From Haliotis rubra (Eukaryota), in contig NW_025766225.1 in the NCBI RefSeq assembly GCF_003918875.1, forward strand, positions 3,100,001 to 3,164,000: DNA of 64,000 bases, read 5' to 3'. The notes beneath the pieces are model-generated. The model worked only from the letters and a program-made list of their open reading frames with translations, was not told where the DNA came from and searched no databases. Shown here in pieces: positions 1 to 64,000 of this stretch. Both the position numbers and the translations under genes were made by a program. Positions within the stretch are counted from its first letter, which is position 1; each line of letters starts with the position of its first letter.

Positions 1-1730
1 AGATGCTCTTCGACCGCGCGTAGCTGTCTGAATATCTGATGAGGTTTGTATGCATCTAGTTGACTTGTGCGCCGCTTCTATGTGGAGATCTGATGGGTGA
101 TCGACCTGGTGATGAACGGAGTGGAGATCGCCTATGGGATGATCTTCTCGAGACTTGTGAGGTGAATGTTGATAGCTTCGCCGAAGCTCTTCGGCAGTCC
201 CTCGATGTTCTTCTAGACGATGAAGATCTGGAATCATATGTCTTTCGCGAATGCCTTCGCCTTCTTCATTTGCGTCCCGTCCGGGGATCGATGATATGAC
301 CTTCGCGGCGCTTCCGCGGATGTCTGATGGTCTGAGTCCATATCTAGAGATGAAATCGAAGATGGTGATGATCTCTCCCGCCACCGAAGGCCTTCGCCGG
401 CTGTACATCTAGGTCCTTCGCCAAGGTGGTGCGGACTTCCTTCGCCGAAGGTGACATCGCCTTGGCTGCTACGCTGACGGGGTGCCTCTGGGGTGCTGTT
501 CACGCTGGAGCCTTCGCTGGTTGCTCGACTTCGCTTGCGCAGTTTGTAGTGGTCCTCCATGATGTTCATAATCTGCCGATCATGTCTTCTGGGATGATCT
601 GTGACGAAGTCGCCGGCGCCTTTTTCTGCGATGGGGTTCACATCAATGACGCCTGACGCCGGGTGTAGAGGCATCAGGCTGCATGGAGATCTCTGCAGAA
701 GTCACAGTCGCTGACACCGTCGCCTTCTTCTGCCGTAAGTCGGGATGATTATCGGCTGATCATCGAGAGGCCCAACTCTGCTGCTGGAACGATCTCGCTG
801 AGAAAGTTCTTGCTGTCTTCGTGAGATTTCCCTTTGAAGTCTGCGCTGCCCTGGGTGTCCTCAATCTGCGCTGAGACGCACGATGAGGCCCTCTTAGACT
901 TAGTCTGCAATGACGGGATGTCTGGGGAGGCCGGTCGCTTTCTTCGAGGTAACGGATCAAGCCCCACGCTCTCTGCCGCCAGGGGTCTCTAGCAGAACAC
1001 CAGACGGAGAGGGTCGATCGCTAGCAGCTGACTGGAAGGAATATCTGGACTCTCTGCCATGTTTTGCCCTTGTTTGCGTGATCTATCTGCAGCACGCCTG
1101 CCATGTTTTGCCCTTGTTTGCGTGATCTATCTGCAGCACGCCTTAAGACGCAAAGATGATATTTATTAAATGCAGAATGAGATAAATTAATGCAGTAACT
1201 GCAACGTGAATTAAACGCATACACACGCGAGAACAACTAGGGCATATTACATGTGGATCGGAGGCAGAAAACGTAATCTACAAATCGCATAGATTTTCAT
1301 GAACGTAGCTAGCTGAACAATCACTTAATACACGTGAATAAACAGTAGAAATAATGATAATTAATCAATACAAATAGTAAAGGATACTAGCTATACCTCT
1401 ATAGTAACCTATGAGAGGTAAAAACTAAGAGATTATCAAAGGATATGTGTGTAAGGAGACACAAGGCGCTCTCACATCCTGCTCACTGGGCGAAGAAGGA
1501 GAGAGTGGAGCACATGGCCAGAGGGTGGCGACACCTTTTCCCGCCAGGGGAGACAAAGGGGAGCAACTCGTGGTGAGTACCAATTAGTGATTTTATTTTG
1601 AAGGGAGCTTCAAATAAGGAGATACAAGTGTTCCACTATGTTCGCAAGAAGAAGAAGACAAGCAAAAGAGCATGAGTCAGGATAAGGAAAAATAAATATT
1701 ATTACTCATTCGAAATGATAATTTCATCAC
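1..1730 (-). mobile_element. 5' part of a probable DIRS-type (tyrosine-recombinase) retrotransposon with fragmented Ser/Arg/Pro-rich gag-like ORF1
   Basis: Abrupt GC/CpG-rich block (1-1150) inside an AT-rich intron. Minus-strand S/R/P-rich ORF pieces (749-967, 234-674) run off the window. The terminus GAAATTATCATTTCGAATGAGTAATAATATTTATTTTTCC resembles DIRS ITR ends as I recall them. No RT or recombinase is in the window. Confidence 0.55.
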
Positions 1731-1925
1731 CAACTATTAATATCTTTGAGACTACTCTCCAAACAAAACATTAAATTTTCAACGATGATAACACACAAAC
1801 GTACATTATCAAAACATGTAGCTTGTTCATATATATATAAATCCTACTCAATGATCTGAAGAACTATCTAAATATTTTATTAACATGTTTAATAGGTAAA
1901 TGCAGCCATGTGATTTTCCACTCAC

Positions 1926-2112
1926 TCTCTAATATCAGCTTGAAGTGTAACAACCTCTGACCAGGTTTCAGGAAGAATGTATTCAAGGGGAGGTAACACA
2001 CTTTCTGGGCTTCAAAGTCCTTGTACAACTCCTCAAACTTCCTGTTTCTCCTCATCTTGGTCTCCACCTCCGACAGAATCTCCTCCTGTCGATCCAGATA
2101 GTTGCAATACAG
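1926..2112 (-). CDS. FARP1: FARP DH exon (LYCNYLDRQEEILSEVE...FEAQKVCYLPLNTFFLKPGQRLLHFKLILE)
   Basis: ccacag|CTG...A|gtgagt; 187 bp, phase 0/1; DH CR3 motif. Confidence 0.94.
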
Positions 2113-3247
2113 CTGTGGAAAAGAGGTCCGAGGTCAGATATGAACATATTAAAATCGATTGTTTACCTGAATTATGCCCACAAACATTAGATTCTGCAAC
2201 AAGTTTGGTAGTTTTAGCACCCTACATCACATTCAAAACAACATATCATCAAGTTCTTTCCTAAAATGTGTCTCATAAACTGTGAGCTGTTTGTGACTTT
2301 TCATGATCAAATAAACTGTAAAAAATGTAATGCCTCCATGTTATAAAGTACATTCTATAAGGAACTACTCCAGACAGACAGATTAGTTTATTTACATCTC
2401 ACCGTCACAAATATAATACATATAAGTGATACAATATATAAAAGCAACCAATCGCAAAGCGATTTATGAGAGATGTTACAACACATAAGAAGATAATCTT
2501 TTGTACAGTGTAAACAGGCGTAAGTATTTAAATTAAAAACAAAAATTAAAAAAGTGTGAAACACATCATAAAGTTATTTGTACATTAAAAAGCGTCTATG
2601 TTCTAAAATATTACAGCAGGTTTTGGCTAAAATATAACTAAACTCTACACATGTAAAAATAAGGGCAAGTTGCTGAGGGGCTGTAAAATCAGTAAAAAAA
2701 AGTAAATTTAACACTGCAAAGCTTTAGAAGATCACTTGTAAAACGTGTATGTAGACAGTTCAGTTAAAACGTGAGCTTCATCTTCAACACAGGTTAAACA
2801 ATTAAAACAGAGTCTATTTTCTACAGGGATGTATTTTCTACTCCACGTAAGTGTCTGCCACCATGATCTAGTGGGAAAAGTCAGGAGAGGGGAAGGTTGG
2901 TTATCTGATCCCCGGCCGTATCATTTAAATATGGTACTTAATGTTTCCCTGCCTGGCACTCAGCATTAAGAAATCAAAACTGATTGTCTTGGAGTCTGTA
3001 CACTGTTGCTGTGTCCTGGGTCTATTTTAACTATAACTGCGGCATGACATTTCGATGGGCTTTCACTTTGAACCCAGTAATAGATGCCACCCCGTAATAA
3101 TCTACATTACATGACCTCAGTACACTTGACAATTTCCAAGTTTACATGAAACTGATGCCAAGGTTGGAAAGAATGCATGTAATGATTTTTCAACTAATTG
3201 ATAAACAACATCGTATCTGAAGTACTATGTAGAAGTTACACCCTCAC

Positions 3248-3332
3248 CTCTTCCGCCACGACTAGAGCATTTAGGACAATGTCTCCGATTCTCTGGTAGT
3301 CCCCGTTCTGGTGAGCGTTGGACTTTCCCTCC
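3248..3332 (-). CDS. FARP1: FARP DH exon (EGKSNAHQNGDYQRIGDIVLNALVVAEE)
   Basis: cctcag|G...GAG|gtgagg; 85 bp, phase 2/0; WEG..NAH..GDYQRIGD is FARP-typical. Confidence 0.93.
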
Positions 3333-3374
3333 CTGAGGCAGAAATATACTCAAGTATATATCACACATATATCT

Positions 3375-3950
3375 GGGAAACAGGACATATCTATTGTAGC
3401 AAGGAAATATGAGCTATATCTGGGAAATATAAGCTATATCTGGGAAATATGAGCTATTTCAGGGAAATAGGGCCTATACAAGGGAAATATGAGCTATACA
3501 GTGAAATATGAGCTATATCAGTGAAATATAAGCTATATCAAGGAAATATGAGCTATATCAGGGAAATATGAGCTATACAGTGAAATATGAGCTATATCTG
3601 GTAAATAGGACCTATATCAGGTAAAATATGAGCTATACAGTGAAATATGAGCTATATCTGGGAAATATGAGCTATATCTGGGAAATATGAGCTATATCAG
3701 GGAAATATGAGCCAGATCAAGGTATCTGTTTTATCAGACGAATACAGTCTGTATTAGGATGTATCTGTTGTATCAGGGAAATATGACACATATCAAGACA
3801 TGTCAGCTATATCAGGGAAATATGAGCCAGATCAGGGTATCTGTTTTATCAGACGAATATTGTCCGTATTAGGATGTATCTGTTGTATCAGGGAAATATG
3901 ACATATATCAAGACATGTCAGCTATATCAGGGAAATATCAGCTATATCAT
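3375..3950. repeat. ~20-bp minisatellite (gggaaatatgagctatatca) plus a larger (~115-bp) duplication
   Basis: Direct tandem copies fill most of the 3333-3970 intron. Confidence 0.9.
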
Positions 3951-3970
3951 GACACATGACAGTAACTGAC

Positions 3971-4104
3971 CACATGGAGAGTCTCTGGTCCACATCCTTG
4001 AGGAAGCTGCAATGGAAATCGTAGATGGGGTCGAGGTAGGAGAATACAAGCTCCACCATGGAGTTGAGGATCATCGTGTCGCCACTGAGAGCGTTGCGGA
4101 ACCA
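3971..4104 (-). CDS. FARP1: FARP DH exon (WFRNALSGDTMILNSMVELVFSYLDPIYDFHCSFLKDVDQRLSMW)
   Basis: tttcag|TGG...TG|gtcagt; 134 bp, phase 0/2. Confidence 0.93.
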
Positions 4105-4354
4105 CTGAAACAATAACACACATCAACAATCCAGATGTTCTGGCACAAAAAAATGACTAACTTCATCCTCCATTGGACTTTTGCTAGATACAAACACAGG
4201 AACTCTAAGCATCTTCAGACATCATTGTATGCAGCACTTATATCATCAAAGCAAATATAAGAACACACTTTATAGATTCTTAAAACATGTATTCATTCAT
4301 TGGCCATATGCTCCCTGTGACTCTTTCCAGATAGAGTATGGAGCTTGTCACTGT

Positions 4355-4509
4355 AGAGTGAGTGAATAAGTATGGTTTTAGCAATATTCCAGCAATACCA
4401 TGGCGGGGCACACCAGAAATGGGCTTCACACATTGCCAATGAGGGGAATCGAACCCAGGTCTTCGGCGTGACGAGCTAACGCTTTAACCACTAGGCTACC
4501 CCACCACCC
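4355..4509 (-). mobile_element. SINE family A
   Basis: Homology to the 26152 copy; TSD cttgtcactgt. Confidence 0.85.
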
Positions 4510-4553
4510 CTTGTCACTGTGGAAAGATGAGAGACCTGTTGGATGTAACTCAC

Positions 4554-4645
4554 CACACAGATGAGCTCCAGATCCTTCTTGTACGTCCCCGCTCCGTCAT
4601 GAGCAGCTCCTTGGCGATGTAGTAGGAACTGTCCACTGGGTGGCG
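4554..4645 (-). CDS. FARP1: FARP exon, start of RhoGEF/DH domain (RHPVDSSYYIAKELLMTERTYKKDLELICV; +2 indel at 4587-4590)
   Basis: ttgcag|CGC...GTG|gtgagt; 92 bp = 90 + 2 extra G in CGG[GG]ACG; DH CR1 motif ELLxTERTY. Confidence 0.9.
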
Positions 4646-4774
4646 CTGCAAGTACAGACAGGATATACCTGTTGTTGTATCAATGTGGAATGTGGTATAT
4701 ATACATGGCATGTATGTGAAATATTCCTTTAAAATACAGGTTGTCTGTGTGTCATATACTTGACATTTACATTA

Positions 4775-4850
4775 CTACATTTCATTTCATTACATTACAT
4801 TACATTACATTACATTACATTACATTACATTACATTACATTACATTACAT
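4775..4850. repeat. (TACAT)n microsatellite
   Basis: About 12 perfect copies. Confidence 0.95.
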
Positions 4851-5353
4851 AGTCTTGGTTCTCAGGCACACAATGATAAAGTCTGAATACTTCTGTTTGT
4901 TTACATTTTTGAAAAAAAAATATTGCCACATCTCGAACAAACAAACCCAGCAGTGAAATGCTGCAATACTATGAATAACAAGATGCAGTTACCTCCCTTT
5001 GCATGATAACTACTTCCCTGTGCATGTCGAGATATGGTCATGGAAGCAGTGTGAGGTTCTTTAAAGCTTCTTATACAGGTTGTATATGTGTAATTCACCT
5101 GTCATATACTTGAATAATAAGTATCTTATACCTGTCATAGACAAGTCATATATACCAATCAAACACTTGTCATATATCTAGATTTGAAATGAGACAAGAT
5201 TTCTGGCATGTGTAAGGGAAACAACTCTGAACAATGAAATGTGGCACCTGACCTCAGGGCTATTGTGAGGTCACAGGTTAGAGGTCGAAGACAACGGAGC
5301 TGAGACAATGTTGATGCTATGTTGAATTTTAACCTCTTTCCTGATGAACTAAC

Positions 5354-5633
5354 CTTGACCTTCTTCTTTGTGTCGATGTCTTCCTGGTCCTCGGACTTGG
5401 TTGTGGACAGCGTAGAGATGTTGCTGGGGATGCCGGAGCTGGAGCTGCTCACTGTTGATGCCGCATGCATGTAGGACTTCTTGTTCTTGGACGGAGGTGT
5501 GAGGGGGTAGTCACTCTCATCCAGGATGGGAGGCGGGGGAGGAGGTGGAGGAGATGGGGATGATGGTGAAGGGAGGGTTTCATTTCTCTCAGTTGTTGGA
5601 GAACTGGTAGTGGCATTTGTGCCTCGCATTAGA
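5354..5633 (-). CDS. FARP1: FARP Pro/Ser-rich linker exon preceding the DH domain
   Basis: tttcag|T...AAG|gttagt; 280 bp, phase 2/0; ends KKKVK directly before RHPVD. Confidence 0.85.
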
Positions 5634-5787
5634 CTGAAACATACAAACTTGATTTGAGTTGAATCTTGTGCTCCTGTGTGAGATTAATCATTAGGTGTTA
5701 ACATACACACACTCTGTTAAATTGGGTTTTGGTCAGTCTGGTGGTGAAAGTGTTCGCTAGTCATGCCGTAGACCTGGGTTCACTTCA

Positions 5788-5970
5788 TACGAGGGTCAGT
5801 CAATAAGTAGTCGGCCTAACTATATTCTGAATGTCCAAAGTTTGAAAAGCTTCCATTTTATTTTGAAAGAATCATTAGCAAGTTATACAGAGTTGAGCTG
5901 ATTATGCACGTGTGCCCCGTTAATAAACGTTCCAGCAATATCAAAGAATTGAGTTATCTTCTTAATGAAA
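5788..5970. mobile_element. Possible mariner-type fragment between two degenerate SINE A pieces
   Basis: Starts TACGAGGGTCAGTCAATAAGT, a mariner-like TIR with TA; no partner TIR seen. Confidence 0.35.
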
Positions 5971-6339
5971 GCATTCACTGGTCATGCCAAAGACCAGGGT
6001 TCAATTCACCACAAGCGAACAACAAGTGAAGACCATGTCTGATGTTGTCTGGCAAGTGTCACTCAAAAAATACAAACTCACACACTTTCTCCAGCAAAAT
6101 CAAAGTGGGACACACACTTAATGTTGGCTATGATGATTGCACCTGTGAAGAACACATGTCTTATGTGACCGACTTTAGTACTGTGTGGACCGGATTATGC
6201 ATTGTTAGGCTGGGATTAATGACTTACAGGCAATAATGGCCATTTGTCACATATAATAACAAGATCTTGCAAAACACATTGGGTACTCAGCATGTATGTG
6301 CACCAGAATCTTCAATGGCGCGAGATTCGAGCACCTTAC

Positions 6340-6547
6340 CTCAATCTGTTGGGAGGACTGAGATTAAGGTCGTCCTCCTGCACGACCTCTGGAATGTTCT
6401 CCACTTCAGGGCATCGGGACAGGCGGTGTTCATCTTCTATACTCTGGACAATGTCCCTCGACCCAAGAACTGGGGCTGAAAACTTTCGGTCCATGACCTT
6501 GAACCCTGATGGAGAGTTGGATGGGTGATAGAATCTTGGAGAATCAA
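6340..6547 (-). CDS. FARP1: FARP linker exon (DSPRFYHPSNSPSGFKVMDRKFSAP...PPNRL)
   Basis: ttccag|TT...AG|gtaagg; 208 bp, phase 1/2; open frame that joins the 5633 exon. Confidence 0.78.
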
Positions 6548-8548
6548 CTGGAAGAGAACAGCACACATTTAAGATTCAAAGTCAAAGACCTGCTTCATCA
6601 CAGTAGCCTCCCTTAGTCTTCCCATGCTAGTGGGGAGACAGATTGTGTCCTAGGTTGTGATGGCGCTGTGTGACTAGGAACGATCTAGGTCATTGTTTTA
6701 AGCAGCATGTTTCTGTGTCATGCATAAAAGATAAAATGTAAGAGTGAGTGAGTCAGTGATTTGAAACTTCTGATGAGGTGTAGACATTTCAATTCCAGAG
6801 TGAATGAAGGTCAAGGTCACTATGTTGATGCAGATATATTAGCAATTGGAGGAGGTTAATTGCCAAGCAACAGCAAAGCAGCCTCTGTTACCAATCATTG
6901 ACTCAGTAAAAAACAGAGTGAAATCATAGTTGTCCAACAACTACCTCATACCAGACACAGAGTGACCTTGACCTTCATCCACACTCTGTGGTGTGCCTGT
7001 ACCAGTTTGTGCCTTGACCATCCAGTGTTGACATTCTTCATACACTGGACCTCTTCGTCACGATTGTTCTGTACTGGAAGTCACATGACCATCTTTGTTG
7101 TCACTAACCGAGCACAAAATGTAGTTTGCTTTAGAGTGTTGTCTGATTGGATGGCTATTTGATGCCTTGTGTCATTTGAATCAGGCTCAAAATGGTATCA
7201 ATATGTACCAAAAATGGATAATGGAGCATGAAATTTTGTGTGAGAATTTCCTATTTGATAACCTTTATAATGACCCAGTCAGTTAAAGACTGGGTATATA
7301 GTTTGTATATTCCATGTCGACTTCAAACTGGAGACTTGATGCTTATCATATAAGGTGGGTGATGCAAGAAATGTGATACTAATGGCCCTACAACTGATTC
7401 ACATTTGTTCAATGCAACCTGATCTGCAGACGAAAACCATCAATCTAAATCTGGCTCTATCACTAGTGTGTTCAGGAGACATCTTCCATTCCCTTCCAGA
7501 GTCAGTAAACAGTAATTAGTTACTGACTTCCAACAGAATCTGGATCCCCATGTTTAGGTTACATTACACCAGATCAGAATCCTGAGTTTAACAATCCATT
7601 TTTGTAGGGAGTCTTAAGTGCAGATTGAATCATCTGACCGTTGTGATTGGATGATTTTGTGTAAGGTTTTTGTGCTTTTTAAATGGACATCTATCCAGCA
7701 ATATAAATTTGCCATGTTTCTTGATATTTAGTTGTGTCTTATTGAACATGAGGACTTTCGCTGAATGTGACCCAAGGTATTTTCAAGCGGTTGACACTTT
7801 ATGCTGAACTGGGGTTGGTCTGTTTAGCTTCCTGTACTAAGATGGATTGGCTGAGGTAGTAATTTCCTTATTTTCCTTTGCTGCTTTAAGGCTAGACTGT
7901 GCACACATGTAATGGCTGTTGATGGCTTTGTTGATTTGAAAAAACCCATTACTATAGAAGTAATAATTGATTTTGTGCAACCTTAAAGCAGCAGATGGAG
8001 ATGTTGATATATTCAGCTGTTGCGACTGTTTGAGACGTCTGCGCGTCTGGAACTAATATTCAACTTTTGCATACTATATAAAAGAAACTGTGCACTTTCT
8101 GTTGATTGTCTCATTAAAAGCCACAGTCCAATGATCAATATGATAATATATCCGTACTCTTGTGTTTCAAATTGTTCCTGTTCTGCTGTTCTCAGATCTC
8201 CATTGTTTCATTGGAAAATCAGGGCAGGCCCCTAGTTTGATGTGTTTGTTCAGAAGATGTTGGAAAATAAAAAATGCTGTATATGCAGTATAGCATGATG
8301 AAAATGTTCACAGTCTTGTTTCAAATACATAAAATAATTTGAAGGAGTGACAACAAATATATGCTGTTTCCCCCCAAAAACAAATATGGTGAAAAAACAC
8401 AAAAAAAACACACCCCAAACTTTAATGAATTTCTGAAGTACAAGAAGGTGGCTTCGTTCTTTCCTAAATGACTGTGCATTTGGATATGTCAAATCAAAAC
8501 TCATATCGGCTTACGACACTTCAAGCTATGTAGTAAACACTCAACTCT

Positions 8549-9675
8549 GTATGTCTTAATTCAGAATGAATACTATTTCTACGTATGTCTTAATTCAGAA
8601 TGAATACTATTTCTACTTATGTCTTAATTCAGAATGAATACTATTTCTACGTATGTCTTAATTCAGAATGAATGCTATATCTACGCACGTCTTAATTCAG
8701 AATTAATTCTATTTCTACGTACGTCTTAATTCAGAATGAATACTATTTCTACGCATGGCTTAATTAATAATAAATACTATTTCTATAATATGTCTTAATT
8801 CAGAATGAATGCTATTTCTACGTATGTCTTAATTCAGAATGAATAATATTTCTACGTATGGCTTAATTAAGAATGAATACTATTTCTACGTATGTCTTAA
8901 TTCAGAATGAATACTATTTCTACATATGTCTTAATTCAGAATGAATACTATTTCTACGTATGTCTTAATTCAGAATGAATGCTATATCTACGCCGACGTC
9001 TTAATTCAGAATTAATTCTATTTCTACGTACGTCTTAATTCAGAATGAATACTATTTCTACGTATGGCTTAATTCAGAATGAATGCTATTTCTACGTATG
9101 TCTTAATTCAGAATGAATACTATTTCTATGTATGGCTTAATTCAGAATGAAGGCTATTGCTATGTATGTCTTAATTCAGAATGAATACTATTTCTCCGTA
9201 TGGCTTAATTCAGAATGAATACTATTTCTATGTATGGCTTAATTCAGAATGAATGCTATTGCTACGTATGGCTTAATTCAGAATGAATACTATTTCTACT
9301 TATGTCTTAATTCAGAATGAATGCTATATCTACGCACGTCTTAATTCAGAATTAATACTATTTCTACGTACGTCTTAATTCAGAATGAATACTATTTCTA
9401 CGTATGTCTTAATTCAGAATGAATACTATTTCTACGCATGGCTTAATTAATAATAAATACTATTTCTATAATATGTCTTAATTCAGAATGAATGCTATTT
9501 CTACGTATGTCTTAATTCAGAATGAATAATATTTCTACGTATGGCTTAATTAAGAATGAATACTATTTCTACGTATGTCTTAATTCAGAATGAATACTAT
9601 TTCTACATATGGCTTAATTCAGAATGAATACTATTTCTACGTATGGCTTAATTCAGAATGAATACTATTTCTACA
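8549..9675. repeat. 34-bp minisatellite (gtatgtcttaattcagaatgaatactatttctac), ~33 copies
   Basis: Direct tandem repeat. Confidence 0.95.
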
Positions 9676-10562
9676 AACTACCGAGTGAAATAACATAATT
9701 TTTGTGTGTATTTTTTAATCACTAACACTGACAGCATAAAATAGATATCAGCAAAGTAATCTTAATTACATTTTCATTTCGCTATTGCTATTTGCTGGAT
9801 TTGAAAACTTAAGATACATTTAATGATTCATGTGTCGTACATCTCATGCCCTGTAATGATGGATCAAATCTTCTAATTCCCTCAGCTTGTGCTTGCAGTG
9901 CAAGATGTTGAATTCTGTCAGGCAAAAATATTTTTCTTTGGTTCCCAAGATTTTTGTTTATTAAAGTGATGCAATAAAGATATTTCTCAAAATTGAAAGT
10001 AATACTATCATCATTTAAAGAGCTATAATGTTATGGTAATTTTCAGACTTTCCAGGTTAACTGAAGCACTAGACAGTACAAGTCACAATGTCTCCATGCA
10101 ACGTACCCAGGTGTGCCAATAAATGTAAACTCAACAATTTGCAATGCAGACAATCTTCCTGATCAACTTCTGCTGTTCCCCTAACAACTTTTCCTAACCC
10201 TCTAAATGTCAGACTGCATAAAGAAAGAATAACTTCAGGTTGTTGCAATGTTTTCCTCTCTCCATGAAAACATTGTTTCTTATCAACATACACTGAAGGA
10301 AGCACTGCATATTATGGCTCCATATCAAACAAATCTACACAGGTTCAAACAAACAGTTCTGTACTTGTGGCTCCAAAACAAATATACATGGGATTGTGCT
10401 TCTTATAATGTCAAACTTAAAAACCAGCCCTTCCGTATTTCCTCTATAAGATGCCCAGGTACGTGACAATTTAACGAAAACCATCGATTAGGCCATGAAT
10501 ACATTGAAACCCCTGAACACCACCCACCCCCACCCCCCGATCCGCCCATGGAACACTTTTGT

Positions 10563-10680
10563 GGAAGCTGCGGTGGCTGAGTGGGTTAGACGGCTGAATT
10601 TGTGTGCTGGTGATTAGGTGCCTGACTCTGAGGGTGTGTATTTGAATCCCGGATGGGACTCAACTAAAAAAAAGTACTAG
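10563..10680 (+). mobile_element. tRNA-derived SINE head fragment
   Basis: A box TGGCTGAGTGG and degenerate B box TTTGAATCCC, then an A-run; no full cloverleaf. Confidence 0.55.
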
Positions 10681-11134
10681 ATTCTGTACATAAGTTACAT
10701 TGACGGCCTCCATTAGAGGCCAGCATGTCAAAAGGCCATTAATTACCAAAATATCAGTTTTTAAGATCTGAGAACAGAGGTTTGGCTTCTAATTTAAAGA
10801 CAGAACATGTGATAGCTTCTAACAGAGGAAATATGGTAATTCAGGTCCTCGGGTTATCGTCAACCGCACACGCTGCTGCAGCTGGTGAGATAATGTTTAT
10901 ACATGTGTTTCAGAAGGGAACACTACACGTGTGAATGCATACAGCCTACTGAGATTGTGTGCAATAAGATAATGTCAAACCTGCAAAGCCAAATATTTGA
11001 GATGTGTGTGTGGGTGTGTACATTCTGTAGCATCTTCTTCAATGAAACCTGTACAAGCTCAATGTCATAACTCAGGTCGCATGTATTCTTGAAGCTTGTG
11101 AAATATTTTGTACAGATCTGTTGAAGGGCCACTA

Positions 11135-11445
11135 TAGTAATAACTAATGTGGAAACGTTGTTAGGTGACTAGTATCAACTAATGTGGATCAGTTGTTGGG
11201 TGACTAGTATCAACTAATGTGGAAACTTGTTGGGTGACTAGTATCAACTAATGTGGAAAAGTTGTTAGGTGACTAGTATCAACTAATGTGGAAACGTTGT
11301 TGGGTGACTAGTATCAACTAATGTGGATCAGTTATTGGGTGACTAGTATCAACTAATGTGGATCAGTTGTTGGGTGACTAGTATCAACTAATGTGGATCA
11401 GTTGTTGGGTGACTAGTATCAACTAATGTGGATCAGTTGTAGATA
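11135..11445. repeat. 35-bp minisatellite (gactagtatcaactaatgtggatcagttgttgggt); degenerate copies to ~11800
   Basis: Direct tandem repeat. Confidence 0.9.
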
Positions 11446-14400
11446 ACTTGCTTAGCATTATGAGGATCAGCTGCAAGGTGACTGGCATGAACTAATGCAG
11501 ATCAGTGTTTAGGTAACTAGTATGAACTACTTTTATTTGTTTTGTGACCAGTGTAAACCACAGTGGATCAAAACTGTGTGAAAGTCTACACTTTTAGCTT
11601 GATAACGGTCTAAGAACCTACACCGACACATCGCTCAATGCAATAAACAGGACGTTGTTGTCCATTATGTAGTATGCTTCATTATTGACTCACAAACTTT
11701 TAGAATGCTGATAAAACAATCAATTTGGATCAGTTGTTAGGTGCCTAGTATCAACCAATGTTAATCAGTTATAGGTCACTAGTATAGACTAAGGTAGCTT
11801 TGTTTTAGTTACAAGAATTAACTAACATCTGCATGTCCTGAGTAAAACTCATTATTTAGTTAAAATTCCCATACCAATTCTCACATTTGTCTGACAGATG
11901 TGTACAAGGTTGTATAGAAATAATTTTAAAGATGTCTTTTTGGCAAGATGGGAAGTAATTATATTGCTATTTAATTAATAAACTAGTTGATTGAAGCTAC
12001 ATTCAGCATATTTTTGGAGTGTTAATTGTTGATAATGTTGATTGAATAATTACTTTTTCTTGACTCTATGATCATACTATGACAAAGAAAGTGACATAAA
12101 CTGGGGTCAAATGTCTCATTCAACATGTTTTCATTTTTACAATGTGAATTAATGTGTGTTTGAGTGTGGCTGTTTGTGTTAGTCCAGATTGCTGGTTCTA
12201 CTGTGCCGGACCACTGAAATACCAATCATTGTTGTCTCCCTTTAATGTCGTGTACCAGGCAGGATAACAAAAAGTACCATCTCTTCGAACATTCAGTATG
12301 ATGCAGCCTGGGATTGAACCAGCTTACCTTCTGTACCCAAGGCAGGTGCTCTATCCACACAACGACAGAGCATGAGTGAGTTAATATTGATCTATGTTGC
12401 TATTAGCAACGTTCCAATCAGGTCTCAGAAGAATGAACCAAGAGTAGGAGTGACCGAGTGACTGCACGTTTAGAATTTCCTTGAATACCTGGTACATTAA
12501 CTGAAAATAATGAGCACATCTAATCAATTGGGCCCTCCAGGGACTGTTTGAAGCATCTCTTCGCCAACTCCATGTCCTCTCTGCCCATCAGATCGGACCT
12601 GGAATGTTGCCAGCAGCCTGATTGACGTCAAGTTTTATTAAATGTCTTCTGCGCTGCTCTCTGCTCCAATTAATTTGTACGAATTTCTGTCCCCTCTGTC
12701 CTACATGTGACTTGTCAGGATTCTCCATTGGAGTCCCAGCATCAATCACGGCTGCAGGCTGCCGCCACACTTGCTGTGAGACTTGGCTGCTTCGTATGGT
12801 GGATGCAAGATGTCATATTCAATGCCTTAATCCATACTTTATTATACTGTGATTTTGGGCTCTTGAATATATTAACCATGACAATTTCTAATCACAATTG
12901 CAGTGGAGTAAAAAGTGATTTTGAATATTTGGAGAAAGCAGATGTGTGTTTAATGGTCATAAATTGACATATTGACCAGTGATGATAAAGTGACCTTGAA
13001 AGTATTTCTGACCTTGACAGTATTTCTGACGGATGCTGAAATAACTTTTCCACTCTGGGTATTGTAAAGAAACATATCACCTAACAGTGTTATTGATGAT
13101 AATTATTTCTGATAATTACGGTCCAAATAATACCATTACTACTTCTGCTGCTGCTGCAGACGAGACATAGGGGAGTTTTGGCACCTTCAAACATAAATTA
13201 CCAATTACAATGTGCAGGTGGAGGAAAATATTAATAATTGGAAACAAGTTCCCACTCTGCCAAAGATAATGTATTTCAAACATAACATGTAGAAAAAGAA
13301 TTTAACAGTAGAAACATTAAGAAAGTTATATAGTTGTGTAAAATTCTGAAGGTAAAGTTGAAATCTGGAAGAATATTTAATTGTTTCCACCTGGTCCAAC
13401 TCCTCACAAAAGAAATTTCTGAGACGGCAATATGTTTCTAAGGAGTATAAATTTGTGTATAAACGATATCTGAATATCTTTAATGTTAATACAAGTAACT
13501 TGCGTGTAAGTAAAGAACTGTTCAGACAGATCTGTAAACAAATATGGCTGCCAATCAGTTTGCAACATGTCATAAATTAGGGCAGATCAGTCAGGCTTTG
13601 TTTACCTACTAGGTTCAACAGTTGCTCAAAGAATGACATTATATAAGAGAGAGGTTATTACCCTCTTCATTGTCTCACCAAAGACTTGATTATTACGATT
13701 TTCATTTCTAATGTGACATTTATAATAGGAAAATACGCTCAGCTATTATTTTTTTATATATCTTTTCAGTAGGAATGTAAGATTAAAATGTATCTGCAAT
13801 AATTGGTACTTCAACTTCATGTATTCTTACTATTTATTCTTAAATGTTAATACCCCACAACTTCATTGTTTATGTACCATTTATACAGAATGTACAAATA
13901 AAGGTAGTCAAATGAAGGTTTTTTAAGGACACAAGTCTCCACATTGTCTGAGTCAAATGCGAAATCAAATAAGACCTAGATTTTTTCCTCCAGTAAATTG
14001 TGTTTAAAAAAGGCAACATCCTGTGTTATTGCCTTGCTTATATAATAATGTGTCTTGTGAACAGTTACCATGGATACGAATGGTGCAAGCTATAGCTATG
14101 AGAATGTAATCCACCACCCTATCAGGGCCCCTTGAGACTATTTGCTCAGCATGAGTCATGTTTTGACGAAGATTTTTCTCTGCTCTCAATGCCTCCCTGA
14201 CAGGTTTGAAATAAATACCCTGCCCATGTCAAAGGTCTGCTTGAGAAGAGATAAAGGTGTATTTCTAACTTTAATGTTCCTTGAGAATTCCAGCTTGACA
14301 TGAAATATAACCTATTCGGGGCCCCTTGAGACATGGAACTGTGTGAGGTGTGTTGATCTAATTTCCTAGTAGCCAGGATGTATCATTAAAAGTGAGCGTG

Positions 14401-17400
14401 TGAGTTTACCTTGTGTGAAATATGTGCTTTGGTTGAGGCCCAAGTATCTGTTGACATTCGGATGGATTACAGGCTGGTGTTGACAGATCAAGGAGCATAA
14501 TCATGTGGATCTGAGATTCAAACTCACAACCAGCAGATCCTTGTACCACCAAGGGGAGGTAATTGTGGCATGTTAGGCCCCTTGCCCTATGATACTTGTG
14601 ACAGATAGGAGATAATTTAACCTGTCAGTTGTTGCCATCACTGACCAGCAAACCTGCATTAGCAGATCCTGGCCTGACCAAAGGGAGGCAATTGTCACTG
14701 CCTGGGTGTGATTCCTCTGGAGGTTCATCATTACAACCCTCCAACATCCCCTACATATACACACAGATCATGCCCACAAGCCTGAAATCAATATCTCACA
14801 ATAGCAATGCTGTCCGATGATTTGCACAAAAAGGCAGAAGAAACAGAATATCAATACATATCAACTAAAAAGTACACACTTCATCAACGTATAATGCCCG
14901 CATGCAGTAATTTGTCAGCCAATCAAAATGAACCAGACTATTCAACAACCAATCATATTACAAATGAGAATGGTGGAAATAAAATAAAAATCCCAGACAA
15001 TTTTTGGTCGATAATTTGAGACAGGGAGAGAACCAACTAAATCACAACCAAGGTGGACATGCTCACAGTAATGCTTCTGTACTAGAAAATAAAGTTGTCA
15101 CATAATTAGCTGGTAGCTGAAGTCAGGGAGTAAAAAATAATCAATCATGGCGACACCATGCTTGTTAAAGCTGCAGTCTCCTTTCAATGTTTTGTTGAGC
15201 ATGCATTGAGCTCAGCACGCCATGTTTGCATTAAGCATAGAAAATGCTGATATTTCCCCGGGAGGAGTATGAATATATTTCCCTAGCGGGATTAAACCAG
15301 AATGGGTGGTAATATACACCATCTTCACATACAGAGGGACAAGCCATATGTTTGTTGATTCCTTGCCAAATTTCCGACAAAGATCTTACGAAATGAATTC
15401 CCTCCTTTCAAGCATAAGACAAACATTGTTCCTACACATTTACTATCAAATATAAAATGGTTGCCAAAAATAATTATTTACACAAAACATCTAAAGGCAC
15501 AACATTGATCACCCCAAGGTTTTGAGTACAATGAAAGAAGGAAATGCATTCTCCAGTCAGTGAAAGGGTTAACACTATGATGTTTATTGATAGAGACAGA
15601 AAACAAAATACTGATATATTTTCTATAAATTGATTTTCTTTATTGATTTCATTCTAAGCGCAACATTTAGCAATGTACAATTTCCTCGAAATCTAAGCCA
15701 CTTAATCCAGTAATTTTCATTATTATTCACAGAAGTGGGTTAAGAAAGGGTTAACGCTCATCTCTTTTTATCACGTCAGAATAAGCAGTTGCGTTAACCC
15801 TTCCTCAGTGAGAAATCCGAGAGAATTTGCAATAATGAAATGAACAGAAAATTGTCACATTTGCTCTTTCAAACTCATGTTGCCACAGCATCGATGGGAG
15901 ATACTATTTGTATGACGACACAAAACATGATGTACTTTCACAGAATTTGTATAAAATCTAAAAAAATGTAGTCCACATATAACTGGAATATTTCGCGCGC
16001 CAAAACATAACAAGGATTAAATCAAACATTAGAATGAAAACAGCATAACATAGGTATGTAGCATCTCAATAATATTAAAGTCACTTCTAACACACTGGAG
16101 AGAACAACATCAATTCATAACATTAGTTTCGAGGGAAACACAACGTGGACACAGATTCAGGTTTATCTCTATCTAAAAGTGCAAATTTCATGAAACAATC
16201 ACAATTTGTATTGATGCTGTAATCAAGGATACAGATTCTTCAAGTATTGCTTTGATTTTCAAAATAATTTTTTTCAATGTTTGTGCCTAAAACTCTAAAA
16301 AATAAACTTCTGAAATCAAAATGCGAATGACAATGGGGATCTCTGTACATATCCATATTATTGCAATTTTCAAATCTAACAAATAGTTTTTTAAACTATG
16401 AATAGAAAATAACATATAACAAACAACATTATGATATTTACTGTCGGCAGAAGAACAAACTGATACTGTAACTGGTACCTTGGATTAGCTGTTAAATATA
16501 CTATCTACATCTGGTGTATATAGCATCATATTCATCCAAAACAGAAAACAATATGCGAGCACTAAGGCTATGCCACTCATTATGAGAGTACCACCACCAG
16601 TAACCATGACAACCACATATACTGCTAAAGTATCTTGTATTCTTTTATTAGTCATACTATTACACTAACTGTTAAGCCACTGAACTGAATAAATTTATAA
16701 ATATTTATAGTTCTTCCATAGAACACAGTATTTTATCTTATAATAAATTTTTTTAGAGGTGTTTTGGTTGCTATCATAACTGAATTACCTACCTTGACTA
16801 AAAGTTGCTTGCCAAAATTGTAACTGTAAAGAGGCATGTTCCAAATTTACACAAAGTAGCAAGGATTGCACTTTCAGTAAATGTTTTATCATTGATATTC
16901 TTTCTGTTTATGATAATAAAGTTTAAGAAAATGTGTGGATTTTACTGAAGTTTGTAAATAACATCACTACTCCTTGTACTTTCTCTTTTTGTATTTATTC
17001 AGCCTCTTAGCACCTTCAAACATTTAACATTTCTTTCAACATTATTGAAAAGACAGTTCCTTATCGCAAGCATATTTAATCTAATAGAAATTGAAAAAAG
17101 AAAATTCTTTGGATTTTACCAAAAATTGATTAATATGAGATTAGTGGCAATGTATTTGAAATTTGCTTAAAAGGTTTAATTTTAGTAAATTACCAGAAAA
17201 TAATCTTCTGTGGACAGTAAATAACATACTCATCTCGACCATAACACAGTCACATACACGATGTAGTTTCATACATTATCTAAAGCTCAATGACAATGTA
17301 GCCTTTAAATAACTCCAAATAATAGCCACACTAACAATCAACCATTTGTAATTATCTCCCCTGCATACACAGCTCACGTGGTCGGCAATAAGTAGCGTGT

Positions 17401-20400
17401 TTGGTCTGAATAATATTTACCTCAGGGCTACTTCTGGAATGATATACTAAAAAAATAATCTTACATTGACTACAAACATATTTGCACATGGGAAGGAGAG
17501 ATTCGTAAAAATGAATAAACTCTGTTTAAAAAAGTCATGAATGCTTAAAACAAAAGATATTTTATAACACAATCATGACTCCAAAACTTTACCTTCTTTA
17601 TTGTAATCTGTTTAGTATGTTGGACATATTTACTCGAAGTTCTTTAAGAAAAAACAATTGTCTTTCAGACATGCGAGGATTAAGACTCAGTGGTGAGTGA
17701 GGAAAGGAATATAGTTTCTATGCGTACATGCTTAGTATGGCAGTAAAGATACATTGATAATATACCACGCTTTTGCTAGACCAATAACGTTTAGTGAGTG
17801 AGTAACTTGGGTTTAACGCCATCATGGCCTGTATTTTAGTTATATCACGGCATGGCAGATCAATATGGGAGATCAGGTCACTGACATCCTCTGCTTGGTA
17901 AAACCACATACACAAGTATGGCGAAAACAGACCAAGATCCTTATCAGGGCAAAACTGCTTCTTAAACCAAAGATCAGTGGTTCCTGGGACATCTAAGGGC
18001 CATAACTCTTAAACCACTATCAATGCCTGCCTTAAGACACAGGGAAACCTCCCTGGTGTGGTACTAATGATGATCATGAATTACATACTTAATATTACAT
18101 GTTATTGCTCTTTATACAATTATTACTTTAAATTCCTGCATAGCAAAATTTTTCGATTCTAGTCGCAAAGGGCAATGTTTTTTCAGGATATTAAGTGATT
18201 TTCAAACTGGAATTTATTGTTGCCTATGAAAGTAATGTATAATTAAAATATAACAGCTGAATAAATTAATCCGCATCATAATCAAACTTTGCACTACAGA
18301 AGAACGGAGGTGTTTCATGCGATCACTTAGTTGATATTCTCATTAAGCTTGATAAGCAACACAATGCTGGTATAGGCTGTATACATTGCACAAGCAGGAG
18401 AAGGCTGTCAAGAGAACCAAGCACCTAATCTAGACAGAACTAATCATATAGAAACCTCAGTAACCTTGAAGCTGTCTAATCATATCACACATACAATCTA
18501 ATCATATAAATATATTAAGGCCGATAACCAACCTCATCCTCTTTTTCCATTGCAAAATCTAAGCATATTTTATTGAAATACCTCAAAAGGCTCTTCAGAA
18601 AAACTACACTCATAATAACTAGTTATATAAGAAATACTATTTTCCTAGTCACTGTTAATCAACAATGTCTGTAGCTGAGAAAGATTGAGGAGAGAAAGGA
18701 CAGCTATATTGTCTGCAAACAAATATAATTCAAGCAAATCAAACAAATCCTCACGCTAGTGGGAAGTAAAATCTTCTCTTGACCATTCAAATGTTTCCTG
18801 TCCCATGAACATCCAATCAAATGGCGCCTTATCCTAAAACAAGGGCAGGCAACTCTCATAACATAATACAACAACAACAATTCTCACTAACCAGTCTGAA
18901 CACTGAAAGTTCTACTTGCTGTTCCAGAATGGACTCAACTGAACACTATTGGGAATACAACTACTTATAAATATGGACGCCATCCATGTTAAGTGAAAGA
19001 CAAAATTCGACCAATTCTACCCACAGGATTCAAAAGTTACTAAACAATAAAATTATGACTACAAAGGAATTGTCACAAAATAACTGCGTACAGGAGTCTG
19101 TTCAGCAAATTTCAAAATCAACAACCTAATATACATAAAACTAGTATGACTGAAATGTTCCGAGTTGCCAGGAACATAATATTTATACAAATCTGCATGT
19201 ATTTGGGATCTTGTAATCACTCTTCATCTAAAATTTTGATAATGAATAAATAAAAATATACCCCATCCCCAAATTTTCTAAAATCATCCAAAATAAGAAC
19301 TTTGAATGAATTAAATAAAATATTTTTAACTTGGGGTCATGTGATGAACTAGGTATGCGACATGCAAGCATCTTAGGTCATGGCAATTTTTACCGTATCA
19401 CAGCTCACTAAAATAATTATGTATACAATACACCATAAAACAAAATAATGAATCTCTACTTTGCCATGGAAATAAACCTTAAGAGTAAACAAGAGAAAGA
19501 AGCACTAGCAGCCATGCTTCATTAGAAATAATGCCAGATAAAAATATACAGAAAAACAACAAAAACAAAAGCTTAATGCCAACAAATACAAGAAAGCATG
19601 TGGTAATTTCATATTTTCTCCATTAAATTGTGGTTTGTAATATATCACTCATAGTTATTCAAAATATACATATATTGTTACAAGAATTTGTGTGTTACAT
19701 CCTTTATGAATGGCAGTCATTATGAAAGTTTATTATTTGAATTTAATGCGACATGAATTACAAATAAGTTATGAAAAAAGAAAAGAAAATGGAACTTTAT
19801 TTGACTAATCAAGTAATGATTATGAAAAGTAGCAGTTCTAGTTTATGAATACACAAGAAGTGGAAGTAGACTAAAGTCACACCCCTGATGCTCCCCAATA
19901 CTCCTGCATTGTGTGAGTAGGTGGGTTTAACACTGATTTTAACTGTATTCCAGTCATCTTAATGTGGAAACCCCAAGGGTTTCAGGTCTCAGATATTCAC
20001 CATTGGTGAAACCCATAAACAGGGAATGGTACAGACAAACCCAGAAACTTGGGCAATTGGATTTGAACCCAAACTCATATGGACAGTCAAGCACTGATCC
20101 AACAGCCTCAGAAAGTCTGTTCAATGTTAATTTATTGACTGGCTGCTAAACAATCTTTGTGACTATTTTGTAAAAGTCCTTCCGAAGTATGTGGTTCTTT
20201 TGTAAGAAGTAACATAACAAGATCCATTTTAGCCAGACATCAGATGAAAAGCCCTGCCCTCTCGACAATGTTTATGAAAACTGAATATTATATTTTACAT
20301 AATTACTCAATTAGACTCACTTATCCAGACTAAATAAAAGTGTGAGGCTACAGCTGTATTTGTATAGTCAGTTATACTAATAGAAATTCTGGATAAACAG

Positions 20401-22252
20401 GGTGGCACTGATACTCGTAGGGCCTGTTATCGATTATTATTTGTTCACCAAGAAACTTGAGAAAAAGTCAATGTAAGAGGTTGAACTTACAAAAAATCCA
20501 AGTTCCCAATAAGTACTTACTGCTAAAATGAATACAAAACAAGTTTGTACATGACAAGAAATTACTGAGTGGATTTTTGTCAGAATAGAGATGTTTACAG
20601 AATAATTTACCATTTCTTGTTTATCAAATCAAAATATTTTGCTGTACCTTATTTTATATAATAAAACATATGAATTTGCTTTAAGTCAACATAATTACAT
20701 TTTTCTTTCCATATTCTTTTCTTTTTGTTTGTCTTGAAAACCAAGTAAAAGGAATAAAGCCTAGGTGTTGAGTTTTGTCCCATTATTTACCGTAGGGTGT
20801 TAGTAAGTATATAGGTATTTGGCTGTAAGTATACAAGTAGGTATTTGGCTGTAAGTATACAAGTAGGTATTTGGCTGTAAGTATTATGTAGCAACATCTC
20901 TGCAATACTTAAAGGATAATACTGACATATGCAAAATATAAAGCTATATGCCCATGTAAGTATTGTAATTCCATGTCACCCAATGTTACTTCAAGCATTA
21001 AGCTGCTGTTTCCTGTATAATAATGGAGCACTGCAGTTAACATGTTTATCATCCCTAAGTCGGTTCCATATGAGATATTGCTTCAGTGAAACTGCATCTC
21101 CATGCTTTGCAGACCACTGTGATGTCATCAGTTTCTACTATGATGTCATCAGTTTCTATGACATCACAATCATAGGACATCACTAGCCCTGACAAAATGC
21201 TCTTGAAAGTCAATGTTAAAGTAACAGGGTCAAGATCACCTAAGCACTATTTTGTTGTAAGTCAATGTTAAAGCATAAGATTTACGACCATCTTAACACC
21301 GAACCATGTGATAGTGCTCAGATCAATTGGTGAAACTGGAAGATTTTTTCACTATACTCGGATATTTCTTTCATTTCTGATATGCGGTGAATTTAATGAC
21401 TGATGGTAGAGTTGCGAACAGTTCAATATGGAATGTTTTGTTATTTTGGCACAACTTAAGGTCTCAACGGAGAGTGATATGGAAGCACTTCCGGAGTGCG
21501 TAGACATTCTTGCAGCATGACGTTCTCATGGTTCAAACAGACCTACTTAACGTATTACTTTTGTAATTCCATCAGAACTGGTTTGTGTTTATTTCCAGGA
21601 ATCACTGGATAGGGATGATAAACAGGTCAAATATGGTGAATCCATCTTGATGTCAATAAACATCAACAAGAACTATTGATCATATATATTCAATATATCA
21701 AAAAATCTTTTTCTGCATTTGTTTGCATAAATCGAAAACATAAAATATATTGTCATAACTATAAAAATTCATTGCTTTAACTTTACACATTAGCTTTTCA
21801 CCCTTTCAACCTTATTATTTTCCATAACAAACTAAGATGTAACCAGCCCAACTTCTTCATCATGTCTATTAAAATAGTAATAGGATTGAAAAATGTAAGA
21901 CGAATTCCCTTGATTAGAACACAGAACAGAATACTGATACAATCCAATGCTAAATGGGAAATGTTGGTTACAAGAATAAATCAGACGGTTAGTATCAAAA
22001 GATAGAAGTTGACAAGGTACACACTGGACAGCAGAATTACTTTTTTACATTGTGATATTATTTCAAACATGAGGAAATTTCATAAATATAATCCTTCAAT
22101 GATGTTACATGAGTTATCTCCCTTTCTAATAAAGAAAGCATGACAGTTGTATTCAAAAAGTGGGATGAAGTTTTCAAAATATTGATTTTTTCACAGAAAT
22201 AAATCATCAACTTGTCATAAAAAAGATAATGTACAATTAATTAGAGCTGACT

Positions 22253-25200
22253 TCAGGTCTGACTCTCGTTTCCGAACTTTTCCTTAATGAACTCGGGCTT
22301 CGGCTTGGCAGCGACAGGGGGAGGGGGTGGCTTCTTCACAGGAGGTTTGTCCTCAAAATCACTCTCACTCTCGCTTGTCGTGTATTCAATGTCTGCGATG
22401 TCAGGATGTTCAAGATTGGCTAGCGGGTCGATGCTAAACCGTTTTTGATGATGCGGATGCATTTCAATTTCGGCAGACGATGATGAATTATCACTCGGTT
22501 CCTGAAGCTCCGGGGGAGGTGGAGGAAACTTAAAGTCATCATCCTTATCCCCAATAAAACTACCATCCATGGCATCGAGACGCTCAAGTGATTCTAGAGG
22601 TGAGACTTCTCTGGTATGTGTCGTCCCTTCACTTAGTTCACCGACCCCCGAGTCTATTGTCATATCCTTGCCTGACTCCGCGAGGCACTTGGTAGCTGCA
22701 TACTGCGCATAGATTTCCTTTGCCATGGTGTCATCCATATCGGACTCGGTGTCACTCTCACTTCCAGAGCTTCCGCTGTATGTCATGTCGCTCTCCGAGC
22801 CGTGGCCACACATGTTCTCTAGTGTATCCAAAATATCCCCAGAGTCCATTCCCTCCCCACAACTTCCTCCAAAACTTGAGTCATCACGATCATCCACGGG
22901 GCTCCTCATGACCATCATGCTCACATCACTATGGAAACTCTGACCAATGTCAACATCTTCATGGAAACTGACACGCTTTGGTTCTGGTTTCGGTTCTGGT
23001 GTTACGGCAGTGATCGCTTCACTCGTCATCTCTTCCTCCTCCTCCTCAACCCGGTTCAATGACCTCCGCTTCATTGAGTCAATCGGTTCCTTCTTCTCAC
23101 GAATGTATGACGGATCTAACTGACCATCGCTTCCAGGTTCCGGTCTAAACGTTGAGAAGGTCAAGGCTGCCGAATTGTCTTCCTTCTTTGAAGGCGGACT
23201 GTCCTCATCGCTATATATAAAAGCTGCTGCAGGAGATGGAAGGTCAAAGATTAATGGATTCCCAGAACTGTCCACCTTCAAGTTCTCCTTCTGTTCTTCC
23301 TGTGGATTTGGAGCGATCATATGCGTGGATTTTGATTCAGGTTTCACAGCAAACCAGGGATCCTTTTCTCCATCTAACACAAACTGTTGAGGATTTTCAG
23401 TCATGCAGGGACCCTCTGTTCCAAAAGCAGCAGTCCTTGGCACCCCGAATGTGTTGATATTAGAAGAGTCTTCAGAAGATGTGGGTGATGCATCTTTGAG
23501 AACAGGACTTGGAGGAGCTGGCAATGGTGACTTACTGTCAAGGTTTTGGCTGGCTGGGACTGAGATCTTGGAGTCTATTGCTATGTGAGCAGGTTCTTTT
23601 GTGGAAGATATAGCTGAAGACTCGGATGATGTGGACGACGATGATGCTCTCTTGGGGTCAATTGCTGCTTCTGGGCGCTTCTCTCTGGGCGGTTTAGCAG
23701 GTTTAACTGGCGGTCCTCCCTGCGTCTGCGGTTTCCGCACCTCAACAGACACATAAGCACCTGATTCTGAAACTGACTTATCACTGGCAGGTTTAGATGA
23801 CACAATACTTGTCATCTCACACTTTTCAACACTGTGTTTTCCATTTACAGCTTCTGATGCACTGGTTTTGCCATTTACAGTCTCAGGTACACTGCTTTCG
23901 ACCTTTACGGTTTCAGATACACTGCTTTTGCTATTCACAGTCTCAGCTACACTGGTTTTATCATTAACAGTTTCAGCTACACTGGTTTCGGGCACTGCCT
24001 TTGGCAAGGGAACAGGTGCCCCTTCACCGACAATGTCAGTTTTGCATTGGTCATCACTTGTTGGCACGGTTTCATCATCTTGCATTTTGTCTTCAAGCTG
24101 TTTGAGGATCTCCTTTTCGAATGAAGGACTTGTGGTGTCATCTACTGAGGAATAGCTGGTCCTAGAGGGAAGCTTGTGACAACTGACGAGCTCAAACCTC
24201 CGTAAAGTTGAAGGAGACCTTTCCAATGATGAGGATTTTCCTATAGTATTAGGGTGTTTGAGAGGAGGTGACAGTGGAATATCCACAGCCTTGAGTGGTT
24301 CGGAATTGGTCGGCGGCCGACCTGGACTTTTGTCCCTTGGTCGTGACTCTTTTGTTGAGGCACCTTCCGGACCTTTGTAGAATGCGGTCTCCTCCTTGTT
24401 CTCTGTCTCCCCCTTTAACCGTCGATGCAGGGTATATGGAATATCCACAATGAGATCGGTATCAGCGGAATACTTCCTCTTGTCAGTGAAACTGTCCACA
24501 TCCGGTTTCAGTGATGCACTTGCAATATTTTCACCAATAACATCCTTCCTCCCTTCCCCCTGAGGGGATTCTACCTCTCTACCATACACACTAGCAGTTA
24601 TACATGCACTTGGTGGGATCTCCCCATTCACCTTAGGATACAGGTTAGTAGAATTTAGTTTAGCTAAATCTGGCCTATCAGCTGCCTGACTCTCAGGAAG
24701 TCTGTCTATATGGTTAGTAGATTTCTCTGAAGCAGATACATTGTTTATTACATTTGTGTCATTAACACTCTTCAGCTTGGGACTATCTTCGGGAGAAAAC
24801 GTTACAGATTTACCCCCTGGTTCTCTCCCCTTCCCCACCCTCTCCTCCCCCTCGAGGTGATACGAATCCTGGGATGTGTTATCATCATTGTCATTTGCAT
24901 TTTGATTGGCTGATGGTTCATTTTGCATGGCAATATTATTAATAATTATATTTTGTTTCAACTTATCGAGATCTGAATCTGCACCTCTATCATCGGCTTC
25001 TGTCCTGGAATCAACACTGTCCTCCTTCCTCATCATTGCTGCTGCTGCTGCTGCTGCTGCCGTCGCCTCCCGGCGACGGGGATGTGTTCCAGTTTCGGGG
25101 AGCCCAGAGAGCGGCTCCCAGACATGGAACTGTCGCTGTGGACCTCAGCTGTCTCAACACGACTCATAGGGCTGACGTGGTTGTCCTGCGTGATGTCGAG

Positions 25201-25321
25201 AGTGTGGGAGCCGCTGGAAGCTGTGCTGTTGTGGAGGTCCGAGGAATTGTGGGTGTTAGCCTTCAGGGTAATCTTTGGTGTCACGCTGGTGCTCCGGCTT
25301 GAGATACGACCACTTGCCGAC
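22253..25321 (-). CDS. FARP1: Giant alternative terminal exon of the FARP locus: ~1020-aa Ser/Pro/acidic disordered tail ending in TGA (one apparent frameshift near 25080)
   Basis: Acceptor ttgcag|G at 25321 is in phase with the 32102 exon (SASGRISSRSTSVTPK...). Removing 2 nt at CCCC (~25078-25081) joins it to the 927-aa ORF 25036-22253. Confidence 0.85.
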
Positions 25322-25742
25322 CTGCAACATAGACAACTGGATTAAGTTTCCTATATAATACGACAAAAACCTCAACTAATCCCATGCCTCTTACGTTTGT
25401 AATTTTTAACAAATGTTTAATATTTTGATTAATTAGAATACATATAAGGCCAAACGTATTGTATGATGTTCCTTTACGATAATTAAATACTGAGTACCAT
25501 TCCTTCAATAACCTTTCTTAATTTTTTGCAGTGTGTGAACCAGACCTCAAGAATAGCTGGGTACTTGTGTAAAATATTCGATTAATTTTGAGTTGTTTGT
25601 ATGCAAATATGTATTGATGACAACATGTCACCTTCACGTTGGAAGAAAGCCCGAAGTGACGGAGGTCTCACAACTCTGGAGGAAAGGGGATAGTGCTGAC
25701 AAACCAGCAAATTATCATGCTGAATCTGGAACTCTCAATCAT

Positions 25743-25933
25743 AGGTCGACTAACGGGATCGGGTGGTCAGGCTCGCTGACTGGGTTGACACATGTCATTG
25801 CATCCCAATTGCGTAGATCGATGCTCATGCTGTTGATCACTGGATTGTGTGGTCCAGACTCGATTATTTATAGACCGTCGCCATAGAGCTGGAATATTGC
25901 TGAGTGCGGCGTAAAACTAAACTCACTCACTCA
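25743..25933 (+). mobile_element. SINE family B (Meta-domain-like), 5'-truncated
   Basis: gactaacgggatcgggtggtcagg...gcggcgtaaaactaaactcactc; TSD tcataggt. Confidence 0.85.
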
Positions 25934-25980
25934 TTCATAGGTTCCTGGTAAGCATAAGGGAGTCAACTACACAAAATATA

Positions 25981-27461
25981 TAGTAGGACCAGAAATTATT
26001 GAGAATTTTAGGAATATGTTTAATTGGATTTCTAGTATAAACAACCTTGACCAGCTATCAAGTGCTTGGTTTCATTCAAGAGAGACAACTCCGTTAATCC
26101 TTTTTTCATTAGTTTGTGAAGAGTTATCCCCCTTTGTTTACTTGCTAGCAGGGCGGTGGGGTAGCCTAGTGATTAAAGCGTTGGCTTGTCACGCCGAAGA
26201 CCCGGGTTCGAATCCCCACATGGGTACAATGTGTGAAGCCCACTTCAGGTGTCCCCCGCCGTGATGTTGCTGGAATACTGCTGAAAGCGGCGTAAAACCA
26301 AACTCAGTCAGTCAGTCAGTTACTTGCTAGCAGACAACATTTTCAGTGATCCTCAGTATGGATGATTTAGAGAAGAGGAGTTGATCTTAGAGTATTATAA
26401 CAAGGACATCAGATCAGCTAAAGTGATTTCAAGTAGAACAGGCATCCCTTTGTCCACTGTTTATCGTGTTTTGAAAAATATTACAAATGGATATGGCATT
26501 GAGCACCAGGGGGGGGCACAGGTAGGCCAAGAAAATTGACTGTCGGTGACAGGAGGCGGCTTTATATTCTTGTTTCTAAAAACAAACGAAGGAGTTTAGA
26601 AAACTTAAGGCTGGATATGATTGATAGAGGAACTGTGGCTGTCTGCAAGGAGACAATTAGAACTGAGCTGCATGCAATGGGTTGGCAGAAAAGTCGAGGA
26701 ATTCCATCACCGATCATGAAACCTGAACAAAAGAAGTGAAAGGTTGAACTGGTGCTTACAGCATAGAAATTTTAACTGGGACAATGCGATTTTCTCAGAT
26801 GAAAGTTCTGTGTGGCTGTTTCCTAATACACTGAAATTCTGGACCAAACAAACTGAAACACCTTTGTATCAGCGCCCAAAGTACAGTCCGAACTTTAACG
26901 TGTGGGGTGGCACATCTGTGTTAGGGGCAACACCCCTCTGTGTATTTGAAGGGAATATGAACAGTGAGCGGTACACAGATATTCTCGAGGGACATTTACT
27001 TCCATCTGCTCACGTGTTCTATGGAAATTTTTGGATTTCCCAGCAGGACAACGACCCAAAACATCGTTCAAAGCATTCACAGGCCTGGTTTCGGACCCAA
27101 AATATGACATTATTAGATTGGCCAAGCTATGGCCCTGACCTAAATCCAATAGAAAATGTTTGGGGACTTATGAAGGAAAGTGTCAATAAGAAAAATCTGA
27201 CAAATATTGCTGAAATGAAAGAAGAGGTGGTCCGATATTGGGACAGCATGGACCACGACTTTCTAACTTCTTTGATCAGTAGTATGCCCCGCCGCATTGA
27301 AGCCTGCATTGTTGCCCATGGTGACATGACAAAATACTAACTGTTCACCTGTCTTTGAATCTGGAGTTATGTTCTGCTAATATTCACATTTAATACGTGA
27401 GTAATGAGTGATTTTTTTTTTTTTACAATCTTTAAATTCTCAATAATTTCTGGTTGTACTG
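25981..27461 (+). mobile_element. Tc1-family DNA transposon, decayed DD34E transposase (~26359-27340)
   Basis: ~28-bp TIRs (tagtaggaccagaaattattgagaattt / aaattctcaataatttctggttgtactg) with TA on both sides. Motifs FSDES, QQDNDPKH and PDLNPIENVW give D-34-E spacing. Frameshifts and a stop at 26737. Confidence 0.93.
26152..26319 (+). mobile_element. tRNA-derived SINE family A (young copy nested in the Tc1 element)
   Basis: A box TAGCCTAGTG, B box GGTTCGAATCC, (CAGT)n tail, 14-bp TSD ttacttgctagcag. Confidence 0.92.
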
Positions 27462-27980
27462 TATCGGCACCATAGATTATTAGGAAACCCTTGTCTACCC
27501 AGTTCTTACCTAGTTTTCAACAGGTTACATACAGAAAGTTTGTCCACGATATATTAAAAGATATAACATGAAGCTAGCAATAAAAACAGAGATGTCACTG
27601 TCACCAACATGACAGTGGGACCAGGCTAGTAATCATTCTATAGTTATCATACAGTTAAGAATAGAACAATCAATTTAGCTCAAATTCAAGTGAGAGTCTC
27701 CTGTATGGGGAGTTACTGTATTGATTAATACAGATCCTACAGCTTCTTGCAGCACTACTGACAAGCCAGATGTCAGATCCCAAACAAACATGCATGATGT
27801 TACACAATGTCAAGCCTGTACCAGCCCGGCTATACTGGAGACGTCAATATTGCCTGTCTACTGAGGCTATAACCATCATAGTTGCATGGGTGGCAATGGT
27901 TAAGCAGGGATGCAATAATTGGCATACTAAGCAGCAGGCATATTTACTGAACGGTTAAATAATGGTGTTTTATTGCCAAG

Positions 27981-28977
27981 GGTGTGATAGCTGGCATACT
28001 GAACATCAGGGGTGTGATAACTGGCATATTGAACATCAGGGGTGGGATAACTGGCATACTGAACATCAGGGATGTGATAACTGGCATATTGAACATCAGG
28101 GGTGTGATAACTGGCATACTGAACATCAGGGGTGTGATAACTGGCATATTGAACATCAGGGGTGTGATCACTGGCATACTGAACATCAGGGGTGTGATAA
28201 CTGGCATATTGAACATCAGGGGTGTGATAACTGGCATATTGAACATCAGGGGTGTGATAACTGGCATATTGAGCATCAGGGGTGTGATAACTGGTATATT
28301 GAACATCAGGAGTGTGATAACTGGCATATTGAACATCAGGGGTGTGATAACTGGCATATTGAACATCAGGGGTGTGATAACTGGCATATTGAACATCAGG
28401 GGTGTGATAACTGGCATATTGAGCATCAGGGGTGTGATAACTGGCATATTGAACATCAGGGGTGTGATAACTGGCATATTGAACATCAGGGGTGTGATCA
28501 CTGGCATACTGAACATCAGGGATGTGATAACTGGCATACTGAACATCAGGGGTGTGATAACTGGCATACTGAACATCAGGGGTGTGATAACTGGCATACT
28601 GAACATCGGGGGTGTGATAACTGGCATATTGAGCATCAGGGGTGTGATAACTGGCATATTGAACATCAGGGGTGTGATAACTGGCATATTGAGCATCAGG
28701 GGTGTGATCACTGGCATATTGAACATCAGGGGTGATAACTGGCATACTGAACATCAGGGATGTGATAACTGGCATACTGAACATCAGGGGTGTGATAACT
28801 GGCATACTGAACATCAGGGGTGTGATAACTGGCATACTGAACATCGGGGGTGTGATAACTGGCATACTGAACATCAGGGGTGTGATCACTGGCATATTGA
28901 ACATCAGGGGTGTGATAACTGGCATATTGAACATCAGGGGTGTGATAACTGGCATATTGAACATCAGGGGTGTGATA
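27981..28977. repeat. 30-bp minisatellite (ggtgtgataactggcatattgaacatcagg), ~33 copies
   Basis: Direct tandem repeat; source of spurious ORFs in several frames. Confidence 0.96.
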
Positions 28978-29019
28978 CCATTTTCTGAACCAGAATCTAA
29001 TAGAATATTCCCACTTACA

Positions 29020-29560
29020 TGACCAAACTGTGCATATGACAATTGACAACACATCATCATACTGTGCATATGACAACAGACAAAACATGACCATATTGTG
29101 AGGATGACAATCAACAACATATAACCATATTGTGCATATGACAATCGACAACAAGACCGTATTGCTAACATGACAATCAACAATATGACCATATTGTGCC
29201 TATGATAATCGACGTAAGTGGCGACTAACGGGATCGGGTGGTCAGTTTCGCTGACTTGGTTGACACATGTCATCGGTTCCCAATTGCGCAGATCGATGCT
29301 CATGCTGTTGATCATTGGATTGTCTGGTCCAGACTCGATTATTTACAGACCGCCGCCATATAGCTGGAATATTGCTGAGTGCGGCGTAAAACTAAACTCA
29401 CTCACTCACTATGATAATCGACAACACATGGTCATATTGTGCGCATGACAATCAACAACACATGGTCATATTGTGCATATGACAATTGACAACACAACCA
29501 TATTGCCCATATGGCAATAGACAACACAACCATATTGTGCATATGACAATTGACAACACT
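29020..29560. repeat. Degenerate ~33-bp tandem repeat (accatattgtgcatatgacaatcgacaac), interrupted by a SINE B
   Basis: Imperfect copies on both sides of the SINE. Confidence 0.75.
29214..29408 (+). mobile_element. SINE family B, 5'-truncated
   Basis: Homology; TSD ctatgataatcgac. Confidence 0.88.
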
Positions 29561-30602
29561 GTATCTTATCAACATATATCCAACAGAGATGCAGGCATGA
29601 CATTTTCACTAACAGGCAACCAATAAGACAGTTTAAGCATGATGACACTGTGGGTACAAAGTGCTACGGATGTCACAGGGTCAAAATATCTGCATAAAAG
29701 AAGTAAAATAACATCTTTTTTTCATGGCTACTGATAATCTGTCATTGATATACACTGATTAGTATACAATGCAGTACATGAAGCTACTTACTAATTAGGA
29801 GCATTTGGTTGAATTTACTGAGAAATTGTAGGCTTGTTACAATTCTCATGTATAAGTAGTTCTCCCACTGATCCCTCTTATCATGCTACAAGTCCAGCCA
29901 AACTTAAGTTTATAGCACAATGTCCTTCACAGATCATCCTCTCCACACAGGGGCATTTTTAGCCTGGGTTTCAACATAGAAGATTTGTTGCTACAAATGG
30001 GTAAATCGACGTGATACTGTGAAAACCACAGAGAATAGCCTAAGCAGGGTATGGTTCATACTGTATCCTGGCTCTGACAGGGGAGATCACATGTCAACTA
30101 GTGCTTGAAAGGCGAGATCATTTCTGGCTTGTGGTTTAAGCAATAAAACAAGTAATTCTAGACATTTGGGACCAGACAGCTAAGTGTAACAGTTTAGACT
30201 TGTGATATTTTATGTGGACAAAATACCACCATGCCCCTGTGTCATGAGGATGGTACTTCATGTGTCATGCAAAAAGCAGCCAAGGGAGATAACTCTACTT
30301 ACTTCCTGTAATCCATGGGATGGCAAAAATAAAACAAAGCAGATGTCTAATGTATTATTGCTTCAAAAGAAATTATTTCTTTTCACAGATCTAAAGAGCA
30401 AGGTACAACAACAAGGATTAGAAAGTTATAAAGTGGACTCAGTTATTGACCAGAGCTTGACCAGATCACTTTGCATAACTAGCCAGATACATGCAGCAGG
30501 TTTGATAGATGTCCAGCAAAACTCTGCCTCATCAGGTTACACTGGTCTTCACTTCACAATAACTGAATCAACCTTACACGAAGAAGACATGATCTTCGCA
30601 CA

Positions 30603-30922
30603 ACGACTGACATGTCTGGGTTAAAGAATGGGAGATATAACTATCTTAGCGCTACGACTGACTTGTCTAGGTTAAAGAATGGGAAATATTACTATCTTAG
30701 CGCTATGACTGACATGTCTGGGTTAAAGAATGGAAGATATGACTATCATAGCGCTATGACTGACATGTCTTGGTTAACAAATGGTAGATATGACTATCGT
30801 ATCACTACGACTGATATGTCTGGGTTAAACAATGAGAGATATGACTATCTTAGCCCTACGACTGACATGTCTGGGTAAAAGAATAGGAGATATGACTATC
30901 TTAGCGCTATGTCTGACATGTC
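30603..30922. repeat. 51-bp minisatellite, ~6 copies
   Basis: acgactgacatgtctgggttaaagaatgggagatatgactatcttagcgct repeated. Confidence 0.9.
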
Positions 30923-31486
30923 TTTTTTAACGTATTGGGAATACAATGGTCTTAGGACTAATATCACTTTCTGAAATGGGGCCATCGGTTGAAAGCTTTC
31001 CAAAATCTTAATTAGTCAAAATGTGCTCGCCAAACTGGGAAACACATCTCTAAAATACTTTGAAGTCAAAAATAGAATTTGAAAGACTTATTGTCAGCTT
31101 TCGAAGATCAGCAATAACTACTCTACTCGACTTGGGACAGGGATATTTTCACCTTTCTATGACACACAACTGATTGTCAAGTGTATATTCAAATACAATG
31201 ACATATCTGATTATACCTATAGGTTGAGTAGCGTATTTTTTGCTTGGCAGTGTAAATAAGTACAAAATGTCAACAAGGATTGGTTTTATGTCCCCACCAC
31301 AAAACCAATGTTATTTCAAAAGCATGGATTAAAATGGAAACAAAGTTGCAAATTAGGAAAAAGGTTAATATCCTCATTGAACAGTTAGGCAACATTGGCT
31401 GATATTAGTTTTTTACTTAGAAAATGAATATATTTTTGACAATCACACAAACCATGGCCATTAGTCGTACAGGCATTTCACAGAAG

Positions 31487-32070
31487 CAGCCATTTGTGGA
31501 ATTCTTTAAAACTTGGGCCGCCATTTGTTGCAAGGTGTTTCCCCCTGGCAGGTCTTATTGGCAAGGTGTTTCATTGGGTAGCCATTGTTGGAATTCTTTA
31601 AAACTTGGGCCGCCATTTGTTGCAAGGTGTTTCCCCCTGGCAGGTCTTATTGGCAAGGTGTTTCATTGGGTAGCCATTTGTGGAATTCTTTAAAACTTGG
31701 GCCGCCATTTGTTGCAAGGTGTTTCCCCCTGGCAGGTCTTATTGGCAAGGTGTTTCATTGGGTAGCCATTTGTGGAATTCTTTAAAACTTGGGCCGCCAT
31801 TTGTTGCAAGGTGTTTCCCCCTGGCAGGTCTTATTGGCAAGGTGTTTCATTGGGTAGCCATTTGTGGTAAGTGTTTTATTGGGCAGCCATTTGTGGCAAG
31901 TGTTTTATTGGGTAGCCATTTGTGGCAATTTGTTTTACTGGGTAGCCATTTGTGGCAATTTGTTTTATTGGGCAGGCACTTGTTGCAAAGTGTTTTACTG
32001 GACAGCCATTTGTGGCAATTTGGTTTATTGGGCTGCTGTTATTGACAAGGTGTTTTATGGGGCAGCTGTT
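31487..32070. repeat. 95-bp x ~4 higher-order repeat continuing as ~30-bp monomers
   Basis: The 95-mer is built from three gccatttgt-type ~30-bp subunits, which continue as monomers up to the 32102 exon. Confidence 0.9.
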
Positions 32071-32101
32071 TGTCAACACAGGCATACAACACTGAACTCA
32101 C

Positions 32102-32176
32102 CTTTCAAACTGCTGCCGTTTATCGATGTTGCCACGTACAAACTCCATCAGCTGTTTCTGAGTTCGTCCACTGTAC
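32102..32176 (-). CDS. FARP1: FARP exon, FERM-adjacent (YSGRTQKQLMEFVRGNIDKRQQFER)
   Basis: atgcag|G...AG|gtgagt; 75 bp, phase 2/2. Confidence 0.93.
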
Positions 32177-32538
32177 CTGCATGTCAGAAACATGTCATAG
32201 AATCACCACATGTACTTTACATACTCATCTCCATGGAAACAGGCACATACAAGAATGGATGTCACGTGTTCTGTATACCTCAAGAATCCCGGTAATGTCT
32301 AGCAATCACTGCAAGTGTCAATGGCATACCCACAGATGTCTTGAGTACACTGCATACTATTGCACATCGTTAACTTGCCATATAAGAAAATGCTCTTGTC
32401 TACTGCATGATTAGACATGCAGAATCTGTCAAGTGTACTGCATGATGGGAGAAATACAGAGAAGTAGCAGACAGGGGCATAGCTGCCATTATAAAAAAAA
32501 AAGCCTGGGCTTACACATGATTGTTGCTAAAAAGGTTA

Positions 32539-32705
32539 CACTGACTGACTGAGTTTGGTTTTACGCCGCTTTTAGCAATATTCCAGCAACATCACGGCGG
32601 GGGACACCAGAAATGGGCTTCACACATTGTGCCCATGTGGGGATTCGAACCCGGTCTTCGGCGAGACGAGCCAACGCTTTAACCATTAGGCTACCCCACC
32701 GCCCC
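32539..32705 (-). mobile_element. SINE family A, (CAGT)n-tail subfamily
   Basis: Close match to the 26152 copy; TSD ctaaaaaggtta. Confidence 0.9.
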
Positions 32706-32806
32706 CTAAAAAGGTTAGACGAGCCATATCTAAATATAAAGCTTTGCAACCTGTTGGGCTTACATAAAGGAAAATGGCTTGCTACACGCCTGGCAGATAG
32801 ACGTAC

Positions 32807-32967
32807 CTGAATGATGAGCCTCGACTGACCACTCTAGTTTTGTTTCTTGGCACTTTCCGAACAGATTGACATCGGAAGAAGCCATGATGTTCGATGCATT
32901 TCTTCCAAAACCCTTTACATTCATTCCGACTGTCAAAGAAGAACTCCACTGTGTCTTTGTAGTAGCC
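32807..32967 (-). CDS. FARP1: FARP exon, FERM-C/FA (GYYKDTVEFFFDSRNECKGFWKKCIEHHGFFRC...SRGSSFR)
   Basis: tttcag|GGC...AG|gtacgt; 161 bp, phase 0/2. Confidence 0.95.
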
Positions 32968-33196
32968 CTGAAATGAAAACAGGTTATGTTAACAGCTTTT
33001 AAAGGAAGAGGTGAGGTTATCACCAGCTGTGTCACATATTTCAGGTTCAAGCCTGGAGCACCAAAACCACTACACAGGGTTCATGATACGATTCCTCAGG
33101 TGAAAAGTACAGTCCAGTTATACTTGTGAGTGGTCGCTATGGACACTATTTTAGTGATATCTTGTGGTGTCAGCTTAATGTGGCGTCATCTTCATG

Positions 33197-33625
33197 TGAG
33201 TGAGCGAGTTTGGTTTTACGCCTCTTTTAGCAACATTCCAGCAATATCACGGCAGGGGATGCCAGGAATGGGCTTCACACATTGTGCCCATGTGGGGAAT
33301 CGAACCCAGGTTTTTGGCATGATGAGCGAACGCTTTAACCACTAGGCTACCCCACCGCCTCTTCTTGATGTGAGACGGGCCTTAGATGTTTAACATAGGG
33401 AAGAAACGTAGGTATGTCCTGACAAACTATTGGATGTAATGAGGGCAAGTGTGGGGAGGATTGAATGAGTGAGTGAGTTGGTGTTTACGCCATTTTTAGC
33501 AACATTCGAGCAATATCAGAAAAGGGGACAACAAAAATGAACTTCAAACATTGTACTGACGTGGGGAATCCAGTTTGGGTCTTCGGTGTGACAAGTGAAT
33601 GCTTAAAATGCTAAGCCATCCCGCC
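33197..33625 (-). mobile_element. Two SINE family A copies (33197-33361; degenerate 33466-33625)
   Basis: Homology to family A head and tail. Confidence 0.8.
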
Positions 33626-34039
33626 AAATTCTGGGGTTTGAACCCAGGATGGGACGATGGGCAAGGGAGCATTGCAGTGACTGCAATCATCACTGGTTCA
33701 TGTCGTCCAGACTTCATGGTTCACAGGCATGGTGATATTGTGTGGTAAACAAGTGGTTGATTGTGTGAACACTGCTCAATTCATGAATATTCCTGTGTGA
33801 CAACAACTCCCCTTTAACTTACACTACATTCACCACATGTTCTTAACTTAAACCGCTTACAGCCAAACCTAGTCCCTAATCACCACAGGCACTTTAATCT
33901 TAGGTATTTGTGGCCTAAAATATTCTAAAATCTCCAAAGTCATTTAACTTAGTGTACTTGCATTCTACAACCACCAGTGGCTCATTACCTTGAAGTACCT
34001 ATGACCTATCCTATTCCTCAATCACCACTTGTTCTTTGA

Positions 34040-36140
34040 GAACTAACCTACTCTACAATCTGCACAGGTTCTATATACTTCCAGTACTTGCCATCTGACC
34101 TTCTCTACAATCACCACAGGTTCTTTATACTTCCAGTACTTGCCATCTGACCTTCCCTACAATCTGCACAGGTTCTTTATACTTCCAGTACTTGTCATCT
34201 GACCTTCTCTACAATCTCCACGGGTTCTTTATACTTCCAGTACTTGCCATCTAACCTACTCTACAATCTCCACAGGTTCTTTATACTTCCAGTACTTGCC
34301 ATCTGACCTTCTCTACAATCACCACAGGTTCTTTATACTTCCAGTACTTGCCATCTGACCTTCCCTACAATCTGCACAGGTTCTTTATACTTCCAGTACT
34401 TGTCATCTGACCTTCTCTACAATCTCCACGGGTTCTTTATACTTCCAGTACTTGCCATCTGACCTACTCTACAATAACCACAGGTTCTTTATACTTCCAG
34501 TACTTGCCATTTGACCTTCTCTACAATCTCCATAGGTTCTTTATACTTCCAGTACTTGCCATCTGACCTTCCCTACAATCTCCACAGGTTCTTTATACTT
34601 CCAGTACTTGCCATCTGACCTTCCCTACAATCTGCACAGGTTCTTTATACTTCCAGTACTTGTCATCTGACCTTCTCTACAATCTCCACGGGTTCTTTAT
34701 ACTTCCAGTACTTGCCATCTAACCTACTCTACAATCTCCACAGGTTCTTTATACTTCCAGTACTTGCCATCTGACCTTCTCTACAATCACCACAGGTTCT
34801 TTGTACTTCCAGTACTTGCCATCTGACCTTCTCTACAATCTCCACGGGTTCTTTACACTTCCAGTACTTGCCATCTAACCTAGTCTACAATCTCCACAGG
34901 TTCTTTATACTTCCAGTACTTGCCATCTGACCTTCTCTACAATCTCCACAGGTTCTTTGTACTTCCAGTACTTGCCATTTGACCTTCTCTACAATCTCAA
35001 AGGGTTCTTTATACTTCCAGTACTTGCCATCTAACCTACTCTACAATTTCCACAGGTTCTTTATACTTCCAGTACTTGCCATCTGACCTTCTCTACAATC
35101 TCCACAGGTTCTTTATACTTCCAGTACTTGCCATCTGACCTTCTCTACAATCTCCACGGGTTCTTTATACTTCCAGTACTTGCCATTTGACCTTCTCTAC
35201 AATCTCCACGGGTTCTTTATACTTCCAGTACTTGCCATCTAACCTACTCTACAATTTCCACAGGTTCTTTATACTTCCAGTACTTGTCATCTGACCTTCT
35301 CTACAATCTCCACGGGTTCTTTATACTTCCAGTACTTGCCATCTAACCTACTCTACAATTTCCACAGGTTCTTTATACTTCCAGTACTTGCCATCTAACC
35401 TACTCTACAATTTCCACGGGTTCTTTATACTTCCAGTACTTGCCATCTGACCTTCTCTACAATCTCCACGGGTTCTTTATACTTCCAGTACTTGCCATCT
35501 GACCTTCTCTACAATCTCCACAGGTTCTTTATACTTCCAGTACTTGCCATCTAACCTACTCTACAATTTCCACAGGTTCTTTATACTTCCAGTACTTGTC
35601 ATCTGACCTTCTCTACAATCTCCACGGGTTCTTTATACTTCCAGTACTTGCCATCTAACCTACTCTACAATCTCCACAGGTTCTTTATACTTCCAGTACT
35701 TGCCATCTGACCTTCTCTACAATCTCCACAGGTTCTTTGTACTTCCAGTACTTGCCATTTGACCTTCTCTACAATCTCCACGGGTTCTTTATACTTCCAG
35801 TACTTGCCATCTAACCTACTCTACAATTTCCACAGGTTCTTTATACTTCCAGTACTTGCCATCTGACCTTCTCTACAATCTCCACAGGTTCTTTATACTT
35901 CCAGTACTTGCCATCTGACCTTCTCTACAATCTCCACGGGTTCTTTATACTTCCAGTACTTGCCATCTGACCTTCTCTACAATCTCCACAGGTTCTTTAT
36001 ACTTCCAGTACTTGCCATCTGACCTCCTCTACAATCACCACAGGTTCTTTATATTTGCCATCTGACCTTCTCTACAATCACCACAGGTTCTTTAAACTTC
36101 CAGTACTTGCCATCTAACTTTCTCTAAATCTCCACACGGT
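34040..36140. repeat. 52-bp minisatellite, ~40 copies
   Basis: caggttctttatacttccagtacttgccatctgaccttctctacaatctcca repeated. Confidence 0.96.
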
Positions 36141-36591
36141 CTTTAACTTTAGCTGTTTTCATGAAATGTTTTAGGTTCAAGCATCAAAGTAAACAAAACA
36201 TAAACCTAATGCACAAATATTCAGCCATGACGACTGACTCATGCTTTCCTCATCTGATCACCATGACTAAATCTCTGTGAAAGTTTTCCAGACTCACTTA
36301 TGAAGGAAGTGTAATTACTAATGTCATTACTTCAGGAACAAACATGGCTTGATTGACTGTAATTTAGACTGAAGCTATTATGCTGTCATTGGAAAGCTGA
36401 CATTTCACTTATGAGTAAGTCAGCAAAATAGTAGCCTGCGAACTTCCGTGTCATCTACAATCAGCTTCAGTTTACAAGCAGTCTGAGTCACTCACAGCCA
36501 TAGCCAAAATACAAGTGAGTGAGTGAGTGGGCACCTTGGATTAAACATGACCTAGTAATATCATGGCATGCATTTGCCTGTTGTTTCAATT

Positions 36592-36755
36592 AAGTGAGTG
36601 ACTTTAGTTTCACTCCGCTTTTAACGATATTCCGACAATATCACCGTGAGGTACACCAGAAATGGGCTTTACACATTGTACCCATGTGGGGAATTGAACC
36701 CAGGTCTTCAGCGTGACAAGCCAACGCTTAAACCACTAGGCTACCTCACTGCCCT
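36592..36755 (-). mobile_element. SINE family A
   Basis: Homology; TSD ctgttgtttcaa. Confidence 0.85.
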
Positions 36756-36795
36756 CTGTTGTTTCAAAATAACAACACTGCCGTAAATACCACAT

Positions 36796-37185
36796 GGGGG
36801 TGCGGTGGGCGAGCTGGCTAAAGCGCCAGGCTAGTGATCCAGCGAGCATGAGGTGCCGGGATCGTGCCCACCTGTGACCGTGTGTAAAAACCTAGGAGTC
36901 AACTTTGTGTGCCGACTCTTTCAGTGTTGTCACAACCCTTAGTGTACAGTACACAACCCTGTGCACTTAAAAGAACCCACGAATCCCAGCTGTGAATGGG
37001 TACCTCGTAAAGATGGGAAAGCCGCAATAACTCGGTGTGCCTTGTGGCAGCAAGAGTTGTATGCTCCCCATAAGATGTGCCGTTGAGACTGACATCCAAT
37101 GATCGAGGGAAAAAAATACCAGCACCTTGAGCATTCACTAGTGCATGGATATGTGCGCTATATAAATATCCAATAATAATAATAA
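36796..37185 (+). mobile_element. SINE family C: tRNA head, Deu/Nin-like and CORE-like body, L2-type tail
   Basis: tRNA-like head; gtgcacttaaaagaaccc; cccagctgtgaatgggtacc; 3' end ccttgagca...gcgctatataaat(aat)n. Confidence 0.7.
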
Positions 37186-37952
37186 GAAAATAATCAAGTC
37201 TGGAACAGACAAACCAGCGAATGATGTCATCAGCAATATCCTTCTCTACCAGGGTATGATATAATATAATCGACAAAGTTACCGAGCCCAACAACCTGGT
37301 CTGATGTCTTTCTTCAAGCAGAGCTCAGGAACCCACTGTTTAATATTCTGGGGTGGTGATGAGAGAGAGAGCATGGGGGCTTGTGGTTGTGGTGAAGGAA
37401 TATACGAATTTGTTCAACGAAATTTCTCCTTTGTTAATCTCCAGTGACTGTTCTATTAGTGGGATATCTTGACGTTTCAACTGTATGTCAGAGAAAACCC
37501 ATAGTGAAGCAGTAGTTGGACAAGATTCAAACCAGTGTTCAACAGATCATGGCTGCAAGGGAGGCAACTCTACTCCACCTGTTACAACTAAGCCACCTTG
37601 CCCATCATCAACAGGGATGTTTATATAGCGAAGCCACATATTGCACGGGATGACAGACATGGGTTTTACATTTGGGGTCAATGTTGGGTTTGAACCCAGG
37701 TCTACTGTATGAAAGGTGAGATCACTGACCACTTGGTTAACAAGACACCATTTTAACAATCATATCATTTCTGAGTTCTATAATTCTGGGTACACTATAG
37801 TCACAAACTTCTACTGAAAAGATGATTATATTCACACTCACAAGTTCATTTTACTGTGATTATTATTTGATAGTTTAACATGAGATACAGCAGCATGCTT
37901 TGCTCAAAATTAGTTTATCCACACATCAAAGTTGATAACCCCATCAAAAGGT

Positions 37953-38200
37953 GCGTGAGTGAGTGAGTGAGTGAGTTTAGTTTTACACCGCTCTCAGCAA
38001 TATTCCAGCTATATGGCGGCGGTCTGTATATAACCAAGTCAGGACCAGACAATTCAGTGATCAACAGCATGAGCATCAATCTACACAACTGGGATGCGAT
38101 GACATGTGTCAACCAAGTCAGCGAGCCTGACCACCCGTTAGTCGCCTCCTACAACAAGCATGGGTACTGAAGATCAATTCTAACCCGGATCTTCGTGGGT
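37953..38200 (-). mobile_element. SINE family B, full length
   Basis: Homology over ~250 bp. Confidence 0.88.
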
Positions 38201-39875
38201 ATAAATGTCGGTTTATGCTGCTGTCAACAGTATTCCAGCTACAACACAGCTCGTTAGTTATTGAGGCCAGGAAAACAGTGGTCAATGTCATGAGCATCAC
38301 TCAAATAGTCGGGTTAAATGATGGCGAATCAATGCCACCATGTGACCAACTAGTCACATACTGACATTGACGATTCCGAAAATTAAAATCAGGTTATGTA
38401 TTTGTTAACATGAGATTAGTGATGTCGTTAACCCCCAACTTCAACATTATTTTTCAGACAAGTTAGCCACACTTACATCAATCAAACTTATTTTTGAAAA
38501 TTCAAACATGTTCAACCTGTTCAAGTAAAACATATCATTCCCATTATCAAATTTAAACGGAACATCTTATGTGACAGAGTAAATTACAGCAAATGCTGTG
38601 CAACATATTTTCCACAAATTAACATCGATCCACTTCAAAATCAATAATGATCAATAACAAAGACTCTCTATCTCTTTAATGTCCAAAATAACGACTGTTT
38701 GATTGACGTAGCAGAACATATGTGGTGACAGGGAGTTTTATTATTGGAAGAGGGGCTGGGTCAAAAGGCAGATTGTCATTTTCCCATTCAACATATTGTA
38801 CCCTTAAACCTATTCGACTAATTGGTAACAATTGCCAAATCAATTCAGATTTCCCCTTCCCGGGATATGTGTTCATTATATCTATGTTTCATTTAGGATC
38901 TTGACATTTGAACTATTTTCCTCACAACTAGTTGTCATAAATATATTTAAAGAAATAAATATCTCAGTTATTCCAAATAAACCAAACTAATAACATTCTC
39001 TACAATGAATGATTTTGAAATATCACAATGAAATATCTTAGAATCAACCAAGAGGAAAAATATTCCATAAAATGCGATGCAAAATGTTTGTTGGAAAATG
39101 TCATATTGCCTTTTGACACAGCTAAGGAATGACAAAAAAAACCAAACAGATACAGGGATAAGTTCTACAGTATATCCAAGAAATGCTACAAAATCCCTAC
39201 TGTTGAAGATTATTTATACCAATAAACCTTCAAGAATCTGCCTTACAAAATCAATTTCACTTTCTTTTAGTAGAGTAAAAATAAAGCAGAAAATTGCCAA
39301 AGCTTATTTCACACTTATAAAACCGTTGAAAACAATGCATATATAGCTGTACACTGTTATTCGTTATTGCACAGTCAGTGAATATCATTACTTCGTTAGA
39401 AAATAACTCAAGTTATTTAGCCGTATGATATGTCAGTTATACCACTTTTGAAGTAATGCCAAAGCAACAAAGTTGTACAGAGTTGTACACTTTAATCAAC
39501 ATACCCACGCTCCATTCACCTGGATATGAAAAGGGTCAAGAAAAAAGTACACAAAAAAACGTGAGTACAGAAAGTTAATCAAAATAGTAGCTGAACTACC
39601 AAAATAAACATTAAAAAATCTATGATTCTCTGTGTAAAATAAACATTGGGATGTTTGCTTTTTGGAATCCTTTGGATATGAAATATACACTTGTCATGCC
39701 ATGCCTTTAACAAGAGCTAATGCAATGTAGTTTGCAAACAATGCTGTTGGCAAGGCCCTGTAGCTCACTTTACAAAAAAGCAGTATATATCACACACATA
39801 ATCATACATCAGATTTCATGCAGATTAGTATCAAGCTGCTAATATCAAATTATGTTATCTCTTGTACATGCATGG

Positions 39876-40042
39876 AGTGAATGAGTGAGTTTGGTTTTAT
39901 GCCGCTTTTAGCCATATTCCAGCAATATCACGGCTCGGGACACCAGAAATGGGCTTCACATATTGTACCCATGTGGGGAATTGAGCCTGGGTCTTCGGTG
40001 TGACAAGCAAATACTTTAATCACTAGGCTACCCTACCGCCCT
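39876..40042 (-). mobile_element. SINE family A
   Basis: Homology; imperfect TSD catgcat(g/a)gag. Confidence 0.85.
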
Positions 40043-40599
40043 TCATGCATAGAGGATCATTTGAAATATGTTAAATAACAAACTGGATTGGGTATTTTTG
40101 AAATGATAAATAGTTTGTTTTAGGATTATCAATGTCAAAATGTCCTGTCAGAATGACAGATTGGTTGATTACTTTCAGTAACTGGGCTTAAACATTAAGC
40201 TGTAATGTCTGCTGTGTGGACAGAAGTCTGATAGGCGTGTTCACCAGAAACAGCCAGAATCAATGTCATGTGATTGTGACAGATGATGGTGAAGACCACG
40301 TGGCAGTTTGACATTGCATTGAACTTTTTTGCGCTTACATGGTGACACGTGTGTGTGTCAGACTTATCCAACACACATTGAAACTGGGATAAGATGATTA
40401 AAAGACAACAAAGTCACCTGAAATCTCAGTAGAGCCTGAGGCTCCTGTGAGTTTGTGAAAAGACTGCCTACTACAATTTACTTACTCATAAAATATGTGT
40501 CTGTTGTCTTATACATATGCCTATCCTTTCCAGCATTCAATATTCAACTACACACAGTATAAACAGAATCTCTTAAAACCCAATAGTGTGCTGAACAAC

Positions 40600-42475
40600 A
40601 CCTACAACATTGTTCAGCAGTCTGATACATTGTATTCACCTTTATACACAGGACCACGCTATATTACACCTACAACATTGTTCAGCAGTCTGATACATTG
40701 TATTCACCTTTATACACAGGACCACCTATATTGCACTTACAACATAGTTCAGCAGTCTGATACATTGTATTCACCTTTATACACACGACCACCTATATTG
40801 CACTTACAACATTGTTCAGCAGTCTGATACATTGTATTCACCTTTATACACAGGACCTCCTATATTGCACTTACAACATTGTTCAGCAGTCTGATACATT
40901 GTATTCACCTTTATACACAGGACCACCTATATTGCACCTACAACATTGTTCAGCAGTCTGATACATTGTATTCACCTTTATACACAGGACCACCTATATT
41001 GCACTTACAACATAGTTCAGCAGTCTGATACGTTGTATTCACCTTTATACACACGACCACCTATATTGCATCTACAACACTGTTCAGCAGTCTGATACAT
41101 TGTATTCACCTTTATACACAGGACCACCTATATTGCACCTACAACATTGTTCAGCAGTCTGATACATTGTATTCACCTTTATACACAGGACCTCCAATAT
41201 TGCACCTACAACATTGTTCAGCAGTCTGATACACTGTATTCACCTTTATACACAGAACCACCTATATTGCACCTTACAACATTGTTCAGCAGTCTGATAC
41301 ATTGTATTCACCTTTATACACAGGACCACCTATATTGCACCTACAACATTGTTCAGCAGTCTGATACATTGTATTCAATTTTATACACAGGGCCACCTAT
41401 ATTGCACCTACAACATTGTTCAGCAGTCTGATACATTGTATTCACCTTTATACACAGGACCTCCAATATTGCACCTACAACATAGTTCAGCAGTCTGATA
41501 CATTGTATTCACCTTTATACACAGGACCTCCAATATTGCACCTACAACATTGTTCAGCAGTCTGATACATTGTATTCACCTTTATACACAGGACCTCCTA
41601 TATTGCACCTACAACATTGTTCAGCAGTCTGATACATTGTATTCACCTTTATACACAGGACCACCTATATTGCACTTACAACATTGTTCAGCAGTCTGAT
41701 ACATTGTATTCACCTTTATACACAGGACCACCTATATTGCACCTACAACATTGTTCAGCAGTCTGATACATTGTATTCACCTTTATACACAGGACCACCT
41801 ATATTGCACCTACAACATTGTTCAGCAGTCTGATACATTGTATTCACCTTTATACACAGGACCACCTATATTGCACCTACAACATTGTTCAGCAGTCTGA
41901 TACATTGTATTCACCTTTATACAAGGACCTCCTATACTACACCTACAACATTGTTCAGCAGTCTGATACATTGTATTCACCTTTATACACAGGACCACCT
42001 ATACTACACCTACAACATTGTTCAGCAGTCTGATACATTGTATTCACCTTTATACACAGGACCACCTATATTGCACCTTACAACATTGTTCAGCAGTCTG
42101 ATACATTGTATTCACCTTTATACACAGGACCACCTATATTGCACCTACAACATTGTTCAGCAGTCTGATACATTGTATTCACCTTTATACACAGGACCAC
42201 CTATACTACACCTACAACATTGTTCAGCAGTCTGATACATTGTATTCACCTTTATACACAGGACCACCTATATTGCACTTACAACATTGTTCAGCAGTCT
42301 GATACATTGTATTCACCTTTATACACAGGACCACCTATACTACACCTACAACATTGTTCAGCAGTCTGATACATTGTATTCACCTTTATACACAGGACCA
42401 CCTATATTGCACTTACAACATTGTTCAGCAGTCTGATACATTGTATTCACCTTTATACACAGGACCTCCTATACC
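40600..42475. repeat. 67-bp minisatellite, ~28 copies
   Basis: cctacaacattgttcagcagtctgatacattgtattcacctttatacacaggaccacctatattgca repeated. Confidence 0.96.
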
Positions 42476-42811
42476 CCTATACTGCATTGTAGGCCGCCTA
42501 CAACATTGTTGAACATTACAAAAGACTTGTGCAACTGTACACAATGGAAGCCACTGTGCAATGTAAATTTAGATAACATTGTTTTGAACCAAGGACAAAT
42601 TTGGAAATGTAGTTAAATGTTCAGAATAACTGATTAATAGTAACACTTTTGAAAACATCTAAAGTTTCAAAGGAGATTTTGAAGTGGCCTGCTTGGATAT
42701 TAAAGATAATTCACGATTTGACAGGAAGTGGTAGTTTTCCCACAATGCAGTGTAACGATGCAGTGAAGTTATCCCTGTACCTCTGGAAAACGATATCTGT
42801 ACCTTACTCAC

Positions 42812-42967
42812 ATAGCTCTCAGGGTGTAGTTTTATCAAGAACTTTTTCCTTTTAAAGCTTAATTTGCGGATTTTTGCCCATGAGAATGTGTTGATCTTTG
42901 TTGCACTCTGGAACACCAGGACGCCCAAATGTGCTACAGCCAGGGTGAGAGTAACAGCCTCGTGATC
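42812..42967 (-). CDS. FARP1: FARP exon, FERM F3 ([52 protein letters not shown])
   Basis: tttcag|GAT...TAT|gtgagt; 156 bp, phase 0/0. Confidence 0.95.
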
Positions 42968-43354
42968 CTGAAACAGGAAGTAAAATATTCATGAAAAAAC
43001 TGGATCAAGGAGGGTCTTTTTGTAAGATATTTTGCTGACACACCCTTTTTCATGTAACATTTTTTTCATGACACCCTCCTCCAAATATATATATGACTGG
43101 TGCCTTAATAATGTTCAAAGTTTTAAGTGATTCACTGACCCTGGGCCTCCTTCTCTACAATAAATGACCAGCCTATAAATGGTAAATTGTACTTCACAAA
43201 CATTTATTAAAGATTTTTAAAAATCACATCTGTGTCCTAATTGTATAAATTAAACGTAAATATTTCACTTGTATTGTACTGTCCAACTTGATTGAACATC
43301 AAAAGACATAATTCTGTTGGTTGGTATATTATAAGATCTTTATTTTTTTTAAAT

Positions 43355-43572
43355 ATTGTTGTTGCTTATCACCGCTATAGGCGGACGTCTGTAAAAAATC
43401 GAGTCTGGACCAAACAATCCAGTGATCATCAGCATTATCATTGATCTATGCAATTGGGAACCGATGACAGTGTCAACCAAGTCAGCAAGCCTGACCACCC
43501 CGATCCTGTTAGTCGCCTCTTATGACAAGCATGGGTTGCTGAAGATCATATCTAACCTGGATCTTCAAAGGT
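43355..43572 (-). mobile_element. SINE family B (older copy)
   Basis: Homology; flanking ttataagat repeats. Confidence 0.8.
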
Positions 43573-43626
43573 TATAAGATATTTAAGTGAAATTAAGCGC
43601 TTAACTATCACCTTCCATATACAGAG

Positions 43627-43795
43627 TGAGTGAGTGAGTGAGTTTGGTTTTACGCCGCTTTTAGCAATATTCCAGCAATATCACGGCGGGGGACACCAGA
43701 AATAGGCTTTACACATTGTACCCATGTGGGGAATTGAACCTGGGTCTTTGGCGTGACGAGCGAACGCTTTAACCACTAAGCTTTCCCACTGCCCA
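43627..43795 (-). mobile_element. SINE family A
   Basis: Homology; TSD tccatatacagag. Confidence 0.88.
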
Positions 43796-43898
43796 TCCAT
43801 ATACAGAGAAAAGTTGATACCACTGTAACAAACATGTTGACCGTCTACAGTATTATGTCATTAGCTGCCACAACTCAAGGGACATTTTAAGTACATAC

Positions 43899-43986
43899 TT
43901 TGGCAGGGAACATTTTAATGCCATACAGCTCCACTTTACGTGCTGTGTCCAACAGATTCAGGTCGGCCTCTGCAGGACTCTCTCCT
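43899..43986 (-). CDS. FARP1: FARP exon, FERM (GESPAEADLNLLDTARKVELYGIKMFPAK)
   Basis: ttccag|A...AAA|gtatgt; 88 bp, phase 2/0; conserved G-SPAEAD...LYG motif. Confidence 0.94.
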
Positions 43987-44245
43987 CTGGAAACATCCAA
44001 CAAAAATATTCACTGAACTTTTTCCCAAAAATGCATGCCAAAATATATATTCAATGTTATATTCCCAAATGTTTTCTGGGAAGGAAGACACCAGATGATG
44101 AAGGGGGAACTACTCCCATGAAAGGGAGACAACTCTTAGAAAAACCAAAAACAACCATCAGAAGAGGCTATCTAGATAAGGGAGATAACTAGGGAGGGAG
44201 ATATTGTATTTTTAAGAGACAATTCGGAAAGGGGAGATAACTCAC

Positions 44246-44369
44246 ATATGTTGTTTATGGTACTCCATGATCTTTTCCTCGAGGTCTGGAGTTTGGTTGG
44301 GAACAAACTTCATGGAAGACAGGTAAGTATGGTCCAAATAATCGTCGACAAGAAAGTCACCGATTTCAG
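44246..44369 (-). CDS. FARP1: FARP exon, FERM F2 (AEIGDFLVDDYLDHTYLSSMKFVPNQTPDLEEKIMEYHKQH)
   Basis: tgacag|CT...AT|gtgagt; 124 bp, phase 1/2. Confidence 0.93.
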
Positions 44370-45339
44370 CTGTCAAATGAAGGAAAACAGAATGGTCATT
44401 GAAAAGTCAAACTGTTTGAATTAATCCCATACTCAAAAACAAAAAAAATTGTCATAAAATTGTTGAATGAAAATTGATCAAAGCACCCGCTGTGCTACTA
44501 CCTTAAACTTTTAATCAATATTTCGAAGAACAAAAACACAGTGTCTTTTCATTTATTGTCAGACGTTTGTGTGCGTAAAGGTGTATTTAACCAGAAGAGT
44601 GCCAGTTCTATAGCATTAGCCAACTGAGACACCATGCCTTGGTTTAACCCCTCCTCCCACACAGAAGACTGACTCGGAACCGACCAGTCTCTTTGAACCC
44701 AGAACACAAGAAATGATCTCAACAAGCACCGTCTTTTCCCATTTTTCCCCATGATGCAGCTGGGCATTCAACAGCTGGTCTGTCTTTCAGACCAACACTC
44801 TATGTAAGAAGACCAAGTGGGCGAGACAATGAGGTTCAGAGTGTGTATACACGGACAAGAACAGCTGTGACGGCAGTCAGGAAGAGAGTCAAATGCCGTA
44901 TGTCATTGTCAGTAGAACCTGGCTCTGATTTCTCGATACAAACTTAATTTCATAATTCGGGAAATACATTTTGAAGAGTTTTCTCAAATTTGAGTAAAAA
45001 CTCAAACTTCAGGTTATTTCAACAAAACAAAACAAATTGGCTTGACAACGATACAAGAATTAAATCTGCATCGAAAACGTCACACCATCCGAATAAAGAA
45101 GTTGTTCATCCATAAAGTTTTGTCCTTATCTGATTCTCCAACTTCTAAAGAAGTGAAAACAAAACAACTCAAGCGGTAAGGTGGTCGTCAGTCCTATACC
45201 TCAACATAGACTGAGATTGTTTTGTACAACGGCACCTTGATCGCTAGTGACAACCTATAAGAACTGTGACTAAAGATAAGTCCAACTATTATGGGCATCA
45301 GAAGCTTGTTTTATACGCGCTAGATGATTTGACCCTCAC

Positions 45340-45437
45340 CTTGAGCAATATATGAAGCAAGAAGAGCTGCTGTATTGTCACTGCATGGCATCACCCCCGA
45401 CAACAGATCCTGCTTGATCTGGAGAGCGAACAGATAC
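45340..45437 (-). CDS. FARP1: FARP exon, FERM F2 ([32 protein letters not shown])
   Basis: tttcag|G...G|gtgagg; 98 bp, phase 2/1. Confidence 0.94.
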
Positions 45438-45642
45438 CTGAAACAAAATATACACACACCTGAACAGGTAAAAAACTTGATTGCAATTGAACATATATAC
45501 AGGGGAATGGTTGTAGAATACTGCAAGAAACAGGACTTGCTTATCTGCAAATTCCTTCGATCACTTGTCACAAAATTAATTCTCCCTTCTGTAGCTGTGA
45601 ATGAGATAGGCATCTGTTTCACTCACTCAGTCACTCACTCAC

Positions 45643-45761
45643 CTAGTGAAGTCGTCCTCCAGTAGACCAGGGTCTGGGGTGTAAAACTTTATACAGAAAC
45701 TAAGGGGTGTGTCTGGGGTAGGCAGCTGTTTCAACAAAGGCTTCTGGCGGTCGACCCAACA
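45643..45761 (-). CDS. FARP1: FARP exon, FERM (CWVDRQKPLLKQLPTPDTPLSFCIKFYTPDPGLLEDDFTR)
   Basis: tttcag|TGT...AG|gtgagt; 119 bp, phase 0/2. Confidence 0.93.
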
Positions 45762-45859
45762 CTGAAACAGATTTTTAAGGAACAATCACTTCTGACACAA
45801 GAATGAAGGAGTACTTGTAGATGCACATTCTAATTCTCTGACAAGTGTTGTTGGTAAAA

Positions 45860-47615
45860 CATTTGTATCGATTATCAATAATAGGCTAACACAGTGGTCA
45901 AATATGAGGGACTTGATCCCAGATTCACAAGCTTGATTTAGAAAGGAATACTCAACCTTTGATCATATTTTTACTGTATACTCAGTAATTGAGCGATGTT
46001 TAGCTTTTAGTAAAAGAAAATTGTATGTAGCCTTTGTTGATTTTAGAAAGGCTTTTGATTCTGTTGACAGAGATAAAATGTGGAAATGTCTTAGAAATAG
46101 GGGTCTTAAAGGGAAAATGTTTGATATTATCAGGTCAATGTATTCAAATGTAAAGTCTTGTGTTCGATGTGATGATGCTTTCAGTGACTATTTTGATTGT
46201 CCTACTGGTGTACGACAAGGCTGTGTTCTAAGCCCAATACTTTTCTCATTCTTTATCAACGAACTATATTTTGACGTTATACAATCTGGCAGACATGGCA
46301 TCCAATTATTTCCTGATCTTGTTGAACTTTTTATTTTACTTTTTGCCGACGATGTGATCCTTATGTCAAGTACTGTTATTGGCCTTCAGAGACAAATTGA
46401 TACACTTTCATCTTATTCAGATAACTGGCTTACTTGATGTTAATCTTGAAAAGACCAAAATTGTTGTTTTTCAGTAAGGGTGGCCCAACGGCAGCTACAG
46501 AAAAGTGGTACTTTAAATGTGAACGTATGACTGTTGTTAACGAATATAAATATCTAGGGATACTGTTTACACATACACTAAATCTGAACAAATCCATTAT
46601 TAATTTGGCAATTAGAGGGAAAAGGGCCCTACTTCAATTGCTCTCTGTTATACCAAAGTTGGGGGTTGTTGGTCCAAATATATTTTTCAAATTGTTTGAT
46701 TCCCAAGTACAGCCTATTCTTCTTTATGGGTCAGAAATTTGGGGCAATAAGGAATTTTATGCCACTGAAAAGGTTCACCTTCTTGCATGTAAAAGGTTTT
46801 TAAATGTTGGGATGTCTACCCCTAATAATATGGTGTACGGTGAATGTGGGAGATTTCCTTTGTACATAATTTCTTACTCTCTCTGTTTAAAGTACTGGTG
46901 TAAAGTAATAAATATGCCAGAACATCGTCTGCCCAAAAACCTACAATATGATTGTCCATCTTGATAATATTGGTAAAATACTTGGGCAACCCGTATTCAG
47001 TATTCTTTTGTTTAGATCACGGCTTTGTTTGTTTGGCTATCCCAAACCCTGGGCGACGTTAATGCATTTATCAAACTCTTTCGTACCAGGGCTATTGATA
47101 TCTTTAAACAAGACTGGCGTTCATCTTTATATGAAAGTTCAAGATATGATTGCTATCGTGAGTTCAAATCTTTACTTGAACCTGAGTCGAATCTATACAA
47201 CTTACGTTGTAAAAAGCTTCGTAGTGTTTTCATACGCCTGAGACTTGGCCTAAATGATTTATATATCAATCAAGGAAGATATTCATCTATTATAAAATCA
47301 CAAAGGTTCTGTCCATTTTGTAATACTGTAGAGAATGAATTACACTTTCTATTTCTTTGTCCTGCATATAATGATTTAAGGCAACTGTATTTTCCACAAT
47401 GGCTACAATCAAATATTAATGCTTCAAAACTGTACTCAATACTTTCATGTAAAGCATCCCTATTACAATATAAGGTAGCTCTATTTATTTATCACGCGCT
47501 TATATTGAGAAGAGATTCAATGTAACGTGTGTGTCGCCTGTTGTATATGTTGTACATATCATACATATTTATTCTGTATATGGGCCTCTGGCCTTCATGC
47601 AATAAACTGATAAAC
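45860..47615 (+). mobile_element. 5'-truncated non-LTR retrotransposon (RTE-X-like), frameshifted reverse transcriptase
   Basis: FVDFRKAFDSV, GVRQGCVLSP, LLFADD, YKYLG, C-terminal CPFC...ENELHFLFLCPAY; AATAAA at 47601. Antisense to FARP. Confidence 0.9.
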
Positions 47616-47804
47616 AATTCATGTCTCACTCAATCTAACCAGCGCCTATTTCCATGTGATATCTGTAAACAGTAACCAAGGTGATAAAACATGATTGTGT
47701 TGCTATTCCTTGCTCAGCAACTACACATGGATGCATGGAATAAATAAGTCTGTGATCTAGATTTTGACTTGTTTCACATCTTCTGGAACCCTCACACTGA
47801 TGGT

Positions 47805-48045
47805 GTGGAAGATCCAGGTTTGAATTGGGTCTTCAGCAACACATGCTTATTGTGCGAGGCAACTAATGAGATCGGTTCGTCAGGCTTGCTGATATGTTGC
47901 TGCATGTCATCCTAACCCAATTGCATAGATCGATGCTCATGCTGTTGCTCACTGGATAGTCTAGTCCAGCCTCGATTATTAACAGATCTTCACCATATAG
48001 CTGGAATATTGCTCAGTGCGGTGTAAAAAACAACAAACAAAACAA
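47805..48045 (+). mobile_element. SINE family B (diverged)
   Basis: Homology; (AAAC)n-type tail. Confidence 0.8.
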
Positions 48046-48101
48046 AGAGTATGAATTCAAATGCCAAAGGGTACTAGAATCTTTACTTTACTGAGAAAGT
48101 G

Positions 48102-48361
48102 AGTGAGTGAGTGAGTTTAGTTTTACGCCGCTCTCAGCAATATTCCAGCTATATGGCGGCGGACTGTAAATAATCGAGTCTGGACCAGACAATCCAGTGA
48201 TCAACAGCATGAGCGTCGACCTGCGCAATTGGGAACCGATGACATGTGTCAGCGAGCCTGACCACCCGATCCCGTTAGTCGCCTCTTACGACAAGCATAG
48301 TCGCCTTTTGTGGCAAGCGTGGGTTGCTGAAGACCTATTCTACCCCGGATCTTCAAGGGTC
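48102..48361 (-). mobile_element. SINE family B, full length, duplicated-hairpin subfamily
   Basis: TSD tactgagaaagtg; 5' end GACCC. Confidence 0.92.
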
Positions 48362-48837
48362 TACTGAGAAAGTGTTATACGAGACATAACATGTTACACT
48401 GAGGTCTAGTTGTTATTGCCATTACATACAAACTGTTGAAGTCAGTTCTCCTTTCACTGGTGAAACAGGTGAATCTTGTTTAACATCACTTTGTACAGTA
48501 TATCAGTTACATCACGACAAAGTGATGTTGGAAGGAAGTCATGAAGGTGTTAGGCTTTCACCATTCATGTGTAAGTCCCTTTACGAGGTATGGTGCTGAC
48601 AAACCAACAAACAAGATAAGTGGGATTCAAACCATCATAGGATCTCATTCATGACCAAGGGATGCAACTCTCCACAAAAAAATGCATCAATTTAGATGCA
48701 ATTACAGAAGTTATCAATATTGACTGTTGAGCCAGTTGTCTCCCCTGTCACTGACGAAAACATTGCATCAATTTAGATACAAATTACAGAAGTTATCAAT
48801 ATTGACTGTTCAGCCAGTTGTCTCCCCTGACACTGAC

Positions 48838-48942
48838 CTTGAGTCCACCAATGTCGGTGTACTCCAAGTCGAAGTAGTCGGCTTCCAGAAGCTGCAAGTG
48901 CTGGCACACCGCCTCCCATAGCGTGATCCCAAGGGACTTCAC
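48838..48942 (-). CDS. FARP1: FARP exon, FERM F1 lobe (VKSLGITLWEAVCQHLQLLEADYFDLEYTDIGGLK)
   Basis: ttgcag|GTG...AAG|gtcagt; 105 bp, phase 0/0; typical FERM-N HLxLxExDYF motif. Confidence 0.93.
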
Positions 48943-49281
48943 CTGCAACACAACAGGACACTCATTAGGGGGTAACAACAGAAAAACTACAACTACATTG
49001 TAGCAATAGGCGATAAATCATGGCAGGATTCATATAACTACGGGAAATCTTGCATATCTTTACCATGGTTTCACCCACCTCACAGCAGGTGCTCTGATCG
49101 AAGGTGATGATTGATGCATTCGAGTCTGTGGCATAGAGAGCACTGATATTTTAAACATTTCTTAGGTGTTGGTAAATATGCCTCTAAAGCTATTTTAGGA
49201 GAAACTGGTCGCACCAATCTCTTGTTTCATCACAGGGTGATGATTGATGCATGTGAGTCTGTGGCATAGGAGTGAGTCTGT

Positions 49282-49465
49282 GAGTGAGTGTTTGAGTTTA
49301 GTTTTACGTCGCACTCAGCAATATTCCAGCTATATGGTGGCGGTCTGTAAATAATCGAATCTGGACCAGACAATCCAGTGATAAACAGCATGAGCATCGA
49401 TCTGCGCAATTGGGAACCGATGACATGTGTCAACCAAGTCAGTGAGCCTGACCACCCGATCCCGA
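49282..49465 (-). mobile_element. SINE family B, 5'-truncated
   Basis: Homology. Confidence 0.85.
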
Positions 49466-49698
49466 GTAAGTCTGTGAGTGAGTTGCTGAGCGTGTAATAA
49501 ATGAACGAGTCTGGCAGGAAGTAAGTGAGGGACAGTGTTGGGTTTAATGCCATTTTTAACAATATTCTATTCCAGTCAAATCACAGCCTGTTACTCTGAA
49601 GCCTGGAGTGACAACACAGTTATTGTGCTGACCAACCTAGAAACATAATTTGGCTGTGGCACCTAAACCTGTGGTACCTTCCCAGGTTATTTGAAACA

Positions 49699-49868
49699 CT
49701 GACTGACTGACTGAGTTTGGTTTTACGCCGCTTTTAGCAATATTCCAGCAACATCACGGCGGGGGACACCAGAAATGGGCTTCACACATTGTGCCCATGT
49801 GGGGAATCGAACCTGGGTCTTCGGCGTGACGAGCCAACGCTTTAACCATTAGGCTACCCCACAGCCCC
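49699..49868 (-). mobile_element. SINE family A, (CAGT)n-tail subfamily
   Basis: Homology; TSD ttatttgaaaca. Confidence 0.9.
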
Positions 49869-50414
49869 TTATTTGAAACAAGCCATGGTACAGTTGAACA
49901 TGGTCTAATGTCATGCAACATGGGTTGGTTGATGCAGGTAATCACATTCCAGTTGCATCAGTCACTGGATTGTCTGGTCCAGATTCAACCACAGCCCTCC
50001 TTGATACAGCTGAAACATTGCTGAGTGCTGCATTAAACAGCAGCCAAACAAACATGGCACATTCGTAACTACTAGCCTCCTTCCTACCTACAACAAGACT
50101 TGTACCTGTATAGGACGCTATTATTGACAAGAATCATGGCAAATCAATCAAATACTGTGTAGTAAAATGAGAAATGAGGTCAAATAGTTTCTTTGCGATT
50201 ATTTCCTTGATTGTAAAATTATATTGTTACCTTTATTTGTTAAAGACATAAGAAACTTACTTAAAGTGACTTTTGTGTTGCATTTTAAATTAATCGGTGT
50301 AGGATATTGTTGACGCATTTCTTGGAGTAGCCATGATTGGAAATTCAGATGTTAACTTTCCTTGGAAATAGTACTAGACTATTTTCATCTCCGTGCCAGG
50401 GCCCGTTTGGGCTT

Positions 50415-52020
50415 AAACAAGGCCCAGTCATGGACATGGCCACGAGAAGGGGTGTGAGTCGCCATCCGGCTTGCCGAAATGACACAAGTAGTTACAAATG
50501 AACAAGGCCCAGTGGTGAACATGGCCACGAGAGGGGTACGAGTCGCCATCCGGCTTGCCGGAATGACAAAAGTACTTACAAATGAACAAGGCCCAGTGGT
50601 GAACATGGCCACAAGAGGGGTACGAGTCGCCATCCGGCTTGCCGAAATGACACAGTAGTTACAAATGAACAAGGCCCAGCCGTGAACATGGCCACGAGAG
50701 GGGTACAAGTCACCATCTAGCTTGCCGATATGACACAAGTAGTTACAAATGAACAAGGCCCAGTGGTGAACATGGCCACGAGAGGGGTACGAGTCACCAT
50801 CCTGCTTGCCAAAATGACACAAAAGTAGTTACAAATGAACAAGCCCCAGCCTTGAACATGGCCACGAGAGGGGTACGAGTCGCCTACATCCGGCTTGCCG
50901 AAATGACACAAGTAGTTACATATGAACAAGGCCCAGTGGTGAACATGGCCACGAAAGGGGTATAAGTCGCCATCTGGCTTGCCTGAATGACACAAGTAGT
51001 TACAAATGAACAAGGCCCAGTGGTGAACATGGCCACGAGGGTGCTACGAGTCGCCATCCGGCTTGCTGGAATGACACAAGTAGTTACAAATGAACAAGGC
51101 CCAGTGGTGAACATGGCCACGAGAGGGGTACGAGTCGCCATCCGGCTTGCGGAATGACACAAAAATAGTTACAAATGAACAAGGCCCAGCCGTGAACATG
51201 GCCCGCGAGGGGAGTGCAGTCGCCATCCGGCTGCGGGGAATGACACAAGTAGTTACAAATGAACAAGGCCCAGTGGTGAACATGGCCACGCGAGAGGTGC
51301 AATTAAGCCATCCGGCTTGCCGGAATGACACAAGTAGTTACAAATGAACAAGGCCCAGCCGTGAACATGGCCACGAGGGGGTACGAGTCGCCATCCGGCT
51401 TGCTGGAATGACACAAGTAGTTACAAATGAACAAGGCCCAGCCGTGAACATGGCCACGAGGGGTACGAGTCGCCATCTAGCTTGCTGGAATGACACAAGT
51501 AGTTACAAATGAACAAGGCCCAGTGGTGAACATGGCCACGAGAGGGGTTTAAGTCGCGTTCGGGATTGCGGGAATGACACAAGTAGTTACAAATGAACAA
51601 GGCCCAGCCGTGAACATGGCCACGAGAGGGGTACGAGTCGCCATCCGGCTTGCCGGAATGACACAAGTAGTTACAAATGAACAAGGCCCAGCCGTGAACA
51701 TGGCCACGAGAGGGGTACGAGTCGCCATCTGGCTTGCTGGAATGGCACAGTAGTTACAAATGAACAAGGCCCAGTGGTGAACATGGCCACGAGAGGGGTT
51801 TAAGTCGTGTTCCGGCTTGCGGGAATGACACAAGTAGTTACAAATGAACAAGGCCCAGCCGTGAACATGGCCACGAGAGGGGTACGAGTCAGCCATCTGG
51901 CTTGCCGGAATGACACAAGTAGTTACAAATGAACAAGGCCCAGCCGTGAACATGGCCACGAGAGGGGTATGAGTTGCCATCTAGCTTGCCGGAATGACAC
52001 AAGTAGTTACAAACGAACAA
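50415..52020. repeat. ~84-bp GC/CpG-rich tandem repeat, ~19 copies
   Basis: gtagttacaaatgaacaaggcccag...gagtcgccatccggcttgccggaatgacacaa repeated. Confidence 0.95.
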
Positions 52021-52874
52021 GACACAGACGAACCAAGCCACATCTCAGATTACATTGTCATTTTTATAGGCACAATGTCACGCTTTTAGACAATAGTTTG
52101 GCTTATATTATATATACTGGGCCATATGCACACACTTCAGCTTCCTATTGATGCAATAAAAGACTTGTTATCCCTTACAACGTTCCTGAAATAGATAATT
52201 GAAACTTCGAGTCGAACACCTTCCAAACAGATAAGACTTGCCATATATGGAATGTAAACGATTGCTCCGTACATTGAAAACTGTCGCATGCGGTGTTGTC
52301 AGTGTTTGTCGAACTGGCCTCAATCGCAAGTTGCGTTATAGGATATTTGTAAAGAGTGTTCCAAGGGACATAACTCTATGGGGTTCACTTGAAAAAAACT
52401 TTGGTCAGTAGAGGGCGCGAGAGTTGATTTAATGCAAAGTTGATTTCATTCATTCAAACATTGTAATTTTAGATTGTAATCTTAATACATATTTTTTTTC
52501 GGGATAAATTATATGGTAGCTTCGCTGACGGCTGATAATTAGTATTAATGAGAGAAATGCAATATTGATATCTAGAGCAGTATGGCATGATAGTGCGCCT
52601 TTAAAGATAGGCTCAAGAAATAACATGACGCAATTATTGTGTTGTTCCTGATTTCTTTATCTCAGGTGAAGTCTCCTTGCACAGGTGTATACAATGTTGA
52701 CAACGCATTTTCCCGCACAAATTCATCAACCTGTGACAGTGCTTGTATGTATCTGAGGGGGGAACTTATGTAGAATGTTGGCGTTTATAAAAGGCAAAAT
52801 GTCACGTTGATATGTGGCAGCAATAGAGATGCGTTAACCCCTTATCTTGTACCCCTTTGGCCATGCCTGGTCAG

Positions 52875-53035
52875 AGTGAGTGAGTGAGCGTGCGAGTTAG
52901 AGAGAGTGAGTGAGTATGGTTAGCAATATCACAGCAATATCACGGCGGGGATCATCAGAAATGGGCTTCACACATTGTACGTGCGGAATCGAACCTGGGG
53001 CTTCAGTGTAACCACTAGGCTACCCGACTGCCCCG
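52875..53035 (-). mobile_element. SINE family A (internally deleted)
   Basis: Homology to family A; (GAGT)n tail. Confidence 0.75.
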
Positions 53036-54967
53036 ATAATGTCAGGGATGAGTTAACCCCTTATCTAGTACCACCCTGGTATTAATGTCAGGGATGAGTT
53101 AACCCCTTATCTAATACCACCCTGGTATTAATGTCAGGGATATGTTAACCTATATCTTGTACCACCCTGGTATTAATGTCAGGGATATGTTAACCTATAT
53201 CTTGTATCACCCTGGTATTAATGTTAGGGATATGTTAACCTATATCTTGTACCACCCTGGTATTAATGTCAGGGATATGTTAACCTATATCTTATATCAC
53301 CCTGGTATTAATGTTAGGGATATGTTAACCTATATCTTGTACCACCCTGGTATTAATGTTAGGGACATGTTAGCCTATATCTTGTATCATCCTGGTATTA
53401 ATGTCAGGGACATGTTAACCTATATCTTGTATCATCCTGGTATTAATGTCAGGGATATGTTAACCCCTTATTTGGTACCACCCTGGTATTAATGTTAGGG
53501 ATATGTTAACCTATATCTTGTACCACCCTGGTATTAATGTCAGGGATATGTTAACCTAGATCTTGTACCACCCTGGTATTAATGTCAGGGATATGTTAAC
53601 CTATATCTTATATCACCCTGGTATTAATGTTAGGGATATGTTAACCTATATCTTGTACCACCCTGGTATAAATGTTAGGGACATGTTAACCTATATCTTG
53701 TATCATCCTGGTATTAATGTCAGGGACATGTTAACCTATATCTTGTATCATCCTGGTATTAATGTCAGGGATATGTTAACCCCTTATTTGGTACCACCCT
53801 GGTATTAATGTTAGGGATATGTTAACCTATATCTTGTACCACCCTGGTATTAATGTCAGGGATATGTTAACCTATATCTTGTACCACCCTGGTATTAATG
53901 TCAGGGATATGTTAACCTATATCTTATATCACCCTGGTATTAATGTTAGGGATATGTTAACCTATATCTTGTACCACCCTGGTATAAATGTTAGGGACAT
54001 GTTAACCTATATCTTGTATCATCCTGGTATTAATGTCAGGGACATGTTAACCTATATCTTGTATCATCCTGGTATTAATGTCAGGGATGTGTTAACCCCT
54101 TATTTGGTACTACCCTGGTATTAATGTTAGGGATATGTTAACCTATATCTTGTATCACCCTGGTATTAATATTAGGGGTATGTTAACCTATATCTTGTAT
54201 CACCCTGGTATTAATGTCAGGGACATGTTAACCTATATCTTGTATCATCCTGGTATTAATGTCAGGGACATGTTAACCCCTTATCTTGTATCACCCTGGT
54301 ATTAATGTCAGGGACATGTTAACCTATATCTTGTATCACCCTGGTATTAATGTCAGGGACATGTTAACCCCTATCTTGTATCACCCTGGTATTAATGTCA
54401 GGGACATGTTAACCTATATCTTGTATCACCCTGGTATTAATGTCAGGGACATGTTAACCTATATCTTGTATCACCCTGGTATTAATGTCAGGGATATGTT
54501 AACCCATATCTTGTACCACCCTGGTATTAATGTCAGGGATGTGTTAACCCTTTATTTTGTACCACCCTGGTATTAATGTTAGGGATATGTTAACCTATAT
54601 CTTGTATCACCCTGGTATTAATGTCAGGGATATGTTAACCCATATCTTGTATCACCCTGGTATTAATGTCAGGGATGTGTTAACCCCTTATTTTGTACCA
54701 CCCTGGTATTAATGTCAGGGACATGTTAACCTATATCTTGTATCACCCTGGTATTAATGTCAGGGATATGTTAACCTATATCTTGTATCACCCTGGTATT
54801 AATGTCAGGGATATGTTAACCCATATCTTGTATCACCCTGGTATTAATGTCAGGGATGTGTTAACCCCTTATTTTGTACCACCCTGGTATTAATGTCAGG
54901 GATATGTTAACCTATATCTTGTATCACCCTGGTATTAATGTCAGGGACATGTTAACCCGTATCTTGT
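53036..54967. repeat. 45-bp minisatellite with internal hairpin, ~43 copies
   Basis: accaccctggtattaatgtcagggatatgttaacctatatcttgt repeated. Confidence 0.96.
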
Positions 54968-55654
54968 CAAGTGAAACTATTGAATATAGTTGAAATAATC
55001 ATCAAACACAGCTGGAGCTATCCAATTGGTATTACACAAGGGGGATATCAATGTGGAGAATCAAACACAGTACATCGGTTTGATGTCACCACTGTAACCA
55101 CTAGGCCACCCTACCACCATCTTTCAAAGGCCAATTATGATCCTATTTCAAACACAAACTTCAGATACACTTTCAAAGACAGCATAAAGTGAAAGGGTGC
55201 TTTGTTGCACAGGAAAAGCTCTTTGTATGTTCATTGGCAATCATAGGCTTAGATCTCTTCGTCCCTCTCTTTGATTGATAGAGAATCTCATCTGCGATGT
55301 CAACCCACTGTATTTGAAATAAATTGTCTTTAAAATCCACTTCTGGGAATGTGTCTTTCAGGGAAATGTAAACACGGTAATCAGTGCAGAACATGTATAT
55401 TGTCAATATCACCAGCAATTACGATATGATCAGGCTTGGTATCTCAAACCCCCATTCACCTAGTGGGGAGAATCATACAGCACTCCAACCTTTTATCACT
55501 TTAGTCAACTTGTCAAGAGGTTCACGCCAGGGTAGGTCTTTCCACCTGGGCCACTGGCAATGGTTATAGACGGACACGTTAACCCCTTCCAGTCACATAT
55601 CCATGGGATATATGTTGTACTGCATGTGTAGCTGCCTCTCTCATCCACCACTAC

Positions 55655-56428
55655 ACAGTTGTACTGGATATACTGGCAGTTGTACTGGATATACTGGCAG
55701 CTGTACTGGATATACTGGCAGTTGTACTGGATATACTGGCAGTTGCACTGGATATACTGGTAGCTGTACTGGATTATACTGGCAGTTGTATTGGATTATA
55801 CTGGCAGTTGTACTGGATATACTGGCAGTTGTACTGGATATACTGGCAGTTGTAGGATATACTGGCAGTTGTACTGGATATACTGGCAGTTGTACTGGAT
55901 TATACTGGCAGTTGTACTGGATTATACTGGCAGTTGTACTGGATATACTGGCAGTTGTACTGGATATACTGGCAGTTGTACTGGATTATACTGGTAGCTG
56001 TACTGGATATACTGGCAGTTGTACTGGATATACTGGCAGTTGTACTGGATATACTGGCAGTTGTAGGACATACTGGCACTTGTACTGGATACACCTGCAG
56101 TAGTACTGGATATACTGACAGCTGTACTGGATATACTGGCAGTTGTACTGGATATACTGGCAGTTGTACTGGATTAAACTGGCAGTTGTAGGATATACTG
56201 GCAGTTGTACTGGATTATACTGGCAGTTGTAGGATATACTGGCAGTTGTACTAGATATACTGGCAGTTGTACTGGATATACTGGCAGTTGTACTGGATTA
56301 TACTGGCAGTTGTACTGGATTATACTGGCAGTTGTACTGGATATACTGGCAGTTGTACTGGATATACTGGCAGTTGTACTGGATACACCTGCAGTAGTAC
56401 TGGATATACTAGCAGCTGTTCTGGATAT
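55655..56428. repeat. 21/22-bp minisatellite (cagttgtactggatatactgg)
   Basis: Direct tandem repeat. Confidence 0.95.
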
Positions 56429-56865
56429 CAAGGTTGGTAATATATGTCCGTATCTTCACGCCCAATATTTGATGATGGCACAGCCTTGATATATGTTACA
56501 CTCACACTGCAGCTGTGACAGTCACTGTTACTGTTAGTTCCAGCATGGGAAACATTCCCCAAAGATGTCGCCAAAGTGTCTATTATATCCAATCGTTTTA
56601 AAGAGCTCAATACTGAGGCAGACTTGTACAGGCCTCTGAAAATATATATTTTGGGTAGAAACAAGCAACGACATTACAACTGTAAAGCAGCCACAGCTCG
56701 GAACATTCAAATGAAACCAGTGTAAAATCTCGACTTGCTTCATTAGAGCTATAGAAGAACACTAGGTGCTGGGGAGAAGGGACATACTATGGCTGATGGA
56801 CTGAGAAACAGGATCATTACTGAGGCAACTAACATGTGATGGGGACTTCAGCTGAAACAGTTTTG

Positions 56866-59521
56866 AAAGAGACCTCAATACTGAGGTATTAATCAAGGTT
56901 TTGTGAAAAGGCTTATCACTGTAGCAGGTAATTGAGAGCCCAATGTGTATCGATATGCGGATCTCTTCTTGCTGTTGATCTGAAGCTGGTTTATAAAGAG
57001 ACCTCAATACTGAGGTATTAATCAAGGTTTTGTGAAAAGGCTTATCACTGTAGCAGGTAATTGAGAGCCCAATGTGTATCGCTAAGAGGATCTCTTCTTG
57101 CTGTTGATCTGAAGCTGGTTTATGAAGAGACCTCAATACTGAGGTATTAATCAAGGTTTTGTGAAAAGACTTATCACTGTGGCAGGTAACTGAGAGCCCA
57201 ATGTGTATCAATAAGTGGATTTCTTCTTGCTGTTGACAGGGATGAGAATGAAGTTTTGAGAAAAACTCTGAAAACTAGCCGAAGCTCCTGATATTTAGGC
57301 ATTTTAGACCTTTAAAACTGACTCAGAAATGACAATATCATGCAGACAGCGACCATCAAAAAACTTTAAATCTGCTGAAGCACATTCATACAATTGTCAA
57401 CGGATTTAGACAATTCACAAAAATGACCCTTAGCCTTATGAAATTCCCGGAATTCCACGGAAAATTCTCATCTCTGTGTTGATCTGAAGCTGGTTTATGA
57501 AAAGACCTCAATACTGAGGTATTAATCAAGGTTTTGTGAAAAGACTTATCACTGTGGCAGGTAATTGAGAACCCAATGTGTATCGCTAAGAGGATCTCTT
57601 CTTGCTGTTGATCTGAAGCTGGTTTATGAAGAGACCTCAATACTGAGGTATTAATCAAGGTTTTGTGAAAAGACTTATCACTGTGGCAGGTAACTGAGAG
57701 CCCAATGTGTATCAATAAGTGGATTTCTTCTTGCTGTTGACAGGGATGAGAATGAAGTTTTGAGAAAAACTCTGAAAACTAGCCGAAGCTCCTGATATTT
57801 AGGCATTTTAGACCTTTAAAACTGACTCAGAAATGACAATATCATGCAGACAGCAACCATCAAAAAACTTTAAATCTGCTGAAGCACATTCATACAATTG
57901 TCAACGGATTTAGACAATTCACAAAAATGACCCTTAGCCTTATGAAATTCCCGGAATTCCACGGAAAATTCTCATCTCTGTGTTGATCTGAAGCTGGTTT
58001 ATGAAAAGACCTCAATACTGAGGTATTAATCACGGTTTTGTGAAAAGACTTATCGCTGTGGCAGGTAATTGAGAACCCAATGTGTATCGCTAAGAGGATC
58101 TCTTCTTGCTGTTGATCTGAAGCTGGTTTATGAAGAGACCTCAACACTGAGGTATTAATCAAGGTTTTGTGAAAAGACTTATCACTGTGGCAGGTAACTG
58201 AGAGCCTAATGTGTATTGATATGAGGATCTCTTCTTGCTGTTGATCTGAAGCTGCTTTATGAAAAGACCTCAATACTGAAGTATCAATCAAGGTTTTGTG
58301 AAAAGGCTCATCACTGTGGCAGGTAACTGAGAGCCCAATGTGTATCAATAAGTGGATTTCTTCTTGCTGTTGACAGGGATGAGAATGAAGTTTTGAGAAA
58401 AACTCTGAAAACTAGCCGAAGCTCCTGATATTTAGGCATTTTAGACCTTTAAAACTGACTCAGAAATGACAATATCATGCAGACAGCGACCATCAAAAAA
58501 CTTTAAATCTGCTGAAGCACATTCATACAATTGTCAACGGATTTAGACAATTCACAAAAATGACCCTTAGCCTTATGAAATTCCCGGAATTCCACGGAAA
58601 ATTCTCATCTCTGTGTTGATCTGAAGCTGGTTTATGAAAAGACCTCAATACTGAGGTATTAATCAAGGTTTTGTGAAAAGACTTATCACTGTGGCAGGTA
58701 ATTGAGAACCCAATGTGTATCGCTAAGAGGATCTCTTCTTGCTGTTGATCTGAAGCTGGTTTATGAAGAGACCTCAATACTGAGGTATTAATCAAGGTTT
58801 TGTGAAAAGACTTATCACTGTGGCAGGTAACTGAGAGCCCAATGCGTATCAATAAGTGGATTTCTTCTTGCTGTTGACAGGGATGAGAATGAAGTTTTGA
58901 GAAAAACTCTGAAAACTAGCCGAAGCTCCTGATATTTAGGCATTTTAGACCTTTAAAACTGACTCAGAAATGACAATATCATGCAGACAGCAACCATCAA
59001 AAAACTTTAAATCTGCTGAAGCACATTCATACAATTGTCAACGGATTTAGACAATTCACAAAAATGACCCTTAGCCTTATGAAATTCCCGGAATTCCACG
59101 GAAAATTCTCATCTCTGTGTTGATCTGAAGCTGGTTTATGAAAAGACCTCAATACTGAGGTATTAATCACGGTTTTGTGAAAAGACTTATCGCTGTGGCA
59201 GGTAATTGAGAACCCAATGTGTATCGCTAAGAGGATCTCTTCTTGCTGTTGATCTGAAGCTGGTTTATGAAGAGACCTCAACACTGAGGTATTAATCAAG
59301 GTTTTGTGAAAAGACTTATCACTGTGGCAGGTAACTGAGAGCCTAATGTGTATTGATATGAGGATCTCTTCTTGCTGTTGATCTGAAGCTGCTTTATGAA
59401 AAGACCTCAATACTGAAGTATCAATCAAGGTTTTGTGAAAAGGCTCATCACTGTGGCAGGTAAATGAGAGTCCAATGTGTATCGATATGCCGATCTCTTC
59501 TTGGTGTTGATCTGAAGCTGG
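56866..59521. repeat. Higher-order repeat: 129-bp monomers in blocks of 3-2-3-2-3 separated by a ~250-bp spacer (periods 504, 633 and 1137 bp)
   Basis: The spacer starts recur at ~57210, 57714, 58347 and 58851; monomer period is 129. Confidence 0.93.
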
Positions 59522-60784
59522 TCCCTGTGTGTCAGGCAGGTCTGCCTAGTTGTCAGCTATCTGTAGGATGGGGTGTAGTGGTGACACTACCTGAACAGTA
59601 CTCTGGTCATGTTTGCAGGGCACTAGATGTGGGAGGAGGGCCCTGACACACAACCTTGATGTCATACTCCCACATAGATACGACGAAAATCAAAAACCAG
59701 GATAGTGTTCGGCACTTGAGTCCTGACTGTGCTTGGGCTTCCATCCTGCCCCACAATGAACCACATTTAGCACATGTGCTGTCTCTTTGGGATCCTTGGG
59801 ACTTTGTGTTAAAAACATCCCTCCGGTCACCCAGCAGTGAGTGGGTACCTGGGAGGATGAGATGGTAATAACTTACAGCGCCTCAGTGGAGCCAGGGATT
59901 TGAACCCAGTCACTAGAGCCTGGAACGACTGATTTAGTGACTACAGGACCACCCGACTCAAGTATGGAGTCCAACAACAGATATATTACAGTTACAAAAT
60001 GTTCTTTAGACAAAGCCCAAACCATAGTACATCAGTCTGGCATACATAAAAGCATGGAACAAAAGGACTTCAACAGAGATGAAAGCCGATAAATTGAGCA
60101 GCAAACAGGATTTCATTTACAACAAAAAAGAAATGAGGCGACATATCCTGTTTACAACTTTGTCTGTCGTGACAGTGGGTTATAAAACTTTTACAAGATG
60201 TAATATACCCCTTTGTCATGGACAGAACAGTCAGGATGATTCACTAGTTGTTATATCATCTTATCAGCAGAAATGAAACCATCCATTGGTGCTCACTGTG
60301 TCATCACAATCTCATACAAGCTCTCTCAACAAAATTTCTCACTAAAATGCCATTGTGGGCAGCCATGCGAGCATATCACAGTTAACACATCATTGCTTGT
60401 CTTACAAAGCAGAAATCCACTTCAAGCAAAGAGAATCACTCCCTTTTAGAAATGCGAACAAAGCAGAAAGTTTTTAAGAGGAGAGGTGGAGCAGATAACT
60501 TCCTGTATCTCCTGCTCCCTGAACACCCAATCACTGTTGTTTTGCTCCAGTATGTCCATTGCTTCATCAGGATCAAGCTCAACCTTCCGGATCTCCCGAT
60601 CGATGGGTGATGCAGGCCTTGCTACCTTGGATTCGGAAGTCTACTCTGGGAATTTGGGAATCAACAGTGTTGTATGCGGGACACAAATAAAGTCTTATTT
60701 GGTAAGTAGGCTCAATAATTGCAGATACAATTACGTATATATCAATAATGATTTTGATTTTGAGATTGTAGTAATCTTTTGAGT

Positions 60785-60995
60785 TTCAGGGTCAAGGAAA
60801 TGAGATGGTGTTCATAATTTAATTCAGGGTGGAGGAAATGAGATGGTCTTTAGGATTCAGGGTGGAGGAAATGAAATGGTCTTCGGGGATTCAGGGTGGA
60901 GGAAATGAGATGGTCTTTAGGATTCAGGGTGAAGGAAATGAAATGGTCTTCGGGATTCAGGGGTGAGGAAATAAGATAGTCTTTGCGTTTCAGGG
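60785..60995. repeat. ~33-bp minisatellite (ggattcagggtggaggaaatgagatggtcttt)
   Basis: 5-6 imperfect copies. Confidence 0.85.
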
Positions 60996-61169
60996 CGGAA
61001 AGGAGGCCTAATGCTGTCTAATGGTGTATTTGTATTCGATTTTTTATTTGATTTGATTTTTCTAAGACAGATATTAGTTAAACTATGCACATGGATCAGC
61101 AACAGTGGAGAGTTAGAATGCTGTGCAGCATTTTGTGTTAGACAAATTACTCCTCCAAACCATCACGAA

Positions 61170-61484
61170 TGGAGTGTACCCCTGTTCCACACTGGAGTGT
61201 TCCCCTGTTCTACACTGGAGTGTTCCCCTGTTCCACACTGCAGTGTTCCCCTGTTCCACACTGCAGTGTTCCCCTGTTCCACACTGCAGTGTTCCCCTGT
61301 TCCACACTGGAGTGTTCCCCTGTTCCACACTGGAGTGTTCCCCTGTTCCACACTGCAGTGTTCCCCTGTTCCACACTGGAGTGTTCCCCTGTTCTACACT
61401 GCAGTGTTCCCCTGTTCCACACTGGAGTGTCCCCCTGTTCCACACTGGAGTGTCCCCCTGTTCCACACTGGAGTGTTCCACACT
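61170..61484. repeat. 23-bp minisatellite (ggagtgttcccctgttccacact) fused to a SINE A head (61480-61560)
   Basis: About 13 copies running directly into ...cacactgtacccatgtggggaatcgaa. Confidence 0.92.
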
Positions 61485-61917
61485 GTACCCATGTGGGGAA
61501 TCGAATCCAGGTCTTTGGTTGTGACAAGAGAACATTTTGCCCACTCCACTAACCCACTACCTCTGTACTTATGGTATGCTACATGAAAACATTTCTGGAA
61601 GAAACGACAGGTCTCCAAATTCCCTCTGTAACCAATAGCAGTAAAAATTCTCCATATTTCTCTTGAAACCATGTTCTCCAATTTCCTGTTTGAGTCCAAT
61701 ATTATCAACAGCATCTTGACGATGCATGCTGATTGGTGAAGGCTAACTTACACCTGATACACAGGTACATGGCCAATCTCATTAATGATTAAACCTAACC
61801 AATCAAACATGGCCCTCTGCACTGGACGAGCAATCACGCAAAGCCTCAACAAATGGATTGTCACGAGACATCCTGGGCTTTAGGCGGTATGTCAACACAA
61901 ATGTTTCAGCCTTTCAG

Positions 61918-62191
61918 TGAGTGAGTGAGTGAGTTTAGTTTTACGCCGCGCTTCAGCAATATTCCAGCTATATGGCGGCGGTCTGTAAATAATCGAGTCT
62001 GGACCAGACAATCCAGTGATCAACAGCATGAGCATCGATCTGCCCAATTGGGAACCGATGACATTTGTCAACCAAGTCAGCGAAACTGACCACCCGATCC
62101 CGTTAGTCGCCTCTTACGACAAGATAGTCGCCTTGTTATGGCAAGCACATGGGTTGCTGAAGACCTATTCTACCCCGGATCTTCACGGGTC
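61918..62191 (-). mobile_element. SINE family B, full length, duplicated-hairpin subfamily
   Basis: TSD ttcagcctttcag; 5' end GACCCGTGAAG. Confidence 0.92.
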
Positions 62192-63038
62192 TTCAGCCTT
62201 TCAGCGTTTCATATGCATTCAACAGTCATTTTAATTTCTTTTATGCTTACATCATGTTTAAAATTCAATCTATTTCTTCCTGTTATCCTTACATAATGTT
62301 TCAAATTCAATTTAATATTTATCCTTACATAATGGTTAATTTAATTAATACTTCATTCTAACCTTACATAATGTTTCAAATTTAATACTTTCACTCCTTC
62401 TACCTTATCAATATAACAGACAGATATTGCGCTATATGGTTCTATATAATGCTGAAATGTTTCAAGATATGTGTGTATGTCACATGTTGCCACTTTTGAT
62501 CAATACAGTGAATTCACTCTTCAGCCTCATTTAGTAATGAAAGTACAGCAGTGAAAGCAGTGAAAGCAGTCTTGCTACACAAAGTGTCCAGCTGTGAGGT
62601 GAGGTGAAATGGGATTTAACGTCATACTTAAGAATATTTCATTCATGTGACAATGTGTGTGTGTGGCTGTTTGTATTAGCCTGTTATAGTGCTAGCTCAC
62701 GGAGATGCCATGCTGCAGTTAAGCATGAATACCCCACTCAGACACATTATACTGACTCAAAGCCGACCAGTCCTTGTTGTACCCATTAATTATTATTATT
62801 ATTATTGTGTCCAGTTGTGTCAGATCTACACGCAACACAGCTGCTGCTCACTCACGCTGTCTACGTAGCTACACAGAGCACAGAGTCTACAGTAGTAATA
62901 GACTAGAGGATGAAGGGTGAAGATTTGGGCTGTCTCCAGATGTGGGATGACACATAGTGAGGACCAGAATCCCTTTTAACAATGCATCACGTAATCTCTC
63001 TCATATAGATGCTGCTTATAGCTCATCTGTTCACAATA

Positions 63039-63284
63039 GTGAGTGAGTGAGTTTAGTTTTACGCTGCACTCAGCAATATTCCAGCTATATGGCGACAGTC
63101 TGTAAATAATCGAGTCTGGACCAGACAATCCAGTGATCAACAGCATGAGCATCGATCTGCGCAATTGGGAACCGATGACATGTGTCAACCAAGCCAGCGA
63201 GCCTGACCAACCGATGCCGTTTGTTGCCTCTTACGACAAGCATGGGTTACTGAAGGTTCATTCTAACCCGGACCTTCACGGGTC
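63039..63284 (-). mobile_element. SINE family B, full length
   Basis: TSD ctgttcacaata; 5' end GACCCGTGAAG. Confidence 0.92.
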
Positions 63285-64000
63285 CTGTTCACAATAAGAG
63301 TGAGTGAGTGAGTGAGTGAGTGAGTGAGTGAGTGAGTGGATCAAAAACCAGATCTTTGATTAAAAGATCAAACACTTTAACCTCTACCCAACCAACCACT
63401 GATGACAATAAGTTGTACCCAACCAACCACTGACGTCTTACCTGTAAGGTCAGTTAATTAATGGGTGGGCTGGGCTAAATGATATTTTATTTGACTCGGT
63501 CTTCAGACCAGTGGGACATGTTTTAGACTGCCATCGCTCTGCATTAATTGGATTCTAGCAAGTCACATTTGATGAGCACTGAAAATTGACAATTTCTCAA
63601 CAAATGTTTTGTCCTTCATCCAAACAGCTGAATCGCTGCAGACAATGGTGTTATCAAATTCTGCTTGTAGCCTCTTCCAACAAGGGCACTAAGAGGGAAA
63701 GTTAAATGGAGAGAATAGTGGTTTACAGCGCCAATTAACAAAGATGTTGTGTAACTATCAGCACAAACGGGGGCCTACCCTGGTGGAGTGCATAGCTCCA
63801 GGCTATATCCAGGTGGGAGACACTTTGTAACACATATGACCACAATAAACATTACTTTCATGTGTTATATATCTCGTATGTCATGCTGCCATATTCCACA
63901 CGGCAACATGACATAAAAACGTGAATAATGCTCATAGAACTAGCATTTTAATACTCCCTTGGTTTAACATCAGTACAAATACGTTCTGTCTTCAACAAAG

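What the first reader, a model, noticed from the sequence alone, without database searches (positions are those of the whole stretch)
6340..32176. One locus, two proteins: FRMD7-like GEF-less isoform versus FERM-RhoGEF isoform
Seen: the FA exon (phase 2) splices in frame only to the giant exon at 25321, which ends in a stop at 22253. Intact linker and DH exons nevertheless lie ~16 kb further on, and the first (6547) needs a phase-1 donor. Two phase-1 donors lie inside the giant exon: GGG G|gtaaat (exon end 24814) and GAC A|gtaagt (exon end 23536). Known: vertebrate FARP1/2 are FERM-FA-DH-PH-PH, while the paralogue FRMD7 is FERM-FA plus a long unique tail. Inference: competition between internal 5' splice-site use and intronic polyadenylation switches between a scaffold-only and a GEF-type product. 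This could be the ancestral state later partitioned between FARP and FRMD7.
Basis: partly seen in the sequence, partly recalled or inferred. Interest (0 to 1): 0.7.

Follow-up and report, generated by a model that had tools for sequence, protein, structure and literature searches.

The report
Abalone FARP gene makes two proteins
One abalone gene of the FARP/Cdep family really does make two proteins, a Rho-activating enzyme and a GEF-less scaffold with a long disordered tail. It chooses between them by either splicing out of one large exon or reading on through it, and the same layout occurs in oysters, other snails and an ant. It already stands in RefSeq gene models but has not been discussed in print.

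Summary

**What holds**
- RNA contigs from three runs join the FA exon (32176-32102, minus strand) to the big exon at 25321.
- They cover that exon through the stop at 22255-22253 and about 4 kb of 3'UTR.
- In one run they also join an internal donor to the linker exon at 6547.

**What is wrong**
- The donor used is AGA G|gtgcag, exon end 24985. It is not 24814 or 23536, which are two of 66 phase-1 GT sites in the ORF.
- As written in the window, the frame entering at 25321 stops at TGA 25035. Two extra letters (25073-25072) are absent from all four runs laid and from three other Haliotis species. Without them the frame joins the giant ORF.

**Conservation**
- RefSeq already lists both products as isoforms of one gene in Haliotis cracherodii, Gigantopelta and Saccostrea. 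An ant has a 3257-residue read-through Cdep form.
- The oyster locus has the same phases and the same AGA G|GTGC donor.
- The 910-residue tail is disordered and carries conserved short motifs. One of them, DIPYxLH(R/K)R, is also in the ant tail.

**Not shown**
- An exhaustive profile search found no similarity to the FRMD7 tail, so the FRMD7-origin idea remains untested.

Verdict: a new member of a known kind, of moderate interest.

The parts
32807..48948 (-). FERM-domain coding exons. The approximate tblastn ranges are 48948-48838, 45767-45642, 45505-45335, about 44370-44245, 43985-43899 and 42988-42797. An optional 15-nt microexon lies at 39519-39505. The last FERM_C exon is 32967-32807. The first coding exon (about 31 residues) was not found in the window.
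   Evidence: Pfam finds FERM_N and FERM_C on the exon translations. tblastn of the RefSeq isoforms P0010 and P0001 gives 71-100% identity. Sequence was read.
32102..32176 (-). FA (FERM-adjacent) exon of 75 nt. It enters in phase 2 and leaves in phase 2 (..TTT GAA AG|gtgagt).
   Evidence: Sequence. The YSGRTQKQ motif was located. Its last 30 letters appear as the loose end attached to 25323 in RNA runs X1, X3 and X4.
24985..25321 (-). Shared first part of the composite exon. It is 337 letters in the window and 335 in the RNA contigs, and encodes about 112 residues common to both isoforms. It ends at the weak internal donor AGA G|gtgcag, phase 1.
   Evidence: In one search, contigs end at 25323 with the FA exon attached, and a loose end at 24985 is the start of exon 6547. 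RefSeq isoforms diverge after ..SRTEADDR. The donor matches the consensus at 5 of 9 positions.
25072..25073 (-). Two extra letters (CC on the minus strand) that break the reading frame in this assembly. As written, the frame stops at TGA 25035-25033.
   Evidence: Searches show the frame break. Searches show three other Haliotis species reading ..HIPVGEAT... One search shows a net loss of two letters in three RNA runs and one DNA run, though the tool masks 25020-25072 and so does not list the exact place.
22253..24984 (-). Tail-specific coding part of the composite exon. It encodes 910 residues (counted from 24985) and ends in the stop at 22255-22253. The tail is disordered and carries conserved short motifs.
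   Evidence: ORF. RNA contigs cover it in X1, X3 and X4. It is 92-96% identical to Haliotis proteins and has conserved blocks shared with other gastropods and bivalves. The AlphaFold2 model has a mean pLDDT of 40.
18190..22252 (-). 3'UTR of the tail isoform, about 4 kb. AATAAA lies at 18218-18213 and the inferred poly(A) site is near 18.18-18.20 kb. The end coordinate is approximate.
   Evidence: RNA contigs continue below the stop. X3 record 8 runs 2320 letters beyond 20500 at the same depth as the coding part. A hexamer sits at the estimated contig end. The end is inferred and not seen in reads.
6548..24984 (-). The 18.4-kb intron removed in the GEF isoform. It contains the tail coding sequence, the 3'UTR and the presumed poly(A) site.
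   Evidence: The 24985->6547 junction is seen in X3. P0010 maps to both sides of it.
6340..6547 (-). First GEF-isoform-specific (linker) exon of 208 nt. Its acceptor needs a phase-1 donor.
   Evidence: Sequence. P0010 residues 457-525 match at 91% identity. Its first 30 letters are the loose end at 24985.
1927..5635 (-). Further linker and DH (RhoGEF) exons. The approximate ranges are 5635-5354, 4651-4553, 4104-3925, 3337-3245 and 2115-1927. The rest of the DH domain and both PH domains lie beyond the window's start.
   Evidence: tblastn of P0010 up to residue 784 of 1136. Pfam finds RhoGEF on 2133-1867.
23536..23536 (-). No evidence of use was found.
   Evidence: No joint or loose end appears here in three RNA runs, and contigs run through it. 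It is one of 66 phase-1 GT sites.
24814..24814 (-). No evidence of use was found.
   Evidence: No loose end appears here. RNA contigs have a hole at about 24799-24862 in a G-rich stretch, with ends that differ between runs. That does not fit one splice point and proves nothing either way.

Best explanation
This is the abalone (Haliotis) orthologue of FARP1/2 and Cdep, and it makes two protein classes through a composite terminal exon.

After the FERM and FA exons, the transcript enters a large exon at 25321. Two outcomes follow.
1. **GEF isoform.** The weak internal 5' splice site at 24985 (AGA G|gtgcag) is used. An 18.4-kb intron is removed and the mRNA continues at 6547 into the linker, DH and PH exons. 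The product is a FERM-FA-RhoGEF-PH-PH protein of about 1136 residues.
2. **Tail isoform.** The site is not used. Translation runs on for 910 more codons to the stop at 22253, and the mRNA ends about 4 kb further on, probably at the AATAAA at 18218. The product is a GEF-less FERM-FA protein of about 1360 residues with an intrinsically disordered tail studded with conserved short motifs.

Shown here:
- both junctions
- the read-through
- the conservation of the exon layout
- the conservation of the tail

Inferred only:
- the poly(A) site
- that the choice is a kinetic competition between splicing and cleavage/polyadenylation
- that the tail form acts as a membrane-anchored scaffold, possibly a competitor of the GEF form for FERM ligands

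The two extra letters at 25073-25072 are most likely an assembly error or a private allele.
For: **RNA evidence**
- Runs X1, X3 and X4 behave as RNA. They have zero depth in the intron 25372-25700, while the DNA run X15 is continuous there.
- All three carry the FA-exon end attached at 25323.
- X3 carries the start of exon 6547 attached at 24985.
- X3 record 14, X1 record 5 and X4 record 23 read through 24985.
- Contigs cover the exon to the stop and on to at least about 18.2 kb.

**RefSeq models of relatives**
- The RefSeq tail form (H. cracherodii) and GEF form (H. rufescens) are identical up to ..EADDR and then diverge into GADSDL.. or VDSPRF...
- Both map onto the window exon by exon.
- The isoform numbering shows one gene in H. 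cracherodii (X1-3 tail, X4 GEF), Gigantopelta LOC121371237 and Saccostrea LOC133174690.

**Genomic check in other species**
- In the oyster the FA exon ends in phase 2. The giant exon is 22334-25270. The GEF form leaves at AGA G|GTGCC and lands about 11.9 kb downstream.
- In the ant there is one 2908-codon open frame, 16549-25272. The GEF form leaves it at 16905, and a 3257-residue RefSeq isoform reads it to the end.

**The tail is a real, conserved protein region**
- Blocks are shared by 15 mollusc tails.
- An exhaustive search found 51 relatives, including one in Lingula.
- The motif DIPYxLH(R/K)R is in every mollusc tail that carries this block (absent from the bivalve tails P0027, P0028) and in the ant tail.
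- By my estimate, 910 codons staying open by chance has a probability of about 1e-19.

**3' end**
- AATAAA at 18218 lies about 33 nt before the estimated end of the RNA contig.
Against: - As written, the window's frame from 25321 stops at 25035. In this assembly neither long product is encoded without dropping two letters.
- The runs laid differ from the window at about 1.7% of letters, and all four share most of the listed differences. They are therefore not the assembled individual, and may be another population or a close species.
- The 24985->6547 junction was seen in the contigs of only one of three RNA runs.
- Only contigs were available, not raw reads. Transcript ends, strand and isoform ratio are therefore not measured.
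- The poly(A) site is inferred from a contig end whose sequence I could not read.
- No protein-level evidence exists for either isoform.
Confidence: 0.85

Rival explanations
1. Two adjacent genes, or a gene fission: a FERM-FA-tail gene ending at 22253 and a separate DH-PH gene starting near 6.5 kb, with no shared mRNA.
For: H. asinina RefSeq annotates the tail ORF as a gene of its own ('uro-adherence factor A-like', P0002), and Biomphalaria does much the same. No promoter test was done.
Against: An RNA contig in X3 joins 24985 to the first letters of exon 6547. RefSeq GEF isoforms in three Haliotis species, Gigantopelta, Babylonia and Saccostrea carry the same N-terminal 450 or so residues as the tail forms. 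Exon 6547 begins in mid-codon and has no start of its own.
Confidence: 0.03
2. The read-through RNA is unproductive intron retention or nascent transcript, and the giant ORF is not a functional protein.
For: Only contigs were seen. No poly(A) reads, no strand information and no peptide evidence are available.
Against: The neighbouring intron upstream has zero depth in all three RNA runs, while the read-through part has depth similar to the exons. The frame stays open for 910 codons. The tail is conserved from abalone to oyster and Lingula, with invariant motifs, one of which is shared with an ant. The stop position is kept in H. cracherodii.
Confidence: 0.05
3. In this particular genome the gene is genuinely broken: a 2-nt insertion truncates both isoforms after a poly-Q run at 25035, giving a null or pseudogene allele.
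For: The window's letters give a stop at 25035. No run in the index matches the window closely enough to be its source; the best run holds 0.71 of the sampled words. The assembly therefore could not be checked against its own reads.
Against: Four independent data sets and three other species lack the two letters. Everything downstream stays open and conserved at 92-96% protein identity. The site is a G/C run next to a repeat, where consensus errors are common.
Confidence: 0.12
4. The reader's donors at 24814 and/or 23536 are also used as minor alternatives, giving GEF isoforms with longer inserts.
For: Both are phase 1 and resemble the consensus more than the real donor does, at 6/9 and 7/9 against 5/9. 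Contigs drop rare variants, and the RNA contigs have a hole at about 24799-24862.
Against: No joint or loose end appears at either place in three runs. None of the nine RefSeq GEF isoforms of three Haliotis species carries such an insert.
Confidence: 0.07

Closest known systems
Vertebrate FARP1 / FARP2 (FERM, ARHGEF and pleckstrin domain proteins; originally CDEP)
   Same: The domain order is FERM-FA-linker-DH-PH-PH. A basic KRK(R/K) patch is present in the F3 lobe: the window reads [10 protein letters not shown], and PMC6041286 describes KRKR. RefSeq names the abalone GEF isoforms 'FARP2-like'.
   Different: The abalone gene also makes an abundant GEF-less form by reading through the exon after the FA domain. 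I found no description of such a form for FARP1/2 in the library searched. The vertebrate loci could not be examined here.
Vertebrate FRMD7
   Same: FRMD7 has a FERM plus FA domain followed by a long tail with no known domain and no GEF. Its closest relatives are FARP1/2, with about 60% FERM identity (PMC6041286, PMC3163398). Its last exon (exon 12, from c.1051) starts shortly after the FA domain, according to the mutation table of PMC3163398. That resembles the position of the abalone composite exon.
   Different: FRMD7 is a separate gene, not an isoform. Its tail is about 360 residues, against 910 here. The mollusc tail profile found no FRMD7-type protein in 1.84 billion representatives. Intron phases could not be compared.
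Insect Cdep (Linepithema humile RefSeq isoforms)
   Same: The same gene family and the same trick. An exon after the FA domain has an internal donor used by the GEF form, and it is also an open frame of 2908 codons read to the end by a 3257-residue isoform. The tail carries the DIPYTLHKRH motif.
   Different: One extra intron separates the post-FA segment from the giant exon, which therefore starts in phase 1. Apart from the motif, the tail shows no similarity detectable by BLAST or HMMER to the mollusc tail.
Composite terminal exon / intronic polyadenylation switches (textbook case: immunoglobulin mu secreted versus membrane forms)
   Same: A weak 5' splice site lies inside an exon that can also serve as the last exon, with a poly(A) signal in the downstream intron. 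Two proteins share an N-terminus and differ at the C-terminus.
   Different: The regulation here is unknown. The alternative C-terminus is very large (910 residues), and it has been conserved at least across molluscs.

Membership tests
FARP / Cdep (FERM-RhoGEF) | N-terminal three-lobed FERM domain | tested here: met
   Pfam finds FERM_N and FERM_C on window exons. The window maps to P0010 and P0001, which carry FERM_N, FERM_M and FERM_C.
FARP / Cdep (FERM-RhoGEF) | FA (FERM-adjacent) region directly after the FERM domain | tested here: met
   Exon 32176-32102 encodes YSGRTQKQLMEFVRGNIDKRQQFE. Pfam finds FA in the near-identical P0001.
FARP / Cdep (FERM-RhoGEF) | DH (RhoGEF) domain in the same mRNA as the FERM domain | tested here: met
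   Pfam finds RhoGEF on 2133-1867. The 24985->6547 junction is in an RNA contig. P0010 maps across it.
FARP / Cdep (FERM-RhoGEF) | Two PH domains after the DH domain | not testable with these tools
   These exons lie beyond the window's start, since P0010 maps only to residue 784 of 1136. The relatives' GEF isoforms do carry PH domains.
FARP / Cdep (FERM-RhoGEF) | Guanine-nucleotide exchange activity on Rac or another Rho-family GTPase | not testable with these tools
   This needs a biochemical assay.
FRMD7 | FERM-FA followed by a long non-GEF tail ending in a stop | tested here: met
   The tail isoform shows this, but as an isoform and not as a separate gene.
FRMD7 | A stand-alone gene without DH-PH exons | tested here: not met
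   DH exons follow in the same locus and are spliced to the same FERM exons.
FRMD7 | Tail sequence related to the FRMD7 C-terminal region | tested here: inconclusive
   The profile of 15 mollusc tails gave 51 hits. Only two carry a FERM domain (an oyster and Lingula), and none has the FRMD7 length and layout. No FRMD7 sequence could be fetched for a direct comparison.
Composite terminal exon / intronic polyadenylation isoform pair | An internal 5' splice site that is both used and read through in mature RNA | tested here: met
   In X3 there is a loose end at 24985 leading to exon 6547, and record 14 spans 24851-25014.
Composite terminal exon / intronic polyadenylation isoform pair | A functional poly(A) site inside the intron of the longer gene form | tested here: inconclusive
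   The RNA contig ends at about 18.18 kb, next to AATAAA at 18218. No raw reads or poly(A) tails were seen.

The most novel reading that the evidence does not exclude
The GEF-less FERM-FA-tail product, marked by the DIPYxLH(R/K)R motif, is an ancient second output of the FARP/Cdep locus. It would date at least to the protostome ancestor and possibly to the bilaterian one. Vertebrate FRMD7 would then be the copy that, after genome duplication, kept only this read-through isoform, while FARP1/2 kept the spliced GEF isoform. That is isoform partitioning between duplicates.
Probability: 0.3. Interest if true: 0.65.

Novelty: new member of a known kind. Interest (0 to 1): 0.45.

Why it matters
FARP proteins link plexin and cell-adhesion receptors to Rac and Rho signalling. 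FRMD7, their GEF-less relative, causes X-linked infantile nystagmus, and the function of its tail is unknown.

If invertebrate FARP/Cdep genes routinely make a GEF-less form with a conserved tail motif, three things follow:
- Loss-of-function work on Cdep or FARP in invertebrates has to separate the two products.
- The tail motifs become testable handles for finding partners of the scaffold form. These include DIPYxLH(R/K)R and an FPPPPP stretch that resembles an Ena/VASP EVH1 ligand; that resemblance is my inference.
- The origin of FRMD7 becomes a concrete question of exon structure.

There is also a practical point for annotation. Several genomes file the giant exon as a separate 'uro-adherence factor A-like' or 'dentin sialophosphoprotein-like' gene, which is a mis-annotation.

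Tried and rejected
I looked for use of 24814 and 23536 and found no joint or loose end.
- **Frame rescue in the window.** I looked for an alternative acceptor or tiny intron that would fix the frame, and saw no plausible site in 25144-25036. The two-letter explanation fits all relatives.
- **Known domains in the tail.** Pfam found nothing on the tail or on the linker exons. PDB sequences gave nothing at E<=1.
- **Fold of the tail.** The AlphaFold2 model is disordered, so I ran no fold search.
- **Ant and spider tails.** BLAST and HMM searches of the mollusc tail against them found no hit. Only the short motif is shared.
- **Word search with the tail alignment.** It returned molluscs and a few unnamed proteins only.
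- **Naming the distant giant-ORF hits.** Most have no name. Two loci show an FA exon or a shared post-FA segment just upstream of the giant ORF, but their organism is unknown. One look-up returned no DNA.
- **Literature.** I found nothing on GEF-less FARP/Cdep isoforms, FRMD7 as an ohnologue, or intronic polyadenylation in FARP1.
- **Lottia and Elysia gene models.** They splice one tail block between the FA and DH domains. The abalone RNA shows no such joint, so I take them for ab initio artefacts.
- **FRMD7 from memory.** I did not use an FRMD7 sequence recalled from memory, because that would be unreliable.

Full report
**What is in the sequence**

The gene lies on the minus strand. Open stretches and Pfam scans place FERM_N at about 48.9 kb, FERM_C at 42.9 and 32.9 kb, and a RhoGEF piece at 2133-1867.

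The exact exon boundaries, read from the sequence, are:
- The last FERM_C exon is 32967-32807 and ends in phase 2.
- The FA exon is 32176-32102: G TAC AGT GGA .. TTT GAA AG|gtgagt. It also ends in phase 2.
- The big exon starts at 25321 behind ..tgttgcag.
- A 927-codon ORF inside it, from the ATG at 25036, ends at the stop 22255-22253.
- The linker exon is 6547-6340. It starts with two letters that complete a codon, so it needs a phase-1 donor.

**Two errors in the observation**

First, the frame. With the phase-2 entry at 25321, the window reads RSASGRISS...IPVAGRRRQQQQQQQQ and stops at TGA 25035-25033, just after a (CAG)8 run at 25060-25037. The giant ORF is in the frame offset by two letters. 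tblastn of the relatives' proteins also splits the exon into two frames, 25323-25072 and 25036 onward.

Three other Haliotis species read KLEHIPVGEAT(A)nMMRKED at this place. The window has gtcgCCgggagg where gtcggggagg would encode that, so two letters at 25073-25072 are extra.

In the reads tool, all three RNA runs and the DNA run have two letters fewer than the window between 24985 and 25323. The tool masks 25020-25072, so the place itself is not listed.

Second, the donors. The giant ORF contains 66 GT sites in phase 1.

**RNA evidence (runs chosen)**

X1, X3 and X4 are recorded only as 'RNA?', but they behave as RNA. They have no depth in the intron 25372-25700, where the DNA run X15 is continuous. 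Their contigs also stop at 25323 with a loose end that is the reverse complement of the last 30 letters of the FA exon. The FA->25321 junction is therefore real in three runs.

In X3 a loose end at 24985 is the reverse complement of TTGATTCTCCAAGATTCTATCACCCATCCA, the first letters of exon 6547. The internal donor is thus AGA G|gtgcag, with exon end 24985. It is phase 1 in the giant-ORF frame and matches the consensus at only 5 of 9 positions.

The same runs also read through this donor (X3 record 14 at 24851-25014, X1 record 5, X4 record 23). They cover the exon to the stop and beyond. X3 record 8 runs 2320 letters past 20500, to about 18.18 kb, at the same depth as the coding part.

An AATAAA at 18218-18213 lies about 33 nt before that estimated end. 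I take it as the likely poly(A) signal. This is an inference, because I could not read the contig's end.

Contig word depth is higher on the shared part (10-18) than on the tail part (5-12). That fits two mRNAs of roughly similar abundance, but the tool warns that this is a poor measure.

**Independent gene models**

The giant ORF identifies the organism as an abalone:
- It is 96% identical to an H. asinina protein named 'uro-adherence factor A-like'.
- It is 92% identical to an H. cracherodii 'uncharacterized protein isoform X2' of 1360 residues that carries FERM_N, FERM_M, FERM_C and FA but no RhoGEF.

H. rufescens 'FARP2-like isoform X2' (1136 residues, FERM-FA-RhoGEF-PH) is identical to the H. 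cracherodii protein up to ..SRTEADDR. The two then diverge: GADSDLDKL.. in the tail form and VDSPRF.. in the GEF form. This is exactly what the 24985 donor predicts.

Accession and isoform numbering show a single gene in each case:

| Species / gene | Tail isoforms | GEF isoforms |
|---|---|---|
| H. cracherodii | X1-X3 | X4 |
| Gigantopelta aegis LOC121371237 | X1-X2 | X3-X4 |
| Saccostrea echinata LOC133174690 | X1 | X2 |

Babylonia shows the same kind of pair.

**Conservation of the layout**

I fetched the oyster locus and mapped both isoforms:
- The FA exon ends ..CAA AG|gtacat, phase 2.
- The giant exon starts A TCT GTT AGT GGT AGG.., the same RS.SGRISS segment as in abalone.
- It runs for 2.9 kb to a stop.
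- The GEF form leaves it 106 codons in, at AGA G|GTGCC, phase 1, and lands about 11.9 kb downstream.

The codon and the first four intron letters of the weak donor are the same as in abalone.

In the ant Linepithema humile:
- The post-FA segment also starts in phase 2, but an extra intron follows it.
- The next exon lies in one open frame of 2908 codons (16549-25272).
- The GEF form leaves that exon at AACAG|GTCGTA (16905) and lands at 37980.
- A 3257-residue RefSeq isoform reads the frame to its end.

**The tail**

An alignment of 15 mollusc tails (A1) shows invariant short blocks inside otherwise variable sequence:
- RKLSA..DLIEDIPY.LHRR
- HKLP.R.SYSSVDDTTSPSFEK
- DLPSPAAA..YSD.DSPPSK..LTFSTFRPDP
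- EPKRVSFHED
- DSGDILETLENL
- FPPPPP
- YTTSESESDF

Further tests gave:
- Pfam and PDB sequences return nothing.
- The AlphaFold2 model has a mean pLDDT of 40, with four short helices. It is a disordered tail with linear motifs.
- An exhaustive HMMER search of 1.84 billion representatives with this profile found 51 proteins at E<=0.001.
- Most hits are giant ORFs called alone on unnamed animal contigs. Two carry FERM sequence, an oyster protein and Lingula anatina XP_013417928.1.
- Two of the unnamed loci have an FA exon, or the shared post-FA segment, just upstream of the giant ORF.
- None of the hits looks like FRMD7.
- The ant tail is not found by BLAST or HMM. It does contain DIPYTLHKRH, matching the D-I-P-Y-x-L-H-(R/K)-R motif present in the gastropod tails and about twenty distant hits, though not in the two bivalve tails P0027 and P0028. 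By my rough estimate a chance match in 1800 residues has a probability of about 1e-4.

**How it most likely works**

This is a composite terminal exon. Use of a weak, conserved 5' splice site gives the GEF protein. Failure to use it exposes 910 further codons and a poly(A) site inside the 18.4-kb intron, giving a GEF-less FERM-FA scaffold.

The two junctions, the read-through and the conservation are shown here. Three steps are inferred:
- the competition with cleavage and polyadenylation;
- the poly(A) site itself;
- the role of the tail form, which I take to be a membrane-anchored scaffold that may recruit partners through its motifs or compete with the GEF form for FERM ligands.

By analogy only, FRMD7 still acts on Rac1 signalling, through RhoGDI (abstract of PMC3742540).

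**Comparison with what is known**

The GEF form is an ordinary FARP/Cdep orthologue. The tail form resembles FRMD7 in architecture only.

According to PMC3163398:
- FRMD7's closest relatives are FARP1/2.
- Its C-terminal region has no known homologue.
- Its mutation table places exon 12 from c.1051, shortly after the FA domain (residues 288-336).

That is compatible with descent from a read-through exon, but I could not compare intron phases or sequences.

From memory, and not tested here, FARP1, FARP2 and FRMD7 lie in chromosome regions that share other duplicated gene families. That would fit an origin by genome duplication.

I found no paper in the held library describing GEF-less FARP/Cdep isoforms or discussing the origin of FRMD7.

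**Verdict**

- Observation: partly confirmed.
- Interpretation: partly supported. It is right in substance and wrong in the donors. It overlooks the frame break, and it remains unproven for FRMD7.
- The isoform pair already stands in RefSeq predictions for several species, so the abalone case is a new member of a known kind.
- The points that seem new are its conservation from molluscs to an ant, the conserved weak donor, and the DIPY motif.

Exons were searched one by one by reference, and the relatives' stored proteins were used instead. No letters were changed at the frame break.

Noticed in passing
window 25072-25073 (minus strand CC): Two letters absent from three other Haliotis species and from four runs break the frame of an otherwise conserved exon. 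The likely cause is an assembly consensus error beside a (CAG)8 run, or else a private null allele.
   Followed up: partly
window 39505-39519 (minus strand): A 15-nt microexon, GTGAATGGAGCGTGG (VNGAW), has a clean acceptor (..tatccag) and donor (gtatgt). It is present in the H. rufescens GEF isoform P0010 and absent from the H. cracherodii tail isoform P0001. It inserts five residues in the F3 lobe of the FERM domain.
   Followed up: partly
tails of P0001 (res 632), P0123 (res 1286) and about 30 other proteins; window about 24445-24420: The short motif D-I-P-Y-x-L-H-(R/K)-R-(H/L) is invariant in gastropod tails. It is also present in many unnamed giant ORFs and in the ant Cdep tail. It matches no known domain or solved structure.
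   Followed up: partly
window about 22480-22465 (..DFKFPPPPPELQEP..): An FPPPPP stretch flanked by acidic residues is conserved in the mollusc tails. It looks like a class I EVH1 (Ena/VASP) ligand. That is my inference and was not tested.
   Followed up: no
L002 16549-25272 (Linepithema humile): One open frame of 2908 codons sits inside the Cdep gene. The current RefSeq release splits it into a 1818-residue isoform and a separate 'uro-adherence factor A-like' gene, whereas an older model read it whole (3257 residues).
   Followed up: partly
P0002 (H. asinina), P0006 (Biomphalaria), P0170 (Lingula): The giant tail exon is annotated as a gene of its own under misleading names: 'uro-adherence factor A-like', 'FARP1, partial' and 'dentin sialophosphoprotein-like'.
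   Followed up: partly
P0047 (Lottia gigantea) residues 305-395; P0108 (Elysia chlorotica) residues 332-411: GEF-type gene models contain one conserved tail block (DLPSPAAA..LTFSTFRPDP) spliced between the FA and DH domains. The abalone RNA shows no such joint. These are probably ab initio artefacts, though a third isoform is not excluded.
   Followed up: partly
window 26744-27340 (+ strand): A 198-codon ORF with a Tc1/mariner-type transposase C-terminal part (..DNDPKH..NPIENVW..) lies in the intron upstream of the big exon.
   Followed up: no
window 27980-28977, 34046-36149, 40599-42473, 50416-52021, 53037-54967, 55656-56428, 56866-59520: The introns of this gene hold at least seven large tandem arrays, with periods of 30, 52, 67, 84, 45, 21 and 129 nt and up to about 43 copies at 65-96% matches (the 129-nt array is the loosest).
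   Followed up: no
window 24799-24862: All three RNA runs have a hole in contig cover over a G-rich stretch (ggggaggagagggtggggaagggg), while the DNA run is continuous. The contig ends differ between runs, so this looks like an assembly or filter effect and not a splice event.
   Followed up: no
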